The position numbers and the translations under genes were made by a program. The notes under the pieces are model-generated. The model was not told the DNA's origin. It saw only the letters and a list, made by a program, of their open reading frames with translations, and made no database searches. From positions 75,528 through 139,527 of the forward strand of contig JAHFKN010000001.1 of assembly GCA_023245355.1 (NCBI GenBank): a stretch of DNA of 64,000 nucleotides, read 5' to 3'. The stretch comes from Candidatus Gottesmanbacteria bacterium. Its GTDB lineage: Bacteria > Patescibacteriota > Microgenomatia > UBA10105 > UBA927. The stretch's first letter is position 1. Each line of letters begins with the position of its first letter. Shown here piece by piece: positions 1 to 64,000 of the stretch.

Positions 1-24
1 CTCAGCGGTACGCCTTCCTGCAGA

Positions 25-1026
25 TTAGATCGTGGGGTCTTGTTTCTTTTTCCGGAAGACATAGAGAAGTGCTCCTAGAAGGAGTATAGCACCCCCTATT
101 CCCAAGTTGCGAGCCACGGAAGATTTGGTTTCGGTCGTGGGTGTCTTGACTACTTCTGCACTCGGCGTCGTGTCGCCCAGAGTTTGTCCGCTTGTCCCCG
201 TCGGGCCCATGCTGCCGCTTACTGACGATTGGCCCAAGACACTTCCTCCCGCATTGGTGCCTCCGCTTACCGGGATTGCTCCCTGTGCCGGAGAACCGGT
301 CGGAGTGATAACCGTGATTGTGCTGACGTTGTCGCCGATAAGCGCTGAGCCGTTGCCGGCTGCATCAAATGCCCGCACTGCATAGTAAAACGTTTTGCTG
401 CAGTCAGGCGGCGTATCGGTTACGTTTTTGGCTTCATCGGATCCGATTGAGATGATCTGGATGCGCGATCCGTTATCCGCGTTAAACGGTACGGCATCGG
501 ACCGGTAGAGTTCTGCTTTGACCGTCGCGCCGCTGTCGTTTGCGGTTTTGAAGTGAATGGTATATTCACATGCGTTTGTTTTGTTTTTGCTGTAGTCGCG
601 CAGATCTCCCGGACCGCTTGTGTCGTAGGTCACAGTAGTCGTTTCGTCATCGAAGCTGTCTCCTGTTCCGTCTCCTGCCGTGGCTTCTACTTTGAACGCA
701 TAGGATCCCTCACCGTCATTCATCACGGAATTGTCTACTGCACAATTGCCGCTGTTTCCTCCGTTGGTAAATGTTTGGGCAGATCCGAACTGGGAGAATC
801 CGCCGTCTGACGGGCCTTTCTGGAAACATTTGACCGTGACAGTTCTTCCCTGCAGATCAAGTGCGACAAAACTCACGTTGAAGTTATTCTGATTTATCGG
901 CGATTTGGGCTGCTGGATTCTGACGCTGACATTTTTGGCAGCATATACCCTGCCTGTTACGGCAAGTGCTATCAATCCCGTCATAGTAAGAACGATAAGT
1001 TTTTTAAACATGGAGCCTCCGTGCAT
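25..1026 (-). CDS. Secreted cell-surface protein with N-terminal signal peptide and C-terminal hydrophobic anchor plus basic tail (no LPXTG)
   Basis: 333-aa ORF. The N-terminus MFKKLIVLTMTGLIALAVTG...VYA looks like a signal peptide. The C-terminus LGIGGAILLLGALLYVFRKKKQ is a TM helix followed by a basic tail. The body is Gly/Thr/Ser-rich with beta-rich segments. It lies immediately downstream of the giant LPXTG gene on the same strand. Confidence 0.5.
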   Translation of the reverse strand: MHGGSMFKKLIVLTMTGLIALAVTGRVYAAKNVSVRIQQPKSPINQNNFNVSFVALDLQGRTVTVKCFQKGPSDGGFSQFGSAQTFTNGGNSGNCAVDNSVMNDGEGSYAFKVEATAGDGTGDSFDDETTTVTYDTSGPGDLRDYSKNKTNACEYTIHFKTANDSGATVKAELYRSDAVPFNADNGSRIQIISIGSDEAKNVTDTPPDCSKTFYYAVRAFDAAGNGSALIGDNVSTITVITPTGSPAQGAIPVSGGTNAGGSVLGQSSVSGSMGPTGTSGQTLGDTTPSAEVVKTPTTETKSSVARNLGIGGAILLLGALLYVFRKKKQDPTI

Positions 1027-4000
1027 ATTTCCCGGCAGTTATTAATCCGATACCCATAAGGAACAGTAAGGCAGCAAAGGTAAGCCATGCCTCATCCGCA
1101 CCGGTTGCGGGAAGTTCGGTAGATGCTCCCAATACTTCGCCGGTTGTCGGATTCAGTGTGGCGCCGTTTTGCGTGCTCTTGACTACATTTACGCCGGTGC
1201 CTACGTGATTCGTTTCATCAATATATCCTGGGCTTACCGCAAGTGCGACTACGTCGTTGCCGTCGTTGACTGCACAGTTTGTTTCGAACTTGCATCCGTA
1301 TGCCCATGCCAGATCCTTGTACAATCCCGGCTTCTGGTCGACACTTATGTCGGCGATGTAGGTAAGGGTGACCTTCTCGTTCATGACCATATCTCCGAGG
1401 TTCCACACGCCCGGTGAATGATAGGTGGGTTCCGTCGTGATTCCGAGTGTCTTTAGGTCGCCGCGTGCCGTTGAATTGCTTGTCCATGAGCCTGCGCGGT
1501 ACGTAAACCCTCCGGCCGGCAGGTCGGTCACTACTACGTTGTATGCGGCACTCTGGGTTGCGGTAACCGTAAGGGTAAACAGCACGCTGTCTCCTGGTGC
1601 TTTATCTCCCGCTGCGTTGTTTTCTTTGGTAATCGTCAGAACCGGATTTAAGCGGTGATTTCCGACGACACAGCGCTGCGTTTCTCCCGGGGAAAGCGTA
1701 AATGTCCCGGTATCTGTAGTATCGTCTGCCGAATCATCAGCAAAGAAGTCTTCGTTTCTTCCGCAGCTTAGCTGTGTCTGCTCCCAGCCTTTTTGCAGAT
1801 TCTCGGTAAGCGTATACCGGCCGGCAAGCAGATTTTCAAATATGGCCTGCCCGTCATCATTGGTTGTTTCCTGTTCTTCGTCGCCGTTTAGATTCATTGT
1901 CCAGCCGGAAAGCACGTCTTCTCCTTCATCCCGGACTTTATTTCCGTTTTCATCGTTATATTTCGTCACGATGACCGTACCCCGTTTGGTATTGGTAAAC
2001 GTGCATGTGATCACTTCGCCGGCAGACAAATCCAATTCTCCGGCGACTTCTTGGTCTTCATGTGAACTTTGGCAGGACACATCGGTAAGATCCCATCCTG
2101 TTGGTACTGTTTCGGATACGGAATACCCTCCGGGCAATAAGGATTGGTCATTCGGTTCGTCCATATCTGCCAAATCGAAATTTTCGTAACCTTCCCCTGT
2201 TGCCGTAAATTCAAAGGATGTCAGATCTTCACTCGGGTCGGTTATTTTGTCTACGATGATGCGTCCGCGCTGCGTGTTGGTGAATACGCAGGTAATCGTC
2301 TCTCCCGGGTTGAGATGGAGGCTGTCAGCTGATTCCGAATCTTCGTTTGAACTCGTACACACCGTATTGGTGAGTGTCCAGCCGGACGGCTCCGTTTCCG
2401 ACACGCTGTAGGTTCCGGGAGTCAGGTATCCGCTGTCGTTTTGTCCGCCGTCTGCCAGTACAAATCCGCTTTCGTCATAGCTAGCTGCAAAGTTAAATTC
2501 CTTTTTGCTGCCGTCAGGATCGGTTTGTTTTTCCACAATAATCCGCCCTTGTTCATAATTTCCGATGGAACACGTGGTCGTTTGTCCGGCAGTTACCGTA
2601 ACAGGATGGCTGTTATCATTGTCTGTCGCCGTTTCACTTCCACAGGAGATATTCGATTGAAGCCAGCCTTCATTGATCTGCTCGCTTAATGTATAGGTAC
2701 CGGGAGTAAGATCACTGAACGTTACCTGGCCGTTTACGCTTGCGCCGGTAAACTGTGACATCTTATCCAAATGGATTTCCCATGAATTCAGCACCTCGTC
2801 ACCGGCATCTTTGGTGCCGTCCATATTATGGTCGTAGTATTTGATCACCGTGACATGACCGCGTTTGGTATTGGTTATCTCACAGGTTTTTGTTTCCCCT
2901 GCAGCGACGGCAACATCTGAACAAGTATTGCTCGTTTCATCCCAGTTACCGGGTACGGTTTCGCTTACGGAATAGGTGCCCGGAGTGACTTCGTAATTTT
3001 TGTCAGTATCGTCGCTTATAGATCCTGCTCCACCGCCGGTGATTGTGCCGGTGCCGGTAGCCAGAATACTGAATACATTGGCGTCATCTGCCGGAATAGT
3101 CGTTTTTTGTACAATGAGATGTCCGCGCTGCGTGTTGGTAAACGTGCACGTTACGGTTTCCCCCGCTGACAGACTGATAGCGTTTGGATTGCTTTGGTCG
3201 GAACAGCTGGTATCGGTGAGATCCCATCCTGTTACACCGGTTTCCGCGATACTGTATGTGCCTGGCATAAGATATCCGCTGTCATTTGTATGCCCGTCGG
3301 TTAATGAAAATCCGTTTGCATCATAGTCAGCTGTAAAGCCGAAACTCTGGGCACTTCCGTCGGGAAGCGTTTGCTTCTCTACAATAATTTTCCCCATATG
3401 CGTATTTACGAATGTATGGGAGTAGGTGTGCCCGTTTTCCAGCGTGCCGAAATCATGCGATGTGTCGCCAAGATGCTGCCAGCCTGTCTGTGATTCTTCC
3501 TGTGTGCTGTAACTTCCCGGGGAAAGATTGGTCCATGTGTAGCAGCCGTCTCTTCCGGTGACCTGCGCGTTGTCATACATCTGGCTGTTTTTCAGAAGAT
3601 CTACCTGCCATCCACTGACCGGTGTGCGGTCCGTGGTTGTGGTGAGACTGCCGTCGGCATCTTCCACTTTACACACGGTAACAGACATATTTTCGAAATT
3701 GGCGAAATTGATTTCCTTTGATTCCCCGCTTTGCACCGCAAACGGTGTAGGAGTCGGCGTCGGGCCGATGGTCTGTGTCCAGCCCGGTTTGAGCTGTTCC
3801 AAGACATAGTACGTTTTGTTTACGACAAGTCCCGTGAATTCATAATACCCGTCGGTCAATGTCGTATACGTTCCGAGTACGGCATGTGTCGTACCGTCAT
3901 ACAGATCAAATACCCACCCTGCAAGAGTCGCGTTAAGGTCATCTGCATCTAACGTGCCGTCTCCGTCGTTGTCACGGTATTTTACTCCGTAGATTTTGGC

Positions 4001-7000
4001 ATACCGCGTATTACCGAAATCTTTGCCGGTGTAGCTGCCGCCGCTTGTCACATCTACCTGATGATTCGGAGAGTTGCCCCCCGGAGACGTCTGGTACCAG
4101 ACCTTCGTATCGGGAATCGTTTCACTAATCGTGTAGGTGCCTGCCTGGCAGACTTTGAACGAGTATGCGCCATTTGCGTCCGTTACATCGCTCGCTACGG
4201 TGCCGTTTAAGTTGATTGTCCAGTTAGGAAGGGCGGGTTCACCGGCGTCTTTTACTCCGTCACCATCCAGGTCTTCCCATTTCATGCCGCTGATTGTCGC
4301 ACAGGCAAAGTTACCGAAATATACGATTTCATTTTGGCTTGATGTAAGCGTGACATTTTGTGATAAGAGCGTTGTATTGGACCAGTCAGTTTTGAGTGTT
4401 TCGGCTACGCTATACTGACCGGGAGACAGATTTGTAAATGTCGTACAGCCGTCACCACTGGTTGTTTGTGTGACATTTCCCGGGGTAAGCGTCATGCTCC
4501 AGTCATTCAGGAATGATTCAGATCCTTCCTTGGCTCCGTTTCCGTTGTGGTCATTATACTTACACGCTTCGATGCTGCGGAGTTTGGTGTTGGTAAAGGT
4601 ACAGGTCACGGTTTCCCCCGCTCCCACATCCAGATTGTCTGGTGTTTCACCGTTGTCGCACACGCCTCCGTCTGACGACCAGCCGGCAAGTGCGGTTTCG
4701 CTGACGGTATAGGCGCCCGGTACGACGACCTGATCATTTGATCCACCGTTTGCCAATGAAAATCCGGTATATCCTGCGCCAGTCGTCTCAAAGGTAAATG
4801 TATCGTCTGCTCCTGAAGTAATTTTCTTTACGATAATGTGACCCTTTTGGGTATTGGTGATGGTACAGGTTGAGCTTCCTCCGGCTGCGACTACGACATT
4901 AGTACATGTGTTGGAAGTTTCGGTCCAGCCCGTCGGTACAGTTTCGGTGACTGAATAGGTTCCTGCGGTTACTTCATAGTTTTGATCGGTGCTGTCAGTA
5001 ATGCTTCCTGCACCCCCGCCGGTGATCGTGCCCGTGCCGGTTGCATTTATGGTAAATGACTGTTGGCTTCCTGCCGGTACTGTAGTTTTTTGTACGATCA
5101 GATGACCATTTTGCTGAGTGTTGGTGAAGGTACAGGTTATAACTTCTCCCTCTGTTACCGATAATGTGGCTGTCCGCGTTCCAATATTAACGCTGCCGTT
5201 GGCGTCATCACAGGTAAGATTTGTAAGTGACCAGCCGCTTACTGTATTTTCTGTAATTGTTTTTGTATCTCCGTTATTAGCTGTAAAGGACGTTATAGTA
5301 AATACTTTTGTGTTTGAGAGCGTACTGTCAGAATCATCGTCAAGGGAAAAGTTCGATAATTCTGTTCCCGTCGTGGTAAAAGCAAAATCCTGAGCGTCGT
5401 TCGGAACTGCGTCTTTGACAATTGTGATCGTTGCAGGGTAAATGACAGCTTCAGACGCAAGAGACCTGTCCTGATTTCCGCCAGAGCCGTCCAAACCGCG
5501 CAGTCTCATGTGGTATGGAGATCCTGATATGGAGATGGCCGAGTTATTGGCTCCCCAATCGCTCCGGGTAGCTATATGACCACCCCATGCCAATACAGGA
5601 TTTGCAACAGACGGCGTAAATGTGATGGTGATTTGTGTCTCACTGTCACCGGTGTAAGGTGCTACTAAATTGTAAGCAGACACACCTGTAATCGTGCCTC
5701 CGAATAATGAGAAATTACCCGGAATTTGAGTGCCTGTCCAATTAGCGTCTGCCGGAATATTCGGATCAGCTGGAATAGGAAATGTGCTAGCAGGTCCGGA
5801 ACATCCTGATATACCTGAACACGGATCCGTTGTTTCAGTGCGGTCGTAGCTTGTCAGGTAATCAAGTGCATGTTTTCCTGCTTTTGTGGTATCCCAACCG
5901 ATAGTTACTGTATGAGAGGAGAGCGGCAGGTTGCCGAATTTCATACGATATGCGACCGAGTCTCCTTCAAAATAATCTGCTTGGTTGCCGTTCAAATTTC
6001 CGTTCTGCCAACCCATAGGGGCTTCATTTCCCCACTGATCAAGATCGGCGGAGGGATTACCTGAGGGTGAATTTGATACGGTAATAGCGCTAGTAAGCAC
6101 CAGAGCTGAGCTTGCACCATCAGTACACACGTTATCTTTAAAAGCCTGCACGGTTAAATCGTACGTTCCTAGAGTGTTAGGAGATGTAATATTAAAAGTT
6201 TCAGAGTAAGTGCCTGTTGAGGTGTGATCGTTATGATTTTTGCAACTAGTTGTTCCATTAATTGTCCAGGATGTTGCCTTCCAGTCATTATCAGTTCCGC
6301 TTCCTGAGGTTGTTACAGAAATCGCCATCGATACATTAGTAGACGGCGCGACGGTAACAGGTGTTCCTGAGGAGCTGGGGGATGGCGGAGTCCAGCTGGT
6401 TCCCCCATCTAAAGAGACAGAATCAATCGTTCGGCTATCGGTAAAAGTTGTAGTGGCGATTGCTTGACCGAGGTGATTTGTCACGACAACCTTGTAGTTG
6501 GGGCGGTAGATTCCGTCGAGTTGGTATGCGTACACAAATGCCCCGTGTGCGTCTGTCGTAATGGTATCGGTTGTTGAGGTTGCCGGTTCATCCGTGGAAC
6601 TTACAGTGATGTTGTAGCTGTGATTCGGTTTGAATCCCGTGCCGGTAATGATAGCCGTATCTGTGGGTGCATAATCCGCTTTGTCGGTTGTGAGTGACGC
6701 GCTGTTGGAAGGATCTATGTTATCCAGGTTCAGTGAGTTTGCTTCCACATTCTGCAATACAACAGCCTGCAGTTGCCCGTCTTCGGTAGGTTCCGGTGTA
6801 ACGGTCGGTGAGGGCGTAGCCGTAACGGAAGCGCCATCCAGAATCTGCCCCTGCTCCGGCGGTCCGGTTTCTTTCGGCGGTTCATTTGTTGTCGTTGCTG
6901 GCGTCGTTGTCTGGTCAGTCGGAGCCGGAGTAACTTCTTCTGTCGGTGTTGCAGTGGGTGTGGCGTCAGGTGTTGTTGTCGGAGTTACATCAATTGTTGG

Positions 7001-7243
7001 GGTAGGAGTTACAGTCTCTGTCGGAGCCGGTGTAACTTCTTCTGTCGGTGTTGCAGTGGGTGTGGCGTCAGGTGTTGTTGTGATTGTCGGATCCGGTGTC
7101 GGAACAGGAGTTACGGTAGGTGTTGCTTCCTGTGCAAATACTTGTGGGGTGAGATATTGAAAAACCGGAAGAATTGGTTGAATCAGCATGAGGATGCTGC
7201 TCAACACCGCAAAAATTTTATTCGCCCGTCTCAGGGTTTTCAT
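1004..7243 (-). CDS. Giant (2079 aa) sortase-anchored LPXTG surface protein/adhesin with about 14 CnaB/prealbumin-like (SdrD-B/DUF11-type) repeats and an N-terminal Thr/Pro-rich repeat stalk
   Basis: Signal peptide MKTLRRANKIFAVLSSILMLIQPILPVF...AQEA. The C-terminus has ELPATG, then a hydrophobic stretch (LTFAALLFLMGIGLITAG), then KYARRLHV, which is a canonical LPXTG sorting signal. Repeated modules end in ...TCTFTNT / ...TCEITNTKRG and carry G.Y.V.ET.P.GW cores, typical of Gram-positive CnaB-type fold repeats. Thr/Pro-rich repeats follow the signal peptide. Confidence 0.8.
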   Translation of the reverse strand: MKTLRRANKIFAVLSSILMLIQPILPVFQYLTPQVFAQEATPTVTPVPTPDPTITTTPDATPTATPTEEVTPAPTETVTPTPTIDVTPTTTPDATPTATPTEEVTPAPTDQTTTPATTTNEPPKETGPPEQGQILDGASVTATPSPTVTPEPTEDGQLQAVVLQNVEANSLNLDNIDPSNSASLTTDKADYAPTDTAIITGTGFKPNHSYNITVSSTDEPATSTTDTITTDAHGAFVYAYQLDGIYRPNYKVVVTNHLGQAIATTTFTDSRTIDSVSLDGGTSWTPPSPSSSGTPVTVAPSTNVSMAISVTTSGSGTDNDWKATSWTINGTTSCKNHNDHTSTGTYSETFNITSPNTLGTYDLTVQAFKDNVCTDGASSALVLTSAITVSNSPSGNPSADLDQWGNEAPMGWQNGNLNGNQADYFEGDSVAYRMKFGNLPLSSHTVTIGWDTTKAGKHALDYLTSYDRTETTDPCSGISGCSGPASTFPIPADPNIPADANWTGTQIPGNFSLFGGTITGVSAYNLVAPYTGDSETQITITFTPSVANPVLAWGGHIATRSDWGANNSAISISGSPYHMRLRGLDGSGGNQDRSLASEAVIYPATITIVKDAVPNDAQDFAFTTTGTELSNFSLDDDSDSTLSNTKVFTITSFTANNGDTKTITENTVSGWSLTNLTCDDANGSVNIGTRTATLSVTEGEVITCTFTNTQQNGHLIVQKTTVPAGSQQSFTINATGTGTITGGGAGSITDSTDQNYEVTAGTYSVTETVPTGWTETSNTCTNVVVAAGGSSTCTITNTQKGHIIVKKITSGADDTFTFETTGAGYTGFSLANGGSNDQVVVPGAYTVSETALAGWSSDGGVCDNGETPDNLDVGAGETVTCTFTNTKLRSIEACKYNDHNGNGAKEGSESFLNDWSMTLTPGNVTQTTSGDGCTTFTNLSPGQYSVAETLKTDWSNTTLLSQNVTLTSSQNEIVYFGNFACATISGMKWEDLDGDGVKDAGEPALPNWTINLNGTVASDVTDANGAYSFKVCQAGTYTISETIPDTKVWYQTSPGGNSPNHQVDVTSGGSYTGKDFGNTRYAKIYGVKYRDNDGDGTLDADDLNATLAGWVFDLYDGTTHAVLGTYTTLTDGYYEFTGLVVNKTYYVLEQLKPGWTQTIGPTPTPTPFAVQSGESKEINFANFENMSVTVCKVEDADGSLTTTTDRTPVSGWQVDLLKNSQMYDNAQVTGRDGCYTWTNLSPGSYSTQEESQTGWQHLGDTSHDFGTLENGHTYSHTFVNTHMGKIIVEKQTLPDGSAQSFGFTADYDANGFSLTDGHTNDSGYLMPGTYSIAETGVTGWDLTDTSCSDQSNPNAISLSAGETVTCTFTNTQRGHLIVQKTTIPADDANVFSILATGTGTITGGGAGSISDDTDKNYEVTPGTYSVSETVPGNWDETSNTCSDVAVAAGETKTCEITNTKRGHVTVIKYYDHNMDGTKDAGDEVLNSWEIHLDKMSQFTGASVNGQVTFSDLTPGTYTLSEQINEGWLQSNISCGSETATDNDNSHPVTVTAGQTTTCSIGNYEQGRIIVEKQTDPDGSKKEFNFAASYDESGFVLADGGQNDSGYLTPGTYSVSETEPSGWTLTNTVCTSSNEDSESADSLHLNPGETITCVFTNTQRGRIIVDKITDPSEDLTSFEFTATGEGYENFDLADMDEPNDQSLLPGGYSVSETVPTGWDLTDVSCQSSHEDQEVAGELDLSAGEVITCTFTNTKRGTVIVTKYNDENGNKVRDEGEDVLSGWTMNLNGDEEQETTNDDGQAIFENLLAGRYTLTENLQKGWEQTQLSCGRNEDFFADDSADDTTDTGTFTLSPGETQRCVVGNHRLNPVLTITKENNAAGDKAPGDSVLFTLTVTATQSAAYNVVVTDLPAGGFTYRAGSWTSNSTARGDLKTLGITTEPTYHSPGVWNLGDMVMNEKVTLTYIADISVDQKPGLYKDLAWAYGCKFETNCAVNDGNDVVALAVSPGYIDETNHVGTGVNVVKSTQNGATLNPTTGEVLGASTELPATGADEAWLTFAALLFLMGIGLITAGKYARRLHV
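6920..7081. repeat. Tandem direct repeat, period 102 bp (about 2 copies; 60-bp near-identical cores at 6920-6979 and 7022-7081), encoding the TPDATPTATPTEEVTPAPT stalk repeat of the giant surface protein
   Basis: Near-identical 60-bp blocks cggagccgg[a/t]gtaacttcttctgtcggtgttgcagtgggtgtggcgtcaggtgttgttgt, read directly from the sequence. Confidence 0.8.
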
Positions 7244-7393
7244 GAAATAAATTCGACCGCCTGCAATTATTTTGTATTATACAACCCTATAGCAAACTTT
7301 GTCAATGAATTAGTAATATATCTTACAATATGACTAATGGCGCTACTACGCCACAAACTAGAATTAATGTCGTATTACCTGATTATACCTGTG

Positions 7394-7447
7394 TGGATCG
7401 TGTAGGATTTGAACCTACGACATGTCCGATCCAATCGGACCGCTCTA
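7394..7447 (-). tRNA. tRNA-Pro(UGG) 3' portion (nt ~18-73: part of D arm, anticodon arm, variable loop, T arm, acceptor 3' strand ACGATCC + A73), detached from its 5' portion
   Basis: Minus-strand reading: ...TAGAGCGGTCCGATTGGATCGGACATGTCGTAGGTTCAAATCCTACACGATCCA. The anticodon loop is ATTGGAT, giving anticodon UGG. The T arm is GTAGG-TTCAAAT-CCTAC. The matching 5' acceptor strand GGATCGT is found 375 bp away at 7816-7822. Confidence 0.7.
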
Positions 7448-7454
7448 TCGGAAG

Positions 7455-7526
7455 TGGTCGGTGCAGGATTTGAACCTGCGACATCTGCAATGTGAATGCA
7501 GCGCTCTACCGCTGAGCTAACCGACC
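7455..7526 (-). tRNA. tRNA-Val(CAC)
   Basis: Minus strand: GGTCGGT TA GCTC AGCGGTA GAGC G CTGCA TTCACAT TGCAG ATGTC GCAGG TTCAAAT CCTGC ACCGACC A. The acceptor stem pairs perfectly and the anticodon loop gives CAC. Its first 10 nt overlap the last codons and stop of the GIY-YIG ORF. Confidence 0.8.
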
Positions 7527-7765
7527 CGAATTAACTCTTCAATGACTTTCCTGCTTTTTAATTTCTTTAGCTTACGCTCTTCTCTCTTAGCCTCAACAAT
7601 ATTTTCAAATTCCTTACTATATTTGATTATCCAAGGCCTGGTTGTTCGTGTGTATGGACTCTTGCCGTCGTTATGCTCTTTCAGCCTTCGTGTCAAATCG
7701 GTTGTTGAACCAATATAAAATCTATTATTTTTTGCGCTCTGTAAAATATACAGATAGCCTTTCAT
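7517..7765 (-). CDS. Small stand-alone GIY-YIG nuclease-domain protein (YhbQ/UPF0213-like), 82 aa
   Basis: MKGYLYILQSAKNNRFYIGSTTDLTRRLKEHNDGKS... matches the GIY-x10-YIG motif followed by the RRL.EHN signature of the GIY-YIG catalytic core. No extra DNA-binding domain is present. Confidence 0.8.
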   Translation of the reverse strand: MKGYLYILQSAKNNRFYIGSTTDLTRRLKEHNDGKSPYTRTTRPWIIKYSKEFENIVEAKREERKLKKLKSRKVIEELIRVG

Positions 7766-7774
7766 GAAAATTTA

Positions 7775-7822
7775 CGACATGTCCGATCCAATCGGACCGC
7801 TCTACCGCTGAGCTAACGATCC
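7775..7822 (-). tRNA. tRNA-Pro(UGG) 5' portion (nt 1-48: acceptor 5' strand, D arm, anticodon arm, variable loop), detached from T arm and 3' acceptor strand
   Basis: Minus strand: GGATCGT TA GCTC AGCGGTA GAGC G GTCCG ATTGGAT CGGAC ATGTCG. This is followed by TAAATTTTC and the ATG of the GIY-YIG ORF instead of a T arm. Confidence 0.7.
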
Positions 7823-7886
7823 TTTAAGGAATCATCATTATTATATACAGCTTACTGTGATGGGACAATAGTAAGGTATCCGCCCG

Positions 7887-8480
7887 TTAGCCGGCTGAAG
7901 TTGCCAGTGACCGTTCGTTGGAGAGGCCGAATGTTGTGCCGTGTTTCTTGAACATACCCCAGTACCCCATTTTCTTTTTTCGGGTGTTAAATGAGGCAAG
8001 CCATGTGCGGCTGTCCTCAACCTGTTCGCGGAGCACCTTGATAAATGTGCGCAACTGTTCGTAGAAGTTGAGGTGATACACGCCGGGATTTACCACTTCC
8101 TGGTTTACTGCACTCTGTACTTCCTGGTTCAGGTTCCGCAGGGAAGCAATAAGCGCCTTGAGTTCCGTGCGTATCATTTCCAGCTGCTGGCGTGTTTCCA
8201 TATCGATTTTTTCCGCATTCGGTTTGTGCTGCACTTCCGTGCGGACAGGAGCCTGAGCGACCGGCTCCGGGGTCTTTTCTCCGAATTCGATTGTCTGGTT
8301 GGGCTGCAGTTCACCGGATTTCGGCATGCCTCCAAGAAGTGAGGATACGATGTCTGTACCGATTTTGCCGAATTCTGCTACCGTGTTGGATCCCACGCTG
8401 GTAGGTACGGAACCTAACGCTTCGAGCACGTTATCGTTCTTGTAGTGCGTCGCTTTCTTTTTCGCGGAGGCTTGTATCAT
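7887..8480 (-). CDS. Hypothetical protein (197 aa), predicted coiled-coil
   Basis: Long ORF with no recognisable motif. The central region RQQLEMIRTELKALIASLRNLNQEVQ is heptad-like. Confidence 0.4.
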   Translation of the reverse strand: MIQASAKKKATHYKNDNVLEALGSVPTSVGSNTVAEFGKIGTDIVSSLLGGMPKSGELQPNQTIEFGEKTPEPVAQAPVRTEVQHKPNAEKIDMETRQQLEMIRTELKALIASLRNLNQEVQSAVNQEVVNPGVYHLNFYEQLRTFIKVLREQVEDSRTWLASFNTRKKKMGYWGMFKKHGTTFGLSNERSLATSAG

Positions 8481-8519
8481 AGCGCCTGCATTATACTACA
8501 GGGCAGCCTATTTGCAAAT

Positions 8520-9368
8520 TTACGCCATGAGCGTATCCAGCGTCTTCTGACGCCTGATAAGGCTGGTCAGATAGTAGCGCTGATTCTCCAGATTCTTGCG
8601 TTCTTCTTCGGTTTTTGCTCCCCGGATCACTTTGGTGACTTCCTCTTCACTGGCCACGACCTGTTCTTTCTCGGAGATAGCTTCGAGCGCAAATTCCAGC
8701 GTCAGATTTTTGGCAGCCATCGACTTATATTCTTCACGGATGGAATCGGCAGTTTTTCCGGTAGAACCCAGATATTGGTCTACGGTAAGGCCTAATTTTT
8801 TGGTCTGATCAACCAGCAGCGAAAGCTGGTGCGTGACTTCGTGTTCCAGAAGAATTTCCGGAATATTTGCATCTACGGCAGTCAGCAGCCGTTCGAGTAC
8901 CTCGTCTACTGTCGGTCCTTTGGGCTTTTCCTCGGACGGATTGTCTTTGCCTGGAACGAATATTTTTTTCGTTTTTTCCGCCTTGAGGTCACTGATCGCT
9001 TTTTTGTAATCCTTGAGCGTTACGTTCGGCCGCTCACAGGTTTTGGCGGAAATGACCCAGTCTTTACCTTCCTGTGCATCTTTAAGTTCTACCTGCGGCA
9101 TCAGGATCGGTGCGATTTTGTGTTCCTGCACGGCATCTGTATAGGCTTTAGGTACCAGACGCTTAATCGTTTCTTCGTAGGTTTTCGTTTTGTCGATATT
9201 TTCTTCCACCATCTGCTTGGGCGCTTTGCCTTTTCGGAATCCTGCAATTTCTGCATTGCTTGCCGTTTCCGTTACGACGGTTTTATAGGTGTTCTGGATA
9301 TCAGCCCAGGGAATCGTTATCGTAAACTCTATCGTACCGTCGGGAGAGGTCGTCATTGTATTTTTCAT
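8520..9368 (-). CDS. tig: Short trigger factor-like chaperone (N-terminal ribosome-binding domain plus partial PPIase/C-domain)
   Basis: GFRKGKAP matches the trigger-factor GFRxGxxP ribosome-docking signature near the N-terminus. At 282 aa it is shorter than canonical TF. Confidence 0.55.
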   Translation of the reverse strand: MKNTMTTSPDGTIEFTITIPWADIQNTYKTVVTETASNAEIAGFRKGKAPKQMVEENIDKTKTYEETIKRLVPKAYTDAVQEHKIAPILMPQVELKDAQEGKDWVISAKTCERPNVTLKDYKKAISDLKAEKTKKIFVPGKDNPSEEKPKGPTVDEVLERLLTAVDANIPEILLEHEVTHQLSLLVDQTKKLGLTVDQYLGSTGKTADSIREEYKSMAAKNLTLEFALEAISEKEQVVASEEEVTKVIRGAKTEEERKNLENQRYYLTSLIRRQKTLDTLMA

Positions 9369-9413
9369 ACACGAAAGTGTACCACAGGCACGTATATTGC
9401 TGCAAAGGGGACA

Positions 9414-9896
9414 TTAATTTTTAAGATCCAATTCGATATCCAGAATAGGAGGCACCAGGGACGGATCCTGCAACGCGAACGTATTGAGGATTGCGGAAAA
9501 CGAGGCAATATCCTGGCTAAAACTTATGAATGCACTGGTTGTCGATATCCGTGACAAGTTGGGTTGTGGTGTAGGCGACGGCAGAATTGTCGGGGTAATC
9601 GCGGCCGGCTGTTCTACAGGGGCAGGGGCGCTGCTCCGGAGATACAGGTAGCCGAAAAGAAAGATCCCCAATGTCAGAATGGCAATGATCAGTATCATGA
9701 TATTTTTGTTTCCGATTGGATTAGCTGCTTTCTTAGGCGGCACCGGAGGCATAGGCGGTATCCCCGGGATAACCGGCGCGGTATCCGGGAGAGCTGTAAC
9801 AGGAGCAGCCGCGGCTGGCTGAGACTGTGCCGCCTGAGCTTCAGCCAGTGTCACCGGAGTTTTGGGATAGATAGGTGTTGTGTTTTCCATAATCAT
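9414..9896 (-). CDS. Pro/Ala-rich membrane protein (160 aa)
   Basis: Pro-rich N-terminal half (PVTALPDTAPVIPGIPPMPPVPP). One TM helix (IMILIIAILTLGIFLFGYLYL). Confidence 0.4.
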   Translation of the reverse strand: MIMENTTPIYPKTPVTLAEAQAAQSQPAAAAPVTALPDTAPVIPGIPPMPPVPPKKAANPIGNKNIMILIIAILTLGIFLFGYLYLRSSAPAPVEQPAAITPTILPSPTPQPNLSRISTTSAFISFSQDIASFSAILNTFALQDPSLVPPILDIELDLKN

Positions 9897-10697
9897 TTAC
9901 TCGTACCTTAACGCCGTTTCCAGCTCCTTAAGATACGACGATGCTTCAACCAGGTCTTGACGTGCTGCTCCGAAATTTATCTGCATCTGCTGGAACAGAC
10001 GGTCCTGCTGCATGACGTCGCCGCTAATTTTGGGAATACCGGAGCGAATCGTATTGGCTTTCTGCTGGTAAAGGCTGTATTTGTTGGAGAGTGTCAGTAA
10101 CCACCGGTCCAATACCGCCTGTTTTTCCGGTGTCGCGTCAACTCTGGCAGCATTTATCAGTGCCTGGGATTTGATGGCGAGTTCGTTAAAACGCTTGGCA
10201 AAATAATTGAGATACCCGAGCTCTATGCCTGCCACAGTTTGTCGGTACGCCGACTGCATGGTTTCATAATTATTTACGAATTGTTCCGATACGCGGCTGG
10301 CATCATCCAGTGATGCGATAGACGGAGCCAGTACCATGTTCTGGTCCAGATATCCCACCTGATTGGTGATGATGGTGCGGTATATGCCTAACTCATTGGA
10401 AATAAGTCCCGGGTTTTCCGTCAGCTTTTCGTTGAGGAACAGGAAATATGATTTGCCCGCGCTGGATCGCTGCGCGATAAGAAGTTTTACCTTATCAAGT
10501 GCGTCCTGCTGGCTTGCAAGCGAATTGAATTGCTTATACTGCGTCATGGCTATCTGGAAATCAGCAAGCCGCTGACGGTACAGATCAAACTGAAACTGAT
10601 AGTCCTGATACGCTTGTTGTGATGATGCGTTTGCCTGTGACAGCGGGGCTGCGATGAAACAGAAAACCAGGAGAAAAACGGACAGTAACTTCTTCAC
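9897..10697 (-). CDS. Secreted hypothetical protein (266 aa) with signal peptide
   Basis: MKKLLSVFLLVFCFIAAPLSQANA is a signal peptide. No catalytic motif was recognised. Confidence 0.45.
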   Translation of the reverse strand: MKKLLSVFLLVFCFIAAPLSQANASSQQAYQDYQFQFDLYRQRLADFQIAMTQYKQFNSLASQQDALDKVKLLIAQRSSAGKSYFLFLNEKLTENPGLISNELGIYRTIITNQVGYLDQNMVLAPSIASLDDASRVSEQFVNNYETMQSAYRQTVAGIELGYLNYFAKRFNELAIKSQALINAARVDATPEKQAVLDRWLLTLSNKYSLYQQKANTIRSGIPKISGDVMQQDRLFQQMQINFGAARQDLVEASSYLKELETALRYE

Positions 10698-10736
10698 CTG
10701 ATTATCGTATCATTGGTGTGTTTCGGGGGCAATGGG

Positions 10737-10804
10737 TGCCGCTGAGAGGACTTGAACCTCTAAGCCTTACGGCATCCCGATCTGATCGGGACGTGTCTGT
10801 CGTG
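10737..10804 (-). pseudogene. 5'-truncated tRNA-Leu(CAG) fragment (anticodon arm, long variable arm, T arm, 3' acceptor strand; no 5' acceptor strand or D arm)
   Basis: Minus strand: ...CAGACACG TCCCG ATCAGAT CGGGA TGCCGTAAGGCTT AGAGG TTCAAGT CCTCT CAGCGGC A. The partner strand GCCGCTG is absent. The fragment abuts the 3' end of tRNA-Leu(UAG) with no spacer. Its 32 nt GCCGTAAGGCTTAGAGGTTCAAGTCCTCTCA are identical to tRNA-Leu(GAG) at 40820-40901. Confidence 0.6.
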
Positions 10805-10886
10805 TGCTCCCGAGAGGAATCGAACCTCTAAGGGTTACCCCATACGCTCCTAAAGCGTACGCGTCTGCCAATTTCGCCACGGGAGC
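10805..10886 (-). tRNA. tRNA-Leu(UAG)
   Basis: GCTCCCG...TACGC TTTAGGA GCGTA, a long variable arm, AGAGG TTCGATT CCTCT, then CGGGAGC A. The acceptor stem pairs perfectly. Confidence 0.75.
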
Positions 10887-10927
10887 CCTTTATAAATTAA
10901 TGAGGGCAATGGGTATTATACCCCGCT

Positions 10928-11476
10928 TTAGATGGTGACATCTAGGTGTTCCACACGGTTCGGTTCAAAGGCTTCTATTTTCTGAAGAAAGAACCGTACT
11001 TTCGTACTCCACGTAGGAGAGGCTGCATAGATGCGGCCCATTTGTTCGACAGACGTTGCACCGCGGTCTACATAGCGGTATTTGAGTCCTTCAGAAACTT
11101 TCGTGATACCGTCGTTCCAATCTTTAAAATGGATACCATCAGACTGTCCGGTAAACACGCCCCATCCCCACCCGTTATATGAGTTGGCGGGTATATGTTT
11201 TCCGAAAGTAGACTCCACTCCTGCAATGGCTGCAACGAGCTTCCAGTCCAGGCCAAGCCTGTCAGCCTCGGCCACAAAATGGCTGGCAGATTCCGACATG
11301 GGTGAGCCATGTGTTTCAAGAAATTTCTTAAGGTGGGTAACACGCTGATCCTCTGCTTTGACGACCGCGTTCGGCGTGGCAGAGGCCTCTGAAATCAGAG
11401 GTGCGGCAGCCATGACCGGACCGGCCGATATGGCATAGATAATGAAGCTGATTGCTATAGGTATAATATGTTTCAT
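10928..11476 (-). CDS. Secreted peptidoglycan-hydrolase-like protein (glucosaminidase/SLT-like E-S motif), paralogue A
   Basis: Signal peptide present. AIAGVESTFGKHIPANSYNGWGWGVF resembles muramidase/glucosaminidase catalytic regions. It is paralogous to 11797-12390 (YGIDYRLVPAIAMCESNVGK...NAWGISV). Confidence 0.4.
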   Translation of the reverse strand: MKHIIPIAISFIIYAISAGPVMAAAPLISEASATPNAVVKAEDQRVTHLKKFLETHGSPMSESASHFVAEADRLGLDWKLVAAIAGVESTFGKHIPANSYNGWGWGVFTGQSDGIHFKDWNDGITKVSEGLKYRYVDRGATSVEQMGRIYAASPTWSTKVRFFLQKIEAFEPNRVEHLDVTI

Positions 11477-11796
11477 ATTCTTGCCTCACATCAGTCCCCC
11501 GACCATATCGAGGAAACAAGGTGAGAAAAGAGATTATTCTGGCCTCATCTGTGGGTGAGGCTCACGGGGCTGAAACTGAAGCTAAATTGAGTCTGGTTAA
11601 CGGATACTCAAGGGGCAGTCTTGAGTAGCCATTAATAACCCTAAAGCAAGCTATGGTTTAGGTAGCAAACCTTAGGATCTAACTGGGAAGTATAGCCTAT
11701 AATAACTGGCTTGTCAAGTCCTATGGGATATTATGGATATTGAGTGGATAACGTCAATACGGGGTTATATACACTATTATAGCTCGCTATGGGTTA
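11477..11796 (-). promoter_or_regulatory. 320-nt intergenic leader with two tandem sigma70-like promoters (minus strand: TTGACG-N17-ATAATA; TTGACA-N17-TATACT) and about a 200-nt structured 5'UTR upstream of PG-hydrolase paralogue A
   Basis: The -35/-10 hexamers were read from the reverse complement of 11700-11760. The long GC-punctuated UTR contains GGGG/CCCC-pairing segments (ccccgtgagcctcaccc, ggtcggggga). Confidence 0.4.
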
Positions 11797-12390
11797 TTAT
11801 TGAATCTCCTCCATAAATTGACCTACGCAATTAGCCCATGAATTTCCGTTTGCTACTGAGGGAGGTGCGTATATTGCGCCGATATCGACAAGATCCGTAA
11901 TGCCGCGGGCAAAATACTTTTCCTTAAGATAGCGGGATACCCAGTCGATTGCGTACAGCCAGTTGGGAAATTTAGCTCCGCTTATCTCCCCTGTTTCGAC
12001 GCTTATACCCCATGCATTATGTGAGTCTTTGCTTGGCATCCGTTTCCCGACATTGCTTTCACACATTGCTATCGCAGGAACCAAACGGTAGTCGATCCCG
12101 TAATACTGCGCCCGGTCCAGGATATAGTCTGCGTATTCAAGGAGCGGTGACTGATGAAGTTTGAGGAATCTCATAAGCAGCAATGCGCGTGCATCGCCGG
12201 CCGTAACCGTAGCCCCCAAAACCTGTTCGGTGCCGTAAGAGGTCGCGGCAATTTTAAGCGGCGGCAGTTGTGTAAGCGGTTGGTTCGCATGTGCCTTGTT
12301 GGTAAGCGAAATCAGTAAGGAAAGATTTATCGTGAGAAGGCATAACGTGAGTGGAAACCAGCACAACGCTATGAGGAGTTTTCGAGTCAT
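11797..12390 (-). CDS. Secreted peptidoglycan-hydrolase-like protein, paralogue B
   Basis: N-terminal TM/signal segment. Its central region is conserved with paralogue A (CESNVGK, NAWGISVETG). Confidence 0.4.
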   Translation of the reverse strand: MTRKLLIALCWFPLTLCLLTINLSLLISLTNKAHANQPLTQLPPLKIAATSYGTEQVLGATVTAGDARALLLMRFLKLHQSPLLEYADYILDRAQYYGIDYRLVPAIAMCESNVGKRMPSKDSHNAWGISVETGEISGAKFPNWLYAIDWVSRYLKEKYFARGITDLVDIGAIYAPPSVANGNSWANCVGQFMEEIQ

Positions 12391-12437
12391 ATATGTATAC
12401 TGACAGGTAGTATGCGGGCTGTCAAATGAGCCTTAAG

Positions 12438-13172
12438 TTATACACGGAAGAACGTGCCGACTATATACGCGACCGATGCGGAGACTCCGCCGACAAGCAG
12501 CGTTTCGAGGATACCCCGCAGCGGTTTTTGCCTGGAAATCGCAGCGCGAAGCAGCCCTAAAAGGAGGAGAGCGAGTGCGGTAAATATGACGGAAATGGAA
12601 AAATCACTGTTGCCCATCCGGAGTATAAACGGGATCAGCGGAATACATCCGAAAAATACAAATGAGATGAATGTGTACACGGCAACCTGCACCGGGTTTT
12701 CACCTTCCGGGTTTGTCATTTCCAGTTCGTCTTTCATCATAAACTCCGTCCAATAATGCGGATTGCGGCGGTAGATAGCAGCAAGTGTCGTAGCATCTTT
12801 TTGGGAGAACTGTTTACGTTTAAGGATCTCGATTGTTTCATGGTATTCGCTCTCCGGAGAATGAAGAATTTCATGATGTTCTTTGGATTTTTCGCCTTTG
12901 TATATGTCCTGATCCGCACGCAGCGACAGGAAACTTCCGAGCGACATCGAAAATCCGTCCGCAAAAAGATTCGCGAGTCCGAATAATAAAACGGAAACAA
13001 CCGGGACTGCGCCGGAGGTCAGATCCTTTTGTGCACCTGCAAAGCCGGCTACGACGGCGAATGTGGTGACGATTCCGTCATTACCGCCGTATACGATTTC
13101 CCGAAGATACTGGGAGAACGCGGTGCGCTTGTGCTCCAGACGTAAGTGTTCTTCCAAATTAAATTTCACCAT
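12438..13172 (-). CDS. VIT1/CCC1-family membrane (iron/manganese) transporter
   Basis: GGNDGIVTTFAVVAGFAGA matches the VIT-family signature. There are multiple C-terminal TM helices. Confidence 0.6.
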   Translation of the reverse strand: MVKFNLEEHLRLEHKRTAFSQYLREIVYGGNDGIVTTFAVVAGFAGAQKDLTSGAVPVVSVLLFGLANLFADGFSMSLGSFLSLRADQDIYKGEKSKEHHEILHSPESEYHETIEILKRKQFSQKDATTLAAIYRRNPHYWTEFMMKDELEMTNPEGENPVQVAVYTFISFVFFGCIPLIPFILRMGNSDFSISVIFTALALLLLGLLRAAISRQKPLRGILETLLVGGVSASVAYIVGTFFRV

Positions 13173-13179
13173 ATATGTG

Positions 13180-13252
13180 TGAGCGCAGGAGGAATCGAAC
13201 CTCCAACCGACTCCTTAAGAGGGAGTTGCTCTGCCAATTGAGCTATGCGCCC
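13180..13252 (-). tRNA. tRNA-Lys(CUU)
   Basis: GGGCGCA TA GCTC...ACTCC CTCTTAA GGAGT...GGAGG TTCGATT CCTCC TGCGCTC A. Confidence 0.75.
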
Positions 13253-13267
13253 TATTTATTGTCCTTG

Positions 13268-13339
13268 CGCCCTTGGAGGGAATCGAACCCCCATCACCTG
13301 TTCCGAAGACAGGCACTTTATCCATTAAGCTACAAGGGC
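13268..13339 (-). tRNA. tRNA-Arg(UCG)
   Basis: GCCCTTG TA GCTT...CCTGT CTTCGGA ACAGG...GGGGG TTCGATT CCCTC CAAGGGC G. Confidence 0.7.
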
Positions 13340-13342
13340 AAG

Positions 13343-13421
13343 TGGGGTGGCTGAGCGGATTCGAACCGCCGACATTCTGCTCCACAGGCAGACGCTCTAA
13401 CCAGGCTGAGCTACAGCCACC
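13343..13421 (-). tRNA. tRNA-His(GUG) with encoded G-1 and CCA
   Basis: G-1 followed by GTGGCTG...TCTGC CTGTGGA GCAGA...GGCGG TTCGAAT CCGCT CAGCCAC C CCA. The C73 discriminator and G-1 are typical of His. Confidence 0.75.
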
Positions 13422-13485
13422 AACGTATGATATTGTACCTTATTTATAGCGTATTTGCATTCAGCGGCGGTCAGAGCGACAGGTG

Positions 13486-15201
13486 TTACGGGCTGACAAA
13501 AAGAGAGGCGATGAAGTTCGGTTGTAATTTGATAAGCGCGAACAAGTCCCCCGTTGTAAGTGCTCCGTCCTGATCGAAATCTAAAGGAAAAAGCCTGGGC
13601 ATGACAACGTGCGTTGTGTCTGCGGCAAGCGGAACAATGAGTTGCCGTGGCAGATAATACGGCACAAGCACGACCACACGGTAGTTATTTCCGGGTACGA
13701 CATTACGCAAATCCCCTATGGTTGCTTTACCGTTTACCACCTGCACGCCGGGTATCTTATGAATAAGCGCGTTGTGATCGTACACGAGAACCGTCGCATT
13801 TGACGTCACATTATCTTTGCGCCATCCCAACTGTACGGTGATGCTGACTGACGGCGGAGGAACTAACGTAAGCGTGCCCGCTTCCAGCATAATAGATCTG
13901 CCGAAATGCCGGAGGTTTATTTCATACGGATATTCTCCGGGAGTATTTGGTGTTTCCATGTGAAGCGCAAGTGTGCCGTATTGGCCGGGTTCCATCACCG
14001 GAAGGGGTTCCCGTACGGTTACAAATTTAGGTGTCGTTACCAGTTCCACCGTGTACGCGCCTCCCTGTTCTGACAGTATGCCCTGCCCTTCGTTTTTGAG
14101 AAGCGCGGACAGTACATAGGTAGAGCCGGCGACAAGGGATTTCGGCAGTAGCGGATGTTCCAGGGAATATTTTTCCCGCTGGAACGGCTGGCCCTCAAAT
14201 TTGCCGATTTGCTGGTACATCGCATAGTGCGGGTAGTAATCGGAGCTGCCTAACTTTTTCCAGGAAAAGTGATCAAACGGCAATCCCTGGTAATTTAATA
14301 CAAACGGGGTGACCGCGACGACACCGGGATCGTTCCAGATTTGGGCGGCTGCTATCGCCATGTTGAATCCGACCTGGACCGAAGAAAGCAGCCCGGTATT
14401 TTGCTGCACGCCTTCACTATGAACCCATCCGGTTTCCGTGATGAATACAGGTAGGCTTTTTTTAAGTCCCAACTGCCGCAAATAGTCACGTTCCCAGAGG
14501 AAGCTGCGGAGCGTGCCGCGGCCAATAGCGCCGACGGATCCGGAAAATGCAGGATTCGGATATGAATGGGACGTCCAGCCGTCCAGGGATTCGAACAGGG
14601 AAGGTTCTGCTTTCAGCATGCGGGATAGATACTGAGCCGCATCCAGAGACTTGCCGTCGGAAGCGGCCGATACGTCCAGGCCGGCCGGCAGGATAAAAAA
14701 ATCTTCCGATGTTTTTTTGAGCTCACTGGCATAGGAAACGAGGGTATGTGCATAGTCCTCGGGATCCAGCGTTCTTCCCCACTCGTTTGCATGGTTCGGC
14801 TCGTTATAGATGATGACATATCTGTTCTCAATCGGCCAATTGAGGGCATTGAGGAATCTCGCCCAGTCGGATGCCGAATCTTTATACGGCTTTGTCCATG
14901 CGTCGCCGTCGATGTGGGTTGCCAGACGCACAACCGGAATAAGATGAAATGCCCGCATTTCGTTGAATATCCGCTGCCATTTCCCTGCATCCCTGTCATC
15001 GTCCTGCATGACAAGCGTGACGTATCCCCAATCGCCTTTTGTGCTGTTTACGAGTTTTGCCGCATCCGACAGATCATTCGGGTCAACAATGTGGATTCCG
15101 AATTTGTTATTGGGTACCGTAAGCGGATCATATTTGGCTGATGCCTGGCTGACGAACAGAAAAAATACGATAGCGAGACTAATGAATCTGATGCTCTTCA
15201 T
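13486..15201 (-). CDS. Secreted glycoside hydrolase, GH5-like TIM-barrel (NEP motif) with C-terminal beta-rich/dockerin-like tail
   Basis: Signal peptide present. IIYNEPNHANEWG matches the GH5-type NEP acid/base motif. The C-terminus contains DFDQDGALTTGDLFALIKL, which is dockerin/EF-hand-like. Confidence 0.5.
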   Translation of the reverse strand: MKSIRFISLAIVFFLFVSQASAKYDPLTVPNNKFGIHIVDPNDLSDAAKLVNSTKGDWGYVTLVMQDDDRDAGKWQRIFNEMRAFHLIPVVRLATHIDGDAWTKPYKDSASDWARFLNALNWPIENRYVIIYNEPNHANEWGRTLDPEDYAHTLVSYASELKKTSEDFFILPAGLDVSAASDGKSLDAAQYLSRMLKAEPSLFESLDGWTSHSYPNPAFSGSVGAIGRGTLRSFLWERDYLRQLGLKKSLPVFITETGWVHSEGVQQNTGLLSSVQVGFNMAIAAAQIWNDPGVVAVTPFVLNYQGLPFDHFSWKKLGSSDYYPHYAMYQQIGKFEGQPFQREKYSLEHPLLPKSLVAGSTYVLSALLKNEGQGILSEQGGAYTVELVTTPKFVTVREPLPVMEPGQYGTLALHMETPNTPGEYPYEINLRHFGRSIMLEAGTLTLVPPPSVSITVQLGWRKDNVTSNATVLVYDHNALIHKIPGVQVVNGKATIGDLRNVVPGNNYRVVVLVPYYLPRQLIVPLAADTTHVVMPRLFPLDFDQDGALTTGDLFALIKLQPNFIASLFVSP

Positions 15202-15236
15202 GTGGAAGAAAATGGTATATGTCTTTATCCTTTTTG

Positions 15237-15309
15237 CGCCCCAGGAGGGAATCGAACCCCCAACCTTATCGTTAGAACCGATCTGCTCTGTCCGTTGAGC
15301 TACTGGGGC
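15237..15309 (-). tRNA. tRNA-Arg(UCU)
   Basis: GCCCCAG TA GCTC AACGGACA GAGC A GATCG GTTCTAA CGATA...GGGGG TTCGATT CCCTC CTGGGGC G. The anticodon assignment is tentative because of a 27-43 mismatch. Confidence 0.6.
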
Positions 15310-15351
15310 ATCAACGTGATCCTAGGGGATATTGTACCAAAGCCGGGCGGT

Positions 15352-17061
15352 CTAATGAAGTTCTGCCCGCCGGTCCTTAAGATATTGACTCCAGTTTTCG
15401 ATAAAGTCGAAGACGACGACCATGGGAGTTTCGATAAGAAATGTAAAAAGAATTGCGATAATGTTGTACTCTTTCCATTTTGCAGCCAGGATTGCGCCGA
15501 CTCTGGCAATCGGAACGGAAAGCATATCGAGGAAAAATTCCCATACGGGAGTTTTGTCGTCTACGGATAATTCCTTGGATTTGTTGCGGATGCCGACCGC
15601 CGCAAAGAACGTCAGCGCTATCGTAAACGTATCAAAGACGACGGATGTGATCGGTAATTTGGCAATATAAAATACGTATCCGACTCCGCCCAACACGCCG
15701 AACATCATGACCAGATACAGAACGCCGACGATAAGTTTGAACATGGGGTTCCTGCGTTGTACCAGATATACGTCATACAATTTTTTCTTCTCATCTGCAT
15801 AGACAGACTGATATACGGCTGTCAGCACGCGCTCCAGGTTTTCTGCCGGAGGAGGCCGGATAATGGATACGAGAGCAAACATGACGACGCTCGGCACGAC
15901 AAAATCAATAATCGTGGTAAAGAGGTTAAACCCTTCGTAGAAAAGACTGGCAAGCGGGATTTCCACGATAAAAAACGTTACCCAGTTGGATAAAAATACC
16001 GAGAGGGTGGAAAATATTGCCAGACGGAACAGTCTGCTTTTTAATGAGAGGTATCGTTTGTTATATGCCGTCGTGATTTCTTCCGACAATTTGGTTTTAT
16101 CAGAAAGAATTGCCTCTACCTTGAGCGGTGCTTCTTTGTGGAGATCAAGCACGTCTCCTAACAGCATATAGACCGTGTCGATACGCTCAGCAATCGTATA
16201 GAGCTGGCGGCTGACGGCGTGTTCCAGTACTTTGTCGCTGTGAATCCAGATGGACGGGATATCCGTCGCGAGTTTGTCTTTCAGTTCCTGCGAGGGGGTA
16301 AACCAGTCTGCATACGTGAACTTGAGAAGCTGCGCGATGATGAAACTGTCATCCAGATCAAACAGTGTGCGGCTGGCTGCGATAAATACGTTGGTGCGCT
16401 TTTCCTCGTCCGGTACGCTTCCTTCCGGCATGATGCGTATACGGCTGTTTAACGTCTGTGTCATGGCCTCAAGCAATACACGCTCTTTTACGGGGTTGGT
16501 AAGAATGTCTTCGATGTCTACAGCGGCCAGTTCGATGATGAAATACGTAAAGTTAATCTTGCGTTTAAGAGGGATAAGTTCCGTTGTCGGAAACTTCGCG
16601 TGCTTTAGTACATACAGGTATTTATCCAGTACGGCCTGTACCAGCTCGACGTGCTCCTGCGGTACTTCGTCATTTAACAGATGGCCGCCCCGTATGAGGT
16701 CTGCCGTCACGGAATAAGCGACGCGATAGCTGTCAATATCCGGCCGTGTGGTGACGCCCGTAAGTTTGGGAAATAATGTGCGTTTGAGGGAGCGTTCTAT
16801 GGCGCTCCTGCGCAACACATTGTCTTCTTTCCAATCGATAACTTTTCTGATCTGTTCATAAAATTTGGCGATATGGGAAGCGATTTCATCGACATGAATC
16901 GGGGTCATCGGTTTTTTACCTGACTGAATCCCCTCTGCGTATGCTGCGGCCAGATGTTGTATTTCCGGAATGAGCGGATGTAAATCCTCGACCGGCTCAT
17001 CATGAGCATCAGACGTGTGGTTTGATTGCGGTGCGTGTTCCTGGTTTGGTTCGGTAGACAT
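15352..17061 (-). CDS. Hypothetical membrane protein (soluble N-domain, about 6 C-terminal TM helices)
   Basis: 569-aa ORF. The hydrophobic C-terminal third has multiple TM segments. No motif was recognised. Confidence 0.4.
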   Translation of the reverse strand: MSTEPNQEHAPQSNHTSDAHDEPVEDLHPLIPEIQHLAAAYAEGIQSGKKPMTPIHVDEIASHIAKFYEQIRKVIDWKEDNVLRRSAIERSLKRTLFPKLTGVTTRPDIDSYRVAYSVTADLIRGGHLLNDEVPQEHVELVQAVLDKYLYVLKHAKFPTTELIPLKRKINFTYFIIELAAVDIEDILTNPVKERVLLEAMTQTLNSRIRIMPEGSVPDEEKRTNVFIAASRTLFDLDDSFIIAQLLKFTYADWFTPSQELKDKLATDIPSIWIHSDKVLEHAVSRQLYTIAERIDTVYMLLGDVLDLHKEAPLKVEAILSDKTKLSEEITTAYNKRYLSLKSRLFRLAIFSTLSVFLSNWVTFFIVEIPLASLFYEGFNLFTTIIDFVVPSVVMFALVSIIRPPPAENLERVLTAVYQSVYADEKKKLYDVYLVQRRNPMFKLIVGVLYLVMMFGVLGGVGYVFYIAKLPITSVVFDTFTIALTFFAAVGIRNKSKELSVDDKTPVWEFFLDMLSVPIARVGAILAAKWKEYNIIAILFTFLIETPMVVVFDFIENWSQYLKDRRAELH

Positions 17062-17098
17062 ACATGATGCCGGAACTGTGCGGCCGGCTGACTACAAC

Positions 17099-17172
17099 TG
17101 GAGCGGATGAAGGGAATCGAACCCTCGTCACCAGTTTGGAAAACTGGCGCTCTACCATTGAGCTACACCCGC
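17099..17172 (-). tRNA. tRNA-Gly(UCC) with encoded CCA
   Basis: GCGGGTG TA GCTC AATGGTA GAGC G CCAGT TTTCCAA ACTGG...AGGG TTCGATT CCCT CATCCGC T CCA. Confidence 0.75.
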
Positions 17173-17262
17173 CTCGCGTCGGCGAGCTCCTCGAGTCGAG
17201 GCGGGCCCGCAACAAACGACTGTATAATTATATCGTGTTTTTTCTATCAATGCGAACCTACA

Positions 17263-17718
17263 TCACCGGTCGATGAATTCGACCGCGTCGCCGATACGTA
17301 TTCCCGTGCGCTGTACCGTGCCCGCATTTACTTCCAGTACTTTGTTTATTTCAACCCCGGGCTTTACGATGATAGGAGATTCTGCTGCTTTCGGCGGAGG
17401 GACGTTTTCCGTAATATCCGCAATACGGTTCCCGTCAATCCATATGAAATCCAGGGGAATGAGCATGCCGCGCATCCAGAAATTGTATTGTTCCTTATGG
17501 TCATAGGGAAACAGCATGCCGTGCCCGTCCGCAAGTGTTTGGCGTCCACCCAACCCTTTTTGTTTCTGAGCTTCCGTTGCCGCCACTTCGACGGTGATGA
17601 CGGTACTGCCTATCCGCACTTTGGAAACCAGAGGATGGGACCGGTAATATACACCGAAACCGATAAGTACAAACGCAAGCGTGATGATATGCCAACGCTT
17701 CATAATCTTATTTATCAC
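17263..17718 (-). CDS. DUF192-family protein (COG1430-like), N-terminal TM
   Basis: GHGMLFPYDHKEQYNFWMRGMLIPLDFIWIDGN is characteristic of DUF192. Confidence 0.5.
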   Translation of the reverse strand: MINKIMKRWHIITLAFVLIGFGVYYRSHPLVSKVRIGSTVITVEVAATEAQKQKGLGGRQTLADGHGMLFPYDHKEQYNFWMRGMLIPLDFIWIDGNRIADITENVPPPKAAESPIIVKPGVEINKVLEVNAGTVQRTGIRIGDAVEFIDR

Positions 17719-18616
17719 GGGTCAGACAATACCGCACAAGGTGGGTTAACTCCTGTTTGTGCTGTGCTGTGATTGGGAGTAAATCAATCTCATGATCGCA
17801 ATGTTCCAGAAGTGAGGTTTTGAGGTCATTTAATTCTTCACTGTTTATGAGGGTCGCGAGCGTTTGTTTTGCGTTTTTCTCGTCACTGCCGGTTGGTTTA
17901 CCCGTAACAGCACTGTCCCCTGCAACACTGAGTTCGTCATCCCGTATTTGGAACAGTAACCCCATGGACTCGCCCAGGCGGTCGAAAAGCGCAATGGTTT
18001 CAGGGGGGGCTCCCGAAAGTGTAGCACCGACGGTCATGGACAATGAGAATGTATATCTGGCGGTTTTGTACCGGTACAGAGACAGGACCTCGTCTTTGGA
18101 CAGCGATTGGTTTCTTCCGCTTATCGCGTCCTGCATCTGAGCGACGATGACCGGTTGCAGTTCCCGCGAAACCAGGCCAAGCATATTCATATCCGCAAGC
18201 AGTTCCTGTGCCATGAAAAAACAAAGATCTCCGGTATTTATCGCCTGACTGATGCCTGTATGGAGATCATGGGTCATGCTGCGGTATTGCTCCCACATGC
18301 TCGGCCGGCCGCGGCGCAAATTGTCCCGGTCCATGATGTCGTCATGAATAAGGAATCCTGAGTGAAACAGCTCCAGTGCCGCTGCGGCATTATAAATATC
18401 CGGCGATTCCTTACTCTGAAATAAAGAATAAATATACACAGTCAGGCTTCCCCGTGTTGTTTTGCCGCTCGTGACAAACGACATCAGGCGGTCAATCACA
18501 TCCGCTCCCCAGGAATTTATTTGGGATAGTTTTGCTTTTTTTTGCGTAAGGAACGAAATCAGACGATCGTCGACATTTTGTTTATGGGAGAGAATGGCAT
18601 GTAAAGAGTCGTTCAT
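17708..18616 (-). CDS. Polyprenyl diphosphate synthase (trans-isoprenyl diphosphate synthase family)
   Basis: First Asp-rich motif LIHDDIMDRDNLRRGRP. Second motif FQIRDDELSV. The start was moved to the internal Met (MNDSLHAIL) because the upstream extension overlaps tRNA-Pro. Confidence 0.75.
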   Translation of the reverse strand: MNDSLHAILSHKQNVDDRLISFLTQKKAKLSQINSWGADVIDRLMSFVTSGKTTRGSLTVYIYSLFQSKESPDIYNAAAALELFHSGFLIHDDIMDRDNLRRGRPSMWEQYRSMTHDLHTGISQAINTGDLCFFMAQELLADMNMLGLVSRELQPVIVAQMQDAISGRNQSLSKDEVLSLYRYKTARYTFSLSMTVGATLSGAPPETIALFDRLGESMGLLFQIRDDELSVAGDSAVTGKPTGSDEKNAKQTLATLINSEELNDLKTSLLEHCDHEIDLLPITAQHKQELTHLVRYCLTRDK

Positions 18617-18656
18617 GGGATTATTGTATCGTATTCTGATAAAATAGGAACATAAT

Positions 18657-18733
18657 CGGGGTGTGGCGCAATTGGCTAGCGCGCATCGTTTGGGACGATG
18701 AGGCTGAGAGTTCGAGTCTCTCCACCCCGACCA
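18657..18733 (+). tRNA. tRNA-Pro(UGG), intact, canonical bacterial C1:G72, CCA encoded
   Basis: CGGGGTG TG GCGC AATTGGCTA GCGC G CATCG TTTGGGA CGATG AGGCT GAGAG TTCGAGT CTCTC CACCCCG A CCA. Confidence 0.8.
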
Positions 18734-18752
18734 ACGTATTCTCCAACCTAAA

Positions 18753-19505
18753 CTATGATTTGGATTTGCCTCCTTTTTTCCACGGTCCGCGGGAAAGCAA
18801 AGGCCCATACAGATCTATATCCATAGGAATCTGCCACACCTCAAGTTCCTGTTGCGTTGGCTTCTTTTCGTCAAAATGTACGAAATCGACGCCGGTGATG
18901 ATGGCAACGGGTGTTTGTTCATTGGTTTCCCCCATGACCACCACAGCGGCGGCGGCCAGACCATCGGCGACATTCATCATAGTCATTTCCATTTTTCTGC
19001 CGAACAGGTCCGGTTTTCCGATAAAATCATTTAATCCGGAAAACCCGCTGTAGGACAATGCGATGCCGCTTACCCCCCAGCGAAGCGGTGTCGTCCTGCT
19101 GTCGGTAATGAGGACGCCCAGATCCGATAGTCCGAACCTTTCAGCAAGATGTTTACGGATCAGGCCGGCTGACTTTTGCGGATCCTCCGGCCACAGAATG
19201 TAATAGCCGTTACCATTTGATTCATCTATTCCTGCTGACGGCACCAGAAGATTTTGCGTGATTGTGAGGGTGACGCCGAGCGGATTCATATTTGTCGGAA
19301 TGTATTGTTCCGATTCCTGCAGGATAAGGTCGTTTTTATCTGCCTCTCCGATTTTGACCGTGCGCCCTTCGCACAGCGATACTATTTTGGATGTGACGAC
19401 AACTACGGATTTTTCCGGAAGGGTGGGGATAACGGCATCCAAAACGGCAAAGATCTCATGTGATCCGGAAGTAATCTTGGGTGTTTTAATCGGTTGTATG
19501 TTCAT
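18753..19505 (-). CDS. CofE-like F420-0:gamma-glutamyl ligase family protein
   Basis: Family-like segments are VVVTSKIVSLCEGR, LITDSRTTPLRWGVSGIALSYSGF and GETNEQTPVAII. Confidence 0.5.
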   Translation of the reverse strand: MNIQPIKTPKITSGSHEIFAVLDAVIPTLPEKSVVVVTSKIVSLCEGRTVKIGEADKNDLILQESEQYIPTNMNPLGVTLTITQNLLVPSAGIDESNGNGYYILWPEDPQKSAGLIRKHLAERFGLSDLGVLITDSRTTPLRWGVSGIALSYSGFSGLNDFIGKPDLFGRKMEMTMMNVADGLAAAAVVVMGETNEQTPVAIITGVDFVHFDEKKPTQQELEVWQIPMDIDLYGPLLSRGPWKKGGKSKS

Positions 19506-20041
19506 AGGAAACAGTATACCTAAGCAGCAGTGTTCCTTGCGCGTTTAAACGTTTTACCTCTGTTAATGTAAGGGCTGTATCTGTTTTTACCGGGGCCAGT
19601 ATACTCTTGCCGCTTCCGAAAAATCTGGGCTCTATCGTAATCAGACAGTCGGTAATCAGCCGGTCTTCAAGGAACGCGCGGTTGATTTCACTTCCTCCCG
19701 CAAGCAACATACGGGTATATCCCAACGCTTCCATCCGCGTGACCAGCTGCACGGGCGATTCGTCGGAAAATTCCAGTTGTCCGTCTTTGGCATCTTTGCC
19801 GTAACGGTCCGGCGTGCGTGTAAGGACAATTCTTAGGATATGAGGAGAAAGGTGAACCTGTTTTTTGACACTGTCATATGTTTTGCTTCCCATCACAAGA
19901 AGCGTATGTGATGCGATAAGATCATGAAAATGATTGCGGTCCTCCTCCGATGACCACCCGTGAATTGCGTTTTCCTGCCATTTGGTTGTTTTTCCGTCGG
20001 CAGTTTCTACCATGATGAGTGTAATGTTCATAGGGTTACGG
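19486..20041 (-). CDS. RibD C-terminal-like / dihydrofolate-reductase-like reductase domain protein
   Basis: MNITLIMVETADGKTT...LLVMGSKTYDS fits the DHFR/RibD_C fold pattern. The start was moved to the internal Met. Confidence 0.45.
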
Positions 20042-20362
20042 TAAGGGAAATAAACAAACGGATACATCAACACGTCCGTCAGACAAAAACTGCACGCCTT
20101 CCATTTGTAATTTCCGGAGTTGTTCGTTCGGTCCACCGAATGCGTATCCGGGCGCCAGTCTGCCGTCAGAAAATACCACGCGATGGCATGGTGTGATATC
20201 TGCGTCCGGATTTGCATGCAGTGCGTGTCCTACTCTGCGCGCATCTTGCGTGTGAAGCGCTTTTGCAAGCGCACCGTATGTCGTCACGAAGCCCGCCGGA
20301 ACCGTGCGGACAAGTGTGTATACCTGTTGGAAAAAAGACATATCTGTTTTTGGCGTACTCAT
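20036..20362 (-). CDS. ogt: Methylated-DNA-protein-cysteine methyltransferase (MGMT/Ogt) DNA-binding/active-site domain
   Basis: The PCHRV active-site motif is present. It is preceded by TTYGALA, a helix-turn-helix. Confidence 0.75.
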   Translation of the reverse strand: MSTPKTDMSFFQQVYTLVRTVPAGFVTTYGALAKALHTQDARRVGHALHANPDADITPCHRVVFSDGRLAPGYAFGGPNEQLRKLQMEGVQFLSDGRVDVSVCLFPLP

Positions 20363-21036
20363 ACGTGTTTGGATTTGTTCAGAGACAGTAATAATGATAC
20401 GACAACACGTACCAGAGATTCTTTCAGCTTGGTCGGAGCTTTCCCCGGTATTTCCAGGGTAAACGTGCGCTTACAAATATTTTTTTCATACAGCCACCGG
20501 CTGGAAAAACCCGCAGTTTCTACCGACTGGTCGTATCCTAAAGAAACATATCCTTTCTCTACATATAAGTTGAGATGCTCGTCATCCATGTCGTCGACCC
20601 CCGTATACAGGCGGGCATCCGTCGTATGGACGGCATCTCGGTACGCAAGAAGTTCGCTTTCTGACATATGCTCGCTGTCGTAGAGGTAAAAACCCATGGT
20701 TCTGTCAGGATCTTCGTGCACATCGATACACAGGGTAAAATGAAACGGACTCAATAGTGACATGACCGTACGAGCCTCCTGATCCGTCGTGTTTTCCACA
20801 AACTGCCGGTTGATGTCATGTCCGTACTTGTTTTTCCGGGTTTTTGCGGCAACTGCGCTCGGGCTTATCTTAGGGATATACAGAAAGTCAGGCAGTACTG
20901 CGTTGTTTTTCTTCAGATAAGCCAAAAGAAGAGCACCGGCTTCGTATTCATCGCCATGCATACCGGAAAACAGAAGAATACGGGGTGAAGCGCCGTGCAG
21001 ATAATATTCAAGTGAGGTGTGGGCGCGTTTGTCCAT
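20359..21036 (-). CDS. Zinc carboxypeptidase-like protein (M14 / succinylglutamate-desuccinylase-aspartoacylase superfamily)
   Basis: LLFSGMHGDEYEAG matches the HxxE zinc-binding motif region of this superfamily. The start was moved to MDKRAHT to avoid overlap with the tRNA. Confidence 0.45.
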   Translation of the reverse strand: MDKRAHTSLEYYLHGASPRILLFSGMHGDEYEAGALLLAYLKKNNAVLPDFLYIPKISPSAVAAKTRKNKYGHDINRQFVENTTDQEARTVMSLLSPFHFTLCIDVHEDPDRTMGFYLYDSEHMSESELLAYRDAVHTTDARLYTGVDDMDDEHLNLYVEKGYVSLGYDQSVETAGFSSRWLYEKNICKRTFTLEIPGKAPTKLKESLVRVVVSLLLSLNKSKHV

Positions 21037-21042
21037 CGTAAG

Positions 21043-21129
21043 TGCCGAGGGCGGGGGTCGAACCCGCACGAAGTGTTAAGCTCCACGGGCTCTTAAGGCC
21101 CGCGTGTCTGCCAATTCCACCACCTCGGC
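21043..21129 (-). tRNA. tRNA-Leu(UAA)
   Basis: GCCGAGG TG GTG GAATTGGCAG ACAC G CGGGC CTTAAGA GCCCG, a long variable arm, GCGGG TTCGACC CCCGC CCTCGGC A. Confidence 0.75.
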
Positions 21130-21207
21130 TATATAATTTTATTAATATGCTGTTGCCCCAGTCGCTTTGAGGGGCCACCTCGGCTATATTATTTTATTAA
21201 TACGCTG
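21120..21207. repeat. 33-bp direct repeat (2 mismatches) duplicating the tRNA-Leu(UAA) 5' terminus plus 21 nt of upstream sequence (copies 21120-21152 and 21175-21207)
   Basis: ccacctcggctatataattttattaatatgctg versus ccacctcggctatattattttattaatacgctg. Confidence 0.7.
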
Positions 21208-21258
21208 CTGCTTCCGCTGCTGTACGCGGCCTCAACATCAGTGATAATTATACCGCAT

Positions 21259-22239
21259 TCACTCCCGGAAAGTCTCCGGCACGCTGCTTCGCAACTTTTT
21301 CAGTTTTGCAATATAAAATCCTTCCATGAGATCGGTAGGATAAATACGGGAGGAGGTGTTGAGCGTATTATCATATTTTTTTGTGCCCCACTCCAGCACT
21401 GCCGGGTCGGTATGTAATCCTGATAGTGTCACGGGTTCAGCAACGATATTTCCCCGCTCTTTTTCCAGCACCCACTGTATCACTTCCTCGTTTTCTTCAG
21501 GACTCATCGTGCAGGTCGAGTATACGATTGTCCCGCCCGGTTTAGTTGCGCTGATGGCGGACCGCAGCAGCCACCGCTGCAGATGCGACAAGTCCTTTAC
21601 CTTTTTTACCGACCAGTCCCGGTACGTTTTGGGGTCTTGGGTATAAAATCTTCCCTCCATACTACAGGGGACATCTACCAATGTTTTGTCGAAATATTCC
21701 GGAAACCGCTTCCATATGCTCCTTCCGTCATCTCTTGATACGTGTGCGATTGTTGCTCCCTGAAGCACCATATTTGCTTTAAGCCGGTATATGCGCGTTT
21801 GGCTCGTATCGTTTGCCACAATTTCACCGCGGTTTTTCATCATGGTCGCCATCTGTGTGGTTTTGCTTCCCGGGGCGGCTGCGATATCCAGCACTCGGTC
21901 GCCGGGCTTGGGATCAAGAATGAGCGGCGGAAGCATACTGGAGAGACTTTGAACATATAGCTCACCGTTTTTATATTGGGGTGTTTCCGAAAGAGCCCGT
22001 TGTGTGCCATTCGTCAGAATAAATGCGTCCCTGTACCAGGAAACAGGAGTAAACGCGAATCCCGCGGCCTGCAGAGCGCTGATAAGATCATTCGGATTGG
22101 CTTTCAGCGTATTGATCCGCAGCGTTGTCGGACGTGTGCCTGAAAGCGCCAGTATAACGGAATCGTACATATCCGGAGACACAAGTTTATGAAGCCTGGT
22201 TAGAAATTCTTCCGGCAGCAATGAGACGGCAATCTGCAT
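21259..22239 (-). CDS. RsmB/NOP2/Sun-family rRNA (cytosine-C5) methyltransferase
   Basis: VLDIAAAPGSKTTQMA is the SAM-binding motif I. DVPCSMEG and YSTCT contain the conserved Cys residues. Confidence 0.75.
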   Translation of the reverse strand: MQIAVSLLPEEFLTRLHKLVSPDMYDSVILALSGTRPTTLRINTLKANPNDLISALQAAGFAFTPVSWYRDAFILTNGTQRALSETPQYKNGELYVQSLSSMLPPLILDPKPGDRVLDIAAAPGSKTTQMATMMKNRGEIVANDTSQTRIYRLKANMVLQGATIAHVSRDDGRSIWKRFPEYFDKTLVDVPCSMEGRFYTQDPKTYRDWSVKKVKDLSHLQRWLLRSAISATKPGGTIVYSTCTMSPEENEEVIQWVLEKERGNIVAEPVTLSGLHTDPAVLEWGTKKYDNTLNTSSRIYPTDLMEGFYIAKLKKLRSSVPETFRE

Positions 22240-22293
22240 ATCTGTATTGTACCTCTGCGCTGCAGGCCGATGCTATGGTATAATTTTTGTATC

Positions 22294-22383
22294 GCCCAGA
22301 TGGTGAAACTGGTATACACGCTAGCTTCAGGAGCTAGTGGCCTTAAACAAGCCGTGGAGGTTCGAGTCCTCTTCTGGGCACCA
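22294..22383 (+). tRNA. tRNA-Leu(CAG) with encoded CCA, immediately preceded by TGgTATAAT extended -10
   Basis: GCCCAGA TG GTG AAACTGGTAT ACAC G CTAGC TTCAGGA GCTAG, a long variable arm, GGAGG TTCGAGT CCTCT TCTGGGC A CCA. Confidence 0.8.
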
Positions 22384-22390
22384 AGTACGT

Positions 22391-22780
22391 ATGGCAGAAA
22401 TACAAACCACTCCGGAAACAGATAAACCGAATCCCGTAAGTCTGCGTGAATATCACCTTATGGATCGGCACGAGCGCAAAGCATTTTTAGGGAAACTTAC
22501 GAATGCGGAAAAGAAAGATTTACGGTTATCTGCCATCGTTGCGATGGAATCGAAGCCGAGAAGCGAACGCAGGGAATTGGCTCGCGAATTCGTAGCAAAG
22601 TTGGAAAAACGTGAGAGCCCCTCTGTTGCGGACAGAGTAGAGCTTCTGCTTGCGAAAAAAGAAGTTCTTCGGCTCACTATTCCTGAGAAACCTGCGATAT
22701 TTTTGCGCAAGCTCCGTTCAAAGGCTTTCCCCCGGTGGATACGGGAAGCGCATAGCCCCTTCCTTATAACCGGCCGGTAG
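22391..22780 (+). CDS. Hypothetical basic protein (129 aa) at the island edge
   Basis: ORF beginning MAEIQTTPE. The longer ORF-track start overlaps the tRNA and is rejected. G+C is host-like. Confidence 0.35.
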   Translation: MAEIQTTPETDKPNPVSLREYHLMDRHERKAFLGKLTNAEKKDLRLSAIVAMESKPRSERRELAREFVAKLEKRESPSVADRVELLLAKKEVLRLTIPEKPAIFLRKLRSKAFPRWIREAHSPFLITGR

Positions 22781-22964
22781 ATTAAAGACGTGCTTTCGCC
22801 TTAAGAATTAAGCAGTATTGAAGAATACTGAGGAGTAGAAATGTAAGCGTAATAATGTGCACCATCTGGGACGATGTTAGAACCTATCTAACCTCCTCTA
22901 TTGATCCAAAAGAGAAAGCTAGTCTCATCATTTCCATCGCTCATTTTAAGAAGGAGGGAAAACA

Positions 22965-23486
22965 ATGAGTTACAATTCGTCCTATATGGGCTCTCAATCT
23001 AACTCTCGCCAGACTGCAAATGCTATTTTAGCAGATGAAAACTCCTTTTACTATCGATTCGAGCGTGATTTGGATCAGGCAAAACACGAGGTAATCATTG
23101 AAAGCCCATTTATCACTGTTCCAAAGCTACGAAATTTGAAGCATGCCTTTGAGTCCTTAATGGAGCGCAAAATAGCAGTGTTTGTCATAACTCGGCACCC
23201 AGAAGAGCATGAATCGTTCATGGCCGAACAAGCTGAGGCAGGAATTCAGTTTTTTGAAAAAATAGGTGTACAAGTGTTTATGAGCAAGACTCACCATAGG
23301 AAATTAGCCATGATTGACCGTAAGATCGTCTGGAAAGGCAGTCTTAACATTCTGTCACACAAGAATAGCCGCGAACTTATGGAGCGCGAGGATGACGAGA
23401 AGAAAGCTAAAGACCTGTTTTCCTTTCTCAAATATGATCATGTCAGTGAAATACAAAATATTTGTTATACTAAGGAGGAAATATGA
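22965..23486 (+). CDS. Single-HKD phospholipase-D-family nuclease (Nuc-like)
   Basis: HHRKLAMIDRKIVWKGSLN is a perfect match to HxKxxxxDx6GSxN. At 173 aa the size is typical of Nuc/NucT-type dimeric nucleases. Confidence 0.75.
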   Translation: MSYNSSYMGSQSNSRQTANAILADENSFYYRFERDLDQAKHEVIIESPFITVPKLRNLKHAFESLMERKIAVFVITRHPEEHESFMAEQAEAGIQFFEKIGVQVFMSKTHHRKLAMIDRKIVWKGSLNILSHKNSRELMEREDDEKKAKDLFSFLKYDHVSEIQNICYTKEEI

Positions 23487-23713
23487 ACGATACAGTAACC
23501 AAAAAGTCAGAACTAGTCATTGATGCGCTCCAATATGCGCACGATCACAATTTGGATATCAGCAACATAATTGATGTACAGAAAATACTCGATGTTCTTG
23601 ACCCTGAGCACAAAGAAAATGCCTCTGAGTTTGCTGAGCTTCTCAAAACCTCAGATACTTTTATGGGCATGAAAGCTCGTGATTTGAAATCCGAAGACAA
23701 ATTACCCAATTAA
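23483..23713 (+). CDS. Small acidic protein (76 aa) translationally coupled (ATGA overlap) to the PLD nuclease
   Basis: The start overlaps the upstream stop. The sequence is Asp/Glu-rich. Confidence 0.35.
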   Translation: MNDTVTKKSELVIDALQYAHDHNLDISNIIDVQKILDVLDPEHKENASEFAELLKTSDTFMGMKARDLKSEDKLPN

Positions 23714-24006
23714 CTAGTTATTTTCTCGTCGATAATTGCTTGGCACCGTGATTTTGCATAATCCCTCGCATGAAAGGCACATGATTTATCATCACATTTG
23801 ATGAATGGATCATCACCAAACCCAATATAGGATTCATACAACTGTTCTGCATTCATTTTTGGTTGGTATGAGCTTTTCAGGCAGTCATCAACAATCTTCT
23901 TGCAGGCAACAATCGCTTCCTCACAGGTGTCATATTCACCATGCATATACCTCTCGCTCTCGTCCATGAAGTGAAAGTTATCATCAACAAATACTTGGTA
24001 TGTCAT
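23710..24006 (-). CDS. Small Cys-rich protein (98 aa), last gene of the ATPase-NERD operon
   Basis: Cys-containing segments CEEAIVACKK...DDC...KCDDKSCAFH. It overlaps the NERD gene stop by 4 nt. Confidence 0.35.
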   Translation of the reverse strand: MTYQVFVDDNFHFMDESERYMHGEYDTCEEAIVACKKIVDDCLKSSYQPKMNAEQLYESYIGFGDDPFIKCDDKSCAFHARDYAKSRCQAIIDEKITS

Positions 24007-24722
24007 ATTGCTTTTGTGTATGTAGCTTTTACTATATCGACTATACGCTGATCTGGATAGCTTCGAGGCTCGCTAGTAATCATTTTAATTAGCCAACGAT
24101 ACTGAATAACTCGAACGTTTTTAATTGGCTGAATACCGAATCGAACAATGGCGAAGCGATGGGAAAAGACAATGATTGGAATCACAAATGCGCTGGAGAT
24201 GCCTGAGCCCATCAAATGATCATGTAGAGAGGTGGCTTCTCGCATGGCTTGGCGCAGAAAGTCTTTCTCAAATGATTTTTGATTTAGAGTAAGTTCGTCA
24301 CCATTAAATCCAACTGTCCCGTGGTGATTCTTGACCTCTATAGCGTGAATCCCTGTTGGTCCTACAACCACAAAATCAATATTTTCTTTCTTACCAGGGA
24401 CATGGACATCTTCAAATACGGTATAGTTAGCATCCAGTTTTTTTAATTCATCGCCGATAAGCATCTCTCCGACGATACCGCTCCGAAATTTATACATTAG
24501 CGATTCTTCTTTTCTCATGAGTGAGTCAGTTACAAGCAGAAGTGGTCCAAATACCAGAGTGATTGCAAAGACTGCAGGTAACGAGAAAGAAGCGATAGAC
24601 AATCTCCAGATCACTATACCTATGATGATGGTGAAGTAAATTAAGTAGGCTAATGCGCCGTATTTACTTATGGTCTTATTTGCATTGAGATATCGACTGG
24701 GATGACCATAAATTACTGCCAT
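24003..24722 (-). CDS. Membrane-anchored NERD (nuclease-related domain) protein
   Basis: Two N-terminal TM helices. NIDFVVVGPTGIHAIEVKNHHG matches the NERD core ([DE]-x-D-h-h-h-x-x-x-G-h-x-h-h-E-x-K). Confidence 0.55.
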   Translation of the reverse strand: MAVIYGHPSRYLNANKTISKYGALAYLIYFTIIIGIVIWRLSIASFSLPAVFAITLVFGPLLLVTDSLMRKEESLMYKFRSGIVGEMLIGDELKKLDANYTVFEDVHVPGKKENIDFVVVGPTGIHAIEVKNHHGTVGFNGDELTLNQKSFEKDFLRQAMREATSLHDHLMGSGISSAFVIPIIVFSHRFAIVRFGIQPIKNVRVIQYRWLIKMITSEPRSYPDQRIVDIVKATYTKAI

Positions 24723-24729
24723 AACATAT

Positions 24730-26973
24730 TTATATAATTTCTATGACTTCGAAGAAATCCCTAATAATACCTCTTAAGTCTCCCACAGAGAAACTATCAC
24801 GCTTAACTTGTGAATCAGAATCGTCATGGTTCCAAAAATGTGCGGATAACGAGTTTATTTTTTGCGCTTTGTCACCATCATATGTACCATCAGAAGTTAG
24901 TTTTTTAACAAAAGATGAAGTACTTCCACCATCCGCAATTTCAGTTTTAAGGCGTAGGTAATATTTTCGCTTAAAAAGTTGTTCAAGCACATCCCTAATC
25001 GATCTAAGTTTTTCCCAATTTACTTCAGTATCTGGTGCGGATTCTAAAGCTTTTAGTTCTTCAATCTGACGATAATATGTATCTAAGTATTCCTCGTTAG
25101 GTAGCATCAATTCTAAAGTAGAGGTACTAGTTGAAGGATTGTAGACAATTTTGAAACTTTTATGTTGAGGGATATGCTCATTAAGAAGTGCGAAGAATGA
25201 CTGTTCATGTGTAAGGATAATCAATTGTTGGGGTTTTGATTTGGTAATAAATTTATTTAGAAGTATAACTGTTCTTAGTTTTCTTTCGGCATCAAGACTG
25301 GACAAAGGATCATCTAATACGATTATTTTATCTTGAATATTGGCCTGAGCTTTAAGACTAGCAATAAAGAATGCAAAAGCTAGCAATCTTTTATCGCTTT
25401 CGCTTAAAGTATTTCCAAAGTGTTGAACCTCGTCGTGATCTGCCGAGAGTGCTATTTTATGGCCCGAAAAACATATTCCAAAAAGTGGAGCAGTGCTTCT
25501 TATTCCAGATTTTGGTTTTGTATCCACAAGTTGGAAATCGGCTTGCAGCTCTTTCAAAATACTGTTTACTTCTGTTTCATAGGTAGCAAAAATACTCTCG
25601 GCGTATTTGCTTTTAGCCTGCAAAGAAGTGTCTCTAATATTTGTTAGTTCTTTCGTTTTTTGATCCAATACTTCGTATTCAATACAAAAATCTGTCCAGA
25701 GTTTTTCGCCACGTTGTTTTGTTAACTCTAATACTGACTTTTCATTAGATAAAGTTTGATGTTTATTTTTGTCGTAAGGACTAGAATATTCAGCTTGGAG
25801 CAATATAACTTTCCCCTTTACCTTTTTTAAAGCAGATAATATTTTTTGAAGGGAATCAAAATTTATTGCATAATCCAAATTACTTTTAGATGAAAGTTCT
25901 TTCTTAAATAATGATATATTGTCATTGATTTCTGTGATTTCAGAGTTGAAATCGACCTGAATTCCCATAGCGGAAAGTTCACCGGAATATCGCCTAAGCT
26001 CTGCCTCGATTTTCCATGAAATTAGATGGTTGGATGCTTCTTTAACAGAATTAATTAGTTGCTTATAAGACTCGCTAAACATTGTTTCATAAGTCTCAAT
26101 CAAGGACTTTGCGTCATTGACGATAGGTTGACCACAAAATACGCAATGTCGTGTTTTTTCAGATTTGTCAGAGTCTTTAAGTAGAAATGTGCCTTGCGCA
26201 AGAAATCGCTCGGCACCATCATCCGATCGCAGGTGACTTAATATATGTGTTTTAATCTCTTCTTGATGAAATGAAATTGTTGGCGACAATTTCGGCTCCA
26301 AACTTTCAAGGCTATCAGAATTAATAGCCTTTATAAGTTCGTCAAGTTTATCTTTTACGTTCTGATATTGACTGTAGGCCTTAATTTCATTTTCTTTCTG
26401 AGTTATTTTATTATCAATATCTGAATCAGGATCAATTTTCCTAAAGGAATCAAAGCTGACTTTATAATGTCCTAAATGTCGAGTGTATTCTCGTGTAATT
26501 TCGGCCTTACGATTGGCATTCTTTTGACACTCTAGTTCTGCGTCTGAAAAATCCTTTTCTAATTTTTTGCCTTCCTCCCCAAGAATAATTGTTTGGATTG
26601 ATTTTTCGTTATCCGCTGTTATTGATTCATGTAGATACACATTTTTTGCTACGAATCTTGTGTCAAAAACTGTGATATTTGGACAACTTGTATTCCAAGC
26701 GCCAGTATTAAACGTGTGTGTGGTCGTTGATTTATCGTCACCAGTATTTATATTTACAGATTGTTCGTCTGTTGCTCCGAATGTTTTCCGGCCAACAATG
26801 TAGCATGGATCATTTGTGCTTAATGAGGTTAGTATGGCAGTTAGAGTGCTTTTGCCTTTTGCGTTAGGTCCGAAGAAGAATGTATTTGGTGCAAAATTAT
26901 ATTCACTACCTTTACCCATCGAACAAGCTCTAAGTTTTCCTACATTCTTGATATTTAGAATTTTTTTAATCAT
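24730..26973 (-). CDS. RloC/AAA_13-like ABC-type ATPase with coiled-coil CxxC zinc-hook (747 aa); no recognisable C-terminal nuclease domain
   Basis: Walker A is FFFGPNAKGKSTLT near the N-terminus. A long coiled-coil insert carries HCVFCGQP (CxxC). Walker B/D-loop is IIVLDDPLSSLD and the H-loop is IILTHEQSF. This layout matches SMC/Rad50/RloC-type ABC ATPases. Confidence 0.55.
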   Translation of the reverse strand: MIKKILNIKNVGKLRACSMGKGSEYNFAPNTFFFGPNAKGKSTLTAILTSLSTNDPCYIVGRKTFGATDEQSVNINTGDDKSTTTHTFNTGAWNTSCPNITVFDTRFVAKNVYLHESITADNEKSIQTIILGEEGKKLEKDFSDAELECQKNANRKAEITREYTRHLGHYKVSFDSFRKIDPDSDIDNKITQKENEIKAYSQYQNVKDKLDELIKAINSDSLESLEPKLSPTISFHQEEIKTHILSHLRSDDGAERFLAQGTFLLKDSDKSEKTRHCVFCGQPIVNDAKSLIETYETMFSESYKQLINSVKEASNHLISWKIEAELRRYSGELSAMGIQVDFNSEITEINDNISLFKKELSSKSNLDYAINFDSLQKILSALKKVKGKVILLQAEYSSPYDKNKHQTLSNEKSVLELTKQRGEKLWTDFCIEYEVLDQKTKELTNIRDTSLQAKSKYAESIFATYETEVNSILKELQADFQLVDTKPKSGIRSTAPLFGICFSGHKIALSADHDEVQHFGNTLSESDKRLLAFAFFIASLKAQANIQDKIIVLDDPLSSLDAERKLRTVILLNKFITKSKPQQLIILTHEQSFFALLNEHIPQHKSFKIVYNPSTSTSTLELMLPNEEYLDTYYRQIEELKALESAPDTEVNWEKLRSIRDVLEQLFKRKYYLRLKTEIADGGSTSSFVKKLTSDGTYDGDKAQKINSLSAHFWNHDDSDSQVKRDSFSVGDLRGIIRDFFEVIEII

Positions 26974-27023
26974 ATTTCTAATTAAGGCGATTTTATCACT
27001 TTATCAGGCATAAGTGCTCAAAA

Positions 27024-27635
27024 TTATATCTTAGGTAAAAATACTCTCGGATTTACTGGTATTCCATATATTCTTGTTTCAAAGTGTAAGTGTGGTCCGG
27101 TTGCCCAGCCTGTTTGCCCCTCTTTCCCAATGGTGTCGGTAATAGTTACTTTCTGCCCTTTGTAGACGTAGATTTTGTCTAGATGAGCATAGATGGTAGT
27201 GATGTTGTTTCCATGGTCGATGATAACGTGTTTACCATACCCCCAGAATATCTCTCCAGCATAGGCAACTTCGCCATCCATCGCGGGGTTTATGGGATCG
27301 CCAATTTGTCCAGAGGGGTTGGCAATATCAATACCTGTGTGAAAGACCTGATACAAGCTAGACTGGCCAAATTCGAGGGTAATGACTCCGTGAACCGGCC
27401 ACACTACTTGTGGAGATATGGATTTAACAACTTCCCCGGAGGTTGGATCTTTGATCTCGATGGACTGCGTAACAGGATTACTTTCAACCAACTTGTCTGA
27501 GATTATGTTTATACCAACTCGAGTGAGTAGAATTATCCCGATAACTGGAACCATGAGGATAGCTAGAAAGGCTAAAAAGACAAATTTCAATTCCTTACGA
27601 AATGACCAGAGAGTAAGGAAGAGTTTTGGATTCAT
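27024..27635 (-). CDS. M23-family metallopeptidase (cell-wall hydrolase of the T4SS operon), N-terminal TM
   Basis: HTGIDIA...GYGKHVIIDHGNNITTIYAHL...GPHLHFE contains the HxxxD and HxH M23 zinc motifs. Confidence 0.8.
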   Translation of the reverse strand: MNPKLFLTLWSFRKELKFVFLAFLAILMVPVIGIILLTRVGINIISDKLVESNPVTQSIEIKDPTSGEVVKSISPQVVWPVHGVITLEFGQSSLYQVFHTGIDIANPSGQIGDPINPAMDGEVAYAGEIFWGYGKHVIIDHGNNITTIYAHLDKIYVYKGQKVTITDTIGKEGQTGWATGPHLHFETRIYGIPVNPRVFLPKI

Positions 27636-27637
27636 AC

Positions 27638-29422
27638 TTAGATGTAGATTTCCCGAGGATCGGTCGTGAGGAGTGGCTGTTCTTCTTCAGAGGCTACTAC
27701 TTTAACTGCAACATGGTTTTGATCAGCTATGATGAGAGCCTCACCCCGTTCACAAGTTAAAAGATAATGCTGTTCAAAGGCAGAAAGATGGAATTCTTCA
27801 GCCACTTTTTTGATGGTGGTAGTATCTTGGCGCATAAGTATACGAAGTGATGATTGACTGGCAATGGCCTTGCCATATTCCTGTGAGAGGAAATCATTGG
27901 CTTGTTGCGTGATGATTGTGACACCCAGATAGTATTTTCTGGCGCGTCTGACGAGCCCTGAGATAAATCTGGCGCTTTCTGGCTCTTGGAGGAGTATCCA
28001 GCCCTCGTCAATAACAAGCATGCGTTTTTGTGGATTCTGCTTGACCTCGCTATGCACGAAATTAGCCACAACCATCATCATGATCTGACGAAGTGACTCA
28101 TTTAAGTCTTTAATATCAAACACAACGAGGCGATTATTCATCTCGATATTGGTCTGGGAATCAAATACTCCGCCAAGCGAACCTTTCACAAATCTCTCGA
28201 GTCGGTTGCAGAGGTCTTTGTGTTTCATTGTCTTCAGTTCTTTGTAAAAATCTTTAAGCACTGGATAGGCAATCTTTGCGGGCTTCTTGCCATTCTTACG
28301 CTTGCTCAGACCTGAATTTTTATAAGTTTGTAGAAGCGCACGATCCACCGTTGCCCGCTCCTCCGATGTCAGACTGCCAACCATGAGAGAAATGAGCTCT
28401 GTAAGGTCTTGTATGTGCTCAGCGAGGCTATTCTCACCCGTGACTGAGCTTTGGTAATCAAAAGGGTTAATTTTTTCCTTGGAGGTGCTAGAGAGCTTGA
28501 TGTACGTTCCGTTGACGCTTTTAGCCAGTTGCTTATATTCGCGTTCTGGATCAATGACTATGACTTTTGTACCTTGCATGAGGTGACGCAGGATCTCGAC
28601 TTTGGCAGTAAAGCTCTTGCCTGAACCGGACTGGGCAAAAATAATCGAATTGGCGTTGTTTAGACTATAACGATCGATGATAACCAAAGAATTATTGGAT
28701 TTATTGATTCCATAGAGGATACCGGACTCTTGGACGAGTTCGGATGAGACAAAGGGAAAGGTTAAAGCAGCGCTTGAGCTATCCAAGTTACGTTTTTGTG
28801 CCAGCTTGTTTTCGCCACGAGGCAACATTGATTGCAACGCTTCGATTTGTTGGAAAGTTGCAGGTTTTATATAGAAAAGTCTTGTCTGCATGACTGTTTC
28901 CAATAGCTTAGTTACTTTATCAAGTTCAACTAGACTTTCAGCCGTAACGGTCATGTAAATAGAAACTTGGAACAGTTTTTCCATACCCCGCTGGATTTTG
29001 TCTTTGAGTTCCATGGCTGATTCAAGCGGATCAGTGATTTCACTTCCGATAACACGTCCCTCTTTAAGCATGGTGCGCTTGGTGGACTCAAGCTCTGTGA
29101 TTTTACGGTTAAGTTTGGGCAGTGCTATGAGAGGATCGATCTGCTCGATGTGATAATTGATGTCGATATTGTGGTTAAAGTTCACGAGCATTGAAAGCCA
29201 GCCAGTCGAAGCCACATAGGGATACCCTGAAACAAAGAGTGTTCGGACGAAGGTATCGTTTATTTGTAAATAGCTCGATTCCTCTTTAAGTCCGGCATAG
29301 GAAATAAGGTCGAGTTGGTCTTGTTCGCCAAACGTGACGTTGATAGCTTGGTGGGCTAAGCGTTTTTTCTTTTGACGCTTTTGCCAGTCACGAATTGGTT
29401 TGATTTTGGTTAGGTTAAACAT
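27638..29422 (-). CDS. VirB4-family conjugative transfer ATPase (TcpF/PrgJ/Orf16-like)
   Basis: Walker A is FAQSGSGKSF. VIDPEREY follows. The DUF87-like layout matches Gram-positive VirB4 homologues. Walker B is RMLVIDEGW. Confidence 0.75.
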   Translation of the reverse strand: MFNLTKIKPIRDWQKRQKKKRLAHQAINVTFGEQDQLDLISYAGLKEESSYLQINDTFVRTLFVSGYPYVASTGWLSMLVNFNHNIDINYHIEQIDPLIALPKLNRKITELESTKRTMLKEGRVIGSEITDPLESAMELKDKIQRGMEKLFQVSIYMTVTAESLVELDKVTKLLETVMQTRLFYIKPATFQQIEALQSMLPRGENKLAQKRNLDSSSAALTFPFVSSELVQESGILYGINKSNNSLVIIDRYSLNNANSIIFAQSGSGKSFTAKVEILRHLMQGTKVIVIDPEREYKQLAKSVNGTYIKLSSTSKEKINPFDYQSSVTGENSLAEHIQDLTELISLMVGSLTSEERATVDRALLQTYKNSGLSKRKNGKKPAKIAYPVLKDFYKELKTMKHKDLCNRLERFVKGSLGGVFDSQTNIEMNNRLVVFDIKDLNESLRQIMMMVVANFVHSEVKQNPQKRMLVIDEGWILLQEPESARFISGLVRRARKYYLGVTIITQQANDFLSQEYGKAIASQSSLRILMRQDTTTIKKVAEEFHLSAFEQHYLLTCERGEALIIADQNHVAVKVVASEEEQPLLTTDPREIYI

Positions 29423-30032
29423 AATTGTGTTTGAATAATGCGGATAATGCTTCTTTTGTAATCGCCTGGGTCTTTACCGATTCAGGGTTATAAAAGCTGT
29501 AGAACAAGTTAATAATCTCGATACTTGAGAGTGTTTTAGCTTTCATCTGCATCCGCTCCAAGCCTTTGACGACAATATCGCGATTTAGATTTAAGTGTTC
29601 TTTGATTACTTTCCAATCTTCGTGCCGGTCTGGGTGATGATATGGCAATACGATGTAAAATCGTCTTGAGAGAATACTGTTACCTGAGACGAGCTTTTTA
29701 ACGAATGCACTATATCCCTCGATTTGCTTGCGATAGATCGGATCTTTCTCTTTGTCCTTTGATCTAGCCACATCTTCAGCGTATTTGTCGATATCAATCT
29801 CTCGAACTCGTACCAAGATTTGAATCTGGCAAGGTAAGGCATTTAGGAAGTTTTGGAAACTATCGATCATGACGTCCTGTTCTTCTTCACTCTTGAGCTC
29901 GAAGTTTATGGATGAGGTTTCCAAAATCAACCGATATTCCTGGTTAGGCAAAACCAGAACATTATCCAAGACTTTTTTGATTTGTATTTGCTGTCGCGAT
30001 GATAGAGATTTATTGAATAATGTCATAGTCAT
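29415..30032 (-). CDS. Hypothetical T4SS-operon protein (205 aa)
   Basis: Overlaps the virB4-like start. No motif recognised. Confidence 0.3.
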   Translation of the reverse strand: MTMTLFNKSLSSRQQIQIKKVLDNVLVLPNQEYRLILETSSINFELKSEEEQDVMIDSFQNFLNALPCQIQILVRVREIDIDKYAEDVARSKDKEKDPIYRKQIEGYSAFVKKLVSGNSILSRRFYIVLPYHHPDRHEDWKVIKEHLNLNRDIVVKGLERMQMKAKTLSSIEIINLFYSFYNPESVKTQAITKEALSALFKHNYV

Positions 30033-30499
30033 TTCCTCCCATACCGAAACGATACAGCCAGATTCTTTGATGCCATTGCCTGTTCAAATTTGATAAGTTC
30101 CTTGATCGACAGCTCTTTAGTGAGCCTCTTGGTTGTTTTTGCTACTGCCTTTTTGTGGTTTGCTACAGATTCAAATGGCAAATCAACTAACCGCTCTGTT
30201 ATGTCATTTTTATTGAAGATGTAGAATTTCGGACGTAACTTGTAACGAAGTAATATTCCAATCCACTCAGCAACGATTTTGTCTTTGATTCTTACTGCCA
30301 AAACAAGTGAGATAGCGCTCACTAACAGCACCAAGCTTACCTTGTACGGAGCGAGCTTCATTGCTGGAATAAATATTGCGTATACCAGTGTCCCCCAGAG
30401 AACAGGCATCATCAGAAGTAGAATCTGCGCGAAATTGAGAGATCCTGCGATTTTGTCTTCAACTGTCGTGATTTGTGCTGGAATGATTGTTGTTCTCAT
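30029..30499 (-). CDS. Small membrane protein of the T4SS operon (VirB3/PrgI-like topology)
   Basis: Two TM helices (LLLMMPVLWGTLVYAIFIP; VSLVLLVSAISLVLAV). It sits directly upstream of virB4, as VirB3 analogues do. Confidence 0.35.
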   Translation of the reverse strand: MRTTIIPAQITTVEDKIAGSLNFAQILLLMMPVLWGTLVYAIFIPAMKLAPYKVSLVLLVSAISLVLAVRIKDKIVAEWIGILLRYKLRPKFYIFNKNDITERLVDLPFESVANHKKAVAKTTKRLTKELSIKELIKFEQAMASKNLAVSFRYGRK

Positions 30500-31773
30500 A
30501 CGTTTAAGGTCTTTCTGGGTGTCTTGGCGCCAACTGTACCTTTGTGAGCTGTATCAGTACTCATGACGTTAATAATCTGACTTCCCATGTGTTTGACCGT
30601 TCCCACACTTCGAGAAAATAAAATTAGTTGCATCAAGAAGCTTGGGATCTTAAGCAACGTGAGTAAAAGTCCAATGGCTACCGCAATTGAGATCAGTGAG
30701 TTATTGGTTTGCTCAGGGAGTGCCAGGAATGATCCGGCCAGTTGAATAGTTACGACATGAATAAAAATCATGAATACTGAGACTAGATAGCTTTTAATCG
30801 CCATTTCTGCAAAGTCGGCGGTCTTAGGGAGTGTCCAAAGTAAGAATATGAACGGAGAGAGTACAGCTCCAAGAGCTATAACGATCAAACGGCTGATATA
30901 CATAAGTAGGAGCACAATCGCTACGATCAAGAACAGAAGCAGAAAAATCAAAGTGATGAGTGGAGCTGTACCAGTCGTAATATTTTGCAGAGTAATTGCG
31001 TTCGTGACCCAGGCATGGTTGAGTCCTCCAGTTGCAGATATCACACCTGCTACGAGTGCGTTACAGGTTTTTACGGCGTAGTCAGCGAGGAATAGAGAAA
31101 CATTTGTTCCAAGGAATGCTAGCCCAATTCTAGGCAGGAGATGTTTAAATTCAATCTCTTCAAACCCGAATGTTGAGGCGCTCATAAACTGAAGACCTAG
31201 GAGTGCCACAACCAACACGAACAGCGTATCTGTAATCCCGAGCATGATTAGCCAAAATTTGACGATTGAGGCATTCTCAAGAAGCGATGGAGTGGTTGAT
31301 AAAAACGTCATAATCCCATCAACTATTGGTTTAGTGGAACTTTCAACTATGTTTTGAATAAAGCCGTTGACTGCATCAATAAGGACTTGGGTCAAACCGT
31401 CGCTTGGTGCCACACTCTCAATTTGGGTAATTGGTAGATTGGATGCGGTAGTAGTTGTACCATCACCAACTAAAGCTCCAGATAGAAATGAAACAATTGA
31501 ACTGGCAGCAAAAACAACAACCAAACCTATCAAGGCATTTCTGATAGTTTTCTTGGCTTCTTCTAAAGCATCCGGCTTACCAGTAGAGGTAATGTAGATA
31601 TAGCCACCCCGAATTAAAAAAAAGACCGCTGCTGCGGCCGAGATAAGTGTAACTATTGAAAGAGCGTCATTGGTAAACGCTGTCACCTCCGTAGGTGCGC
31701 TAGTTGAAGCATACGCAAGCGTTGGAGAAAAGAGTGCTATGAGTATGGTTACGACCAATACTAATAATTTCAT
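30496..31773 (-). CDS. Polytopic membrane protein, VirB6/TrbL/PrgH-like channel component
   Basis: Signal peptide plus at least 6 TM helices across the C-terminal two-thirds, with a central extracellular region. Operon position supports the call. Confidence 0.45.
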   Translation of the reverse strand: MKLLVLVVTILIALFSPTLAYASTSAPTEVTAFTNDALSIVTLISAAAAVFFLIRGGYIYITSTGKPDALEEAKKTIRNALIGLVVVFAASSIVSFLSGALVGDGTTTTASNLPITQIESVAPSDGLTQVLIDAVNGFIQNIVESSTKPIVDGIMTFLSTTPSLLENASIVKFWLIMLGITDTLFVLVVALLGLQFMSASTFGFEEIEFKHLLPRIGLAFLGTNVSLFLADYAVKTCNALVAGVISATGGLNHAWVTNAITLQNITTGTAPLITLIFLLLFLIVAIVLLLMYISRLIVIALGAVLSPFIFLLWTLPKTADFAEMAIKSYLVSVFMIFIHVVTIQLAGSFLALPEQTNNSLISIAVAIGLLLTLLKIPSFLMQLILFSRSVGTVKHMGSQIINVMSTDTAHKGTVGAKTPRKTLNV

Positions 31774-31801
31774 ATTTGTTCATATTCCAATATTGGCCGA
31801 C

Positions 31802-32137
31802 TTACTGAGCCGCGCCAAATGCTCCAGTTGCCAGATCTGAAACAATATTTGTCAGCACGAAAGCACCAAGCACAACTGCAAGGCCAATGGCTGAATACAA
31901 AATTGTTTTTTTGGAGCGATCAAGTGTTTCTGGGTTGCCTGAGCTAGTAATGTAGCCAACGCCTCCCCAGACGAAGAATCCAGCAGAAATGAGTCCGGCA
32001 AGTGTTACAAGTACCTGGATGACACTTTTTATGAATGTTTCGATTTTGGTAACATCTCCCGAAGCAGCAAAGACTGGTGAAGCAAAAGTCAGTGCCGTGA
32101 TGGCGACTGATGAGAAGATAATAATCTTTTTATTCAT
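31802..32137 (-). CDS. Small secreted two-helix membrane protein, pilin/VirB2-like
   Basis: Signal peptide (AITALTFASPVFA) plus two hydrophobic helices. It is the first gene of the T4SS operon. Confidence 0.35.
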   Translation of the reverse strand: MNKKIIIFSSVAITALTFASPVFAASGDVTKIETFIKSVIQVLVTLAGLISAGFFVWGGVGYITSSGNPETLDRSKKTILYSAIGLAVVLGAFVLTNIVSDLATGAFGAAQ

Positions 32138-32190
32138 AACCTACCTCCATATAAATTACTAATTTATAAATATTAGGCAGGTCTGGTTAC

Positions 32191-32220
32191 AAAAAAGCCC
32201 CTATCTGGAGGGGCAGCTCT
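32191..32220 (-). terminator. Hairpin (GCCCCT-atctgg-AGGGGC) followed on the minus strand by TTTTTT; rho-independent terminator-like, about 60 nt upstream of the pilin-like gene
   Basis: Read directly from the sequence. A-run on the plus strand and T-run on the minus strand. Confidence 0.4.
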
Positions 32221-32338
32221 GTTGAACTTGAGGGAATTATTATCCTAACCAGGCTAAATGTCAACTAGATGTAGTCAGATAATTAACAGTTTGTGACAAA
32301 CCTAGAAAGTAAACCCTATCGGACATATAATAAGCTAT

Positions 32339-33727
32339 ATGGTCATGGAATCGGAAGCTCCTGTTCAGGAATTGTGGCAAACTATTAGGGAAGGTGTTGA
32401 TCCAATAGTTAAGGAAATTCAAGCAAGCGGATATGACACTGCAAAAAGAATAAAAGGTCAAATTGACATAGACCAGTTGCCTAATTATTTAAGGCCATAC
32501 TTTAAGCCAGAATTTTACGAACCAGAAGTATTTATTACTGACAGACCAAGCAAAGTCTTTGGTCAAAACGAAACAATCTACACGATCACATCTTCACTTT
32601 CTCTTGAAAATTTACGAGATGGCAAACTGTTAACACCGCCTTCTGAACACAGTCCATTTGATCAGAACATTCAGACTCATCGTGGTATCGGACTAGCACT
32701 CTTTTCAAAACTTATGAATGGGTTCGGTTTTAGGCTTGGTGCGAAGGATTCGTTTTTGTGGCTTGGTCCAAATATTGATGGTGAACAATTCGTACTTGAA
32801 GATAATATCTCAAAAAGCGGAAGAGCTGTCGATGAAAAAATTGCATCCCATCTCTTTAATCATACCAACTTAAAAGATGGGTATCGCAGTTTAGAAATTC
32901 ATCCACGCTTACGGAAAACTCTTGAAGCTATTAATAATGGTAAGTCACTATATGGTGTCGATCCTGAAACATCCACTTATATTGACGAATTACTTGATAC
33001 TTTGCATCTATACACAGGCGTACGAGAGGGGTGGTTTAATTCGTTGGAAGGTTTTCTTAAAGGAACTATGTCACCAAAAAAGCGAATAGATCCTGTAGAC
33101 ATTGATTTATCTTTAACATTTGCTGCGCACGAATTAGCTCAGCCAAGTCCACGAGCATCACAGGCCCTCATTTTAGAAGTTGATGCGGCAAAATTGATTT
33201 CAATGACACCTATCTACCCTTTTCCACTAACATCACGCCCGCCCGAGACTATTGTCCCTGCACCACACCTACCTCTTGAAGCGGTTAGGGCTGTATATGT
33301 TGAGCGTGAACCTGAAACATTAGGGCATTTAAAAGGTATTTTTAGAAGTATCGAAGAGTTACCAAAAAGCAATTGGTTGAGAGATGCAGATGATAATACG
33401 GTCACACCTGACATTGCCAGAAGAAATGGAGTAAATCCCAGAAGTCCAGTGTGTGCCTTACGATACAATCGAAATCCTGTTAGTGTATGGGCTGAGCATC
33501 TTGAAAATGGCGATATGGCACCTTGGAACGAAGTTCCTTATGTTGACTTAACACCACCAGTTACCTTTTTAGATCATGCACTTAAAAATGTCATTCTAAG
33601 AAGGGCTAGAAAATCTGGTTTAATTGAGAAAGTTTCGCGAATTACAAACAATCAAGATGTTACTGAGACTAGAATACTCTCAGAAGCATCAAATCTTTCA
33701 TTACCTTCGATAAAGCACGTTCGCTAA
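32339..33727 (+). CDS. Hypothetical protein (462 aa), island cargo
   Basis: Long ORF with no recognised motif. Confidence 0.4.
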   Translation: MVMESEAPVQELWQTIREGVDPIVKEIQASGYDTAKRIKGQIDIDQLPNYLRPYFKPEFYEPEVFITDRPSKVFGQNETIYTITSSLSLENLRDGKLLTPPSEHSPFDQNIQTHRGIGLALFSKLMNGFGFRLGAKDSFLWLGPNIDGEQFVLEDNISKSGRAVDEKIASHLFNHTNLKDGYRSLEIHPRLRKTLEAINNGKSLYGVDPETSTYIDELLDTLHLYTGVREGWFNSLEGFLKGTMSPKKRIDPVDIDLSLTFAAHELAQPSPRASQALILEVDAAKLISMTPIYPFPLTSRPPETIVPAPHLPLEAVRAVYVEREPETLGHLKGIFRSIEELPKSNWLRDADDNTVTPDIARRNGVNPRSPVCALRYNRNPVSVWAEHLENGDMAPWNEVPYVDLTPPVTFLDHALKNVILRRARKSGLIEKVSRITNNQDVTETRILSEASNLSLPSIKHVR

Positions 33728-33848
33728 TTTTCCACTTGGATATTTAGGGGCCTTGCCCCTCATTTCGCAAGGGTTTTCGTTTCACTCCAATAAACTGCGC
33801 TTCGCTTGCCCTTGCAAAATTCACCCCGCTTTAAAAATTCTCAGGTAT

Positions 33849-33870
33849 GGGAAGTATGGCCATACTTCCC
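33849..33870. promoter_or_regulatory. 22-bp perfect palindrome gggaagtatgg|ccatacttccc, 45 bp upstream of ORF 33915
   Basis: Exact 11+11 inverted repeat with no spacer. Confidence 0.5.
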
Positions 33871-33914
33871 AACCATTAATTTTCGGGAAGAAGCCAAGAA
33901 GGAGGTGAAAACCT

Positions 33915-34229
33915 ATGAAACTATTAACAAAAGAGCTTATCAAAAGATTTGAGCAAGTCGGCAGACAGGAAGACTCTAGCGATCCTCTCGTTATTGTAAA
34001 GTTCTTCAACCCTTGTGGAGCAGGTACATGGTACGCAACCGAGTACGATCCAGAATCGAGAGAGTTTTTCGGATTCGTTTCAATCTTTGGGGATTGGAAT
34101 GACGAATGGGGATCTTTTTCTCTGGATGAACTCGAAAACTATCACGGCAACTTTGGATTAGGGATTGAGCGGGATCTGTATTTTGACGAGCAGCGAATAA
34201 GTCAGGTTGTCCCAAAAGCAAAATTATAA
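33915..34229 (+). CDS. Hypothetical small protein (104 aa)
   Basis: The RBS aaggaggtg lies 8 nt upstream. The sequence is acidic. Confidence 0.35.
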   Translation: MKLLTKELIKRFEQVGRQEDSSDPLVIVKFFNPCGAGTWYATEYDPESREFFGFVSIFGDWNDEWGSFSLDELENYHGNFGLGIERDLYFDEQRISQVVPKAKL

Positions 34230-34291
34230 ATATATAGTATCCACCGCGGGGCCCCAACCCCGCGGATGGGTATCCAAGAAAGGAAAAATAT

Positions 34292-34495
34292 ATGATTAGA
34301 ATATTACCAGTATTTAAAGGTTATACAGTCGATTTACGACTGCAAGAGTTTAGAAAAATTGAAATGGATACGCTACCCGAGTTTATCCCGCTATTAAGTG
34401 ATAAAGGGGCTCGACTGTTTAATGAGTTTAGACAAACAGAAGAAGGCAGAAAAGAAATTGCTTACGTACTTGGGAGGCGCCTAGGCGAATACTAG
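34292..34495 (+). CDS. Hypothetical small protein (67 aa)
   Basis: The RBS aaggaaa lies upstream. Weak call. Confidence 0.25.
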   Translation: MIRILPVFKGYTVDLRLQEFRKIEMDTLPEFIPLLSDKGARLFNEFRQTEEGRKEIAYVLGRRLGEY

Positions 34496-34518
34496 CTTAA
34501 AAGGTCTATAATAAAGGC

Positions 34519-35016
34519 ATGATCAAGAAGATAGTGATATTGGTCGTGTTTTTATTCTTGGCTGGGAGTGGTTATTATTTTTTCACAAAGCCAAACGAAG
34601 AAAATTTCAAAGCGCCAGGGAAAGATTGGGAATCAGCCAAAAAGGTAGAAGATTATTTTATTGAACGCCTGCATATGCCAGTTGCTGAGGCCGAGCAGAT
34701 TAGATCGAAGCCAGGAGTAGACGGAACAGCAGATTTACGAATTAGTACAGAAGTTACTCTCGACGCTCTTATAGGAAATCTTTACTATTACGGCTTTGTA
34801 CGAGATGAAAAAGCGTTCAGGTATGCGCTAGAACACACCAAGGACACCACGCCAAGCGATAAGGCTATCAAAGTCGGCAAGGACGGTACGATTGACACCA
34901 ACGCAGAATATAGAATTTCAGAAAGCATGAGCGCGTGGGAGTTGGCAGATTTACTACTCAATAAACCTGAGGGACATTTTCCATTTGATGAATATAACTA
35001 TTTCTTTATGCCGTAG
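34519..35016 (+). CDS. Membrane-anchored hypothetical protein (165 aa)
   Basis: N-terminal TM helix (IVILVVFLFLAGSGYYFF). Confidence 0.35.
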   Translation: MIKKIVILVVFLFLAGSGYYFFTKPNEENFKAPGKDWESAKKVEDYFIERLHMPVAEAEQIRSKPGVDGTADLRISTEVTLDALIGNLYYYGFVRDEKAFRYALEHTKDTTPSDKAIKVGKDGTIDTNAEYRISESMSAWELADLLLNKPEGHFPFDEYNYFFMP

Positions 35017-35790
35017 TTATTCATCTTCAGCTTCCACTTTTTCCCAATGACCTGAAAATGCACCCTCTCTAGTTGCAAGGTATATAGCTACTTGATCAAG
35101 CGGTGTTTCTTCATAAATACGGGCTATATGTTTCTTTAAGTAGATCATGCTGCCGTATCCAGGGCAGATAAAAAGTATGGCCGGAAATGGATGGTTAGTC
35201 GCCTCCTCAAATTTTCCGTCATCGATATAATCACAGTACTCTTGGACTCGCTTGCGCAAGGCAAACCGAGGCGAGCTATCTTCAACTACTTCAACAAAGT
35301 ATCTTTTTGTATTGCCAGCAATATCTACCCGAGCAAAATAGGCATCGGGTAATGGGTGAGGCATGTAGGGGTGTGCCAGTAGATCTGTTTTGGTAAAGAA
35401 ATGGAGTGTGTGCTTGGTTTTTTCTGATTCTTGGCTTAGATGTAAGAAGTACTCTGCTAAAAATGAGGTATGAGCGATAAATTGTTGAGATCTGATTTTC
35501 TCTCTGTAGATTCGTTTCAAGGCTCGTTTATCGATATTATCTTGTTGTTCTAATATCTGGATACTTCCTGACGTTAGATAATAGACTGCTGGGAGATTAG
35601 CTAAGCCTAGTGATCGTGTGTAATGTTTGCCAATGTAATTTTTTGAAGTGAGTAGTTGTAAGTGGTAGTTAGTCAGGCGGATAGTTTTGTGAATAAGTAG
35701 TTTTTGAAGTTGTAGACTGGTTAAGAAGCGAAAGCGATAGAGATAGTGAAGAATGTTGAGTTGTAGAGCGGATAGTTTTTGATTGTCCAT
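35017..35790 (-). CDS. Replication-relaxation (Replic_Relax)-family-like protein; candidate DNA-processing (relaxase-like) factor
   Basis: The N-terminus LSALQLNILHYLYRFRFLTSLQLQKLL resembles the Replic_Relax N-terminal wHTH motif found in Gram-positive conjugative elements. Confidence 0.4.
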   Translation of the reverse strand: MDNQKLSALQLNILHYLYRFRFLTSLQLQKLLIHKTIRLTNYHLQLLTSKNYIGKHYTRSLGLANLPAVYYLTSGSIQILEQQDNIDKRALKRIYREKIRSQQFIAHTSFLAEYFLHLSQESEKTKHTLHFFTKTDLLAHPYMPHPLPDAYFARVDIAGNTKRYFVEVVEDSSPRFALRKRVQEYCDYIDDGKFEEATNHPFPAILFICPGYGSMIYLKKHIARIYEETPLDQVAIYLATREGAFSGHWEKVEAEDE

Positions 35791-35912
35791 AGTATGTGTA
35801 GAGCAGAATCTGGAATGATTGTATCATTCCTCTCCCTTATATATAAGGAATAAGGGGTAAAAGTAAAAGTTAAAAAGGTCTATTTATCGGGCTAAACTAA
35901 AAATCATATTTT

Positions 35913-35924
35913 CCTACCGGTAGG
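35913..35924. promoter_or_regulatory. 12-bp perfect palindrome cctaccggtagg immediately downstream of the coupling-protein stop
   Basis: Read from the sequence. Confidence 0.35.
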
Positions 35925-35929
35925 TAAAG

Positions 35930-38521
35930 TTATGGCACTGTAGAATAGATCTTTTGTGTAGCTTGATTAGTAGTTTTTTTGACTGGTATTTGTTTATCTG
36001 GAGTGTAGAACTTGGCATACAATTTTCTCGACGATTCAACAACCTCATTAACCCTATTCTGACTGTATTCGATTTGTACTGGAACGGTAACACCTGAAAA
36101 TGGTTCTTCTGGGTTAAGTGCTCCAAGCCTCATGTAAAAGTGATATGAGGGAAGGCTCGCGATTTCACCCTGTTCGATGTATGGCCTGAATTGTGGCAAG
36201 ATCATCCGTTCATCCTCAGGGTTAGCTGTTCTAAAGCAAATTACTGTACCCGTATTAGCTAGGGTGATATTTACGAGTGAAACATCCTCAAGTTGTGAGG
36301 TGGTTTGGTGAGCCAAGATAGCGCCAAGTCGATATTTTCGCGCCTCTGAGAGGATTTGGGCAAACGCTGGGGTAGCAAAGTTTTGGAACTCATCAACGTA
36401 CAGGAAGAAGTCTTTTCTTTCTTCCTGCTTCATCCTGGCTCTCTTTAAGGCTGCCAACTGAATCTTGGCCATGATAAGTACTCCAAAAACTTCTGAGTTG
36501 TCTTCTCCAATCTTGCCTTTTGAGAGATTACATAAGAGTATTTTCCCTTCATTCATGATGGTATCGAAGTTTACGGTTGATTTACCTTGCTCAAGTATTC
36601 GCTTGGCTGTCGGGGAAAACAGGAAACGACCGATCTTATTGGTTATAGGAGAAATCATTTTCACTTTTTGATAATCACCCGCTTTGGCAAATTCAAACTT
36701 CCAGAAATCGTTAAGATTCTCATCTGTCAGGTTTTTGGTAACAGATTTTCGGTAGCTCGTGTTAATGAGTAGTTTGTAAACCGTAAACAAGGTAGCATCT
36801 GGGACGGTAAAGGCGGTATGGATAGTATTTCTCAAGATGTATTCCATTCTTGGCCCTGAGTATTTATCTGTGTAGATTTTATGGAAGACCGAGATAATAC
36901 TTTCTGCTATAAATTCTTTTTCTCTGATAGCATCTTCAGGATTTAACCCTGGAGTTAGTTCAAGAAGATTGATACCCATAGGATAGCTAATGTCATCTGG
37001 ATTAAAGTAGACTACATCCTTGATCCTCTCACGAGGTATTACAGACAATATCTGCTCAATCAGATCACCGTGCGGGTCAATCACCGATAACCCTTTGTTA
37101 TGATCAATATCTTGCTTAATCATCGATAGCAACATCGTGGACTTTCCTGTGCCGGTAGCTCCAAGAATATACACATGGCGCCGTCTTTCGTCAGCGGTTA
37201 ACCCTATTTTAGTCTCAGTGCCACCATAGGTATTTGTCCCAAAGTACAAATCACTTTCTTGTTTCTGCTTAAGTGATAATGGAGCGGGCAATTCTTTACT
37301 GTGTTGCTTGAGCAAATCCTCAGTCTTAGTCGTACTGGTATAGGGAAAGTGATAGAGATCTGATACCTCAGTGGCCGAGAGAATAAATGATCTAGTTAGT
37401 AGAAAAAACCTCAAGTTGTAAAGTGATTCCATTATTCGATCAAATATCTTTACTCTGATCCGAAATGACGGAATGAGTGCCTGGTACTCCGAATTATTAA
37501 GCGCGGAAAGTGCAGATTGAAAACCTCGTTCCCGTTTTCTAAGTTCACTATAATTATTGCTTGCTACCATGAGCCGTACAGATGCCGAGAATAACTGTTG
37601 ATCTAATTTATTCTTTACCAGTTGTTCCAGTTCCATCTGATACGGGTTTGGTGTTTTGAGTGGTTCGATATCGGTTGGAAGCCGTAGCATCGGACCTTCT
37701 CTGCCATCTGTTGTGATAAAGACTAATAATCCAAATGGAAGCATCAGTATACGAAGTATTAAACCGAAGAGCATTTTAAATAAGACTACAACTGGATTTG
37801 AGCTTGCATCATTGCCCAAGTTTGAAACAATATCTTTACCTGAGTAAATAAGATGAGAGATACGCGAAACGTCAGGAAGTGAAGATTTACGCAGAGGCGA
37901 TAATACGACCTGAAATGCAGTTAGATCATCATCACTTAACTTAGTCATACTTCCTGTTAGGTATGCTATTGGATCATGGCTGGCTAAATCCTCTTGGTGT
38001 TTTAGTGGGTATGCAAAGTGTCGTGAAAGTCTATAACTAGATATTCGTTTATGTTGCTTAGTAAGTAACTCCAGATAATCAGTCGTTTCTTTTACACTGA
38101 TTCCGGGTAGATAGGATAAGAGGGTTTTCTTAACTAAGTCAGCTTCATCTTCCCCAATTCTTGTGTAATAGGTTATTCCGCCATTCTTCGTCGAAACTAT
38201 CTCAAAAGAATAGGTTTTTTGGATATCAAATAAACGGTTGATAAATGATCGTTGTCTGGCGAGCCCATGCAGAATGGCAAATAATTGCTGAGTTGTATAT
38301 GAAGACTGTTCTGTATTTTTGAGAGGTTTAATCTCAAAAAGGATACTTTTCTCTTTTAATTGTTTAATGAAAAGATATACGCGAAATATCTGAAAACAGA
38401 CATATATGAGCACCAAAGCCAGTAAAACTATCTTGAGCGGAGTAATAAAGGGACTAAATGAAGTGAGGAACGAAGTTAAATACGTAGCTAGAGTTTGTTG
38501 TATGGAAGTTATATTTGGCAT
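35930..38521 (-). CDS. Type IV coupling protein (VirD4/TraG/FtsK-like ATPase), 2 N-terminal TM helices
   Basis: Walker A is HVYILGATGTGKST. Walker B is FFLYVDEFQNF. The N-terminal TM segments are characteristic of T4CPs. Confidence 0.75.
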   Translation of the reverse strand: MPNITSIQQTLATYLTSFLTSFSPFITPLKIVLLALVLIYVCFQIFRVYLFIKQLKEKSILFEIKPLKNTEQSSYTTQQLFAILHGLARQRSFINRLFDIQKTYSFEIVSTKNGGITYYTRIGEDEADLVKKTLLSYLPGISVKETTDYLELLTKQHKRISSYRLSRHFAYPLKHQEDLASHDPIAYLTGSMTKLSDDDLTAFQVVLSPLRKSSLPDVSRISHLIYSGKDIVSNLGNDASSNPVVVLFKMLFGLILRILMLPFGLLVFITTDGREGPMLRLPTDIEPLKTPNPYQMELEQLVKNKLDQQLFSASVRLMVASNNYSELRKRERGFQSALSALNNSEYQALIPSFRIRVKIFDRIMESLYNLRFFLLTRSFILSATEVSDLYHFPYTSTTKTEDLLKQHSKELPAPLSLKQKQESDLYFGTNTYGGTETKIGLTADERRRHVYILGATGTGKSTMLLSMIKQDIDHNKGLSVIDPHGDLIEQILSVIPRERIKDVVYFNPDDISYPMGINLLELTPGLNPEDAIREKEFIAESIISVFHKIYTDKYSGPRMEYILRNTIHTAFTVPDATLFTVYKLLINTSYRKSVTKNLTDENLNDFWKFEFAKAGDYQKVKMISPITNKIGRFLFSPTAKRILEQGKSTVNFDTIMNEGKILLCNLSKGKIGEDNSEVFGVLIMAKIQLAALKRARMKQEERKDFFLYVDEFQNFATPAFAQILSEARKYRLGAILAHQTTSQLEDVSLVNITLANTGTVICFRTANPEDERMILPQFRPYIEQGEIASLPSYHFYMRLGALNPEEPFSGVTVPVQIEYSQNRVNEVVESSRKLYAKFYTPDKQIPVKKTTNQATQKIYSTVP

Positions 38522-38586
38522 AATCCGACCTTAATAGGCAGGATTTAGTTGAGAGTATACAGGAAGTTGCCGTTGTGAGCAAAAGC

Positions 38587-38811
38587 TTAAAACGGTAGGA
38601 CTTGGGATGATTTAATCTTGAGCGCCTTGCAAATACTTTCGATCACTGAAAAAGTAGGGTTTTCTTCTCCTCGTTCAATGCCAGCATAGTGGGTTGTAGA
38701 AATTTTACTCAGTACCGCAACCTCTTCTTGTGAAAGTTTTTTATCCTCCCGAACAGAGCGCAGGTTTTTACCGAACGCTTTCTGGCTTTTTTCATCTGGC
38801 AACATATTCAT
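38587..38811 (-). CDS. XRE-family helix-turn-helix transcriptional regulator (74 aa)
   Basis: LSQEEVAVLSKISTTHYAGIERGEENPTFSVIESICKAL is a classic HTH_3. Confidence 0.7.
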   Translation of the reverse strand: MNMLPDEKSQKAFGKNLRSVREDKKLSQEEVAVLSKISTTHYAGIERGEENPTFSVIESICKALKIKSSQVLPF

Positions 38812-38899
38812 AATCGTAGTATATCACTCGCAATTTGACGGTAGTTTATCAAAGAACTCTCATTTCTTCAAGTTATAGGACATAGTTTGAGCCTAAATA

Positions 38900-38990
38900 T
38901 CCTCTGTAACTATAATTATAATTTAGCCTTGAAATATGCTTGACAACTACAACTATAATTGCTATTCTGTAACTATAGTTGTAGTTTATT
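38900..38990. promoter_or_regulatory. Operator/promoter region between divergent XRE gene and recombinase operon: 13-bp inverted repeat aactacaactata/tatagttgtagtt (38945-38957 / 38974-38986) plus direct repeat tctgtaactata (38903-38914, 38966-38977) and TTGACA box
   Basis: Read directly from the sequence. Confidence 0.5.
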
Positions 38991-39003
38991 TAAGAGTACA
39001 GCC

Positions 39004-39213
39004 ATGATAAGTAAAGAGTATTTAGATAAGTTTAAGAAGCTATATAAGGACAAATATGACATTACTCTCACAGATGAGGAGGCAACTGAATTGGCAAACC
39101 ATTTTCTCAACATGATGGAAGTGCTTATCAAGCCTAAACAAAAACGTTCGCGCAGCATACAGAATAACAATGTGTCTGAGGAAAGGAGTACCTATGCGAC
39201 TGACAGACTATAA
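39004..39213 (+). CDS. Small protein (69 aa) upstream of and overlapping the recombinase start; candidate accessory/recombination-directionality factor
   Basis: MISKEYLDKFKKLYKDKYDITLTDEEATELANHF... Position only. Confidence 0.3.
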   Translation: MISKEYLDKFKKLYKDKYDITLTDEEATELANHFLNMMEVLIKPKQKRSRSIQNNNVSEERSTYATDRL

Positions 39214-40828
39214 AAACCACAATAATACTAAGCTTCCTGCGTCTCCACGTTACATGATGTATTGCCGCAAAAGCAGTGAATCCGATGAGCGCCAGATTCA
39301 ATCATTACCAGATCAGATAACAAACTTGACTGCACTCATTAAACAAAGAGGTGTTGAACTTGTTGGCGAGCCATTACAAGAGCAGCGAACCGCAAAAATG
39401 CCGGGTAGACCGGTATTTGGAAAGCTTGTACAAATGATCGAGGATGGGGAGGTAAATACCATCGTGTTGCTTAATCCATCCCGCTTATCTAGAAATACCG
39501 TAGATACTGGTCGAATTATCTATCTCATGGATCAAGGAAAGTTGCTTGAAGTCGTTACTCCGTATCAATCGTTTCGTAATAATCCAAGCGATAAATTCAT
39601 GCTTAACCTGCTTTGTACGCAAGCTAAGCTCGAGAATGATAATAAAAGCGTCAATGTTACCGAAGCACTAAAGCTTAAAGCTGAACGCGGAGTGTTCCCA
39701 GGCAAAGCAAGGCCAGGATATAGAAATAATCATGAAAAACCTCAAGGACTACGAGATATCTCGCCACATCCCGTATATTTTCCACTTATGAGAAAGCTCT
39801 TTGACTTAGCTCTAACTGGCAACTACAGCGTTGAAGCTCTCATGCGGGAGGCCAAAATCCTTGGCATACGAAGTACCAAGTCTGGCAAACCGATTGTGAA
39901 AAGTTGGATGCATCGAATACTGCGAGACCCGTTCTATACCGGTCGGTTTATCTATAACAGCAAGCTCTATCAAGGACAGCATCAAGCCATGCTTACCGAC
40001 GCTGAGTTTAACTTGCTTCAAGATATATTGGACGGCAGATCCAAAGCCAGACTCCAAAAACATGATTTTGCACTCAATGGCATTATGAAGTGTGGAGAGT
40101 GTCATTATTGTATTACCGCTCAAGAGCATAAGAAAAAATACAAAAACGGCACAGAGCAGGTATTCGGTTACTATAACTGTACGAAGAAAGGAAATAACAA
40201 GTGCTCACAACCGTTTGTATCCACTTCCAAACTCGAAGGACAGTTTTCAAGTGATCTATCACACTTTGAGATTGAGGATAAAGAGTTTATAGATTGGGCA
40301 TATGAAGCACTCGAAGAAACCAGAGACAAGTATCATGAAGTCAATAAAACCAGCTCAGAAGCCCTCCAAACGGCTTTAGACGGTGTGAATCGCCGGATCG
40401 ATAATCTTATTGCCCTCAAAATTTCTCCTGAGAATGACGGAAGCCTCTTATCTGACTCAGAGTTTGGTGATAGAAAACGCGAACTCATGATGGAAAAGGA
40501 ACAAATTACAAGACAGTTGGCACTAGCAAATGCAAATGGTGACGAGTGGTCTGATGTTGCTAAAGACTCTTTTGAATTTGCGTTACTAGCTAAAGAACGA
40601 TTTGAAACCGGTGACTCTGAAGACAAAAAAGTGATATTCAAGGCAATCGGCTTGAACCCGATCTTACTAGATCAAAAACTGGAATATCAGCCTAGATTTG
40701 TCTTTATGAAGATGAAAGAGGTTGCGGAAACTATGAACGGCGGAAATGACCCGCTCGAACCCAAAAAAAGCCCGTCAGATCGCGAAAATCTGAAAAATTA
40801 TTTAAAAAGTACTGTATTGTGCGGGTGA
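39194..40828 (+). CDS. Large serine recombinase (phage-integrase-type resolvase/invertase family)
   Basis: YCRKSSESDERQIQSLPDQ holds the catalytic Ser in the resolvase N-domain. PSRLSRN follows. The recombinase domain has a zinc ribbon CGECHYC...YYNCTKK. A C-terminal coiled coil is present. The stop codon tga at 40826-40828 lies inside the tRNA-Leu(GAG) acceptor stem. Confidence 0.9.
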   Translation: MRLTDYKNHNNTKLPASPRYMMYCRKSSESDERQIQSLPDQITNLTALIKQRGVELVGEPLQEQRTAKMPGRPVFGKLVQMIEDGEVNTIVLLNPSRLSRNTVDTGRIIYLMDQGKLLEVVTPYQSFRNNPSDKFMLNLLCTQAKLENDNKSVNVTEALKLKAERGVFPGKARPGYRNNHEKPQGLRDISPHPVYFPLMRKLFDLALTGNYSVEALMREAKILGIRSTKSGKPIVKSWMHRILRDPFYTGRFIYNSKLYQGQHQAMLTDAEFNLLQDILDGRSKARLQKHDFALNGIMKCGECHYCITAQEHKKKYKNGTEQVFGYYNCTKKGNNKCSQPFVSTSKLEGQFSSDLSHFEIEDKEFIDWAYEALEETRDKYHEVNKTSSEALQTALDGVNRRIDNLIALKISPENDGSLLSDSEFGDRKRELMMEKEQITRQLALANANGDEWSDVAKDSFEFALLAKERFETGDSEDKKVIFKAIGLNPILLDQKLEYQPRFVFMKMKEVAETMNGGNDPLEPKKSPSDRENLKNYLKSTVLCG

Positions 40829-40901
40829 GAGGACTTGAACCTCTAAGCCTTACGGCACAGCCTCCTCAAGACTGCGTGTCTACCAGTTTCACCACACCCG
40901 C
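40820..40901 (-). tRNA. tRNA-Leu(GAG)
   Basis: GCGGGTG TG GTG AAACTGGTAG ACAC G CAGTC TTGAGGA GGCTG TGCCGTAAGGCTT AGAGG TTCAAGT CCTCT CACCCGC A. Confidence 0.8.
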
Positions 40902-41044
40902 GTCATGTCAGGTCATTATTATACCAAAAAATGTCTCCGGCGTAGAGAAGAAGTTCTTTTCCTTTTTAACCGACTCGAATGTCTTCATTCAGTTGAAACG
41001 AAAATACTGTACGTTGTTTTATGGATGTTTGATATAGTGTATGT

Positions 41045-41716
41045 GTGATCTATATTGTCGAATTTCTTATATTTGCGTTTTTGGGCTGGATTGTCGATTC
41101 CCTGTATAGTTCTTTCGAGCATAAGAAAAAAGTGATCTCGGGATACTTTCGGGGCGTGCCGCTGTGTCCTCTGTACGGCTTCGGGGGAATCATACTTCTT
41201 AATAGTTTTGCGCTTCTGTCTGCCCAACCCGGATGGATAGTAGTTTTGGCATCAACCATCATGATTATCGTGCTGGAATATATCGGCGGGAGGATAGCAG
41301 AACATGTATTGGAGGAGCGACTGTGGGATTATTCCAAAGAACGTTTTAACCTGCATGGATACATCAGCGCAAAACACAGTATCCTGTGGTTAATTGTCGT
41401 AACAATACTCTATGTTCTGATAGGAAAATCTGCCGGTACATACATCACATGGCTGGGTACGCACATTCCCATTGAAAGTCATCTGGATGTTCTCGTCGTA
41501 TTTATTGCGGCCGGTTTGTCATTTCTGGTGACGATAAAAAATAAGAAACTGCGCCTTTCGCGTTTGGCTGAAAAACAACTGGAAGACATACAGTCCATTG
41601 AGGAAATGTTTGACTTCCGTAAACTGGAGGCGCTTCGTAAGAAAAAACATCACGAAATATTTTCCAGGAAGAACATCGATACGTTTCTTAAAAAAGTAGA
41701 GGAATGGAACACATGA
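41045..41716 (+). CDS. Hypothetical polytopic membrane protein (223 aa)
   Basis: About 5 TM helices. C-terminal charged tail. Confidence 0.4.
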   Translation: MIYIVEFLIFAFLGWIVDSLYSSFEHKKKVISGYFRGVPLCPLYGFGGIILLNSFALLSAQPGWIVVLASTIMIIVLEYIGGRIAEHVLEERLWDYSKERFNLHGYISAKHSILWLIVVTILYVLIGKSAGTYITWLGTHIPIESHLDVLVVFIAAGLSFLVTIKNKKLRLSRLAEKQLEDIQSIEEMFDFRKLEALRKKKHHEIFSRKNIDTFLKKVEEWNT

Positions 41717-41726
41717 CGCCGTAACA

Positions 41727-42182
41727 TTACTGCAGGATTTTGGCAGCACGTTCTGCCCACGTTTTCACTTTCTGCTCATTCTCCTGCAATGAATAATAAC
41801 GGTCGATCCGCAGTGATTCCATGTTTGGTGTGACATTCAGTGCTTTCAGTGTGTTTTCTATGACATCAACTGCCCCGCAAAAGTGCGGGTACGATACATC
41901 TCCGAGTCCGAAAATCAGAACCTTTTTACCTGTTAAATCCTGAGGTGAAAGAGCAGCAAGAAATGCCGTTATTTCCGGCAAGGGTTGTCCGTCCTTCCCC
42001 TGGTCCTCCCAACTAGGGGAACCCACGATGAGTGCGTTGTATGCGTGCAGGGATTCTTTTGTTGCGTTTTCTACCGGCAGCACATCGACTTCAAGGCCGG
42101 TGGCAACAAGAGTACGTCCGATCAGTTCCGCGACAGTCATTGTCGAGCCCGAGAGTGTTCCGTAAATGAGCAAGCACTTCAT
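41727..42182 (-). CDS. Flavodoxin
   Basis: LLIYGTLSGSTMTVAELIG is the flavodoxin FMN-phosphate loop. Length 151 aa. Confidence 0.65.
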   Translation of the reverse strand: MKCLLIYGTLSGSTMTVAELIGRTLVATGLEVDVLPVENATKESLHAYNALIVGSPSWEDQGKDGQPLPEITAFLAALSPQDLTGKKVLIFGLGDVSYPHFCGAVDVIENTLKALNVTPNMESLRIDRYYSLQENEQKVKTWAERAAKILQ

Positions 42183-42197
42183 GTAATGTATTATACA

Positions 42198-43235
42198 TTA
42201 ATGCAGGGAGTTGTGAACGATTTGGACAACGAAATCATCAAGCGTCATGCCGTGCGCTTTGATGCTTGCCGTCATCGCATCACGCGGATCAGGGTCAAAT
42301 CCGGCATTGGCATTGGCTTCCAGAAAATACCAGGTGTTTTCTTTGGTATTAAACCGCAGGTCAAAGCGGGCATAATCCCGTAGCCCCAAAGCATAAAAAG
42401 CACGGATAGAATCTTTGCGTATTCCCGTATCTATCCCCGCTTTGAGTTCCTTTGGCGGAGCGATGAAATGACAGCTTTGATACGCTGCGGTATTTTTGGT
42501 CCATTTCTCGTCGAACCCGTAAATATTCCATTTATTTTTACCCTTGCTGCGGAACGCAATTTCCGCGATAGGAAGCGCGTACGTTTTGGTCGGCGTCTCC
42601 AGAACGGTAACCTGCAGCTCTTTGCCTGCAATAAATTCCTCTGCCAGCAAGGCCTGCTTATGGGATTTACGCATGCGTTGTATGATTTTTACAAATTGCT
42701 GGTAGGTTGTGGCAATCGATTGATTGGTAATGCCGATGCTGCAATGCTCGAACGCGGGTTTGACAATGACGGGAAATTTACCGGGCAGCAATTTTCTGCT
42801 GATGCGGTCTTTAAGATGTATGACGGTATATTTTGGGGTGGGCAGCGCATTTTTTTCAAACAACCGTTTCGTTTTCAACTTGTTATTGGAAATCTGAATG
42901 GCTTTAAACGATGAACCGGAATACGGTATATGCAGTCTTCCCAGAATTTTCGCGATTTCCACTTCCATTTTTTTGCTGTCGACAAGATTAAAAACGAAAT
43001 CCGCCTTTAATTGTTTCAACTCTGACAGGTCATCGGGTTTTACTTTGATAATTTGCACGTTATATCCGCGTTTCTTAAACAGCACGCGCATATAGTTGAC
43101 GATATCATCGGTCTGATTATCGACAAGTGCGTGTTGTGAACTGAAATAGGTATCCGTGATATCCTTGGGCACGTAGTGATACAGGATAGCGATCGTAAAT
43201 CTTTTTTTTGCCCGCACTCTTTTTTTGGTTTTCAT
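42198..43235 (-). CDS. ATP-grasp enzyme, D-alanine--D-alanine ligase-like
   Basis: The ATP-grasp C-terminal motifs are RFDLRFNTKENTWYFLEANANAGF. A preceding Ddl_N-like region is present. Confidence 0.5.
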   Translation of the reverse strand: MKTKKRVRAKKRFTIAILYHYVPKDITDTYFSSQHALVDNQTDDIVNYMRVLFKKRGYNVQIIKVKPDDLSELKQLKADFVFNLVDSKKMEVEIAKILGRLHIPYSGSSFKAIQISNNKLKTKRLFEKNALPTPKYTVIHLKDRISRKLLPGKFPVIVKPAFEHCSIGITNQSIATTYQQFVKIIQRMRKSHKQALLAEEFIAGKELQVTVLETPTKTYALPIAEIAFRSKGKNKWNIYGFDEKWTKNTAAYQSCHFIAPPKELKAGIDTGIRKDSIRAFYALGLRDYARFDLRFNTKENTWYFLEANANAGFDPDPRDAMTASIKAHGMTLDDFVVQIVHNSLH

Positions 43236-43336
43236 ATTTTCGCTGTTATAACAACAACAAATTTTTACACGTTTGTCAAATATACCACAACCATTGTGGC
43301 GAGATGCGTATATTTGTTAAAATAGAAATCCGGGAG

Positions 43337-43409
43337 GGACGATTAGCTCAACGGCTAGAGCACTTCGTTTACATCGAAGGGGTTGGGGGTTCGAATCCCT
43401 CATCGTCCA
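43337..43409 (+). tRNA. tRNA-Val(UAC)
   Basis: GGACGAT TA GCTC AACGGCTA GAGC A CTTCG TTTACAT CGAAG GGGTT GGGGG TTCGAAT CCCTC ATCGTCC A. Confidence 0.75.
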
Positions 43410-43419
43410 CAGGGATAAT

Positions 43420-43492
43420 GCTGAGGTAGCCAAGGTGGTCAAGGCGCCTGTCTGAAAAACAGGTTATGCGTGTTCGACTCACGCCCTCAGCA
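43420..43492 (+). tRNA. tRNA-Phe(GAA)
   Basis: GCTGAGG TA GCC AAGGTGGTCAA GGC G CCTGT CTGAAAA ACAGG...GCGTG TTCGACT CACGC CCTCAGC A. Confidence 0.75.
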
Positions 43493-43552
43493 CAATACTA
43501 TGTGCTTTTGGGATATAGATCAGGGTATAATACCCCGCGCTGGGGAAATAAA

Positions 43553-43624
43553 GCGGCGTTAGTTCACCGGTAGAATGTCTCCTTGCCAAGGAGAAGGTAA
43601 CGGGTTCAATTCCCGTACGCCGCT
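43553..43624 (+). tRNA. tRNA-Gly(GCC), U73 discriminator
   Basis: GCGGCGT TA GTTC ACCGGTA GAAT G TCTCC TTGCCAA GGAGA AGGTA ACGGG TTCAATT CCCGT ACGCCGC T. Confidence 0.75.
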
Positions 43625-43659
43625 CAAAAACACACTAGGTAGGTCTATGGTTCCCTACT

Positions 43660-43731
43660 TGCGGGGTCGTTCAACGGTAGGACACCTGCCTTTGGAGCAG
43701 GGTATTCTTGGTTCGAATCCAAGCCCCGCAG
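43660..43731 (+). tRNA. tRNA-Gln(UUG), U1:A72 and G73 as in bacterial tRNA-Gln
   Basis: TGCGGGG TC GTTC AACGGTA GGAC A CCTGC CTTTGGA GCAGG GTATT CTTGG TTCGAAT CCAAG CCCCGCA G. Confidence 0.7.
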
Positions 43732-43862
43732 CATATACGAAACATGCCAGAAAGGGCATATTTTTGTATATACGGGGTTAAGGATTAGAGCCAGCGGTTC
43801 GGAAATGAGGAGCCATTATCGCAACAACGATTGCGATACTAGCGAATTAATTGACTTTCTTT

Positions 43863-44630
43863 TCATTGCATCTTCGGTGGTAACGGGAAAAATATACTGG
43901 TTCGCCTTTTATACGCTTCAAAATCAGGTCTGCCTGCATATTTTTTCTCAAGCAGGGGTACGCCGGACACAAAAAGGATAAGTATCGTGATTGTTAAAGG
44001 CCCGATAATAGTAATAAGCGCATTTGGCAAAGAGAGCGCGATAATAAATATTCCCCACCATTGAGTTACCTCACCGAAATAGTTCGGATGACGGCTATAT
44101 CGCCATAAACCGGTTTCCATGAGTTTTCCTTTATTTGCAGGATTTGAAATAAATGTTTTGAGTTGCGCATCACCGGTTGATTCGAAGTAAAAACCGATGC
44201 CCCAAACGAATAAACCAATAAGATCGAATATACCGAATACGTTGCTTGGTTGGTTATGAATAAAAATGACAGGTTGGATAATGAGATACAGAAATAGTCC
44301 TTGAAGTAAATAAACCTGGATATACGAGCGCAGGAAAAACCACTTTCCCCAATCTTTCCGCCACGCCGCATACCGATAATCTTCGTGCTTGTTTACACTT
44401 CGCTTATAAATGTGACAAGCCAAACGCATGCCCCAAATGGTCACTAACAGATTAACAAACAATCCACGAAGCGAAGTATTAGATAAATACAATCCTAACC
44501 AGGATATCAGGATAAATCCCAATCCCCACGCTATGTCGGCGACATCATTTCGTTTTTTAACGATCGAAAGGATAAACCAGAAGCTCATATAACAAGATAG
44601 GATTACTGCCAGAACGAGATAGTAGTTCAT
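43863..44630 (-). CDS. ICMT/PEMT/DUF1295-family membrane methyltransferase-like protein
   Basis: [14 protein letters not shown] matches the RHPxY.GE signature of this family. Multiple TM helices. Confidence 0.5.
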
Positions 44631-45025
44631 AATCCAAGCTTGAGAGCTATAAAGTAGGTGGCAACAGAAACCGCAGCAGATACAAACATACCCCAGATGA
44701 GATCAACTATTGTGACAATAAGCGGCCAGTCTTTTATGGTTGCAAGATTCGTGAGGTCGTATGTCGCATACGTAACAAGTCCAAAAAATAAACCCGCCAG
44801 AAGTGCATGCGTCCACATCTTTTTATCAAGTGCAGGATTAATGACAAAGAATATCAAGGCAGCAATAAAAATAAGATAAAAAATGAGAGCGGCCAAAAGA
44901 TTAGGATTCTTAGCCATCAAATACCCTATGTGTTTGGCATAAAAATTTTTGGCAATCAGCGTCAGCCATATCATGTCTATCCCAAGGAAAACAGGCAGCG
45001 CGATACAACAAAGTTTCAGAAACAT
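44627..45025 (-). CDS. Small 4-TM membrane protein
   Basis: Hydrophobic throughout. Overlaps the upstream gene by 4 nt. Confidence 0.35.
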
Positions 45026-45070
45026 AGTATGTAATAAAGCATATAGGGATTATGCACGAAACGCAAAGAG

Positions 45071-46414
45071 TTATTTTCCCCGCTTAACGGTAAACAGATT
45101 CGGGTAGTAGAGAAATATGGCAGGAGATTCTTCGACCAGCCGTCGCTGGAAATCCGTATAAATAATTTTCCGTTTTTCCTGGTCCAGTTCCTGTCTGCCA
45201 TCCTCAAGCAATTTATCTATTTTTACGTTTGCGTATCCTGTCACATTTGTCTGGGTCTGTGTGGAATGCCAGAACGGATACTGATCGGGATCAGGAGGTA
45301 CGTCCTGCGCACTAAGCAGCACCTGATAATTTGCCGGTACCGCACTTTCGACCTGGACGGTTGTTTTTACTCCCAAGGCAGTCCACGCAGCGGCAATCTG
45401 CTGAGCAACATCTAAATATGCAGGGAATGTCGATAATGTGAGTTCTGCTGAGGTTGTCGCTAAATGCGTAGTTTTCAAAAGCCGCGATGCTTCCTGAGGC
45501 GAATATGCGTATTTGCGTACATTTTTGGCATATGCCCATGATTTGTTGCTTATAGGCGAACCTGCCCGTTCCCAGGGCAGATCAGGGATTCCGTATGCGA
45601 GTCCCTGACGTACTGCCTTGTCGCTCAGTTCGGGGTTCCGCATGTTAAAAAATAGCGTCACGATGCGGTCGTAATTGGTATGTTCATCGATATGTATATT
45701 CCCCCAGTCGGCAATCCCCGACGGAGAACTGATATCTGCAAGTTCATCTATCTCTCCCAGTTTAAATGCCAGTTTTGCAAGGGCTTCGGTCTGATAGAAC
45801 GTGTACCGTTTCGGCTGTTTGTTCGATTCATCGGTAGGATACAGCTGCAAGGACTTTACGCTGCCGCCGCTTAACTGTATTCTGCCGATTTTATACGGGC
45901 CTATACCGTTTAATCCCGGCAAAAATACCGGCTTGGCGACCAATGTAGGAAACGGGCTGTACGGATACTGCAGATACGCAATAAGCGTGTGCTCACCGGT
46001 CGGAATGAGTGTGACACCGCGGATATTATAATTGATATCGTGAGCGGTAACGCTTTTACCGGTATGCCACTTCATATCACTGCGCATGGTAAAAATAAAT
46101 GTTTTACCGCTGTTGGTAGCTTCCCATGAGGATGCAAGCGCGGGAACAGGCGCGCCGTCAGCAGAAAGCGATGTCAGACCGATACTTACCTGATCCTGTA
46201 TAACCTGCGGCAGCGTAGAAGGACTGAAATCTCCGACGAGTCCTATCCGTTCGGTCGGAAGAAAAAACGATGTACTTACATACGGGTATGTTTTCCAGAA
46301 AACGAACGAAAGAAAAAGACCGATGAAGAACCCCAAAACGAGAGATCGTGTATATTTACGCGCAAGTTCTACGATGATAAGAAATAGTATCCGTACTGAC
46401 CTCGGTGTTGTCAT
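45071..46414 (-). CDS. ABC transporter substrate-binding protein, family 5 (peptide/nickel)
   Basis: N-terminal TM anchor. MRSDMKWHTGKSVTAHDINYN fits the SBP_bac_5 signature region. Confidence 0.6.
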   Translation of the reverse strand: MTTPRSVRILFLIIVELARKYTRSLVLGFFIGLFLSFVFWKTYPYVSTSFFLPTERIGLVGDFSPSTLPQVIQDQVSIGLTSLSADGAPVPALASSWEATNSGKTFIFTMRSDMKWHTGKSVTAHDINYNIRGVTLIPTGEHTLIAYLQYPYSPFPTLVAKPVFLPGLNGIGPYKIGRIQLSGGSVKSLQLYPTDESNKQPKRYTFYQTEALAKLAFKLGEIDELADISSPSGIADWGNIHIDEHTNYDRIVTLFFNMRNPELSDKAVRQGLAYGIPDLPWERAGSPISNKSWAYAKNVRKYAYSPQEASRLLKTTHLATTSAELTLSTFPAYLDVAQQIAAAWTALGVKTTVQVESAVPANYQVLLSAQDVPPDPDQYPFWHSTQTQTNVTGYANVKIDKLLEDGRQELDQEKRKIIYTDFQRRLVEESPAIFLYYPNLFTVKRGK

Positions 46415-46435
46415 AGCAAATGGTATGACTTTACC

Positions 46436-46651
46436 CTAGCGAAACGCCACATTCAATAATGATGTGATCAGGAAAATTACGGCCAGTACGATGGTTGAGG
46501 TAAATACGATTTTTTCCGCTCCCCGTTTGGTCCGGTACATTTCCCCGCCGCCGAACGCGCTGCCCAACCCTCCCTTGCTGGTTTGCAGCAGGATAAGTGC
46601 GATCAATCCGAACGATACGATCACCTGAAGAATCGTTAATATAGTGCTCAT
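46436..46651 (-). CDS. secG: Preprotein translocase subunit SecG
   Basis: 71 aa with two TM helices. LILLQTSKGGLGSAFGGG matches the SecG Gly-rich loop. Confidence 0.65.
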   Translation of the reverse strand: MSTILTILQVIVSFGLIALILLQTSKGGLGSAFGGGEMYRTKRGAEKIVFTSTIVLAVIFLITSLLNVAFR

Positions 46652-47658
46652 GATATGCTCCTTTCCATAATATCAAAAAGTGCCGATGCAAGTTTTTCGC
46701 TGTTGTGGCGGATAAGACTCCTGATAAGCGCATCCGACGATGATTTGGCATACAACGTGCTACTGATGAGCGGCGCTTTCACGACGCGGTAATAGGATGA
46801 TTCAGGAAGGTCGTTTTTCACCGGAATCTCATGATATTTTGCGTAAATAGCCAACGCCTTCGGAGCGAGGGGTTTCGTGTTGATAAGCACGGTATCTACC
46901 GTTTTACCCAAAATACGTTCCAGCGTCCGTATATGATCCTGGGCCGTAAAATTATATGTCTGACCGTATTTGGTCATAAGGTTCATCACATATACGATTT
47001 TCGCTTTGGTTTTTTTGAGTGCTTCGGGAACGCCGGAAACAAGCAGGTTCGGCAGTATGCTGGTATACAGATCTCCGGGTCCGATGACGACCATATCTGC
47101 GGATCCGATTGCGGCAAGCGCTTCGGGATTCGGCGTGGCCGCAGGTTTTAAATATACGTTTACGATTTTGATGCGCCCGTCATGCTCCGGTTCGTCGATA
47201 AGATGTTCCTCGCCGACAGTGTGTCCGTCTTCATAGGTAGCTAAAAGATTCGTTTCCGTGAACGTGACCGGTATAACGGCTCCTTTGATGCGAAGCACTT
47301 TCCCGGTTTGGCGTATTGCTTCCTCCTGGCTTCCTACTATGTCTGTTAATGCTGCCATGAATAGATTTCCGAACGTCATGCCCGCAATTCCCTGACCTTT
47401 TTCAAATCGGTACATAAACAGTTTCCGAAGCAGACCAATCCCACCGTTTTCATCAGAAAGGGCGACCAGACATTGCCGGAGGTCAGATGTCGGAAGCAGT
47501 CCGAATTCGTCACGGATCCTGCGGTTGCTTCCTCCGGAATCGCTCATGCTCACAATCGCCGAAAGAGAAAGCGGATATTGTTTGAGTCCCCGCAGCGCGA
47601 CAAACGTTCCTGTTCCGCCGCCGATACATACCACATGTTTTTGAGGTGTCCGTTTCAT
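46648..47658 (-). CDS. yvcK: YvcK/UPF0052 (CofD-like) gluconeogenesis-factor family protein
   Basis: VVCIGGGTGTFVALRGLK and SMSDSGGSNRRIRDEFGLLPTSDLRQCL match YvcK signatures. Confidence 0.75.
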   Translation of the reverse strand: MKRTPQKHVVCIGGGTGTFVALRGLKQYPLSLSAIVSMSDSGGSNRRIRDEFGLLPTSDLRQCLVALSDENGGIGLLRKLFMYRFEKGQGIAGMTFGNLFMAALTDIVGSQEEAIRQTGKVLRIKGAVIPVTFTETNLLATYEDGHTVGEEHLIDEPEHDGRIKIVNVYLKPAATPNPEALAAIGSADMVVIGPGDLYTSILPNLLVSGVPEALKKTKAKIVYVMNLMTKYGQTYNFTAQDHIRTLERILGKTVDTVLINTKPLAPKALAIYAKYHEIPVKNDLPESSYYRVVKAPLISSTLYAKSSSDALIRSLIRHNSEKLASALFDIMERSIS

Positions 47659-47669
47659 ATTCGTTTTAT

Positions 47670-48074
47670 CTAATGCTCTGAAATATCATGTAAGAGATTG
47701 ACCAGCATCGAGAGGCTCAATGATACCAAAATAAAGGAAATAAAAGAAGAAAAGGCAATTTGGGGTATGACAAAGCCGGCGATTTCAAGCCCAGGAAATG
47801 TCCATGCCGAGACACTTACCCCCGAAACAAATACCGTCAGAAGGTACAGGACAATAACGTTTATAAACCAGGAAAGCAAACCGAATGTGAGCAAATTAAT
47901 CGGAATAAACAGAATCCGGAGCAGAGGAGCGACAAGCAGCATAAGCAAACTTAACACGAGTCCTGCCAGAAGCAGCACCGGCCATCCCCCGCTGATACTG
48001 AGTGCCGGCAGTATTTGCGACACAAACCATAACGAAAAGCTATGAAACAGAAATACTCTGAGTAAATACTTCAT
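47670..48074 (-). CDS. 4-TM membrane protein (YvlD/DUF360-like)
   Basis: Hydrophobic profile. Adjacent to yvcK. Confidence 0.3.
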   Translation of the reverse strand: MKYLLRVFLFHSFSLWFVSQILPALSISGGWPVLLLAGLVLSLLMLLVAPLLRILFIPINLLTFGLLSWFINVIVLYLLTVFVSGVSVSAWTFPGLEIAGFVIPQIAFSSFISFILVSLSLSMLVNLLHDISEH

Positions 48075-48134
48075 GTGATATTTTATGGTACCAAGTTTGG
48101 ACTACGCCGGTCAAACAGCCCTTTATTTGTCCCG

Positions 48135-49457
48135 CTATGTCAGAAACGCCTCTGACCGGAGTTTCCGGTGGTACGTTATGGCAAACCGGTGCGCTTCGTC
48201 ACGCACCCGCATGACGACTTTGATCGCCCTCCCCGACAGGGGGAGCCGCACGACTTCAAACCCGCGACTTTTAGGTATGACAAGTTCTTCTTCCCGTTTC
48301 GCCAATCCTGCAAGCGGCACGTGCCAGCCTAGGTGTTCCAGCACCTCGCGGGCGGCAGAAACCTGCGTTTTCCCGCCGTCTACCAGAAGAAATTGGGGTG
48401 TGGGCCACTCCGAATGCTTTATCCGTCGGCTTAAGACTTCCCGCATCATCGCAACGTCAGAGATGCCTTTCACTGTCCTGATCCTGAATTTACGGTATTG
48501 GCTTTTTTCCGGGCGTCCGTCACTGAGCACGACCATGGACCCGACTGCCTGGTTGCCGCTTAAATTTGATATATCAAAACATTCGATGCGGGAAAGCTGG
48601 GTAATGGACGGATAGTGTAAACGCAGTGCTACGGTGAGCTCCTCCAGTTCCTCTTCATAAATATCCGTGGCTCCCTGATTGATGAAAACCTGCGGGTCAT
48701 ACCGGTACGCGGACAGGCTATTGAGGAGTGACAGCTGCTGCTTAACCTTTCCTGCGAGTTCAAATTGTTCGTTTTGTGCAAACATGCGCATTTCTTTCTC
48801 GTATTCTTTCGAAAGCCAGCGCGTTTTCCCGTCAAAAAGCGCGCGAAGCCGCCGGATGTTCGTGCGGTACCGGTGTACGGCGTGCTGTTTTTCCCCGCCG
48901 GTCATACGGACAATGAGGGCAGGACACGGATCGCATAATCCTAAATGCGTATAAAAGCACGCACGGCCGTGTCTTTCTTTCTGCGTGCAGTACGGCACGA
49001 TACTCCGTAGCTGCCGAAGCAGAGCGCGCAGTGCAAAACCTGACTGAAACGGACCATATACCGCGTTACCTTTGATGCGCTCGTACGCAGAAATTTCCCC
49101 TTTGCGTACAAATATAATTCTGGGTAATTCCTCGGAAAGAGTGATGACGACATACAGCGGGCTTTTATCATCCCGTGAGATGACGTTGTATTTGGGCATA
49201 TACTGCCGGATAAGTTTGGCCTCGAGAAGCAGGGCATCAAATTCGCTTGTCGTCGGGATAAGCGCGATATCATGGATTTCGCGTACGAGTCTTACTGTTT
49301 TTTCTCCTACGGCATCATCACGCTGGAAGTACTGCTTCACACGTCGCGACAGATCCTTGGCTTTTCCTACATAGATGATTTCTCCGGCCGCGTTTTTATA
49401 CTGATATACGCCGGGCTCATGCGGCAGTGACGCTAACGTTTTTTGGAGGTTTTCCAT
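48135..49457 (-). CDS. uvrC: Excinuclease ABC subunit C (short form lacking the C-terminal HhH tail)
   Basis: The N-terminal GIY-YIG is GVYQYKNAAGEIIYVGKAKDLSRRVKQYF. A UvrC-homology region is present. The C-terminal RNase-H-like domain carries VDGGKTQV. Confidence 0.8.
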   Translation of the reverse strand: MENLQKTLASLPHEPGVYQYKNAAGEIIYVGKAKDLSRRVKQYFQRDDAVGEKTVRLVREIHDIALIPTTSEFDALLLEAKLIRQYMPKYNVISRDDKSPLYVVITLSEELPRIIFVRKGEISAYERIKGNAVYGPFQSGFALRALLRQLRSIVPYCTQKERHGRACFYTHLGLCDPCPALIVRMTGGEKQHAVHRYRTNIRRLRALFDGKTRWLSKEYEKEMRMFAQNEQFELAGKVKQQLSLLNSLSAYRYDPQVFINQGATDIYEEELEELTVALRLHYPSITQLSRIECFDISNLSGNQAVGSMVVLSDGRPEKSQYRKFRIRTVKGISDVAMMREVLSRRIKHSEWPTPQFLLVDGGKTQVSAAREVLEHLGWHVPLAGLAKREEELVIPKSRGFEVVRLPLSGRAIKVVMRVRDEAHRFAITYHRKLRSEAFLT

Positions 49458-51244
49458 ACGATCATTCTGATAAGTTTGTATGCGACTATCCCTGACAGGA
49501 CCACCAATACTACTCCTAATCCGATCATCCAGTACAGCGGTTGTATGACAAACGACTGGGTGAGTGACGTATCATTGACCCGCACGCGTATTTGGCCCGG
49601 CTGGCTGGTAACCGATTGGGGAAACACGGCGGATATGGGAATTCGTACAACGCCGTACGGAAGCAATTCTGCTATCGTATCGGTTATTTTCACTACGTCC
49701 GGTTCGCTTAATACGGTGACTGCGATATTGTAAGCCGATTCCCCGCCTGCGTTCCGTACGACAACGGCTCCTACTGTCTTTCTGCCTGCCCCGACCTGCT
49801 GGGGAAATTCGATACTGGTCATGATGTTGGCGCCCCGGACGTTTTTACCGGTGTCCGAAAACTCCACGCGTACGTCCCGTCCGGTTTTATCCGGACTTCT
49901 GTAGTAGCCTGCAGGGTACGGCATGGAACTGTCGATACCGTTTATGGCAAACACGATATGGTTAAAATCCAGTTTCGTAAAATAATCCACACCTCCGGTT
50001 GTGTTGGCCCAGGTCGGATCGACGGGTACCCACAGATTCGATTCCTTGTCATAATATTCAGGCCACGCATGTAATACGTCGGAAACCAGTGACAGCGGAC
50101 GAAGTTTCGGGTTGCTGGTGTAGGCGTACCCGACGACGCGTCTAGCCGGGATGCCGGCTGCCCTGGCAATGGCGACAAACAGGTCGGTAAATTCCATGCA
50201 GACAGCTTTTTTGGGATCCTTGAGGACGCCTGACGCTCCCATTCTGGGTGCCGAAACGGCGTTCACTTTCGCAAAATCGTATTGCAGCGTGTTGGCCACA
50301 TAGTCATAAATCATCCTGGGAGTGGTAAGCTGCCGTCCGAGTGCAGCGATCTGCGCATCATTCGTTTCCCAGAATTCGGCAGCCTTAAGGTACTCTTCTT
50401 CACGGACAACGGGCTGCTTGTAGTCCTTCCGCGGGGTGAGGTATATGGAAACGGCAACCTTTGCTGTCACCGTAAGTGTTTGGCGCGGATTTACCTGATA
50501 TTTGGCTAACCAGTTTCCCTCAGAATCGCTTGTTACCGTCATCGGAGCGGGAGACAGTTCGTTTAACGTCACGCTCTGATATGCCGTACCCGGCGGCAGG
50601 GCGATTTCCTGTGTTTCTGCTATCACGCCCGGATTATTGAGCGTATACGTAAGCGTAACGTCGAAGTTCTGGTTCATGCCGTACGCTCCCGCGATACCGC
50701 CCCGTATCATCTGCTCTTTTGTCCAGGATCTGCCTTTGGCAGGCAGCGGGGTAAGATAGGCGGCCGGACCGAATGTAGGAGGCACAGCCAAGCTGACGGT
50801 GTACTCTCCGATATCCGGGTCATTGATAACACCCGGAACATAAATTTCCCATATGCTGCCGGCTTTATTGGCGATAGCGCTGTGTTCATACCGCAGAGAA
50901 AATTTGAGTGATTTGGCTAGCCCTATCGACTTCACGTTAAACGAAAGTGCGATATGCGTTTTCCCGTCTTTTACGGAAATTGTCGGCGTGATAACGCCGC
51001 CGTCATCGTAGGCAATAACGTTGGTAATTTTGTCACTGTCCAGAAGCAGTGAATACTCCTGCGGATAAAAATTCGGAAGTTTATTCGTAAGCGTCACGTC
51101 CTGCGTAACAATCGTTTTGCCGGTAGGTGCGACCGCATACCGTACGTCATAATCAGCCTGAAATTCCCCGGCCGCGTGTACTTTGGAACCAAATGGCACG
51201 AATGCAAAGATTGAAAGCAGAGCAATAAGGAGTATGCGGACCAT
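49433..51244 (-). CDS. Secreted transglutaminase-like (Cys-protease fold) domain protein with C-terminal TM anchor
   Basis: Signal peptide present. KAVCMEFTDLFVAIARAAGIPARRVVGYAY matches the transglutaminase-core Cys region. A C-terminal TM helix is present. Confidence 0.5.
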   Translation of the reverse strand: MVRILLIALLSIFAFVPFGSKVHAAGEFQADYDVRYAVAPTGKTIVTQDVTLTNKLPNFYPQEYSLLLDSDKITNVIAYDDGGVITPTISVKDGKTHIALSFNVKSIGLAKSLKFSLRYEHSAIANKAGSIWEIYVPGVINDPDIGEYTVSLAVPPTFGPAAYLTPLPAKGRSWTKEQMIRGGIAGAYGMNQNFDVTLTYTLNNPGVIAETQEIALPPGTAYQSVTLNELSPAPMTVTSDSEGNWLAKYQVNPRQTLTVTAKVAVSIYLTPRKDYKQPVVREEEYLKAAEFWETNDAQIAALGRQLTTPRMIYDYVANTLQYDFAKVNAVSAPRMGASGVLKDPKKAVCMEFTDLFVAIARAAGIPARRVVGYAYTSNPKLRPLSLVSDVLHAWPEYYDKESNLWVPVDPTWANTTGGVDYFTKLDFNHIVFAINGIDSSMPYPAGYYRSPDKTGRDVRVEFSDTGKNVRGANIMTSIEFPQQVGAGRKTVGAVVVRNAGGESAYNIAVTVLSEPDVVKITDTIAELLPYGVVRIPISAVFPQSVTSQPGQIRVRVNDTSLTQSFVIQPLYWMIGLGVVLVVLSGIVAYKLIRMIVWKTSKKR

Positions 51245-51261
51245 GCTGCTGTATTATATCT

Positions 51262-54198
51262 CTATAGTACCTTTTTGAGGAACTGCCCAGTATAGGAATA
51301 TTGACTCTTTGCTATATCAGACGGTCTTCCTTCAGCGACGATTTCTCCTCCGCTGTCCCCTCCTTCAGGACCCAGGTCGATCACCCAATCAGCGTTTCGA
51401 ATGACATCCAGGTTATGCTCGATAACGACAACCGTGTTCCCCAGCGCAACCAACCGATGGAGTACTACCAGCAATTTTTCCAGATCCGCGAAATGAAGCC
51501 CGGTAGTCGGCTCGTCCAATATATAGAGTGTTTTACCGGTAGACCTGCGTGAAAGTTCGCTTGCCAGCTTCACCCGCTGCGCTTCTCCCCCGGAAAGAGT
51601 CGTCGCCGATTGCCCCAGATGCATGTACGAAAGACCTACGTCTGCTATGGTTTTCAGTTTATTGATGACATGCGGATGCGCATGAAAAAATTCTATGGCC
51701 TCGGTAATGCTCAGATTCAAAACGTCGGAAATCGATTTCCCACGATAGGTTACTTCCAGCGTTTCCGCGTTGTACCGTTTGCCGTTACACACTTCGCACG
51801 TTACATACACATCCGCCATAAACTGCATCTCTATTTTCCGCTGCCCTTCCCCCTCGCATGCTTCGCAGCGGCCGCCTTTGACGTTGAAAGAGAACCGTCC
51901 GCTTTTGTATCCGCGTAACTTAGACTCCGAAAGGCCCGCGTACATTTCCCGGATAAAGCTGAAAAGCCCGGTGTATGTCGCAGGATTACTCCGCGGAGTG
52001 CGTCCGATCGGCGATTGGTCAATCAGAATGACTTTGTCGATATCCTCTACCCCTTTGAGCCCTGCAAACGTACCTGCCCGGTCTTTTACAAACGGGTTAA
52101 AATGCTGTTGCAACGCAGGATAGAGCGTCTCGACAACCAGGGAGGATTTGCCGCTGCCGGATACCCCTGTGATACAGACGAATTTCCCCAGCGGCAGCCG
52201 GACGGTAATTCCCTTCAAGTTATGGTGTGATACGTCGGTCAGTGTTAAATACCGTTGCGTATCGGTAACAATCGGTGATTTGGGTGTATGGATTGTCTTA
52301 CGCCCGGTAAGATACGCCCCGGTTACGGATTTAGAAGAGTCTATAATCTCCTTCAGCGTTCCCCGTGCGACGACACTGCCGCCGAACTTGCCTGCTCCGG
52401 GACCGAAATCCACGATATAATCTCCCGCCTCGATCATTTCCCTGTCGTGTTCTACCACGATGACCGAATTACCTAAATTCCTGAGAGCCAAAAGCGTACT
52501 GATCAAACGGTGGTTGTCCCGGGGATGCAGTCCTATGGAAGGCTCGTCCAACACGTATAAAACGCCGGTAAGTCCGGATCCGATCTGCGAAGCAAGACGG
52601 ATACGCTGTGCTTCTCCTCCGGCAAGAGTCGTTGCCCCGCGCCCGAGCGAGAGGTATTCCAAACCGACGCTTAACAGAAATCCGAGCCGTGCCTCTACTT
52701 CTTTGAGAATCGGCGTCACGATTTTTAGTTCGGTCGCGGAAAGCACTCCGGAATTATTTTTTGATAATGTCACGATCCATTCATGCGCCTGCGTGATACT
52801 GAGTGCCGTTACATCGGAAATGGAGCGTTTATCGATGGTGATAGTGAGGCTTTCCTTCTTGAGGCGTTTCCCGTCACAGGATTTACAGATTTCGTTACGC
52901 ATGTATTTTTCTATTTCCGTACGCAAAAATTCCGAATCCGTCTCACGGTACCGGTGCATAAGCTCAGGAATGAATCCTAAGAACTTTTCCTCGATTGCCG
53001 TCTGCTCACCGAATCTGTTTTTTCCCGATACGTGGTGGATTTCCTCGCCGGTTCCGTACAGGAGTATATCGCGCTGCTTTTTCGTAAGCGTTTTCAGTGC
53101 GGCGCGCGGATTTATCCCGTATTTTCCGGCAACCGCCATTACCACGCGTGCATACCAGGTATCATGCAGGAATGTTTTGGCAAACGGCAGAATACCGCCT
53201 TCTGTTATGGACAGTTCCGGACTTATCACCAATTCAGGGTCGACCGTCAGAATAGAGCCGATTCCTGCACAGGACGGGCAGGCTCCGTGCGGGGAGTTGA
53301 ATGAAAAAGACCGCGGCTCTATTTCGGGCAGGGAAATATTGCATATAGGACAGCTGAATTTTTCGGAAAAGATATGATCGTGTGTTTCCTTCGGCTGGTC
53401 CGGCATCGAGAATACTTTATCCTGTATTTCTCCGATAATGACCAGGCCGTCTGCCAGATTGAGAGACTGCTCGACCGCGTCGTTTAACCGGCTGCGTATG
53501 GTAGAAATGACATCCGGCTTCAAGCTCGGAGCATCAATGCTCATCCTGTCTATGATCACGTCGACGGTGTGCTTATTGGTTTTTATAAGGGATATATCCT
53601 CATCCAGATCAATGTACTTCCTGTCTACTCTGGCCTGACGGTATCCTTTGGCTTTGAGATTATCAAACAACCCGCTGAACTCGCCTTTGTGGTCACGCAC
53701 GACGGGAGACAGGATGATCAGACGGTACATTTTGGTACTCCGGGAAGATAATGCCTGCTTTGCCATATCTATGATAGCCGTCACGATCTGATCGGAAGAA
53801 AGCTTGGATATCTCGCGTCCGCAATTCGGACAATGCGGGTGTCCGGCACGCGCAAACAGCAGGCGCAGGTAATCATATATTTCCGTGACAGTTCCTACCG
53901 TGGAACGCGGATTATGCGATGTGGATTTCTGATCGATGGATATGGCAGGAGAAAGCCCCTCGATCATATCGACATCCGGCTTGTCCATAACACCGAGGAA
54001 TTGCCTGGCATAGGACGAAAGCGACTCGACATAGCGACGCTGTCCCTCTGCGTAAATCGTATCGAACGCCAGGCTGGATTTTCCGCTCCCGGACAGACCG
54101 GTAAAGATAACCAGCTTATTTTTCGGAATCTCAAGCGAGACGTTTTTGAGATTATGCTGACGCGCTCCTTTGATGATGATATTATCTGCACTACTCAT
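51262..54198 (-). CDS. uvrA: Excinuclease ABC subunit A
   Basis: Two ABC modules with Walker [11 protein letters not shown] and [10 protein letters not shown]. Zinc-finger Cys pairs are present. The start was taken at the internal Met [11 protein letters not shown]. Confidence 0.9.
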
Positions 54199-54283
54199 AT
54201 GTATGTCCTGCAGAGCAGGATCAGGCTTAGCCTGACAAAAAGAACCACCGATGTACCGTGGCACCGGCAATTATAGCACGGAT

Positions 54284-56293
54284 TTACTTACTACCCTCCA
54301 GGGAAGCAATACGGTCGCGGATGCGAGCCGCGGTTTCAAAATCCAGATCGCGGCTTGCTTTATGCATGAGTTTGGTGAGTGTTGCCACAGCCAATTTCAT
54401 GTCCCGAGGTGTCATGGCTTCAGCTTTTTTGTCAGTGAGATTATCGAGCGTTACTTCTACTTCTTCGACTTCCTTTTTGACCAGGCGCTCACGGATGGGT
54501 TTCGAGATGGATATGGGCGTTATATGATGCTCGGTATTATATGCAAGTTGCACTTTCCGCCGGCGTGTGACTTCTCCGATTGCGGCCTCCATGGATTTGG
54601 TCATCGAGTCTGCGTACAAAATCACGCGGCCATTCAAGTGCCGGGCGGCGCGGCCCATTGTCTGAACTAAACTCGTGCGGCTGCGTAAAAATCCCTCCTT
54701 GTCTGCGTCCAGAATGGCAACCAGGGATACTTCAGGCAAGTCCAGACCTTCCCGGAGTAAATTGATGCCGACAACGACATCATATGAGCCTCCGCGCAGG
54801 TCAGCGAGGATGTCGCTCCGCTCCAGGGTCTGTACATCAGCATGCAGATAATGCACCTTGATGCCGTGTTCTTCCAGATATTTTGCTAAATCCTCTGCCA
54901 TCCGTTTTGTAAGTGTGGTTACCAGTACCCGCTCGTGACGCGCAACACGGAGAGTTATTTCCGCCATCAGATCGGCTATCTGTCCGTTACTCGGCCGGAT
55001 TTCTATTTCGGGATCCACTAAGCCCGTCGGGCGGATAAGCTGCTCTACGATAGCATCCGGGCCGCTTTGTTCCTTTACTCTGGAAGTCTCCCACTCATCG
55101 GGCGTAGCTGAAACATACAGCGTCTGGGGAATACGGCGCAGGAATTCCTCGAAGCGAAGCGGCCTGTTATCTATAGCAGCAGGAAGCCTGAAGCCGTAAT
55201 CTATAAGCGTCTGTTTGCGGCTTCGGTCACCCTGATACATTCCCCGTATCTGCGGGAGCGTCATGTGGGACTCATCAACCATCAGCAGCCAGTTTTTCCC
55301 TGATGCTTCATCGAAATAGTCCAGCAGGGAAAACGGCGGATCACCCGGGTTTCTTCCGTCGAAATACCTGCTGTAATTTTCAATGCCGTTTACAAATCCC
55401 ACCTCCTGGATCATCTCCAGATCATAGGTCACCCGTTCCTGTATGCGCTGCGCTTCTATGAATTTTTTGCTGCGTTTAAACTGAGCAACCTGTGCGTCCA
55501 GATCCGTATGGATTTGCGTAAATACCTTTTGGTAGCTTTTCGGATCCGTCATGTAGTGTTTGGCAGGATATACGACCAACGCACGCAGGTCTTCGAGTTT
55601 TTTGCCGGTAAGTGCGTCACGGCGGTCCAGCGACACGACGCCGTGCTCTCCCATAGTGATCCTAAGCACCGTATCCTCGTATGCCGGGTACAAATCTATC
55701 GTTTCACCCCGTACGCGGAATGCACCCCTATGAAATCCGTAATCGTTCCGCTCATACTGCAGATTCACAAGCCGTTCCATAATGCTTTCACGGCTTACGG
55801 CAACCCCGGGCTGCAACTCAAGCACGAAGTGCCCGTACTCTTTCGGGGATCCGATGTTATATATGCAGGACACCGAAGCGACGACGATGGTATCGTTTCT
55901 GGTGAGTAAATTCGTGGTGGCCGCTAAACGAAGCTTGTCTATTTCATCGTTTATCTGTGTCTCCTTTTCTATATAGGTATTCGTTTGCGGTATGTACGCT
56001 TCCGGCTGGTAATAATCGTAGTACGACACAAAATACGAAACGGCATTTTCCGGAAAGAAGTCGCGGAATTCCTGGTACAGCTGAGCTGCCAGCGTCTTGT
56101 TGTGAGAGATAATCAAAGTCGGACGCTGTAAGCGTTCGATAATTTTAGCCATGGTATAGGTTTTCCCGCTTCCGGTAACTCCCAAAAGCACCTGCTCAGG
56201 CATACGGCTATCAAAGCCTTTAACAAGTGAGGCGATTGCCCGTGGTTGATCTCCGGTCGGCTGAAACGGTGATGACAGTTTAAATGTGTTCAT
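54284..56293 (-). CDS. uvrB: Excinuclease ABC subunit B
   Basis: LLGVTGSGKT, a helicase-like DEAD-type region DESH, and the C-terminal UvrB/UvrC-interaction coiled coil. Confidence 0.9.
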   Translation of the reverse strand: MNTFKLSSPFQPTGDQPRAIASLVKGFDSRMPEQVLLGVTGSGKTYTMAKIIERLQRPTLIISHNKTLAAQLYQEFRDFFPENAVSYFVSYYDYYQPEAYIPQTNTYIEKETQINDEIDKLRLAATTNLLTRNDTIVVASVSCIYNIGSPKEYGHFVLELQPGVAVSRESIMERLVNLQYERNDYGFHRGAFRVRGETIDLYPAYEDTVLRITMGEHGVVSLDRRDALTGKKLEDLRALVVYPAKHYMTDPKSYQKVFTQIHTDLDAQVAQFKRSKKFIEAQRIQERVTYDLEMIQEVGFVNGIENYSRYFDGRNPGDPPFSLLDYFDEASGKNWLLMVDESHMTLPQIRGMYQGDRSRKQTLIDYGFRLPAAIDNRPLRFEEFLRRIPQTLYVSATPDEWETSRVKEQSGPDAIVEQLIRPTGLVDPEIEIRPSNGQIADLMAEITLRVARHERVLVTTLTKRMAEDLAKYLEEHGIKVHYLHADVQTLERSDILADLRGGSYDVVVGINLLREGLDLPEVSLVAILDADKEGFLRSRTSLVQTMGRAARHLNGRVILYADSMTKSMEAAIGEVTRRRKVQLAYNTEHHITPISISKPIRERLVKKEVEEVEVTLDNLTDKKAEAMTPRDMKLAVATLTKLMHKASRDLDFETAARIRDRIASLEGSK

Positions 56294-56419
56294 GATTCGG
56301 CTAAATTTCGTAACTGATATAGAACTATCCTATTTGTACGTATTGACAGTTCGGTTATTTTTTGGAATACTACAAATTATCCTATCACAGTTTCGGTTAC
56401 TGTAAATAGAGAAAAATAT
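56294..56419. promoter_or_regulatory. Divergent uvrB/lexA promoter region with repeated motif ACAGTTyCGGTTA (56346-56357; 56387-56399) including palindrome ACAGT-N7-ACTGT (56387-56403); candidate SOS operator
   Basis: Read from the sequence. Sits between the uvrB and lexA starts. Confidence 0.35.
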
Positions 56420-57043
56420 ATGCCGGCAATACTATATCCACGGGAACGCCAACTTCTTGATTTTATCACGCAATTCATCGGGCGTTTCGGGTACGCACCG
56501 ACGCTAAAGGAAATCGGGGAAGCGTTAAACATCCATTCTCCTGCTACTGTCCATGAGCACGTAGACCGCCTGCGGCAAAAGGGCTTTATCCGCAAACTGG
56601 ACGGAACGGCACGGGGACTTGAGGTGGTTGCGGATAATTACCGTCCCGCCGGCACAAACGCGACACTGGAACTGCCTGTATTGGGATTTATCGCGGCAGG
56701 AGCTCCTCTGGAGCCATACACCGACCCGAATTTTTACATTTCCGTGGCCCCCAGTATGATTGCCTCCAGCCAGCCGCACTATGTATTACAGGTGAAAGGC
56801 CAATCCATGATCGATGACGGTATTTTTGACGGAGATTTTGTCGTTATCCAGCATCAGCAGGATGCCAAAAACGGAGATATCGTGGTCGCTCTCCTTCCGA
56901 ACGGACTGGCGACGCTCAAAAGGATTTATTTCGAGAAAGATAAGATCAAGCTCATGCCCAGTAATTCAACCATGTCCCCGATTTTTACGACGCATGTGAA
57001 AATCCAGGGGCGGTGTGTGGGCCTCATCCGCAAGTTTGTCTGA
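56420..57043 (+). CDS. lexA: LexA repressor (S24 peptidase)
   Basis: N-terminal wHTH. The AG cleavage site is at AAGAPL. The catalytic Ser sits in KGQSM and the Lys in LKRI. Confidence 0.85.
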   Translation: MPAILYPRERQLLDFITQFIGRFGYAPTLKEIGEALNIHSPATVHEHVDRLRQKGFIRKLDGTARGLEVVADNYRPAGTNATLELPVLGFIAAGAPLEPYTDPNFYISVAPSMIASSQPHYVLQVKGQSMIDDGIFDGDFVVIQHQQDAKNGDIVVALLPNGLATLKRIYFEKDKIKLMPSNSTMSPIFTTHVKIQGRCVGLIRKFV

Positions 57044-57069
57044 CATCCCCAGACGGTCTTCTCTTCGGG

Positions 57070-57786
57070 TTATTTATTGATGATTTTTCCGAGATTTTTG
57101 GTAGCGACACCCGGTACGTCAGGATTCCGTTTGTGCTGAATATACTCATATATGACGGGAACAAGCGATAACCCGATAATGGCAAACACCGCATAGTGGA
57201 AATTCTCTTTGACAAATTCCATATTTCCGAAAAAATATCCGAGCAGCGTAAACGCCGTTACCCATGTAACTCCTCCCACGACGTTATATAAAAGAAAGGT
57301 GGAGTAATGCATGGACCCGACTCCGGCCACAAACGGCGCGAACGTGCGCACGATAGGAACAAACCGGGCAAGAATAATCGTTTTTGATCCGTGTTTTTTA
57401 TAAAACTGCTCCGTTTTGTCGATGTGTTCCTGATTTATGAACGTAATTTTGGGGTTATCGACAAGTTTTCTGCCGAAAAAATGCCCGATCCAGTAATTTA
57501 CTGTATCTCCTAAAACTGCCGCGACTATAAGAAGAAGTATAACGCCCCCAATGTGCAGTGAGCCCAACGCCGCAATAGCTCCTGCTGCAAACAGAAGCGA
57601 GTCACCCGGCAGGAACGGAGTAACGACAAACCCGGTTTCAGCAAATATGATCAGAAACAGCACCGCATATGTGAATACGCCGTATTGCCCCACAAAATCC
57701 GCAAGCTTCGTATCCAGGTGCAGTAAAATATCTAAGAATGATTGTAGAAATTCCATAGATTTAGATAATACCACGGGTGGCCCCAA
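57070..57786 (-). CDS. DedA-family membrane protein
   Basis: VTPFLPGDSLLFAAG matches the DedA/SNARE-associated signature. Confidence 0.7.
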   Translation of the reverse strand: MGPPVVLSKSMEFLQSFLDILLHLDTKLADFVGQYGVFTYAVLFLIIFAETGFVVTPFLPGDSLLFAAGAIAALGSLHIGGVILLLIVAAVLGDTVNYWIGHFFGRKLVDNPKITFINQEHIDKTEQFYKKHGSKTIILARFVPIVRTFAPFVAGVGSMHYSTFLLYNVVGGVTWVTAFTLLGYFFGNMEFVKENFHYAVFAIIGLSLVPVIYEYIQHKRNPDVPGVATKNLGKIINK

Positions 57787-57820
57787 GTCTAAAAGACCTC
57801 CGTGTTATAATCGCACCACT

Positions 57821-58564
57821 ATGGGAACACTCTATATCGTATCGACTCCGATAGGGAATCTCTCTGACATCAGCATACGCGCCCTCGAGACGCTGTTTTC
57901 GGTCGACATAATTGCCTGTGAGGACACACGGCGTGCCGGAATGCTGATGTCCGAACTGAACAAACGGTACGGATCGTCTCCGGAGTTTGTTGCCCGCCTG
58001 CAGCAGGGAAATACGAGTCCCAGACTGCTTCGCTATGACGATAGGACCGAGCAAACAGTGACGCCGCAACTTCTGGACGCATTAAATGAGGGTAAATCTG
58101 TCGCACTGATATCCGATGCCGGAACGCCGCTTATCTCCGATCCGGGATACATTTTAATACGGGAAGCGAGAAAACACGCGGCTGCTGTCGTCAGTATTCC
58201 GGGAGCCTCTGCCGTGCTGACTGCCCTTACGGGATCCGGGCTTCCCGCAAACACGTTTTTTTACCTCGGATATCCGCCGGAAAAGCAATCCAGGCGTATC
58301 AAATTATTCCGTTCCCTGCATGACGTTCATGCGCTCATCGATACGACCTATGTGCTGTATTGTGCACCGCATAAATTAGCGTCAACACTCGGCGATTTGG
58401 AGCTCGCGTTAGGAAACGCACAAATCGCAATCGCCCGTGAACTTACCAAACTGCATGAGGAATACTGGACAGGGAGCATTTCTGACGCGTTGACGTATTT
58501 TCAAAATCCCAAGGGAGAATTCGTATTGCTATTTCATCTGCCTGATACCGTAACTAACGGATAA
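57821..58564 (+). CDS. rsmI: 16S rRNA (cytidine1402-2'-O)-methyltransferase RsmI-like
   Basis: MGTLYIVSTPIGNLSDISIRALETL...DIIACEDTRRAGML matches the tetrapyrrole-methylase-fold RsmI N-terminus. The start was set at the internal Met preceded by a TATAAT box. Confidence 0.75.
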   Translation: MGTLYIVSTPIGNLSDISIRALETLFSVDIIACEDTRRAGMLMSELNKRYGSSPEFVARLQQGNTSPRLLRYDDRTEQTVTPQLLDALNEGKSVALISDAGTPLISDPGYILIREARKHAAAVVSIPGASAVLTALTGSGLPANTFFYLGYPPEKQSRRIKLFRSLHDVHALIDTTYVLYCAPHKLASTLGDLELALGNAQIAIARELTKLHEEYWTGSISDALTYFQNPKGEFVLLFHLPDTVTNG

Positions 58565-58573
58565 CACGCGTAT

Positions 58574-58882
58574 ATGGGATTTGCAGAACGCAGGAAACGG
58601 GGACCGCACTGGTACGATACTACCCGGGTGCCGCCGGGAGGAGATGCCGGGTATTATTTCGTTCTCCACAGAAATATAGACAGCTTGCGGTATAAACTCG
58701 GGAGGCTTCCTCTTTCACGCCGGCAGGAACTTGTGCCCGAAATTGAACGCGAACTTGAACAGCTTGCCGATTTTCTGACAGAATACCGGATGGATAAAGA
58801 CAAAGATTTGGAGTTAACACTTGCCGAAGTTAATCCCTGGCTTCCGGGTTTTGAAATCCAACAGAGACCGAAGCGGCGCTAA
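58574..58882 (+). CDS. Hypothetical protein (102 aa)
   Basis: ORF only. Confidence 0.3.
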   Translation: MGFAERRKRGPHWYDTTRVPPGGDAGYYFVLHRNIDSLRYKLGRLPLSRRQELVPEIERELEQLADFLTEYRMDKDKDLELTLAEVNPWLPGFEIQQRPKRR

Positions 58883-60609
58883 TAATCTTCCAGTGTGGAC
58901 GTATCTCCCACAGGCAGACCGAGTTCCTTCGCCTTGAGAATACGGCGCATTATTTTGCCGGATCGTGTTTTGGGAAGTTTGTCGATAAATTCGATTTCCC
59001 TAGGATACGCGTGTCCTGCCAGATGTTTTTTCACATACTGAGACAACTCTTCCTTTAGTTTTTCCTGTGCGGCCTTCGTTTTCGTAGATTCCAGTACGGA
59101 CTTTTCCAGCACGACAAATGCCTTTATGATCTCCCCGCGCATGGCATCGGGTTTGCCGATTACTCCTGCTTCAACAACTGCAGGGTGGGCGACCAGAGCA
59201 GATTCGACTTCAAAGGGCCCTACGCGCTCTCCTGAGGTCTTAATGACGTCATCTGCGCGGCCTATAAACCAGAAATATCCGTCCTTATCCAGCATGCCCC
59301 GGTCACCGCTTAAGTACCAGCCGTTGGTAAAATAACTCTGATATTTCTGCGGACGGCGCCAGATCGTATGCATCATGGACGGCCACTTGGGTTTCAGTGC
59401 GATATTACCTTCCTTGTTTATACCCAGATCCTGTCCCTTATCGTCGACAATCGAGGCGGTGAGTCCCGGTACGGGTTTGCCCATGGAGCCGATTTTAATA
59501 TCCATACACGGATAATTCGCGATACAGATCGCTCCTGTCTCCGTCTGCCACCAGGTATCGTGAAATGCGAGTCCGAAGACCTTAAGTCCCCAGCGGATGG
59601 CCTCCGGGTTGAGCGGTTCTCCGACGGAGCACAGGTGCCGCAGATGCGACAGATTATGCTTCTTTACGAGATCCTGTCCGGCTGCCATCAGCATGCGGAT
59701 TGCCGTGGGAGCGGTATACCACACGGTTACGTTGTATTTATCAAGCAGCGTGTACCACCGGTCAGGGTCGAAACGGCCGGCATACACGAGTGCTGCAACT
59801 CCGTTGCTCCAACTCCCGAGTATTTCATACGCGATCCCCGTAACCCACCCCGGGTCCGCCGTACACCAATACGTATCCTCGTCGCGTAAATCCAGTACCC
59901 ATCTGGCCGTCATGTGTTCCTGTACAACTGCGCGGTGCGAGTGAACGACGCCTTTGGGCTTTCCGGTCGTGCCGGAGGTGTACAGCATAAACGCATAGTC
60001 ATCGGGATCCGTCTGTGCAATATGTAACACATCGGATGATTTTTCAACGCTTTTTGTAAACGTGGGCTCGTCTACCACGAGAATATGTTTGAGCTCAGGT
60101 AATTTCTTGCGTATTGCATCTACCCTGCTTTTGAGGTCACGCGTCGTAAGCAGGACCTTAGCACCCGAATTTTCCAGGCGGTCACACAGCGCCTGTTCCT
60201 GAAACGCGCTGAATAGCGTGCCGGCGATTGCACCGATTTTTAATATTCCCAGGAAAGAAAAATACAATTCAGGAATCCGCGGGAGGAACAGAAACACCCG
60301 ATCTCCCCGCTCGACTCCGAAATCCTTAAGAAGATTGCCGACTTTATTAGACAGAAGCGACAATTCGTCAAACGTATACTTTTTTTCGTTTCCTGCTTCG
60401 TCTTCCCAGTACAGCGCGACTTTGTTCTTGCGCCACGTCTGCACATGCCTGTCTACGGCGTTGTATGCTGCATTCAGACTTCCGTCAAACCAGTCCACAT
60501 ACGGGCGTGCATCTTTCCATGTAAATTCCGATGCTACTTTGGCGTAGTCATCGAGGTTCGGTGCATGGTCGCCCGTTTGTTTCTTTTTTTTGTAAATTTC
60601 TTCCTTCAT
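58879..60609 (-). CDS. AMP-forming acyl-CoA synthetase (acetyl-CoA-synthetase-like)
   Basis: The AMP-binding motif is YTSGTTGKPKGV. The C-terminus has the hinge/A10 Lys region GKIMRR. Confidence 0.75.
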   Translation of the reverse strand: MKEEIYKKKKQTGDHAPNLDDYAKVASEFTWKDARPYVDWFDGSLNAAYNAVDRHVQTWRKNKVALYWEDEAGNEKKYTFDELSLLSNKVGNLLKDFGVERGDRVFLFLPRIPELYFSFLGILKIGAIAGTLFSAFQEQALCDRLENSGAKVLLTTRDLKSRVDAIRKKLPELKHILVVDEPTFTKSVEKSSDVLHIAQTDPDDYAFMLYTSGTTGKPKGVVHSHRAVVQEHMTARWVLDLRDEDTYWCTADPGWVTGIAYEILGSWSNGVAALVYAGRFDPDRWYTLLDKYNVTVWYTAPTAIRMLMAAGQDLVKKHNLSHLRHLCSVGEPLNPEAIRWGLKVFGLAFHDTWWQTETGAICIANYPCMDIKIGSMGKPVPGLTASIVDDKGQDLGINKEGNIALKPKWPSMMHTIWRRPQKYQSYFTNGWYLSGDRGMLDKDGYFWFIGRADDVIKTSGERVGPFEVESALVAHPAVVEAGVIGKPDAMRGEIIKAFVVLEKSVLESTKTKAAQEKLKEELSQYVKKHLAGHAYPREIEFIDKLPKTRSGKIMRRILKAKELGLPVGDTSTLEDY

Positions 60610-61721
60610 TTGGCAGGTTCGTCACGTTTTACAAACTTTGCATCCAGGCGCTTCAGGTTTTCCATCACTCCCGTGTACTCCATTTCATCCTGAGGGCCCA
60701 TGGCGGGATTGAAAAATCCCTGTTCGCGCATGGCAAGCGTTTTCTTGGACGCCTTTTCCCGGATGACGTCCCAGAACGGCTGGTCAAACAGATCGACCGC
60801 TTCCGTAAGCTTTCCTTCATGTACGCAGTATCCTGCTGCCGACATGATCGTCGGGCCGTCAAAGAAAGAAATAATCGTATTCTGCTTCACCGGCATGACG
60901 GCAACATGGTGACTGCCCCGGTTATCGCCGAGCGTGAACTGCGCCAGCGCCCACGGAGAGAGGATTTCTCCTGTGGACGGAAATTGTTTCTGACTCCGCA
61001 CGATTGCTACCGGATCGTCTTTTCCCACGTATTTACCGGCGATATTGTGGAGCCGGCTGGTACTGGCTACTGCGGCCGTAAGCCCCGTGGCGTTTTCCAC
61101 GACGGACTCAATGATGTACCGGTTGGGATCGCGCAGCAAGCACGCAATATCGTAATAATCATTCGGAACCTTGAGCGTGATCACCTTGTCGTTTTCCGTA
61201 TGATTTACATCCATGATATGGAAGGTAAATCCCGCCTGCATATCAGGAGCAAGCAGCAGACCGGCATTGTGATACGGATCTGCGTGTGCCGAAAACAGCG
61301 GGTGGTTAAATACTCCCGGACCGCACTTGTCTCCCGCAAACACGATAAACGGTTCTGCGGGGCGCTCTTCAATTTCCATTTCGGCACTCCCCGGGCCCAT
61401 GCCTCGGACATTACCCGAAAATGCGTCTTTGAGTAAATCCTGACCCGCGCCGTAGAGCCCCTGGCTCTTAGCTACTTTGGTCGTTTCGACAAACGTGTCC
61501 CATGCAAATTTATGCACATCGCTGTTGTCAGTACCCCGTGTGTGCGTCATCAGCAGTGCGATGTCGTCACCCGTAAACGTCACGTGTCCGTCGATAAGCA
61601 GCTTGCTTTTTATCGCCTCCGCTACGCGTTCTTTGGCCTTTGCCACCATGGCGTCGCTGGGACGGTTGTGTCCCCCTACGGATCCTGTGTCAGCCTTAAT
61701 AACAGATATGGTCACTTTCAT
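60606..61721 (-). CDS. fbp: Fructose-1,6-bisphosphate aldolase/phosphatase (class V archaeal-type FBPase)
   Basis: The N-terminus MKVTISVIKADTGSVGGH is the hallmark of FBP aldolase/phosphatase. Confidence 0.85.
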   Translation of the reverse strand: MKVTISVIKADTGSVGGHNRPSDAMVAKAKERVAEAIKSKLLIDGHVTFTGDDIALLMTHTRGTDNSDVHKFAWDTFVETTKVAKSQGLYGAGQDLLKDAFSGNVRGMGPGSAEMEIEERPAEPFIVFAGDKCGPGVFNHPLFSAHADPYHNAGLLLAPDMQAGFTFHIMDVNHTENDKVITLKVPNDYYDIACLLRDPNRYIIESVVENATGLTAAVASTSRLHNIAGKYVGKDDPVAIVRSQKQFPSTGEILSPWALAQFTLGDNRGSHHVAVMPVKQNTIISFFDGPTIMSAAGYCVHEGKLTEAVDLFDQPFWDVIREKASKKTLAMREQGFFNPAMGPQDEMEYTGVMENLKRLDAKFVKRDEPAK

Positions 61722-61737
61722 GAGCGACCTCCTTTCT

Positions 61738-63372
61738 CTACGCTAAATCAGCTAATAAATTTTTACCCGTCATTTCGTGTGGTACAGATAAACCTAACAT
61801 AGATAGTATGGTAGGCGCGATATCGGCAAGCCTGCCGGCCGGAAGTAGTATAGGACGATTTTCGAGTGCTTTGTCCACCATGATGCAAGGGACAGGAAAC
61901 ATTGAATGCTCGGTATCCATTTCACCATTCGGACCGATCATTTCTTCCACATTACCATGATCCGCAGTGATGATGCAAGCACCTCCCAGCGTAAGTGCAA
62001 GTGACGTAATTTTCCCGACGCATTCATCCACGATCTGACATGCTTTTACCGCGGCCGGAATGTTGCCTGTGTGACCTACCATATCCGGATTTGCAAAATT
62101 AACCGCGATAAACGAATACACGTTGCTTGTCATGCGGTCGAGCACCCTGGTCGTTAACTCCGGGGCCGACATTTCCGGCTGGAGGTCGTAGGTTGCAACT
62201 TTCGGGGACGGGATGATCAGATGATCTTCCTGGGGAAACTGCCCTTCGCGCATCCCGTTAAAATAGTACCCGATAAACCGTTCCTTCTCTGTTTCGGATA
62301 CACGCAGCTGACGCATGCCCGCTTCCGAAAACAATTGACCGAGCGGACGTTCTATCTGATGCAGAGGGAACGCCACAACACACGGACTCGGACGTTCGTA
62401 TTCCGTCATGGTGACAAAAAACAGCTCAGAAAGTATCACCCGCCGGGTAAACGGTTTTTTCCGCGTGTCTTCCTCCACTAAATGTTTGTGATAATACTTG
62501 ACCGCATACGGATCAAAACTTTCAGCCGTCTTGTGCGTTTCAAAATCCGAAAGGGTAAATGCGCGGGTAAGCTGTCGCGGCCGGTCGATACGGTAGTTAT
62601 AGAATATAACGGCATCGTGCGCGCTGATTCTGGGCATGGGAATACCTTTGGAGTCGCAGATAACGGTAGGTTCGATAAATTCATCCGTTATACCAGCGGC
62701 ATAACTGGCTTCTATAGCAGCGCTTGCCGATTTTGCTTTGTTGGGAATATCTTCGGTCAGCGCCTGATACGCACGCGCCGTTCTGTCCCATCTGCGGTCT
62801 CTGTCCATCGCATAATACCTGCCCATGATTGTCGCTATCTGCCCGTGGCCGATTTGTGCGAGCTTGGCCTCCATTTCATGAATAAACCTAAGCCCTGCTT
62901 TCGGAGGGGAATCGCGTCCGTCCGTGAATAAATGCAGATATACGGGACAGGGACACTGATTTCTCCGCATAAGCTCCAACAACGCATACAAATGGTCGCG
63001 GCTCGCGTGAACTCCCGAATCGGACAATAATCCCATCAGGTGGATACGGGATTGGTGGGAATGGGCATAGGCCATGGCTCCCAAAAACGCGTCGTTTTTA
63101 AAGAAACTCTGATCGGAAATCGACATGTTTATCCGCGGCAGATCCTGATATACCACTCTGCCGGCTCCCATATTTATATGACCGGTCTCCGTATTTCCGT
63201 CTTCTCCTGCCGGAAGACCGACCGCTTCTTCCGATGCGGATAACTGAGCATGAGGGTAGCGGAGCCATAATGAGGGAATATGGGTAAGGTGAGCCTGTGA
63301 GATGGCGTTTCCCGGCCCCGGGGGAGCCAAGCCCCACCCGTCCAGGATAATCAATACAAACGGTTTCGGCAT
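61738..63372 (-). CDS. gpmI: 2,3-bisphosphoglycerate-independent phosphoglycerate mutase
   Basis: MPKPFVLIILDGWG matches the iPGM N-terminus. Metal-binding motifs are present throughout. Confidence 0.9.
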   Translation of the reverse strand: MPKPFVLIILDGWGLAPPGPGNAISQAHLTHIPSLWLRYPHAQLSASEEAVGLPAGEDGNTETGHINMGAGRVVYQDLPRINMSISDQSFFKNDAFLGAMAYAHSHQSRIHLMGLLSDSGVHASRDHLYALLELMRRNQCPCPVYLHLFTDGRDSPPKAGLRFIHEMEAKLAQIGHGQIATIMGRYYAMDRDRRWDRTARAYQALTEDIPNKAKSASAAIEASYAAGITDEFIEPTVICDSKGIPMPRISAHDAVIFYNYRIDRPRQLTRAFTLSDFETHKTAESFDPYAVKYYHKHLVEEDTRKKPFTRRVILSELFFVTMTEYERPSPCVVAFPLHQIERPLGQLFSEAGMRQLRVSETEKERFIGYYFNGMREGQFPQEDHLIIPSPKVATYDLQPEMSAPELTTRVLDRMTSNVYSFIAVNFANPDMVGHTGNIPAAVKACQIVDECVGKITSLALTLGGACIITADHGNVEEMIGPNGEMDTEHSMFPVPCIMVDKALENRPILLPAGRLADIAPTILSMLGLSVPHEMTGKNLLADLA

Positions 63373-63375
63373 AGG

Positions 63376-64000
63376 TTAGCTGGTTGTGCTCACGACCCGC
63401 GATGCGGCAAGCTCTGATTCTATCTGCAGCAGTCTGTTGTATTTGGCGACACGTTCGCCTCTGGCAGGGGCTCCGAATTTGACATAGTCAGACTGCACGC
63501 CGACAGCCAGGTCAGCGATAAAGCTATCGTTGGTTTCTCCGCTTCGGTGCGAAACGATTGTTTTTATATCTGCCTGCTTGGCGATAGCTATAACCCCGAA
63601 AAATTCCGAAAGCGAGCCTATCTGATTAGGTTTGGCTAAAATCGCCGAGCATGCACCCTCTTTTATGGCGCGGCGTAACCGTTCAGGATTGGTGGCCAGT
63701 AAATCATCGCCGACGACCAATACGTCTTTGCCGATCTCTTTGGAGAGTTCTACCCAATGCTCCCAATCATCCTCATCAAGCGGATCTTCCAGAATAAGCA
63801 GACGGTATTGCTTATGAAGCTCTACCAGATATTTAGTGAAATCCGTGCTCGATAGGGCTGCCGGTTTATCTTTAATTTTATACCCGCCGCGTTCCTGATG
63901 AAATGTTGATGCGGCAAGATCCAGACCGAAAAATACATCCACACCGAATGCATACGGGCTGGCCTTTATGGCTTCTCTTAGGATTTCCAGTGCATCCAGA
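63376..64000 (-). CDS. eno: Enolase, C-terminal part (gene continues beyond the window end)
   Basis: SHRSGETNDSFIADLAVG is the enolase signature. KYNRLLQIE follows. The N-terminus is off-window. Confidence 0.85.
   Translation of the reverse strand, partial: LDALEILREAIKASPYAFGVDVFFGLDLAASTFHQERGGYKIKDKPAALSSTDFTKYLVELHKQYRLLILEDPLDEDDWEHWVELSKEIGKDVLVVGDDLLATNPERLRRAIKEGACSAILAKPNQIGSLSEFFGVIAIAKQADIKTIVSHRSGETNDSFIADLAVGVQSDYVKFGAPARGERVAKYNRLLQIESELAASRVVSTTS

What the first reader, a model, noticed from the sequence alone, without database searches (positions are those of the whole stretch)
7386..7822. tRNA-Pro(UGG) gene split by an approximately 360-bp insertion carrying a GIY-YIG nuclease ORF and a tRNA-Val(CAC), flanked by 32-bp direct repeats
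On the minus strand the tRNA-Pro 5' part (nt 1-48, ending in the variable loop) is at 7822-7775. The remaining T arm and 3' acceptor strand are at 7417-7394. Between them lie an 82-aa GIY-YIG ORF and a complete tRNA-Val(CAC), whose 5' end overlaps the ORF's last codons. A 32-nt sequence covering tRNA-Pro positions ~18-48 is perfectly duplicated at both junctions (7416-7447 and 7773-7804). Neither copy belongs to a complete tRNA.
This looks like site-specific insertion into a tRNA gene by a miniature GIY-YIG element carrying its own tRNA. It is not a classical group I intron, which would insert in the anticodon loop without exon duplication. An RNA-level permuted or split tRNA arrangement is an alternative reading. 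An intact canonical tRNA-Pro(UGG) with C1:G72 exists at 18657-18733. The interrupted copy has G1:C72, which is unusual for bacterial tRNA-Pro.
Basis: seen in the sequence. Interest (0 to 1): 0.75.

Follow-up and report, generated by a model that had tools for sequence, protein, structure and literature searches.

The report
Nuclease-plus-tRNA cassette splitting a tRNA-Val gene
A tiny mobile cassette, made of an 82-residue GIY-YIG nuclease gene fused to its own tRNA-Val, sits inside the bacterium's resident tRNA-Val(CAC) gene (not a tRNA-Pro gene), and it belongs to a widespread tRNA-linked family for which I found no published description.

Summary
On the minus strand lie a tRNA 5' piece (7822-7773), an 82-aa GIY-YIG ORF (7765-7517), a complete tRNA-Val(CAC) (7526-7454) and a tRNA 3' piece (7447-7394). 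The two pieces share an exact 32-nt repeat.

The interrupted gene is not tRNA-Pro. Close relatives (97% identical neighbour proteins, same genes on both sides) carry one intact tRNA-Val(CAC) at this spot. It matches the two pieces at 55 of 55 positions outside the anticodon arm.

In the window that arm is replaced, in both pieces, by a palindrome (GTCCGAT-TGG-ATCGGAC). Its "UGG" loop is incidental. Because both repeat copies carry the foreign palindrome, this is not a simple target-site duplication.

Across 156 homologous ORFs with adequate flanks, 128 abut a complete same-strand tRNA. Most also have a palindrome of this type on at least one side. ORF divergence is discordant with host divergence, and one relative is a mosaic.

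Best reading: a homing-type cassette of nuclease plus cargo tRNA that overwrites resident tRNA genes by homology-directed repair. The closest precedent is phage T4 SegB. Nuclease activity, its target and the palindrome's role are inferred, not shown.

The parts
7840..7868 (-). Resident tRNA promoter (-35 TTGTCC, 17-nt spacer, -10 TATAAT). It now drives the whole unit.
   Evidence: Promoter scan, 10 of 12 matches. The same promoter precedes the intact tRNA-Val(CAC) in empty-site relatives L176-L179 and L167.
7773..7822 (-). 5' piece of the resident tRNA-Val(CAC): acceptor 5' strand GGATCGT, D arm, then the palindrome in place of the anticodon arm, then ATGTC and the first 3 nt (GTA) of the T stem.
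   Evidence: Outside the palindrome it is identical to the intact tRNA-Val(CAC) of L167 and L176-L179. It matches L083 at 50/50 positions.
7781..7797 (-). Palindrome H, copy 1: GTCCGAT-TGG-ATCGGAC (7-bp stem, 3-nt loop), at the anticodon-arm position.
   Evidence: The stem core CSGAY...RTCSG recurs in 124 of 150 hairpins beside homologous ORFs.
7773..7804 (-). 32-nt direct repeat, copy 1.
   Evidence: Exact identity with 7416-7447.
7766..7772 (-). Spacer AATTTTC before the ATG. It may be a degenerate T-arm remnant (GTAAATTTTCATG versus GTAGGTTCAAATC).
   Evidence: Direct reading of the sequence. In L085 the ATG is fused to the T loop, GGTTCAA|ATG. The homology is inferred.
7517..7765 (-). GIY-YIG nuclease ORF, 82 aa, of UPF0213/Slx1 type. 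It has no stop codon of its own; the TAG is U8-A9-G10 of the cargo tRNA.
   Evidence: Pfam PF01541 E=5.2e-16. PDB profile hits: 1zg2 at 3e-14, 1ywl, then Slx1. Invariant residues Y6, Y17, G19, R27, H31 and E63. dN/dS is 0.11-0.24.
7454..7526 (-). Cargo tRNA-Val(CAC), complete, with the foreign acceptor stem GGTCGGT/ACCGACC.
   Evidence: ARAGORN; Rfam 73.5 bits. The same acceptor stem is present in L001 and L085 elements, whose hosts are only 43-52% identical in DUF5660.
7448..7453 (-). Spacer between the cargo tRNA and the 3' piece (CTTCCGA, counting the C at 7454).
   Evidence: Identical in L083 and different in L084.
7416..7447 (-). 32-nt direct repeat, copy 2.
7424..7440 (-). Palindrome H, copy 2.
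7394..7447 (-). 3' piece of the resident tRNA-Val(CAC): D-stem 3' strand, palindrome, variable loop ATGTC, T arm GTAGG/CCTAC, acceptor 3' strand ACGATCC and A73.
   Evidence: It matches L083 at 54/54 positions.

Best explanation
The locus is the resident tRNA-Val(CAC) gene of a Microgenomates (Gottesmanbacteria-like) CPR bacterium. A roughly 360-bp selfish cassette has overwritten it. The cassette holds a minimal GIY-YIG nuclease gene fused to a cargo tRNA-Val(CAC), and it is bracketed by two copies of a palindrome that sits where the anticodon arm should be.

Most likely mechanism (inferred, by analogy with free-standing homing endonucleases such as T4 SegB):
1. The nuclease breaks a naive tRNA gene.
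2. The break is repaired from a cassette-bearing copy. The near-universal D-arm and variable-loop/T-arm sequences serve as homology arms.
3. The outer ends of the resident gene survive, but its anticodon arm is replaced by the donor's palindrome on both sides.
4. The cargo tRNA takes over decoding.

The unit is transcribed from the resident tRNA promoter. The ORF has no stop codon of its own and terminates in the TAG of tRNA nucleotides 8-10.

Shown: the insertion, the identity of the target, presence/absence polymorphism, mosaicism, purifying selection on the ORF, and the family-wide link to tRNAs and the palindrome. Inferred: nuclease activity, its target, the repair route, and the palindrome's role (recognition or cleavage site, autoregulatory operator, or a block to functional restoration).
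For: 1. **Empty sites.** L176-L179 come from four assemblies, with DUF5660 97.5% and trigger factor 97.2% identical and the same genes on both sides. L167 is a further relative. All have the same promoter followed by one intact tRNA-Val(CAC), with no ORF and no palindrome. That tRNA equals the window's two pieces at 55/55 positions outside the anticodon arm.
2. **Both repeat copies carry the foreign palindrome rather than the resident arm.** The event therefore copied a donor structure and did not duplicate the target.
3. **Cargo tRNA and ORF stay together.** The acceptor stem GGTCGGT/ACCGACC is kept in window, L083, L084, L085 and L001. Resident tRNA-Val(CAC) acceptors differ among close relatives: GGATCGT, GGGCGCA, GCTCGCG and GGACCTG. 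ORFs at least 80% identical always share the partner anticodon (41/41 pairs), falling to 9% at 50-59% identity.
4. **Horizontal movement.** ORF dS is 0.20 for window-L084 but 0.76 for window-L083. The three host lineages are about equidistant, at 89-92% nucleotide identity. L084 is a mosaic: its left part resembles the window and its right part resembles L001/L085. L166 holds fragments of three tRNA-Val allele types.
5. **The ORF is functional.** dN/dS is 0.11-0.24 and the catalytic residues are invariant.
6. **Family-wide pattern.** 128 of 156 ORFs abut a same-strand tRNA, 65 overlap its 5' end, and 109 stop at TAG. Partial tRNA copies flank the ORFs. Extended GC-rich hairpins occur at 3.4 per kb beside ORFs versus 0.64 per kb in the background.
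7. **Precedent.** SegB is a GIY-YIG endonuclease whose 27-bp site contains the tRNA T-loop motif. It cuts at the 3' ends of tRNA genes and spreads itself together with neighbouring tRNA genes (PMC2330249).
Against: - No biochemical evidence exists that this 82-aa, catalytic-domain-only protein is a site-specific DNase. Known homing GIY-YIG enzymes have separate DNA-binding domains.
- The cargo tRNA in the window has the same anticodon arm as the naive target. A target confined to that arm would therefore also be cut in the host. Immunity would require a site that also spans the acceptor or T stem.
- Polarity is unresolved. The empty allele could arise from the filled one by two homologous crossovers among the three tRNA-like copies.
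- Between window and L083, the pieces, palindromes and spacer 2 show no changes (the two pieces and spacer 2 total 110 nt), while neighbour-gene dS is 0.42-0.47. Recent homing explains the resident-derived parts. The donor-derived palindrome and spacer need an additional, unidentified constraint.
- The ORF occupies the same syntenic locus in distant Microgenomates. This could also mean long-term residence or domestication.
Confidence: 0.65

Rival explanations
1. Domesticated or host-function reading. The small UPF0213-type GIY-YIG protein is a long-term resident with a tRNA-related cellular role. The tRNA-like pieces with the palindrome are its cis-acting or RNA partners, and the arrangement is inherited vertically. 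Empty sites would arise by deletion.
For: - The ORF is under purifying selection, with dN/dS 0.11.
- The two pieces and spacer 2 show 0 changes in 110 nt at a neighbour-gene dS of about 0.45.
- The order trigger factor - DUF5660 - [GIY-YIG + tRNA-Val] is kept in distant Microgenomates.
- In Bacillus subtilis and Listeria, the UPF0213 gene yazA overlaps trmNF, the tRNA1(Val) m6A37 methyltransferase gene.
- The family is essentially absent from the phage, plasmid and viral collections searched.
Against: - Presence/absence polymorphism occurs among lineages that are 97% identical in neighbour proteins.
- ORF divergence is discordant with host divergence.
- L084 is a mosaic.
- tRNA-Val alleles were serially replaced and fragment graveyards remain.
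- Some loci carry several tandem copies, such as L003.
- Partners span 28 different tRNA species, with occasional switches.
Confidence: 0.12
2. Site-specific recombination reading. The two palindrome-bearing 32-nt repeats act as att-like sites. A circular [palindrome-ORF-tRNA] intermediate integrates and excises by breakage and rejoining at the palindrome. A structure-specific, Slx1-like nuclease acting on an extruded hairpin or cruciform would catalyse or trigger this.
For: - The exact 32-nt direct repeats are centred on a perfect palindrome.
- Both gene orders exist, 5'piece-ORF-tRNA-3'piece and 5'piece-tRNA-ORF-3'piece, as expected from circular permutation.
- The closest solved relatives after the UPF0213 proteins are Slx1 structure-specific nucleases.
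- The palindrome stem is conserved across phyla while its loop varies.
Against: - No recombinase is present, and no GIY-YIG enzyme is known to rejoin DNA.
- Repeat boundaries are not fixed between loci.
- Excision at the repeats would leave a dead tRNA-like gene carrying the palindrome, whereas the empty sites seen have the normal anticodon arm.
Confidence: 0.12
3. One reading: a tRNA-Pro(UGG) gene interrupted by a transposition-like insertion that duplicated 32 bp of the target.
For: The joined pieces fold as a canonical cloverleaf with anticodon UGG. The flanking repeat is exact.
Against: - The orthologous intact gene in relatives is tRNA-Val(CAC).
- The duplicated segment contains non-resident sequence.
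- The pieces share the D arm, the ATGTC variable loop and the TTCAAAT T loop with the Val genes. They share nothing specific with the true tRNA-Pro at 18657.
- The hairpin loop varies between relatives (CCG, CGG, GC, TTG and others).
Confidence: 0.03
4. RNA-level reading: a split, permuted or intron-containing tRNA whose halves are joined or assembled after transcription to give a functional tRNA.
For: - In the window, the acceptor strands of the two pieces are fully complementary.
- RNAfold pairs them, and pairs the two palindromes with each other, with a z-score of -3.9.
- Both pieces are strongly conserved relative to L083.
Against: - The complementarity is simply inherited from the single resident gene.
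- It is absent in L085, L008 and L001.
- Two copies of a palindrome pair with each other by construction.
- No group I intron or other ribozyme model matches.
- The joined product would carry a 7-bp stem with a 3-nt loop. In most relatives the loop length is non-canonical.
Confidence: 0.03

Closest known systems
Phage T4 SegB, a free-standing GIY-YIG homing endonuclease in the tRNA gene cluster (PMC2330249)
   Same: A GIY-YIG nuclease gene embedded among tRNA genes. SegB's recognition site contains a conserved tRNA motif (the T loop) and it cuts inside tRNA genes. Homing spreads the nuclease gene together with adjacent tRNA genes and displaces the recipient's tRNA region.
   Different: SegB belongs to the longer, multi-domain phage GIY-YIG homing endonucleases and sits between intact tRNA genes in a phage. 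Here the protein is an 82-aa catalytic core of UPF0213/Slx1 type in a cellular chromosome. Its ORF is fused to the cargo tRNA, it splits the resident gene into overlapping pieces, and it is bracketed by a conserved palindrome. Activity is untested.
Free-standing homing-endonuclease ORFs in fungal mitochondria that insert into a gene's end and bring a replacement copy of the displaced part (for example Allomyces atp6; recalled from memory, not checked here)
   Same: The mobile ORF disrupts an essential gene but supplies a working substitute. The displaced resident fragment remains as a partial duplicate.
   Different: Those targets are protein-coding genes and only the displaced terminus is duplicated. 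Here a whole replacement tRNA is carried and both ends of the resident gene remain.
Integrase-driven genomic islands and prophages that integrate into tRNA genes
   Same: Direct repeats made of tRNA sequence flank the insert. tRNA gene fragments are left behind (discussed in bioRxiv 10.1101/2022.07.05.498093).
   Different: Those elements are 9-23 kb or larger and encode tyrosine or serine recombinases. Their repeats are the tRNA 3' end and the tRNA is regenerated. Here the insert is 357 bp with no recombinase, the repeat is internal (D stem, palindrome, variable loop), and the resident tRNA is not regenerated.
Group I introns in tRNA genes of Patescibacteria (PMC13011429)
   Same: Insertions in tRNA genes of the same phylum that gene finders miss. 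Some carry homing endonuclease genes.
   Different: Those are self-splicing ribozymes inserted in the anticodon loop without exon duplication. Here no ribozyme model matches, part of the exon sequence is duplicated, and the anticodon arm is replaced.
UPF0213 proteins (BH0048, PDB 1zg2; EF2693, 1ywl; B. subtilis YazA) and the Slx1 nuclease domain
   Same: These are the closest sequence relatives with solved structures, at E=3e-14, 2e-11 and 4e-6. The UPF0213 proteins are of similar size (96-107 aa) and likewise lack an obvious extra DNA-binding domain.
   Different: The Firmicutes genes are single-copy and sit in a housekeeping operon (trmNF-yazA-rsmI), not beside tRNA genes. Slx1 needs Slx4 and has a RING domain (recalled from memory, not checked here).

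Membership tests
GIY-YIG nuclease superfamily | Match to the GIY-YIG catalytic-domain profile | tested here: met
   PF01541 E=5.2e-16, residues 2-72. PDB profile hits to UPF0213 and Slx1 structures.
GIY-YIG nuclease superfamily | Conserved catalytic residues (GIY Tyr, YIG Tyr/Gly, Arg, His/Tyr, metal-binding Glu) | tested here: met
   Y6, Y17, I18, G19, R27, H31 and E63 are invariant in 42 homologues.
Free-standing homing endonuclease element | Presence/absence polymorphism of the ORF at one homologous locus in close relatives | tested here: met
   Filled: window, L083, L084. Empty: L176-L179 and L167, with the same flanks.
Free-standing homing endonuclease element | Phylogeny of the ORF discordant with the host, with mosaic or co-converted flanks | tested here: met
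   ORF dS is 0.20 versus 0.76-0.81 among hosts that are about equidistant. L084 is a mosaic. Only three filled lineages were compared, so the sample is small.
Free-standing homing endonuclease element | Site-specific cleavage of the ORF-less allele and resistance of the ORF-bearing allele | not testable with these tools
   Needs purified protein and DNA substrates. The cargo tRNA keeps the naive anticodon arm, so the basis of immunity is unclear.
Group I intron in a tRNA gene | Conserved ribozyme core detectable by covariance models, inserted without exon duplication | tested here: not met
   An Rfam search of 7300-7900 at E<=1 finds only the tRNA-Val and spurious antisense-tRNA hits. 32 nt are duplicated.
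tRNA-Pro(UGG) gene (as the interrupted gene) | Orthology to tRNA-Pro genes, with the anticodon arm under tRNA-type constraint | tested here: not met
   The ortholog in relatives is tRNA-Val(CAC). Across the family the stem is conserved and the loop varies, the opposite of a real anticodon arm.
Integrase-mediated tRNA-targeting island | Tyrosine or serine recombinase gene within the insert | tested here: not met
   The 357-bp insert holds only the GIY-YIG ORF and a tRNA.
Split or permuted tRNA assembled at RNA level | Halves that stay complementary across relatives and yield a canonical tRNA | tested here: not met
   The acceptor strands of the 5' and 3' pieces are not complementary in L085, L008 or L001. 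Loop lengths are mostly non-canonical. No RNA data are available.
Cut-and-paste transposon with target-site duplication | Flanking repeat equals resident target sequence, with fixed repeat length | tested here: not met
   The repeat contains a 17-nt non-resident palindrome. Repeat extents differ between loci, from 20 to 46 nt.

The most novel reading that the evidence does not exclude
This is one member of a large, undescribed class of roughly 330-450-bp autonomous 'tRNA-replacement cassettes' found in CPR and several other phyla. Each consists of a minimal UPF0213/Slx1-type GIY-YIG nuclease with no stop codon of its own, fused to a cargo tRNA and bracketed by a conserved palindrome that takes the place of the resident tRNA's anticodon arm.

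In this reading the nuclease acts on the palindrome (as duplex, hairpin or cruciform) to drive copying into cognate tRNA genes. Destroying the resident anticodon arm makes the host dependent on the cargo tRNA. The result would be continual horizontal turnover of tRNA genes. These would be among the smallest self-mobilising DNA elements known, and UPF0213 proteins would gain their first assigned activity.
Probability: 0.35. Interest if true: 0.85.

Novelty: new variant of a known kind. Interest (0 to 1): 0.7.

Why it matters
- It would show that tRNA genes in reduced CPR genomes are overwritten horizontally by minimal selfish cassettes that bring their own tRNA. At one syntenic locus, close relatives carry four different tRNA-Val(CAC) acceptor stems.
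- It gives a concrete, testable activity and substrate for the uncharacterised UPF0213 GIY-YIG family.
- It extends the SegB principle (a nuclease that targets tRNA genes and spreads tRNA cargo) from T-even phages to cellular chromosomes.
- It has a practical annotation consequence. The flanking pieces and solo palindrome-bearing scaffolds can be miscalled as tRNAs with spurious anticodons: Pro(UGG) for the joined pieces here, and Ser(UGA) in L045.

Tried and rejected
- **Rfam at permissive threshold on 7300-7900.** It returned only the tRNA-Val and two 'Plastid-ycf2' hits. These are antisense-tRNA look-alikes below gathering score, so I ignored them.
- **First attempt at search for related loci with the 42-sequence alignment.** It failed because no stretch was conserved enough. 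A 14-sequence alignment worked.
- **Phage, plasmid and IMG/VR searches.** They found only distant YazA-like genes or partial matches, so no vector was identified.
- **Exact-repeat detection across loci.** It found repeats in only 45 of 167 ORFs, and some of those were T-arm repeats rather than the palindrome, because copies often differ. A hairpin-based search was more informative.
- **Symmetric staggered-cut model for a 32-bp target duplication.** I considered it because the repeat is roughly centred on the palindrome. I rejected it once the empty sites showed that the palindrome is not resident sequence.
- **The 0-change conservation of the pieces as evidence for an RNA function.** The resident-derived parts are equally explained by recent homing into a functional, conserved tRNA gene. 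Only the palindrome and spacer 2 remain unexplained.
- **RNAfold long-range pairing.** It follows automatically from two copies of a palindrome plus the two halves of one gene, so I did not count it as evidence.
- **Literature searches.** None found a description of this arrangement.
Full report
**1. The observation**

On the minus strand the window reads as follows.
- A promoter-like site (TTGTCC, 17-nt spacer, TATAAT; 7868-7840).
- A tRNA 5' piece at 7822-7773: GGATCGT TA GCTC AGCGGTA GAGC G GTCCG ATTGGAT CGGAC ATGTC GTA.
- A 7-nt spacer.
- An 82-codon ORF at 7765-7517.
- A complete tRNA-Val(CAC) at 7526-7454, whose first ten nucleotides supply the ORF's last codons and its TAG stop.
- A 7-nt spacer.
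- A tRNA 3' piece at 7447-7394: TAGAGC G GTCCG ATTGGAT CGGAC ATGTC GTAGG TTCAAAT CCTAC ACGATCC A.

The 32-mer TAGAGCGGTCCGATTGGATCGGACATGTCGTA is identical at 7773-7804 and 7416-7447 and occurs nowhere else in the window. ARAGORN and Rfam call only the tRNA-Val here. The ORF is a GIY-YIG domain (PF01541, E=5.2e-16). Joined at the repeat, the two pieces give a canonical cloverleaf that ARAGORN names tRNA-Pro(tgg). The same structure occurs in other assemblies of the same organism (L081, L082) and in diverged relatives (L083, L084, L085), so it is not an assembly artefact.

**2. What gene is interrupted**

Homologues of the upstream DUF5660 protein led to syntenic contigs.
- L176-L179 come from four independent assemblies. 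Their DUF5660 is 97.5% and their trigger factor 97.2% identical to the window's. They have the same promoter on the left, and the same intergenic region and giant surface-protein gene on the right.
- Between these flanks they carry a single uninterrupted tRNA-Val(CAC): GGATCGTTAGCTCAGCGGTAGAGCGCTGCATTCACATTGCAGATGTCGTAGGTTCAAATCCTACACGATCCA. There is no GIY-YIG ORF.
- L167 (DUF5660 84% identical) has the same tRNA.
- This tRNA equals the window's joined pieces at all 55 positions outside the 17-nt anticodon arm.

The pieces are therefore the two ends of the resident tRNA-Val(CAC) gene. The apparent Pro identity, and the 'unusual' G1:C72, come from the sequence that replaced its anticodon arm. 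The genuine tRNA-Pro(UGG) at 18657-18733 is unrelated in every arm.

**3. What was inserted**

Relative to the empty allele, the filled allele is 357 nt longer.

The resident arm CTGCA-TTCACAT-TGCAG is absent from both pieces. Each carries GTCCGAT-TGG-ATCGGAC instead, a perfect 7-bp palindrome with a 3-nt loop, here called H. Because both copies of the 32-nt repeat contain this non-resident sequence, the repeat cannot be a duplication of the target made by staggered cutting. It must have been copied from a donor that already had H on both sides.

The internal tRNA-Val(CAC) has a different acceptor stem, GGTCGGT/ACCGACC. That same stem accompanies the ORF in L083, L084, L085 and L001, whose hosts are only 43-52% identical in DUF5660. 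In contrast, resident tRNA-Val(CAC) genes at this one locus differ among much closer relatives: GGATCGT, GGGCGCA, GCTCGCG and GGACCTG. The tRNA's 5' strand encodes the ORF's C-terminus (...RVG*), so ORF and tRNA are physically coupled. They form one cassette of nuclease plus cargo tRNA.

The window's cargo tRNA is itself a mosaic. It has the cassette-type acceptor stem but the resident-type anticodon arm and variable loop. This indicates patchy gene conversion among the three adjacent tRNA-like copies.

**4. Evidence for mobility**

- The three host lineages are roughly equidistant over 1443 nt of trigger factor plus DUF5660. Window-L083 is 91.6% identical, window-L178 89.9% and L083-L178 89.2%. 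Two of them are filled and one is empty.
- L084 is filled, yet its left flank is closest to the empty lineage (94.7%, versus 86.6% to the window).
- ORF divergence does not follow the hosts. dS is 0.20 for window-L084, 0.76 for window-L083 and 0.81 for L083-L084. The neighbouring genes give dS 0.42-0.47 for window-L083.
- L084 is a recombinant. Its 5' piece, ORF and the first two thirds of the cargo tRNA resemble the window. The tRNA's T stem, spacer 2 and the 3' piece (loop CCG) resemble L001 and L085.
- L166 has no ORF. It has yet another tRNA-Val(CAC) allele surrounded by fragments of two other allele types, including the resident-type 3' end.
- The ORF is under purifying selection, with dN/dS 0.11-0.24.

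Together these are the expected traces of a homing cycle of invasion, recombination and decay. Polarity is not resolved. The empty allele could be regenerated from a filled one by two crossovers, one in the 20-nt identical D arm and one in the variable-loop/T-loop identity.

**5. The family**

Pattern scans found 97 confirmed loci in species-representative genomes and 215 in metagenome contigs. I kept 80 of each.
- Of 156 ORFs with adequate flanks, 128 abut a complete same-strand tRNA within 30 nt. 65 run into its 5' end, typically with the stop codon at tRNA nt 8-10. 40 start within 30 nt of a tRNA's 3' end. 109 end in TAG.
- Partners include 28 tRNA species. ORFs at least 80% identical always share the partner anticodon (41/41 pairs). 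Some ORFs 70-74% identical sit next to Lys, Val, His, Gly or Ala genes, so targets switch occasionally.
- Partial tRNA copies flank the ORFs. Either nt 1 to about 25 lie upstream, or nt 44/45-75 lie downstream, often 100% identical to the adjacent complete tRNA.
- Two gene orders exist: 5'piece-ORF-tRNA-3'piece (window, L013, L049, L056, L085) and 5'piece-tRNA-ORF-3'piece (L008, L024). Tandem arrays also occur (L003).
- An extended GC-rich hairpin in the context tagagcN-H-aggtc is present upstream of 134 and downstream of 130 of 174 ORFs. Its density is 3.4 per kb, against 0.64 per kb elsewhere in the loci.
- Of 150 such hairpins outside called tRNAs, 124 have the core CSGAY...RTCSG. Only 18 have the 17-nt length of a real anticodon arm and 87 have 18 nt. 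There are 45 different loops.

The stem sequence is conserved across phyla and tRNA types while the loop varies in sequence and length. This is the opposite of a working anticodon arm. H is therefore a cassette-borne, sequence-constrained palindrome, and the window's TGG is one loop variant. Other variants are CCG in L001, CGG and CCG in L085, GC in L002 and TTG in L034. H is absent from the empty-site loci near the tRNA.

**6. The protein**

The closest solved relatives are the UPF0213 proteins BH0048 (1zg2, E=3e-14) and EF2693 (1ywl), followed by Slx1 nuclease domains and, weakly, I-TevI. NCBIfam and PHROGs give only weak homing-endonuclease matches to the N-terminal motif. The protein is a bare catalytic core of 82 aa. 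Y6, Y17, G19, R27, H31 and E63 are invariant in 42 homologues.

**7. Mechanism proposed (inferred)**

I propose homing-type spread, by analogy with T4 SegB. SegB is a GIY-YIG enzyme whose 27-bp site includes the tRNA T-loop motif. It cuts at the 3' ends of tRNA genes and spreads itself together with neighbouring tRNA genes (PMC2330249).
1. A break forms in a naive tRNA gene.
2. Repair uses a cassette-bearing donor, with the D arm (20 nt identical between resident and cargo here) and the variable-loop/T-arm as homology.
3. Crossovers at different tRNA-like segments would explain the variety of architectures.
4. The outer parts of the pieces then come from the recipient's own, functionally conserved tRNA.

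This last point explains why the pieces are identical to the intact allele, and to each other across lineages, without needing selection after insertion.

What remains unexplained is the complete identity of the donor-derived H copies and spacer 2 between window and L083, even though their ORFs differ at 40 of 239 nt. H must have a function for the cassette. Candidates are nuclease recognition or cleavage (a palindrome would suit a dimer or a structure-specific Slx1-like enzyme), autoregulation (H ends 13-16 nt before the ATG in this gene order), or prevention of functional restoration (deletion between the repeats would leave a dead tRNA gene and remove the cargo).

Expression runs from the resident tRNA promoter. 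The ORF's dependence on a tRNA-internal TAG means that RNase P processing of the cargo tRNA would remove its stop codon. This is an inference.

**8. Rivals**

- A domesticated, tRNA-related host function (0.12) is suggested by purifying selection, by old synteny and by the Firmicutes operon trmNF-yazA-rsmI. It is hard to reconcile with the polymorphism, discordance and mosaicism.
- An att-like recombination at H through a circular intermediate (0.12) fits the two gene orders and the Slx1 kinship. However, it lacks a recombinase, and the empty sites have the normal arm rather than H.
- The tRNA-Pro/target-site-duplication reading and the RNA-level split-tRNA reading (0.03 each) are contradicted by the empty sites, by the non-complementary halves in relatives and by the absence of any ribozyme.

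**9. Novelty**

Seven literature queries found no description of UPF0213-type GIY-YIG genes fused to tRNAs, of palindrome-bearing tRNA pieces, or of tRNA-replacement cassettes in bacteria. The principle has a precedent in SegB and in mitochondrial mobile ORFs that carry replacement gene ends (the latter recalled from memory). I therefore rate it a new variant of a known kind, widespread and apparently unrecognised.

Noticed in passing
window 10737-10797 (minus strand), 6 nt downstream of tRNA-Leu(TAG) at 10804-10886: A second palindrome-bearing tRNA relic without any ORF. It reads GACACG-TCCCGAT-CAG-ATCGGGA-TGCCGTAAGGCT-TAGAGG-TTCAAGT-CCTCT-CAGCGGC-A. This is a tRNA-Leu-like 3' piece whose variable arm and T arm match tRNA-Leu(GAG) at 40819-40901, with its anticodon arm replaced by an H-type hairpin. 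It is probably the remnant of a lost cassette.
   Followed up: partly
L174 (B. subtilis) 1753-3635; L175 (Listeria) 1744-3630: In Bacillales the UPF0213 GIY-YIG gene yazA overlaps both trmNF, which encodes the tRNA1(Val) adenine37-N6 methyltransferase, and rsmI. This is a link between this protein family and tRNA-Val anticodon-loop biology of a different kind. It may be coincidence, or it may hint at an RNA-related role.
   Followed up: no
window, whole; for example 8481-8502, 32317-32338, 42183-42204: Only 11 of 45 long ORFs have a Shine-Dalgarno-like motif. Many have a TATAAT box 7-10 nt before the ATG, which suggests widespread leaderless mRNAs in this organism.
   Followed up: no
L166 2595-2960: At the same syntenic locus, a relative without the ORF holds a 'graveyard'. 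It contains a tRNA 5' fragment, a GC-rich insert, a complete tRNA-Val(CAC) of a fourth allele type, a 14-nt anticodon-arm fragment of the L168/L169 type, and the resident-type 3' end preceded by a decayed hairpin.
   Followed up: partly
L003 3584-4340: A tandem array: tRNA-Thr(GGT), ORF1, a 3' piece with hairpin, ORF2, a 3' piece with hairpin. Each ORF starts 3 nt after an acceptor end and stops in the TAG of TAGAGC. A third, more divergent ORF follows a tRNA-Ser.
   Followed up: partly
L045 3890-3966: ARAGORN calls a 77-nt 'tRNA-Ser(tga)' that is in fact a contiguous palindrome-bearing scaffold (GCTCCGACTTGAAGTCGGAG at the anticodon-arm position). Such scaffolds can enter tRNA annotations with spurious anticodons.
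   Followed up: partly
window 1004-7243 (minus strand): The gene immediately downstream encodes a 2079-aa surface protein with repeated SpaA/SdrD-type domains and a C-terminal membrane anchor. The tRNA-Val locus sits at a synteny break, because relatives L167-L170 have different genes downstream.
   Followed up: no
window 7393-7432 and 7454-7526 (plus strand): Rfam 'Plastid-ycf2 5'UTR' gives sub-threshold hits on the antisense strand of the tRNA-Val and of the 3' piece. That model evidently resembles an antisense tRNA.
   Followed up: no

What the first reader, a model, noticed from the sequence alone, without database searches (positions are those of the whole stretch)
10737..10886. 5'-truncated tRNA-Leu(CAG) fused to the 3' end of tRNA-Leu(UAG), sharing an identical 32-nt 3' half with the recombinase-adjacent tRNA-Leu(GAG)
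The fragment has a good anticodon arm (CAG), long variable arm, T arm and 3' acceptor strand CAGCGGC-A. It lacks the 5' acceptor strand and D arm, and it starts exactly where tRNA-Leu(UAG) ends. Its variable arm plus T arm (GCCGTAAGGCTTAGAGGTTCAAGTCCTCTCA) are identical to tRNA-Leu(GAG) at 40820-40901, 30 kb away in the same orientation. That tRNA abuts the serine recombinase. A differently built, CCA-encoding tRNA-Leu(CAG) at 22294-22383 sits at the island's left edge.
Three readings are possible: a decayed att-site remnant of an older or larger integration event spanning 10.8-40.9 kb, a tRNA pseudogene complemented by an element-borne tRNA-Leu(CAG), or a split-tRNA half.
Basis: seen in the sequence. 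Interest (0 to 1): 0.55.

Follow-up and report, generated by a model that had tools for sequence, protein, structure and literature searches.

The report
Scar of a replaced tRNA-Leu gene
The fragment is not a broken tRNA-Leu(CAG) but the leftover 3' part of an older tRNA-Leu(UAG) gene that was overwritten by a different copy of the same gene, apparently by small nuclease-carrying mobile cassettes that repeatedly swap tRNA genes in this group of tiny-genome bacteria.

Summary
The fragment is real (minus strand, 10803-10737), but it is not a tRNA-Leu(CAG) pseudogene.

Its last 38 nt are 38/38 identical to intact tRNA-Leu(UAG) genes found at this same locus in related Candidatus Gottesmanbacteria. 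The "CAG anticodon arm" is a perfect 7-bp hairpin with a 3-nt loop. In a strain whose proteins are 98% identical, that hairpin reads TCCCGC-TTC-GCGGGA.

The 32 nt shared with tRNA-Leu(GAG) reflect a common isoacceptor body. They are not an att duplication. The 10.8-22 kb block is syntenic in relatives.

The same anatomy occurs at tRNA-Val(CAC) in this window, with all parts present. An 82-aa GIY-YIG nuclease gene plus an intact tRNA-Val sit between the 5' and 3' pieces of an older tRNA-Val. Both pieces have the anticodon arm replaced by a similar hairpin. The 98% strain has the uninterrupted older tRNA-Val there, an empty site.

Homologous nucleases sit in the same architecture next to tRNA-Val, Leu, His, Gln and Ala genes in other genomes.

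Best explanation: the Leu fragment is the right-hand scar of a homing-type cassette (nuclease plus replacement tRNA) that has since lost its nuclease gene. No description of such cassettes turned up in the searchable literature.

The parts
10805..10886 (-). Intact tRNA-Leu(UAG), allele 'A' (acceptor GCTCCCG/CGGGAGC, anticodon arm TACGC-TTTAGGA-GCGTA). This is the incoming, now functional copy.
   Evidence: Found by ARAGORN and Rfam. It is 83/83 identical to the allele in L009, whose flanking proteins are only 64-77% identical to the window's. It matches only 58-64/83 in closer relatives L003, L005 and L006.
10799..10804 (-). Junction spacer CACGAC between the new tRNA and the remnant.
   Evidence: It is the counterpart of the 4-5 nt spacers after the inner tRNA-Val in cassettes L044-L049. 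L021 is 4 nt shorter in this junction region, reading ACGACACG where the window reads ACGACAGACACG.
10792..10798 (-). AGACACG, the 3' strand of the D stem of the displaced allele B (intact B reads GGTAGACACG).
   Evidence: Comparison with intact B alleles in L008, L010 and L013. The remnant starts at the same tRNA position as the right flank of the tRNA-Val cassettes, (A)TAGAGCG.
10775..10791 (-). Hairpin 'H', TCCCGAT-CAG-ATCGGGA. It sits exactly where the 17-nt anticodon arm of allele B (CAGGT-TTTAGGA-ACCTG) should be.
   Evidence: predicted 8-bp hairpin, 3-nt loop. Homologous hairpins occur in every remnant of relatives and on both sides of the tRNA-Val cassette. Pairing is kept in 98.3% of cells, and 2 pairs show compensatory changes.
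10737..10774 (-). Variable arm, T arm, 3' acceptor strand and discriminator of the displaced allele B.
   Evidence: 38/38 identical to intact tRNA-Leu(UAG) in L008, L010, L011 and L013. Of these, 32 nt are identical to tRNA-Leu(GAG) at 40820-40901.
10704..10732 (-). Promoter-like TTGCCC...TACGAT of the downstream 266-aa gene. It abuts the 3' end of the remnant and so marks the original position of the tRNA gene.
   Evidence: In L003, L006 and L024 the intact tRNA abuts the same CATTGACC...TACGAT motif directly.
10904..10914 (-). Second copy of ACCCATTGCCC. The other copy is at 10727-10737. This one lies between the tRNA promoter TATAAT and the intact tRNA and may be a trace of the deleted left half of the cassette.
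   Evidence: L006 reads TATAATACCCACACGA directly before its tRNA. The deletion scenario is an inference.
7798..7822 (-). tRNA-Val locus: 5' fragment of the resident allele Val2 (GGATCGTTAGCTCAGCGGTAGAGCG), downstream of its conserved promoter (7840-7868).
   Evidence: Intact Val2 sits at the same site in L021, L003 and L013.
7781..7797 (-). Left hairpin H, GTCCGAT-TGG-ATCGGAC, replacing the anticodon arm of Val2.
   Evidence: The empty site in L021 has CTGCATTCACATTGCAG at this position.
7517..7765 (-). 82-aa single-domain GIY-YIG nuclease gene. Its stop codon lies inside the 5' end of the inner tRNA.
   Evidence: Pfam GIY-YIG, E=5e-16. The closest solved relatives are UPF0213 proteins and SLX1. 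Homologs at 67-83% identity sit in the same architecture in L044-L049.
7455..7526 (-). Inner intact tRNA-Val(CAC), allele Val1 (GGTCGGT...ACCGACC), carried by the cassette.
   Evidence: All five cassettes carry the same acceptor allele.
7394..7454 (-). Right flank: CTTCC + GATAGAGCG + H (7424-7440) + ATGTC + T arm + ACGATCC + A. This is the 3' remnant of Val2 and the exact counterpart of the tRNA-Leu fragment.

Best explanation
The fragment is the 3' two-thirds (D-stem 3' strand to discriminator) of an older allele ('B') of the tRNA-Leu(UAG) gene. That allele once occupied this exact position, directly against the promoter of the next gene.

A different allele of the same tRNA ('A') was installed immediately upstream. 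It replaced the 5' part of B. The 17-bp anticodon arm of B was replaced by a GC-rich palindromic hairpin.

The proposed agent is a small selfish cassette of a kind still intact 3 kb away at tRNA-Val(CAC). That cassette holds a single-domain GIY-YIG nuclease gene followed by its own functional tRNA gene, bracketed by hairpin-plugged pieces of the resident tRNA.

Proposed mechanism:
1. The nuclease breaks a cassette-free tRNA gene in or near the anticodon arm.
2. The break is repaired from a cassette-bearing copy, using the conserved D-arm and variable/T-arm segments as homology.
3. The anticodon arm is therefore lost. The segment hairpin-nuclease-tRNA-hairpin is copied in.
4. The host keeps a working tRNA because the cassette brings one.

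At the Leu locus the left half (B 5' fragment, left hairpin, nuclease gene) was later deleted. What remains is promoter, allele A, then the B remnant.

Shown: the identity of the remnant, allele swapping at the locus, the filled-versus-empty site at tRNA-Val, and the recurrent nuclease-tRNA-hairpin architecture.

Inferred: that a nuclease-bearing cassette made the Leu scar, that the nuclease cuts the tRNA gene, and what the hairpin does (loss of the target site, control of nuclease expression, or a structure the nuclease recognises).
For: 1. Identity of the remnant.
- It matches intact tRNA-Leu(UAG) B alleles at the same locus in L008, L010, L011 and L013 at 38/38.
- The D-stem strand AGACACG also matches B.

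2. Alleles swap at this locus and leave stacked scars.
- The window, L021, L004 and L009 have A intact with a B remnant in progressive decay.
- L008 and L010 have B intact with an A-type remnant.
- L011 has a C-type remnant.
- L007 and L036 each have two remnants in series.
- Allele type is discordant with host relatedness.

3. The remnant sits at the ancestral position, abutting the promoter of the next gene.

4. The tRNA-Val locus in the window has the complete structure. A 34-nt repeat, G(G/A)TAGAGCG-H-ATGTCGTA, flanks the GIY-YIG gene plus tRNA-Val1.

5. Filled and empty sites exist.
- L021 has flanking proteins 96-98% identical to the window's and carries plain Val2 at this site.
- The window and L044 differ from it exactly by replacement of the 17-nt anticodon arm with H...nuclease...tRNA...H.

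6. Five cassettes share a conserved core, but their outer acceptor and T-stem ends differ and appear recipient-derived.
- The nuclease in L046 and L049 is 67-68% identical to the window's.
- The flanking DUF5660 protein is only 39-43% identical and trigger factor only 50%.

7. Every small GIY-YIG ORF found in the fetched loci lies within about 115 nt of a tRNA gene. Many also have 5' or 3' tRNA fragments and hairpins nearby. The tRNAs involved are:
- Leu(UAG) in L018, L050, L051 and L052
- His in L005 and L019
- Lys/Arg in L014, L022, L035 and L038
- Leu(CAA) in L053
- Gln in L054
- Ala in L058.

8. The Leu remnant starts at the same tRNA position as the right flanks of the Val cassettes. Its hairpin TCCCGATCAGATCGGGA resembles the L049 cassette hairpin TCCCGATCGGATCGGGG.

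9. There is a precedent. The T4 GIY-YIG endonuclease SegB cuts inside tRNA genes and drives inheritance of its own tRNA region (PMC2330249).
Against: - No nuclease gene and no left-hand fragment remain at the Leu locus in the window or in L021, so the link to a cassette rests on analogy.
- In the window and L044, the inner tRNA-Val has the same anticodon arm and flanks as the resident allele that was destroyed. A nuclease that recognised only that arm would also cut its own cargo.
- The 82-aa protein has no DNA-binding domain. It belongs to the Slx1-like/UPF0213 branch, which the phylogenomic survey treats as mostly vertically inherited repair nucleases rather than homing enzymes.
- L008 and L010 show replacement in the opposite direction (B over A), so no single specificity explains every event.
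- Similar GC-rich hairpins also serve as ordinary terminators in these genomes, so the hairpin alone is not diagnostic.
- Nuclease activity is untested.
Confidence: 0.62

Rival explanations
1. It is an att-site remnant of an integrase-mediated genomic island. An element inserted into a tRNA-Leu gene, restored the gene with its own copy, displaced the host 3' end, and has since been deleted. Alternatively the island spans 10.8-40.9 kb and is tied to the serine recombinase.
For: - tRNA 3' fragments are the classic signature of tRNA-targeted integration (established knowledge).
- A large serine recombinase abuts tRNA-Leu(GAG), which shares 32 nt with the fragment.
- A low-GC island lies at 22.4-40.8 kb.
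Against: - The remnant directly abuts the intact tRNA with only 6 nt between them. The same tight junction recurs in independent lineages.
- Both flanks are syntenic in 18 or more relatives.
- No integrase is near the locus in any of about 40 loci.
- The intact gene is a wholly different allele with matching 5' and 3' acceptor strands, so more than a 3' end was supplied.
- The acceptor strands of the fragment and tRNA-Leu(GAG) differ.
- The island ends carry no att-like repeats.
- The anticodon arm is replaced by a hairpin, which Campbell integration does not predict.
Confidence: 0.06
2. Plain horizontal replacement without a dedicated nuclease. Foreign DNA from related CPR bacteria recombined in, anchored by homology upstream and joined illegitimately inside the resident tRNA. 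This left the 3' remnant. The hairpin evolved afterwards, or is a generic terminator-like insert.
For: - Allele phylogeny is discordant with host phylogeny.
- No nuclease gene is present at the Leu locus in the window.
- TCCCGC...GCGGGA hairpins also occur as ordinary terminators elsewhere.
- L005 and L006 have a nested tRNA-Val arrangement with no nuclease gene.
Against: - Independent events, and two different tRNAs, share the same junction positions: the new tRNA ends at its 3' end, and the remnant starts in the D loop or D stem.
- They also share the same substitution of the anticodon arm by a related hairpin.
- The filled-versus-empty comparison at tRNA-Val shows the hairpins arriving together with the nuclease gene.
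Confidence: 0.17
3. The fragment is kept because it works as RNA. It would act as a structured 3' trailer of the tRNA-Leu transcript, for example a terminator, a processing signal or a tRNA-like decoy, rather than being a mere scar.
For: - Hairpin pairing is preserved with compensatory changes, including between the window and L021 where the local flanks differ by only about 2%.
- The predicted fold is more stable than shuffled sequences, z = -2.3.
Against: - The element is absent in L003, L006 and L024, where the tRNA abuts the promoter directly.
- It is partly deleted in L004 and almost gone in L009.
- Its tRNA-derived part differs in allele type between genomes.
- No U-tract follows the hairpin.
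Confidence: 0.1
4. It is a tRNA-Leu(CAG) pseudogene or a split-tRNA 3' half.
For: In the window, the 17-nt arm can be drawn as a 5-bp stem with a 7-nt loop AUCAGAU, giving U33, anticodon CAG and A37.
Against: - The loop is TTC, TCA, TGA, TAA or TTA, and the arm is 15 nt, in relatives including a strain with 98% identical proteins.
- The equivalent hairpin in a tRNA-Val body would read UGG, a proline anticodon.
- The rest of the body equals tRNA-Leu(UAG) allele B.
- No 5' half was found.
- No tRNA call is made even at E<=10.
Confidence: 0.02

Closest known systems
Phage T4 SegB, a free-standing GIY-YIG homing endonuclease in the T4 tRNA gene cluster (PMC2330249)
   Same: It is a GIY-YIG nuclease gene embedded among tRNA genes. 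It cuts inside the tRNA genes of relatives that lack it. Repair then replaces the recipient's tRNA region with the donor's, so nuclease and tRNA genes are inherited together.
   Different: - SegB is a two-domain enzyme with a C-terminal DNA-binding part and belongs to the I-TevI-like branch. It acts between co-infecting phages.
- The proteins here are 79-86-aa single-domain Slx1/UPF0213-like nucleases in bacterial chromosomes.
- Each cassette here carries one tRNA that replaces the same tRNA.
- Hairpin-plugged 5' and 3' pieces of the old gene are left behind. The SegB passages read here do not mention this.
Free-standing GIY-YIG ORFs in fungal mitochondria that arrive with a copy of the end of the host gene and leave the displaced end as a downstream pseudogene (for example Allomyces atp6). 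This is recalled from memory and was not checked here.
   Same: A selfish nuclease gene avoids harming its host by bringing a replacement for the gene portion it displaces. The old portion persists as a remnant next to the new one.
   Different: The targets there are protein-coding genes in organelles, and in-frame fusions occur. Whole tRNA genes are not replaced, and no anticodon arm is swapped for a hairpin.
tRNA-targeted integrative elements (tyrosine-integrase islands and prophages) that restore the tRNA 3' end. This is established knowledge.
   Same: A tRNA gene is the target. Function is preserved by element-borne tRNA sequence. A partial tRNA copy remains as a scar.
   Different: Those elements have an integrase, and the scar lies at the far end of a kilobase-scale element as a direct repeat of the same sequence. 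Here there is no integrase, the scar touches the new gene, the whole tRNA is a different allele, and the anticodon arm of the scar is replaced.
Insertion sequences with homing endonucleases in rRNA genes of CPR bacteria (PMC11270868)
   Same: The same bacterial radiation is involved. Structural RNA genes are invaded by nuclease-encoding insertions, and GIY-YIG proteins are among them.
   Different: Those insertions lie within rRNA genes and are mostly introns with LAGLIDADG enzymes. tRNA is not mentioned in that paper. The GIY-YIG cases were judged there to be sporadic and outside a homing context.

Membership tests
Functional tRNA or tRNA-Leu(CAG) gene | A complete cloverleaf (both acceptor strands and a D arm) that tRNA finders detect. 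| tested here: not met
   ARAGORN and Rfam at gathering threshold tRNAs and none covers 10737-10803. No tRNA hit appears even at E<=10. The 5' acceptor strand and the 5' half of the D arm are absent.
Functional tRNA or tRNA-Leu(CAG) gene | A conserved 7-nt anticodon loop with the same anticodon in orthologous copies. | tested here: not met
   The loop is CAG in the window but TTC in L021, and TCA, TGA, TAA or TTA in a 15-nt arm elsewhere.
Split or permuted tRNA | A separately encoded 5' half whose acceptor strand (GCCGCTG...) complements the 3' half. | tested here: not met
   The only exact GCCGCTGTGGTG match (18939-18950) lies inside an ORF and is not followed by tRNA sequence. No other tRNA-like fragments exist in the window apart from the Val locus.
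attL/attR scar of an integrase-borne genomic island | A direct repeat of the tRNA 3' segment, acceptor end included, at the two ends of a variably present element that encodes an integrase. | tested here: not met
   The shared 32 nt exclude the acceptor strand (CAGCGGC versus CACCCGC). The 10.8-22 kb block is syntenic in relatives. The 22.2-41 kb island has no att-like repeats. No integrase lies next to the Leu(UAG) locus in any fetched locus.
Free-standing homing-endonuclease element | A nuclease gene present at the locus. | tested here: not met
   This is not met at the Leu(UAG) locus of the window or of L021. It is met at the Val locus of the window (7517-7765) and at the Leu(UAG) locus of L018, L050, L051 and L052.
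Free-standing homing-endonuclease element | Presence/absence polymorphism at the same site in close relatives (filled versus empty site). | tested here: met
   At tRNA-Val, L021 is empty (intact Val2), while the window and L044 are filled. Flanking proteins are 96-98% identical. For tRNA-Leu, the B allele is intact and scar-free in L013, and the C allele in L003, L006 and L024, against scarred loci elsewhere.
Free-standing homing-endonuclease element | Horizontal spread with co-conversion of flanks, meaning a conserved element core inside recipient-specific ends. | tested here: met
   The core is conserved across five cassettes while the outer acceptor and T stems differ. The nuclease is 67-68% identical where the flanking host proteins are 39-50% identical. 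tRNA allele type is discordant with host relatedness.
Free-standing homing-endonuclease element | Site-specific cleavage of the cassette-free allele by the encoded protein. | not testable with these tools
   This needs biochemistry. The only indirect hint is that the segment lost on insertion is exactly the 17-bp anticodon arm.
GIY-YIG nuclease superfamily, Slx1-like/UPF0213 branch | A GIY-YIG catalytic domain with no extra domains, related to the bacterial UPF0213 proteins. | tested here: met
   Pfam PF01541, E=5e-16. PDB hits are 1zg2 and 1ywl (UPF0213) at E~1e-8, with SLX1 weaker. PMC1564403 places 1ywl and 1zg2 in the bacterial Slx1 family.

The most novel reading that the evidence does not exclude
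Single-domain Slx1-like GIY-YIG nucleases, so far regarded as housekeeping repair proteins, form a widespread class of selfish cassettes.
- They home into tRNA genes while carrying a spare copy of the very tRNA they destroy.
- They replace the arm of the old gene with a GC-rich hairpin.
- This causes continual horizontal turnover of tRNA alleles in CPR bacteria and beyond. The same architecture is seen at tRNA-Ala in a contig whose taxon was not determined (L058), and sequence homologs occur in Bacteroidota.

The Leu fragment would be one decayed scar of this process.
Probability: 0.45. Interest if true: 0.75.

Novelty: new variant of a known kind. Interest (0 to 1): 0.6.

Why it matters
As a single feature, the fragment is an inert scar. 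It matters because it exposes a process.

In these very small genomes, which carry one copy of most tRNAs, tRNA genes are repeatedly overwritten by foreign alleles. The mobile unit appears to solve the problem of targeting an essential gene in a third way. It is neither an intron that splices out nor an integrase that restores the 3' end. It brings a whole replacement gene instead.

If confirmed, this would have several consequences:
- It would give a biological role to the many small GIY-YIG proteins of unknown function.
- It would explain tRNA-gene fragments and odd 'pseudo-tRNAs' in metagenome-assembled genomes.
- It would warn against using tRNA alleles or tRNA-adjacent fragments as markers of island integration.
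- It would offer compact nucleases that may recognise tRNA-gene DNA or hairpin structures.

Tried and rejected
- **Missing 5' half.** The only exact GCCGCTGTGGTG hit lies in a coding Ala/Val run and does not continue as a tRNA. Rejected.
- **Phage origin.** megablast of 9.5-12.5 kb against the phage collection found nothing.
- **Island att repeats.** The repeat search across 22.2-41 kb found only the expected D-arm similarity between tRNA-Leu genes.
- **Island-free variant.** The look-up of the RsmB-like protein returned only the same arrangement. Whether the island is variably present, and whether tRNA-Leu(CAG) is native, could not be tested directly.
- **Tandem-duplication model.** Rejected because the intact and remnant allele types swap places between genomes.
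- **IS200/IS605-like or integron-like hairpin recombination.** Considered because of the direct hairpins. Set aside because the resident anticodon arm is lost rather than displaced, and no such transposase or integrase is nearby.
- **Group I intron in the tRNA.** Rejected. There is no room for an intron core between the ORF and the inner tRNA, and Rfam gave no hit.
- **Non-CPR homologs.** P0222 was not on record.
- **Literature.** Five full-text searches found no description of GIY-YIG plus tRNA cassettes with tRNA fragments.
- **Other remnants.** A scan for further tRNA remnants in the window found only the Leu and Val loci.
Full report
**Setting.** The window comes from a Candidatus Gottesmanbacteria (CPR/Patescibacteria) chromosome.
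- Diagnostic genes include a trigger factor without a PPIase domain and a DUF5660 protein.
- The 266-aa protein next to the finding has homologs named Gottesmanbacteria or Patescibacteria.
- The window holds 15 tRNA genes.

**The observation.** On the minus strand, tRNA-Leu(UAG) runs from 10886 to 10805. After it come these segments:
- C + ACGAC (10804-10799)
- AGACACG (10798-10792)
- the palindrome TCCCGATCAGATCGGGA (10791-10775)
- TGCCGTAAGGCTTAGAGGTTCAAGTCCTCTCAGCGGCA (10774-10737)

Next comes CCATTGCCC...TACGAT, the promoter-like sequence of the 266-aa gene. The 32-nt identity with tRNA-Leu(GAG) at 40820-40901 is real. No tRNA finder reports the fragment, even at E<=10. The fragment therefore exists as described. 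It does keep the 3' strand of the D stem. Its 'anticodon arm' folds as a hairpin with a 3-nt loop; the predicted fold pairs 8 bp, 7 of them within the palindrome.

**What the fragment is.** I fetched 18 syntenic loci from species-representative genomes and 23 from metagenomes, using the neighbouring 266-aa protein as the query.
- All have tRNA-Leu(UAG) directly upstream of that gene.
- The order tRNA-Pro, Gly, Arg, His, Arg, Lys, Leu(UAG), 266-aa gene, trigger factor, DUF5660, tRNA-Val(CAC) is conserved.
- None has a tRNA-Leu(CAG) at this position.

The tRNA-Leu(UAG) gene itself comes in several sharply different alleles.
- Allele A (acceptor GCTCCCG) is the window's intact gene.
- Allele B (GCCGCTG) is intact in L008, L010 and L013.
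- Allele C (GCCGGGR) is intact in L003, L005 and L006.
- Further alleles occur in other loci.

The window fragment is allele B. Its last 38 nt match 38/38, and AGACACG is B's D-stem strand.

B-type Leu(UAG) and the window's Leu(GAG) are identical everywhere except the acceptor and anticodon stems. This explains the shared 32 nt as a common isoacceptor body.

**Allele turnover at the locus.** Which allele is intact and which is the remnant varies between genomes.
- A over B occurs in the window, L021, L004/L022 (T arm of the remnant already deleted) and L009 (remnant almost gone).
- B over A occurs in L008 and L010.
- A B-like allele over C occurs in L011.
- L007 and L036 each carry two remnants in series.
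- L003, L006 and L024 have no remnant, and the tRNA abuts the promoter directly.

Allele type does not follow host relatedness. The window's A allele is 83/83 identical to that of L009, where the 266-aa protein is 67% identical. It matches only 58-64/83 in L003, L005 and L006, where that protein is 78-79% identical.

A simple tandem duplication cannot give this pattern. Repeated replacement can. Each replacement would put a new gene upstream and leave the 3' part of the old one against the promoter.

**The hairpin.** In every remnant the 17-nt anticodon arm of the old allele is replaced by a GC-rich palindrome.
- In relatives it reads TCCCGC-NNN-GCGGGA.
- In the window it reads TCCCGAT-CAG-ATCGGGA.

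The 'CAG' is not conserved. L021 has proteins 96-98% identical to the window's and is about 91% identical in DNA overall. Around this locus it differs by about 2%. It reads TCCCGC-TTC-GCGGGA and has a junction 4 nt shorter. Pairing is kept in 98.3% of cells, with compensatory changes at two pairs. This excludes a tRNA-Leu(CAG) reading.

**A complete example in the same window.** Downstream of tRNA-Val(CAC) (7526-7455) lies an analogous remnant. Reading further upstream shows the whole structure:
- promoter
- 5' part of another tRNA-Val allele, Val2 (7822-7798)
- hairpin GTCCGAT-TGG-ATCGGAC (7797-7781)
- ATGTCGTA
- an 82-aa GIY-YIG ORF (7765-7517), whose stop codon lies inside the next tRNA
- intact tRNA-Val allele Val1
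- CTTCC, then GATAGAGCG
- the same hairpin (7440-7424)
- the 3' part of Val2, ending at 7394

L021 carries the uninterrupted Val2 gene at this site and has no nuclease gene. L044 has equally similar flanks and carries the cassette. The filled site therefore differs from the empty one exactly by loss of the 17-bp anticodon arm and gain of hairpin-nuclease-tRNA-hairpin.

**The cassette family.** The closest homologs of the nuclease (67-83% identity) all sit in this same architecture at tRNA-Val(CAC), in L044, L045, L046-L048 and L049.
- An alignment shows a conserved core. The outermost acceptor and T-stem sequences differ from locus to locus, and sometimes the 5' and 3' outer pieces do not even match each other.
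- In L046 and L049 the nuclease is 67-68% identical to the window's. The flanking DUF5660 protein is only 39-43% identical and trigger factor only 50%.
- In L045, L046 and L049 the inner tRNA has the anticodon stem GTCCG/CGGAC. The hairpin is that same stem with the loop changed from TTCACAT to AT-NNN-AT.

A second architecture goes with a related nuclease group. It consists of a 5' tRNA fragment with a long CCCGCC...GGCGGG hairpin in its D loop, then the nuclease gene, then a complete tRNA. It occurs at these genes:
- tRNA-Leu(UAG) in L018, L050, L051 and L052
- tRNA-Leu(CAA) in L053
- tRNA-Gln in L054
- tRNA-His in L005 and L019
- tRNA-Ala(GGC) in L058, whose taxon was not determined

In L018 and L052 the outer fragment is a different allele from the inner tRNA. 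Every small GIY-YIG ORF found in the fetched loci lies within about 115 nt of a tRNA gene.

**Mechanism proposed.** These features fit a free-standing homing-type element.
1. The nuclease breaks a cassette-free tRNA gene at or near the anticodon arm.
2. Repair copies the cassette from a donor, using conserved tRNA segments as homology.
3. The host stays viable because the cassette supplies a working tRNA.
4. The old gene survives only as hairpin-plugged pieces.

The Leu fragment matches the right flank of such a cassette in its start position, its short spacer and its hairpin sequence. The left flank and nuclease gene are missing. An 11-nt repeat, ACCCATTGCCC (10904-10914 and 10727-10737), may be a trace of the deletion that removed them. 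That scenario is inferred, not shown.

Cleavage, the target site and the role of the hairpin are also inferred.

Two weak points remain. In the window and L044 the inner tRNA shares the anticodon arm of the allele that was destroyed. The protein is also a minimal Slx1/UPF0213-like GIY-YIG domain without a DNA-binding module. It may recognise structure, or need a partner, rather than read sequence.

**Comparison with what is known.** The nearest studied case is phage T4 SegB. It is a GIY-YIG endonuclease in a tRNA cluster that cuts within tRNA genes and drives inheritance of its tRNA region.
- Fungal mitochondrial GIY-YIG ORFs that bring a duplicate gene end are a conceptual parallel. I recall this from memory and did not check it.
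- tRNA-targeting integrases also restore their target, but they differ in every anatomical respect tested.
- CPR bacteria are known for nuclease-bearing insertions in rRNA genes. The paper on them does not mention tRNA.
- Five full-text searches found no description of these cassettes. The library covers open-access papers only.

**Verdict.**
- The remnant identification is secure, at about 0.9.
- The nuclease-cassette origin of this particular scar is probable, at about 0.6.
- As a single feature the fragment is ordinary debris. It nevertheless points to an apparently undescribed variant of homing elements that turns over tRNA genes.

Noticed in passing
window 7394-7868 (minus strand): A complete nested cassette sits at tRNA-Val(CAC). 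In order it holds a promoter, the 5' fragment of the resident tRNA-Val, a hairpin, an 82-aa GIY-YIG gene, an intact tRNA-Val of another allele, the hairpin again, and the 3' fragment of the resident tRNA-Val. The related strain L021 has the empty site.
   Followed up: yes
window 22384-40828: A low-GC island (36-43% against about 50%) lies between tRNA-Leu(CAG) and tRNA-Leu(GAG). It carries defence-like genes (AAA_13 ATPase, NERD, PLD-like). A 552-aa large serine recombinase ORF there overlaps the 3' end of tRNA-Leu(GAG) by 10 nt. No att-like repeats were found, and no island-free relative could be retrieved.
   Followed up: partly
window 10904-10914 and 10727-10737: The 11-nt direct repeat ACCCATTGCCC brackets the intact tRNA-Leu plus its remnant. 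It may be a footprint of the deletion that removed the left half of a cassette. L021 has the repeat as well.
   Followed up: partly
L014 4099-4353, L035 1944-2245, L022 716-965: In these relatives a covarying hairpin plus a GIY-YIG gene is inserted between tRNA-Arg(TCG) and tRNA-Lys(CTT). In the window those two tRNAs are only 14 nt apart.
   Followed up: partly
L058 600-1005: The same design is seen on a 240-kb contig whose taxon was not determined: the 5' tRNA fragment GGGGATGTAGC, a long hairpin, a 79-aa GIY-YIG gene, then intact tRNA-Ala(GGC). This exact protein occurs on 24 or more contigs. The phenomenon may extend beyond CPR bacteria; other sequence homologs are named Bacteroidota.
   Followed up: partly
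L005 9326-9935, and the tRNA-Val remnant after L005 12920: A roughly 570-bp insert with an ORF of unknown function lies between an intact tRNA-Leu and a 10-nt remnant of its own 3' end. A 65-nt hairpin-rich insert lies inside the T loop of the tRNA-Val remnant, when compared with L006.
   Followed up: no
L008 9490-10000, L010 2768-3200, L013 6756-7250: A conserved Cys-rich ORF of about 103 aa (two CxxC motifs, no Pfam hit) lies between the tRNA-Leu remnant and the 266-aa gene. It is present only in genomes whose intact allele is B.
   Followed up: no
L008 8802, L009 9242, L010 2080, L012 8998: A conserved TCCCGA...TCGGGA hairpin lies in the 5' leader of the glucosaminidase-like gene upstream of tRNA-Leu. 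Hairpins of this sequence type are common in these genomes, also as terminators.
   Followed up: no

Follow-up and report, generated by a model that had tools for sequence, protein, structure and literature searches.

A probable integrative conjugative element with a Patescibacteria-type T4SS and an attachment site inside its recombinase gene

Several ICEs and conjugative transposons of Firmicutes, including Tn5397 (TndX) and Tn4451 (TnpX), use large serine recombinases, and circularisation of Tn4451 and Tn916 alters expression across the joint. In archaeal integrases of the SSV1 type, int itself contains attP and is cut in two on insertion into a tRNA gene. The T4SS loci of Patescibacteria were surveyed in 2025 (Quinonero-Coronel et al., PMC12102498). 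By that account they are chromosomal, mostly lack a relaxase and were probably co-opted; a minority carry relaxases of the MOB_C class, the commonest, often near the coupling-protein gene t4cp. The operon layout, a TrsD-like protein and a peptidase downstream of virB4 were described in the same survey. Saccharibacteria need a homologous T4SS for epibiotic growth, and that system is considered non-conjugative (PMC12102498; PMC12857230). An earlier sequence-only reading of the locus studied here knew of no well-characterised conjugative elements in CPR genomes. Because Patescibacteria T4SS loci, including the MOB_C minority, have been surveyed, the field is not empty; what stands is that no delimited ICE was found in the literature searched.

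The window, a stretch of 64,000 nucleotides, holds an element at 22857-40818 (17,962 bp, 39.9% G+C against 49% in the flanks) that is likely an ICE gained in one step by an ultra-small, Microgenomates-type CPR bacterium. A self-contained ICE in a CPR genome had been proposed from the sequence, and it is supported by protein domains, by exact junctions, by an unoccupied site in a near-identical strain and by synteny conserved in many other contigs. The proposal described an AT-rich island of about 18.5 kb, 22384-40901, wedged between two tRNA-Leu genes. Windowed composition sets the island apart from both flanks, as anticipated: G+C is 0.401 over 22384-40818, against 0.494 on the left and 0.489 on the right; tetranucleotide distance from the flank background is 3.3-4.3 within 24-40 kb and 1.4-2.6 elsewhere; and GC3 is 0.26-0.47 in island genes and 0.47-0.57 in host genes. 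The proposed extent is too generous. The left end sits 473 bp further in, at 22857, where both the drop in G+C and the conserved end of the element start, and 22391-22780 (47-51% G+C) is host DNA to the left of the element. Both tRNA calls hold in ARAGORN and Rfam, tRNA-Leu(CAG) at 22294-22383 on the plus strand and tRNA-Leu(GAG) at 40819-40901 on the minus strand, but only tRNA-Leu(GAG) is a target. The CAG gene and the 129-aa ORF adjoining it (orf129) are host DNA and do not bound the element.

The junctions resolve to the base. attL (22852-22861) carries a 5-nt overlap, TGTGC, at 22856-22860, the element beginning at G22857; attR (40814-40823) carries the same overlap at 40818-40822. The host target gene remains intact after insertion at its exact 3' terminus, 100% identical to the copies in contigs L007 and L112, with no duplication and with TGTGC alone common to the two junctions. 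The left end is fixed to the base in 11 elements, which share sequence from GTGCACCATCTGG onward, preceded by unrelated host DNA. The right end is fixed in four; in the window, L022, L023 and L025 the terminal ...AAAAAGT(A/T)CTGTAT is kept and followed by host-specific tRNA sequence. A search of relatives for an empty site found L112, a contig from a 98.9%-identical strain, in which all 18 kb are missing as a single block. It aligns to the window over 1,696 nt at 98.9% identity and then runs directly into the tRNA, parting from the window at attL and rejoining it at attR, so that the empty attB reads from orf129 as ...TAATAA-TGTGC-GGGTGAG. The match between L112 and the window is lost past the tRNA 5' end, which may mean that this contig is chimeric, joined at the identical tRNA, or that the region is arranged differently; the attB joint is unaffected. 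The more distant relative L007 (UvrA 86% identical) also lacks the element at this site.

A large serine recombinase is encoded at the right end (39194-40828, plus strand; 544 aa in the integrated form), with Pfam Resolvase, Recombinase and Zn_ribbon_recom domains above the curated cut-off and the motif YCRKSSES. The start of this ORF is given as 39170 or 39194. Its stop does lie inside tRNA-Leu(GAG), as first read: the TGA at 40826-40828 is 10 nt within the tRNA 3' end, and the final two codons and the stop come from antisense tRNA. There are more than 1,400 homologues; among the 120 best, the majority terminate within antisense-tRNA sequence or directly after ...WC. The SPbeta integrase structure 9dxh is matched by the N-terminal ~360 residues alone (E = 8e-10). 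At the opposite end of the element, 22858-22968 (plus strand) is an orphan coding segment of 36 codons (CTIWDDVRTYLTSSIDPKEKASLIISIAHFKKEGKQ) and a TGA; only through the circular junction does it continue the reading frame of the recombinase. attP sits inside the recombinase gene. All 11 elements keep the frame of the segment open, whereas stops interrupt the other two frames, and differences fall by codon position as 314/174/541. Natural fusions of recombinase and tail occur as P0121 in L107 and as the unsplit 579-aa P0106 in L110, and a natural attP joint is present in the L107-L109 relic. To judge from these sequences, excision would restore a conserved 36-aa C-terminal tail that integration swaps for residues from antisense tRNA, and the integration enzyme would alter its own tail at every entry into and exit from the chromosome. 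Coding-type constraint on the orphan tail in 11 elements implies that the circular form must keep being made and used. Neither a delimited ICE with all four att sites nor an attP within the recombinase gene was found in the literature searched.

The enzyme resembles SPbeta SprA/YokA and other phage large serine integrases in its catalytic, recombinase and zinc-ribbon domains, its coiled coil and a crossover without duplication. Unlike the SPbeta integrase, it has an extra C-terminal helical module, broken by attP, and targets a tRNA terminus. With SSV1 it shares a tRNA target and an attachment site within the integrase ORF, so that the gene differs between integrated and free states; SSV integrases, however, are tyrosine recombinases of archaeal viruses whose gene is split in two large parts, whereas the enzyme here is a bacterial serine recombinase from which only the final 36 residues are removed. 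As in Tn5397, Tn4451 and MPF_FATA elements of the CTn2/CD1110 type, a large serine recombinase for excision and integration accompanies a monoderm-type T4SS. Sequence identity to these Firmicutes elements is low, however, and VirB2-like pilins and a tRNA 3'-end target distinguish the present one; unlike in Tn4451 and Tn916, the joint completes the recombinase coding sequence and not a promoter.

Six minus-strand genes at 27024-32137 overlap or abut, the operon layout claimed in the sequence-only reading. They were searched against Pfam at curated cut-offs, with sub-threshold matches kept apart, and the VirB4, pilin-like and M23 assignments pass. The VirB2-like pilin (31802-32137; T4SS_pilin E = 1.8e-10, TrbC E = 1.9e-8) has a signal peptide and two TM segments. 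The next gene (30496-31773) fuses a pilin domain (T4SS_pilin E = 1.6e-12, residues 29-97) to a polytopic membrane region, so that T4SS_pilin/TrbC matches mark two VirB2-like pilins. Its seven hydrophobic segments make this protein VirB6-like by topology only, with no match to a VirB6 HMM. The VirB3-like assignment is similarly provisional: the PrgI match at 30029-30499 reaches 20.9 bits where the cut-off is 27, and the protein has a two-TM hairpin and a conserved position. The formerly unknown ORF (29415-30032) is probably the TrsD-like protein typical of Patescibacteria T4SS loci. It resembles the VirB4 N-terminal domain (weak TraC_F_IV match, E = 0.0036, and a second weak, precomputed TraC-like match), is kept in 72 of 80 loci and sits where PMC12102498 places it, after PrgI and before VirB4. 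VirB4 (27638-29422) carries P-loop_TraG, AAA_10 and DUF87 domains; its best solved structure is Thermoanaerobacter VirB4 (4ag5, E = 4e-46) and its best annotated plasmid match a CD1110-family VirB4 at 36.5% identity. The membrane-anchored M23 peptidase (27024-27635; Peptidase_M23, E = 5e-29), the cell-wall hydrolase of the system, has a single N-terminal TM segment and the motifs HTGID and HLH, and comes after VirB4 in 74 of 80 loci. It is not the distinctive partner it was taken for, because Patescibacteria were already known to encode a peptidase downstream of virB4 (PMC12102498). A VirB8-like protein was looked for in vain.

A coupling protein and a Replic_Relax-like gene had been placed elsewhere on the island, and both exceed curated Pfam cut-offs. 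The Replic_Relax protein (35017-35790, minus strand; PF13814, 49.3 bits, cut-off 25.3) is a putative MOB_C-class relaxase, CONJscan counting PF13814 proteins as MOB_C (PMC5357655). The VirD4-type coupling protein (T4CP; 35930-38521, minus strand) combines TrwB_AAD_bind, TraG-D_C and T4SS-DNA_transf domains with an N-terminal DUF8128, two TM segments and the Walker A motif GATGTGKS, and matches TrwB (1e9r). On the plus strand lie a DUF2958 protein (33915-34229; E = 9e-20), a 67-aa ORF (34292-34495) and a 165-aa membrane-anchored ORF (34519-35016); this block (33915-35016) is kept next to the relaxase gene in L022, L023, L025, L044, L051 and L055. It is preceded by a conserved, structured non-coding block (33743-33914, plus strand) with two hairpins showing compensatory changes and an invariant long-range stem. 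The block has no Rfam match and is a candidate oriT or single-strand signal. An XRE-family regulator (38587-38811, minus strand; HTH_3 above its curated cut-off, E = 6.8e-12), strongly conserved across elements, is divergent from the recombinase over a repeat-rich operator, as proposed: the spacer holds three copies of AACTATA(A/G)TT(A/G)TA (38903-38988; direct repeat family D6, inverted repeat I25). A 69-aa ORF overlapping the recombinase start (39004-39213, plus strand) is called in all copies, with its N-terminal ~45 aa conserved; it has no family match and is a candidate accessory or directionality factor.

The T4SS has the same gene set and order as other Patescibacteria loci (PMC12102498), including that of Southlakia epibionticum (Wang et al. 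2023, as cited in that survey): VirB2-like pilins, VirB6-like protein, PrgI/VirB3, TrsD, VirB4 and downstream peptidase, related to monoderm MPF_FATA. It differs in lying inside a delimited, strain-variable element with a recombinase, relaxase, T4CP and attL, attR, attB and attP, and in a host that is Microgenomates-like and not of the Saccharimonadia. Streptococcal IME_Class_8 (Coluzzi et al. 2017, PMC5357655) likewise packs a serine integrase, a coupling protein of the VirD4 type and a relaxase of the PF13814/MOB_C class into a compact module. Those elements, however, are only mobilizable and lack a T4SS, which the present element has; targets and sequences are unrelated.

These parts suggest a life cycle. 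In the integrated state, XRE would repress the divergent small-ORF/recombinase operon, and the recombinase would be made as 544 aa ending in host-encoded residues. Once induced, this enzyme, possibly aided by the 69-aa ORF as directionality factor, would join attL and attR into a circle with attP (...CTGTATTGTGCACCATCTGG...), restoring a 578-aa recombinase with the conserved 36-aa helical tail and setting the promoterless PLD gene straight behind it, the orphan segment's TGA overlapping the PLD start (ATGA). The MOB_C-type protein could then nick oriT, with the hairpin block as candidate, and the coupling protein would hand the DNA to the Patescibacteria-type T4SS, presumably built from the two VirB2-like pilins, the VirB6-like, PrgI/VirB3-like and TrsD-like proteins, VirB4 and the M23 wall hydrolase. 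In the recipient, full-length recombinase would insert the element at a tRNA-Leu 3' end. DNA transfer by the element is itself inferred.

Since the Saccharibacteria homologue is essential for epibiotic growth, the T4SS could serve host interaction instead of, or beside, DNA transfer. The island would then be integrative and horizontally acquired, its T4SS used mainly for contact, uptake or effector delivery and its relaxase and T4CP occasionally used or vestigial. This reading is compatible with an ICE, and we give it a minor though appreciable chance. It gains from an operon layout shared with loci essential for growth on hosts, mostly without relaxases, and from the very strong conservation of VirB4 and its neighbours (74-96% identity) across many habitats. 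The T4SS nevertheless lies within an element whose relaxase homologue, coupling protein and recombinase are intact, and is absent from the conspecific strain L112 and from L007 at the same site; an essential growth function is not expected to be strain-variable, unless a second copy exists elsewhere in the genome. It is rather improbable that the element is a recently integrated ICE no longer able to excise or transfer. The integrated recombinase does lack its native tail, copies elsewhere are decayed (an IS element in the T4CP gene of L110; the relic L107), and a pattern scan of viral contigs found no attP, circular form or full-length recombinase of the exact strain. Against decay, all element ORFs are intact with catalytic motifs present, the orphan tail is under constraint, and empty and occupied sites occur in strains differing by 1.1% over a 1.7-kb flank.

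Two adjacent elements, a ~7-kb mobilizable unit at 33743-40818 (relaxase, T4CP, XRE, recombinase) and an independent T4SS/defence island at 22.9-33.7 kb, are very unlikely. Backbone homology to L022, L023 and L025 does begin sharply at ~33743, and the 2-5 kb available upstream of DUF2958 in these three hold no VirB4. Yet the segment that completes the recombinase (22858-22965) is found on the other side of the T4SS and cargo, L112 lacks the entire 18 kb as one piece, and 9-11 other contigs keep operon and core in synteny, separated by a variable stretch of 1 to >7 kb, which makes the edge at 33743 a boundary between backbone and cargo. In the 80 related loci compared for gene order, those reaching far enough upstream keep the T4SS operon together with the recombinase/relaxase/T4CP core, variable cargo between; synteny of the operon with T4CP, Replic_Relax and DUF2958 is seen in L040, L044, L050, L051, L055/57/58, L096 and L101. 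A prophage or phage-derived island is barely conceivable: the pairing of a large serine recombinase with an XRE switch is typical of prophages too and phage genomes hold distant recombinase matches (20-25% identity, 25% at most), but Pfam finds no capsid, tail, portal or terminase domain in any ORF, and a full set of T4SS, coupling protein and relaxase is present instead.

The ICE that we favour belongs to a family whose backbone occurs in many other CPR contigs, where the neighbouring tRNA genes and the cargo vary. There are signs of horizontal transfer: both tRNA-Leu(GAG) and tRNA-Leu(TAG) serve as targets, and more distant members read into other tRNA-like sequences. The core is 90% identical to that of L022, against only 70% for the host flank (Ddl), and has ~40% G+C in the window, L022, L023 and L025, with flanks at 43-51%. 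The nearest named UvrA relatives are in the Patescibacteria group, Woesebacteria and Gottesmanbacteria, pointing to a Microgenomates-like host in place of the Saccharibacteria-like one first suggested.

At the left end, a conserved PLD/Nuc-like nuclease (22965-23486, plus strand; PLDc_2 E = 1.9e-9) is matched in PADLOC by the PLD portions of MkoC and DrmC. Of the 80 related loci, 35 have it at the far end, past M23, and the flanks outside this end differ from host to host. A 76-aa ORF (23483-23713, plus strand), matching no Pfam or PADLOC family, stands beside PLD in nine loci (tblastn). A 462-aa ORF (32339-33727, plus strand), with no Pfam or PADLOC match, occupies the variable region between T4SS operon and core module; L022, L023 and L025 lack it and carry other cargo in its place. 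The region 23710-26973 also varies among related elements and here encodes, on the minus strand, a 98-aa ORF (23710-24006), a NERD nuclease (24003-24722; E = 5.8e-17) and an AAA_13 ATPase (24730-26973; E = 7.3e-25) that PADLOC matches to the candidate defence system PDC-S06 (E = 1.2e-56).

We read the AT-rich island, judged by its genes, as a real ICE of a known general kind, combining a T4SS of monoderm type with a large serine recombinase, a VirD4-type coupling protein (T4CP) and a putative MOB_C relaxase. One design feature appears unusual, namely an attB at a tRNA terminus together with an attP that splits off the conserved C-terminal tail of the recombinase. The sequence-only reading had proposed an ICE, and this is borne out by the junctions, by an empty attB in contig L112 of a near-identical strain, by the element's own recombinase and by the T4CP and VirB4 domains. 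We infer excision and transfer from attP-type joints at loci L107 and L110, from coding constraint on the tail and from the element being more alike among hosts than are the host flanks; we also infer an oriT and roles for the tail and for a small ORF.

Composition sets the island apart from both flanks, as had been noticed by eye: windowed G+C is 0.40 over the island and 0.49 in each flank, the tetranucleotide distance to the flank background is about twofold higher in the island, and GC3 is 0.26-0.47 in island genes and 0.47-0.57 in host genes. The limits first assigned, 22384-40901, enclosed the mobile segment, but an 11-element alignment, comparison of right ends and the empty site move the true ends inward. 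The alignment covered regions beyond the PLD genes and drew on 80 loci from a VirB4-based scan of metagenome contigs. At the left, 11 elements are alike up to exactly 22857 (GTGCACCATCTGG...), and the sequence outside is unrelated. At the right, the 3' end of a tRNA-Leu gene lies on the opposite strand about 1,624 nt from the recombinase start in the window and in the three other elements compared (five further loci). The adjoining tRNA is tRNA-Leu(GAG) in the window and in the related loci L022 and L025, and tRNA-Leu(TAG) in L023; in the window and three other elements, the recombinase ORF extends 10-185 nt into the antisense tRNA. The acceptor stems of these tRNAs are host-specific and self-consistent, and the tRNAs are therefore intact host genes. 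Given the conserved left and right ends, the element spans 22857-40818 (17,962 bp), with attL at 22856-22860 and attR at 40818-40822.

The island had also been described as flanked by two tRNA-Leu genes. ARAGORN and Rfam call both, tRNA-Leu(CAG) at 22294-22383 on the plus strand and tRNA-Leu(GAG) at 40819-40901 on the minus strand, and the recombinase stop codon does lie inside the latter, 10 nt from the tRNA 3' end. However, tRNA-Leu(CAG) is host DNA outside the element, as is orf129 (a 129-aa ORF at 22391-22780, 47-51% G+C). An Rfam search of 20-44 kb returned tRNAs only. A CmpB-like membrane protein gene (PF06541; 40902-41722, 41.5% G+C) on the 5' side of tRNA-Leu(GAG) is outside the ICE by the conserved ends; it is absent at the same position in L022 and in the more distant relative L007 and may be older foreign DNA. 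A 39-nt copy (10736-10774, minus strand) of the 3' half of tRNA-Leu(GAG), 95% identical with two changes, spans the variable arm, T-arm and acceptor strand. The copy is found 28 nt downstream of tRNA-Leu(TAG) (10804-10886) and may have been left by an earlier insertion or have arisen by tRNA duplication. At 21120-21229, two tandem 55-nt units (repeat family D1, 78% identical) begin inside the 5' end of tRNA-Leu(TAA) and reach just upstream of it.

The search of relatives for an empty site was successful. An exact-protein look-up with orf129 retrieved L112, a JGI contig that is 98.9% identical to window 21165-22860 (19 differences in 1,696 nt) and passes straight into tRNA-Leu(GAG) as ...GCGTAATAA TGTGC GGGTGAGAGG. 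This joint is the attB predicted from attL and attR (AAGCGTAATAATGTGCGGGTGAGAGGACTTG), and the entire 18 kb is missing as one piece. A 5-nt overlap cannot yield the attB joint as an assembly artefact, and thus the joint stands. Beyond the 5' end of tRNA-Leu(GAG), L112 (1776-2305) has tRNA-Leu(CAG) a second time, along with an RsmF-like gene about 55% identical to that of the window; either this distal part is a chimera, joined through the identical 83-nt tRNA, or the local arrangement differs. In L007, whose UvrA is 86% identical, both flanks are collinear with the window and the element is missing; the two tRNA-Leu genes there lie on the same strand, 88 bp apart. In L007 the tRNA-Leu(GAG) 3' end also recurs as a direct repeat of 22 nt, some 105 bp downstream of the gene (9548-9569 and 9674-9756), a pattern that looks like the scar of a duplication-making element (e.g. 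one with a tyrosine integrase) at the same tRNA.

Homology to L022, L023 and L025 starts sharply at about 33743, and from this we considered a mobile unit consisting of the 7-kb core (33743-40818) alone, with the T4SS block separate. The order of genes across loci, the alignment of left ends and the empty site all speak against such a unit; the T4SS is part of the element. A prophage is very unlikely, given the lack of virion structural or packaging domains, of which Pfam found none in any ORF of 22.8-40.8 kb. The tRNA order in L007 and L025 could be reconciled with the window by a recombinase-driven inversion of the element with tRNA-Leu(GAG), which is unneeded because L112 shows CAG(+), orf129(+), GAG(-) to be the native empty site of this lineage. 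Logan contig L006 stops at exactly 22856, the last base that attL shares with the predicted attP, and so hints at a polymorphic junction in sample SRR14366796. As proof of a circular form it is ambiguous, because L003, from the same sample, reads through attR. Contigs L002 and L003, which cross attR, end at 40855, inside the tRNA, and a pattern scan of viral_contigs gave no match to the attP sequence.

The recombinase abuts the junction in every copy examined. Three Pfam domains above curated cut-off, the active-site motif YCRKSSES and long paired helices (365-447) after the zinc ribbon in a model of the homologue P0106 agree with its first description as a serine recombinase with catalytic Ser, zinc ribbon and coiled coil; it thus appears to have the catalytic, recombinase and zinc-ribbon domains and the coiled-coil insertion of a large serine recombinase. 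TGTGC is the only sequence common to attB, attL and attR, which agrees with a conservative crossover that leaves the target unduplicated. No long direct repeats or displaced tRNA 3' fragment that could serve as att sites were found at the island ends. The 10 kb preceding the recombinase in L022, L023 and L025 and the left end of the element in the window likewise yielded no displaced piece of tRNA, an absence that fits a serine recombinase. Homologues number more than 1,400 matches, with Microgenomates-type labels and one Saccharimonadales. Among the best 120 (59-93% identity), 58 have ...KSS(V/L/I)WC followed by a tail that can be recognised as translated antisense tRNA (EDLNLH...), about 30 others stop within 1-2 residues of ...WC, and several more distant ones have DSNPH-type tails after variant motifs. 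Based on these endings, integration at tRNA 3' ends looks like a family rule. By exact look-up, the 544-aa form of the window protein is on record and a 552-aa form from an upstream ATG is not.

When the right end is joined to the left, the sequence reads ...AAAAAGTACTGTAT TGTGC ACCATCTGGGACG..., with a predicted attP of AAAAAGTACTGTATTGTGCACCATCTGGGACGATG; in relatives with G at the fifth position, the joined sequence holds the palindrome ATGGTGCACCAT. At the left end, 108 nt (22858-22965) extend the reading frame of the recombinase. This frame is open in 11/11 elements, the other two being full of stops, and in all of these elements it ends at one shared TGA, overlapping the start codon of PLD. 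At codon positions one, two and three, pairwise comparison of the segment gives 314/174/541 differences. A conserved start codon is lacking ahead of it, since the DNA upstream is host. In the window host, the junction happens to make an ATG (host AT plus element G) ahead of the orphan segment (22855-22968), and gene callers therefore predict a 37-aa ORF (L111 6465-6578); such a start codon is absent in most other elements.

Two naturally occurring sequences confirm the attP joint. In the relic P0121 (L107-L109, from three JGI samples), the final 420 nt of the recombinase gene cross attP into a left end and the PLD start. P0106 (L110) is an unsplit 579-aa recombinase, ending ...KSSLWC and then TIWDETRTYSTSRIDSKEKTALLEAIEYFTKEV, in a decayed element. 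Its AlphaFold model (mean pLDDT 73.6) puts the crossover midway along a helix (530-559) that is followed by a last helix (562-578); integration would therefore remove half of one helix and the whole of the next. In L110 (4819-6995), an IS with an rve transposase sits inside the coupling-protein gene; the unsplit recombinase is kept, and a PIN-domain toxin gene follows. The only element-borne DNA upstream of the PLD gene is the orphan coding segment; expression of PLD is therefore likely only in the circular form, where the gene follows that of the recombinase. A limited literature search found no description of a serine integrase with attP in its own gene.

The gene assignments of the sequence-only reading hold in large part. 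Pfam places the large serine recombinase, XRE regulator, T4CP, Replic_Relax protein, VirB4 and M23 peptidase above curated cut-offs, along with VirB2-type pilin domains (T4SS_pilin, TrbC) in two proteins, and hydrophobicity profiles and catalytic motifs agree. In the six-gene T4SS, the pilin, VirB4 and M23 genes are thus supported, but the VirB3-like protein is a sub-threshold PrgI match (20.9 bits, cut-off 27) whose two-TM topology and position next to virB4 fit. The VirB6-like protein has seven hydrophobic segments and a conserved position, with no VirB6/PrgH family match in Pfam. The 205-aa ORF called unknown indeed has no above-threshold family, yet a sub-threshold match to TraC_F_IV (the VirB4 N-terminal domain; E = 0.0036) and its position suggest that it is TrsD-like, and TrsD is known in Patescibacteria (PMC12102498). 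T4CP and VirB4 have the expected domains, Walker motifs and structure matches, to TrwB and to VirB4 4ag5 respectively. VirB4 matches 4ag5 at E = 4e-46 and TrwK at E = 4e-4, and its best plasmid matches are the CD1110 family of Firmicutes and Actinobacteria; by both measures it appears closest to monoderm (FATA) VirB4 proteins. MOB_C relaxases have a PF13814 domain with a PD-(D/E)XK nuclease core, and we know of no nick site for the class. The Replic_Relax protein, with PF13814 (the MOB_C domain; PMC5357655) above cut-off, is a putative relaxase. Streptococcal IMEs likewise join VirD4, MOB_C and a serine integrase (PMC5357655).

The host is a Microgenomates-type CPR bacterium. The nearest named relatives of its UvrA are a Patescibacteria group (87%), Woesebacteria (75%) and Gottesmanbacteria (73%), and cluster-mates are labelled Shapirobacteria for VirB4 and relaxase and Woesebacteria for the recombinase; the genome was rightly called CPR but is not Saccharibacteria-like. 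This operon layout, including TrsD and downstream peptidases, has already been described in Patescibacteria, and the M23 partner is thus not distinctive (PMC12102498). VirB2-like pilins are a peculiarity of Patescibacteria T4SS, and the element has two pilin-domain proteins. Patescibacteria relaxases are rare (109 in 103 genomes, MOB_C being the commonest class), and 39 relaxase genes lie near t4cp (PMC12102498). Most of these T4SS are judged to be co-opted, and the T4SS of CPR bacteria is at present regarded as essential for epibiosis and probably not conjugative (PMC12102498; PMC12857230). The remark that well-characterised conjugative elements were not known from such CPR genomes stands insofar as our limited literature search found no report of a delimited ICE in one, but T4SS loci have been surveyed (PMC12102498).

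The element is one of a widespread family, so far undescribed, in Microgenomates-type CPR bacteria. A tblastn synteny map over 80 VirB4 loci gives a conserved order: T4CP, Replic_Relax and DUF2958; a variable region of 1 to >7 kb; pilin, VirB6-like, PrgI, TrsD, VirB4 and M23; variable cargo; and (XRE), PLD. The core module lies upstream of the pilin gene in 9-11 of the ~22 loci reaching far enough, and PLD is at the far end in 35/80. Flanks past the PLD end vary among hosts and often consist of further tRNA genes from an array; L050 shares the window's host locus (PLD, orf129-like gene, tRNA-Leu(CAG), RsmF). The window core is 90% identical to that of L022 at the DNA level, against 70% for the adjoining host gene (Ddl), and the core is about 40% G+C in the window, L022, L023 and L025, with their flanks at 43-51%. 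On sequence grounds, the differing flanks, the core-versus-Ddl identity and the core G+C look like signatures of horizontal spread.

We tentatively propose, at somewhat less than even odds, that the recombinase senses its own state, its gene spanning attP as a built-in integration/excision switch, and that a Patescibacteria-type, pilus-bearing T4SS is still conjugative in Microgenomates. Excision would rebuild the 578-aa recombinase with its conserved two-helix C-terminal module and switch on the PLD nuclease gene behind it. Integration would cut this module mid-helix, with antisense-tRNA residues taking its place, and the two forms may differ in directionality or stability. The attP-within-gene arrangement suggests how directionality and expression of the neighbouring nuclease could be coupled to integration state. 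CPR bacteria are largely uncultivated and genetically intractable; if the proposal is true, the element could be turned, with its four att sites, into a genetic tool for them. Candidate parts include a 40-50 bp attP/attB pair at a tRNA-Leu terminus, two natural recombinase forms and a candidate oriT, which could be tried for DNA delivery and integration in Microgenomates. A strain-variable, delimited element that packs T4SS, putative relaxase, coupling protein and integrase makes DNA movement by Patescibacteria T4SS directly testable.

The non-coding block 33743-33914 is more conserved than the adjacent genes and contains two hairpins whose substitutions are compensatory, plus a long-range stem that is invariant, with no Rfam family match. 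It is a candidate oriT or single-strand signal; alternatively, it may be a structured leader RNA of the DUF2958 operon. A 69-aa ORF (39004-39213) that overlaps the start of the recombinase gene, and is found conserved in the other elements, may encode a directionality factor. Cargo comprises a PDC-S06-type AAA_13 ATPase, a NERD nuclease and small ORFs. A related element (L025 1-5018 and L026) carries a diversity-generating retroelement as cargo beside the core module, with an RVT_1 reverse transcriptase, bAvd, Bro-N and a 1,540-aa FGE-sulfatase-like target protein. ARAGORN calls a tRNA with anticodon CTA ('tRNA-Pyl', amber-suppressor type) in the host DNA flanking this element on a related Microgenomates contig (L025 19663-19737; L026 14715-14789).
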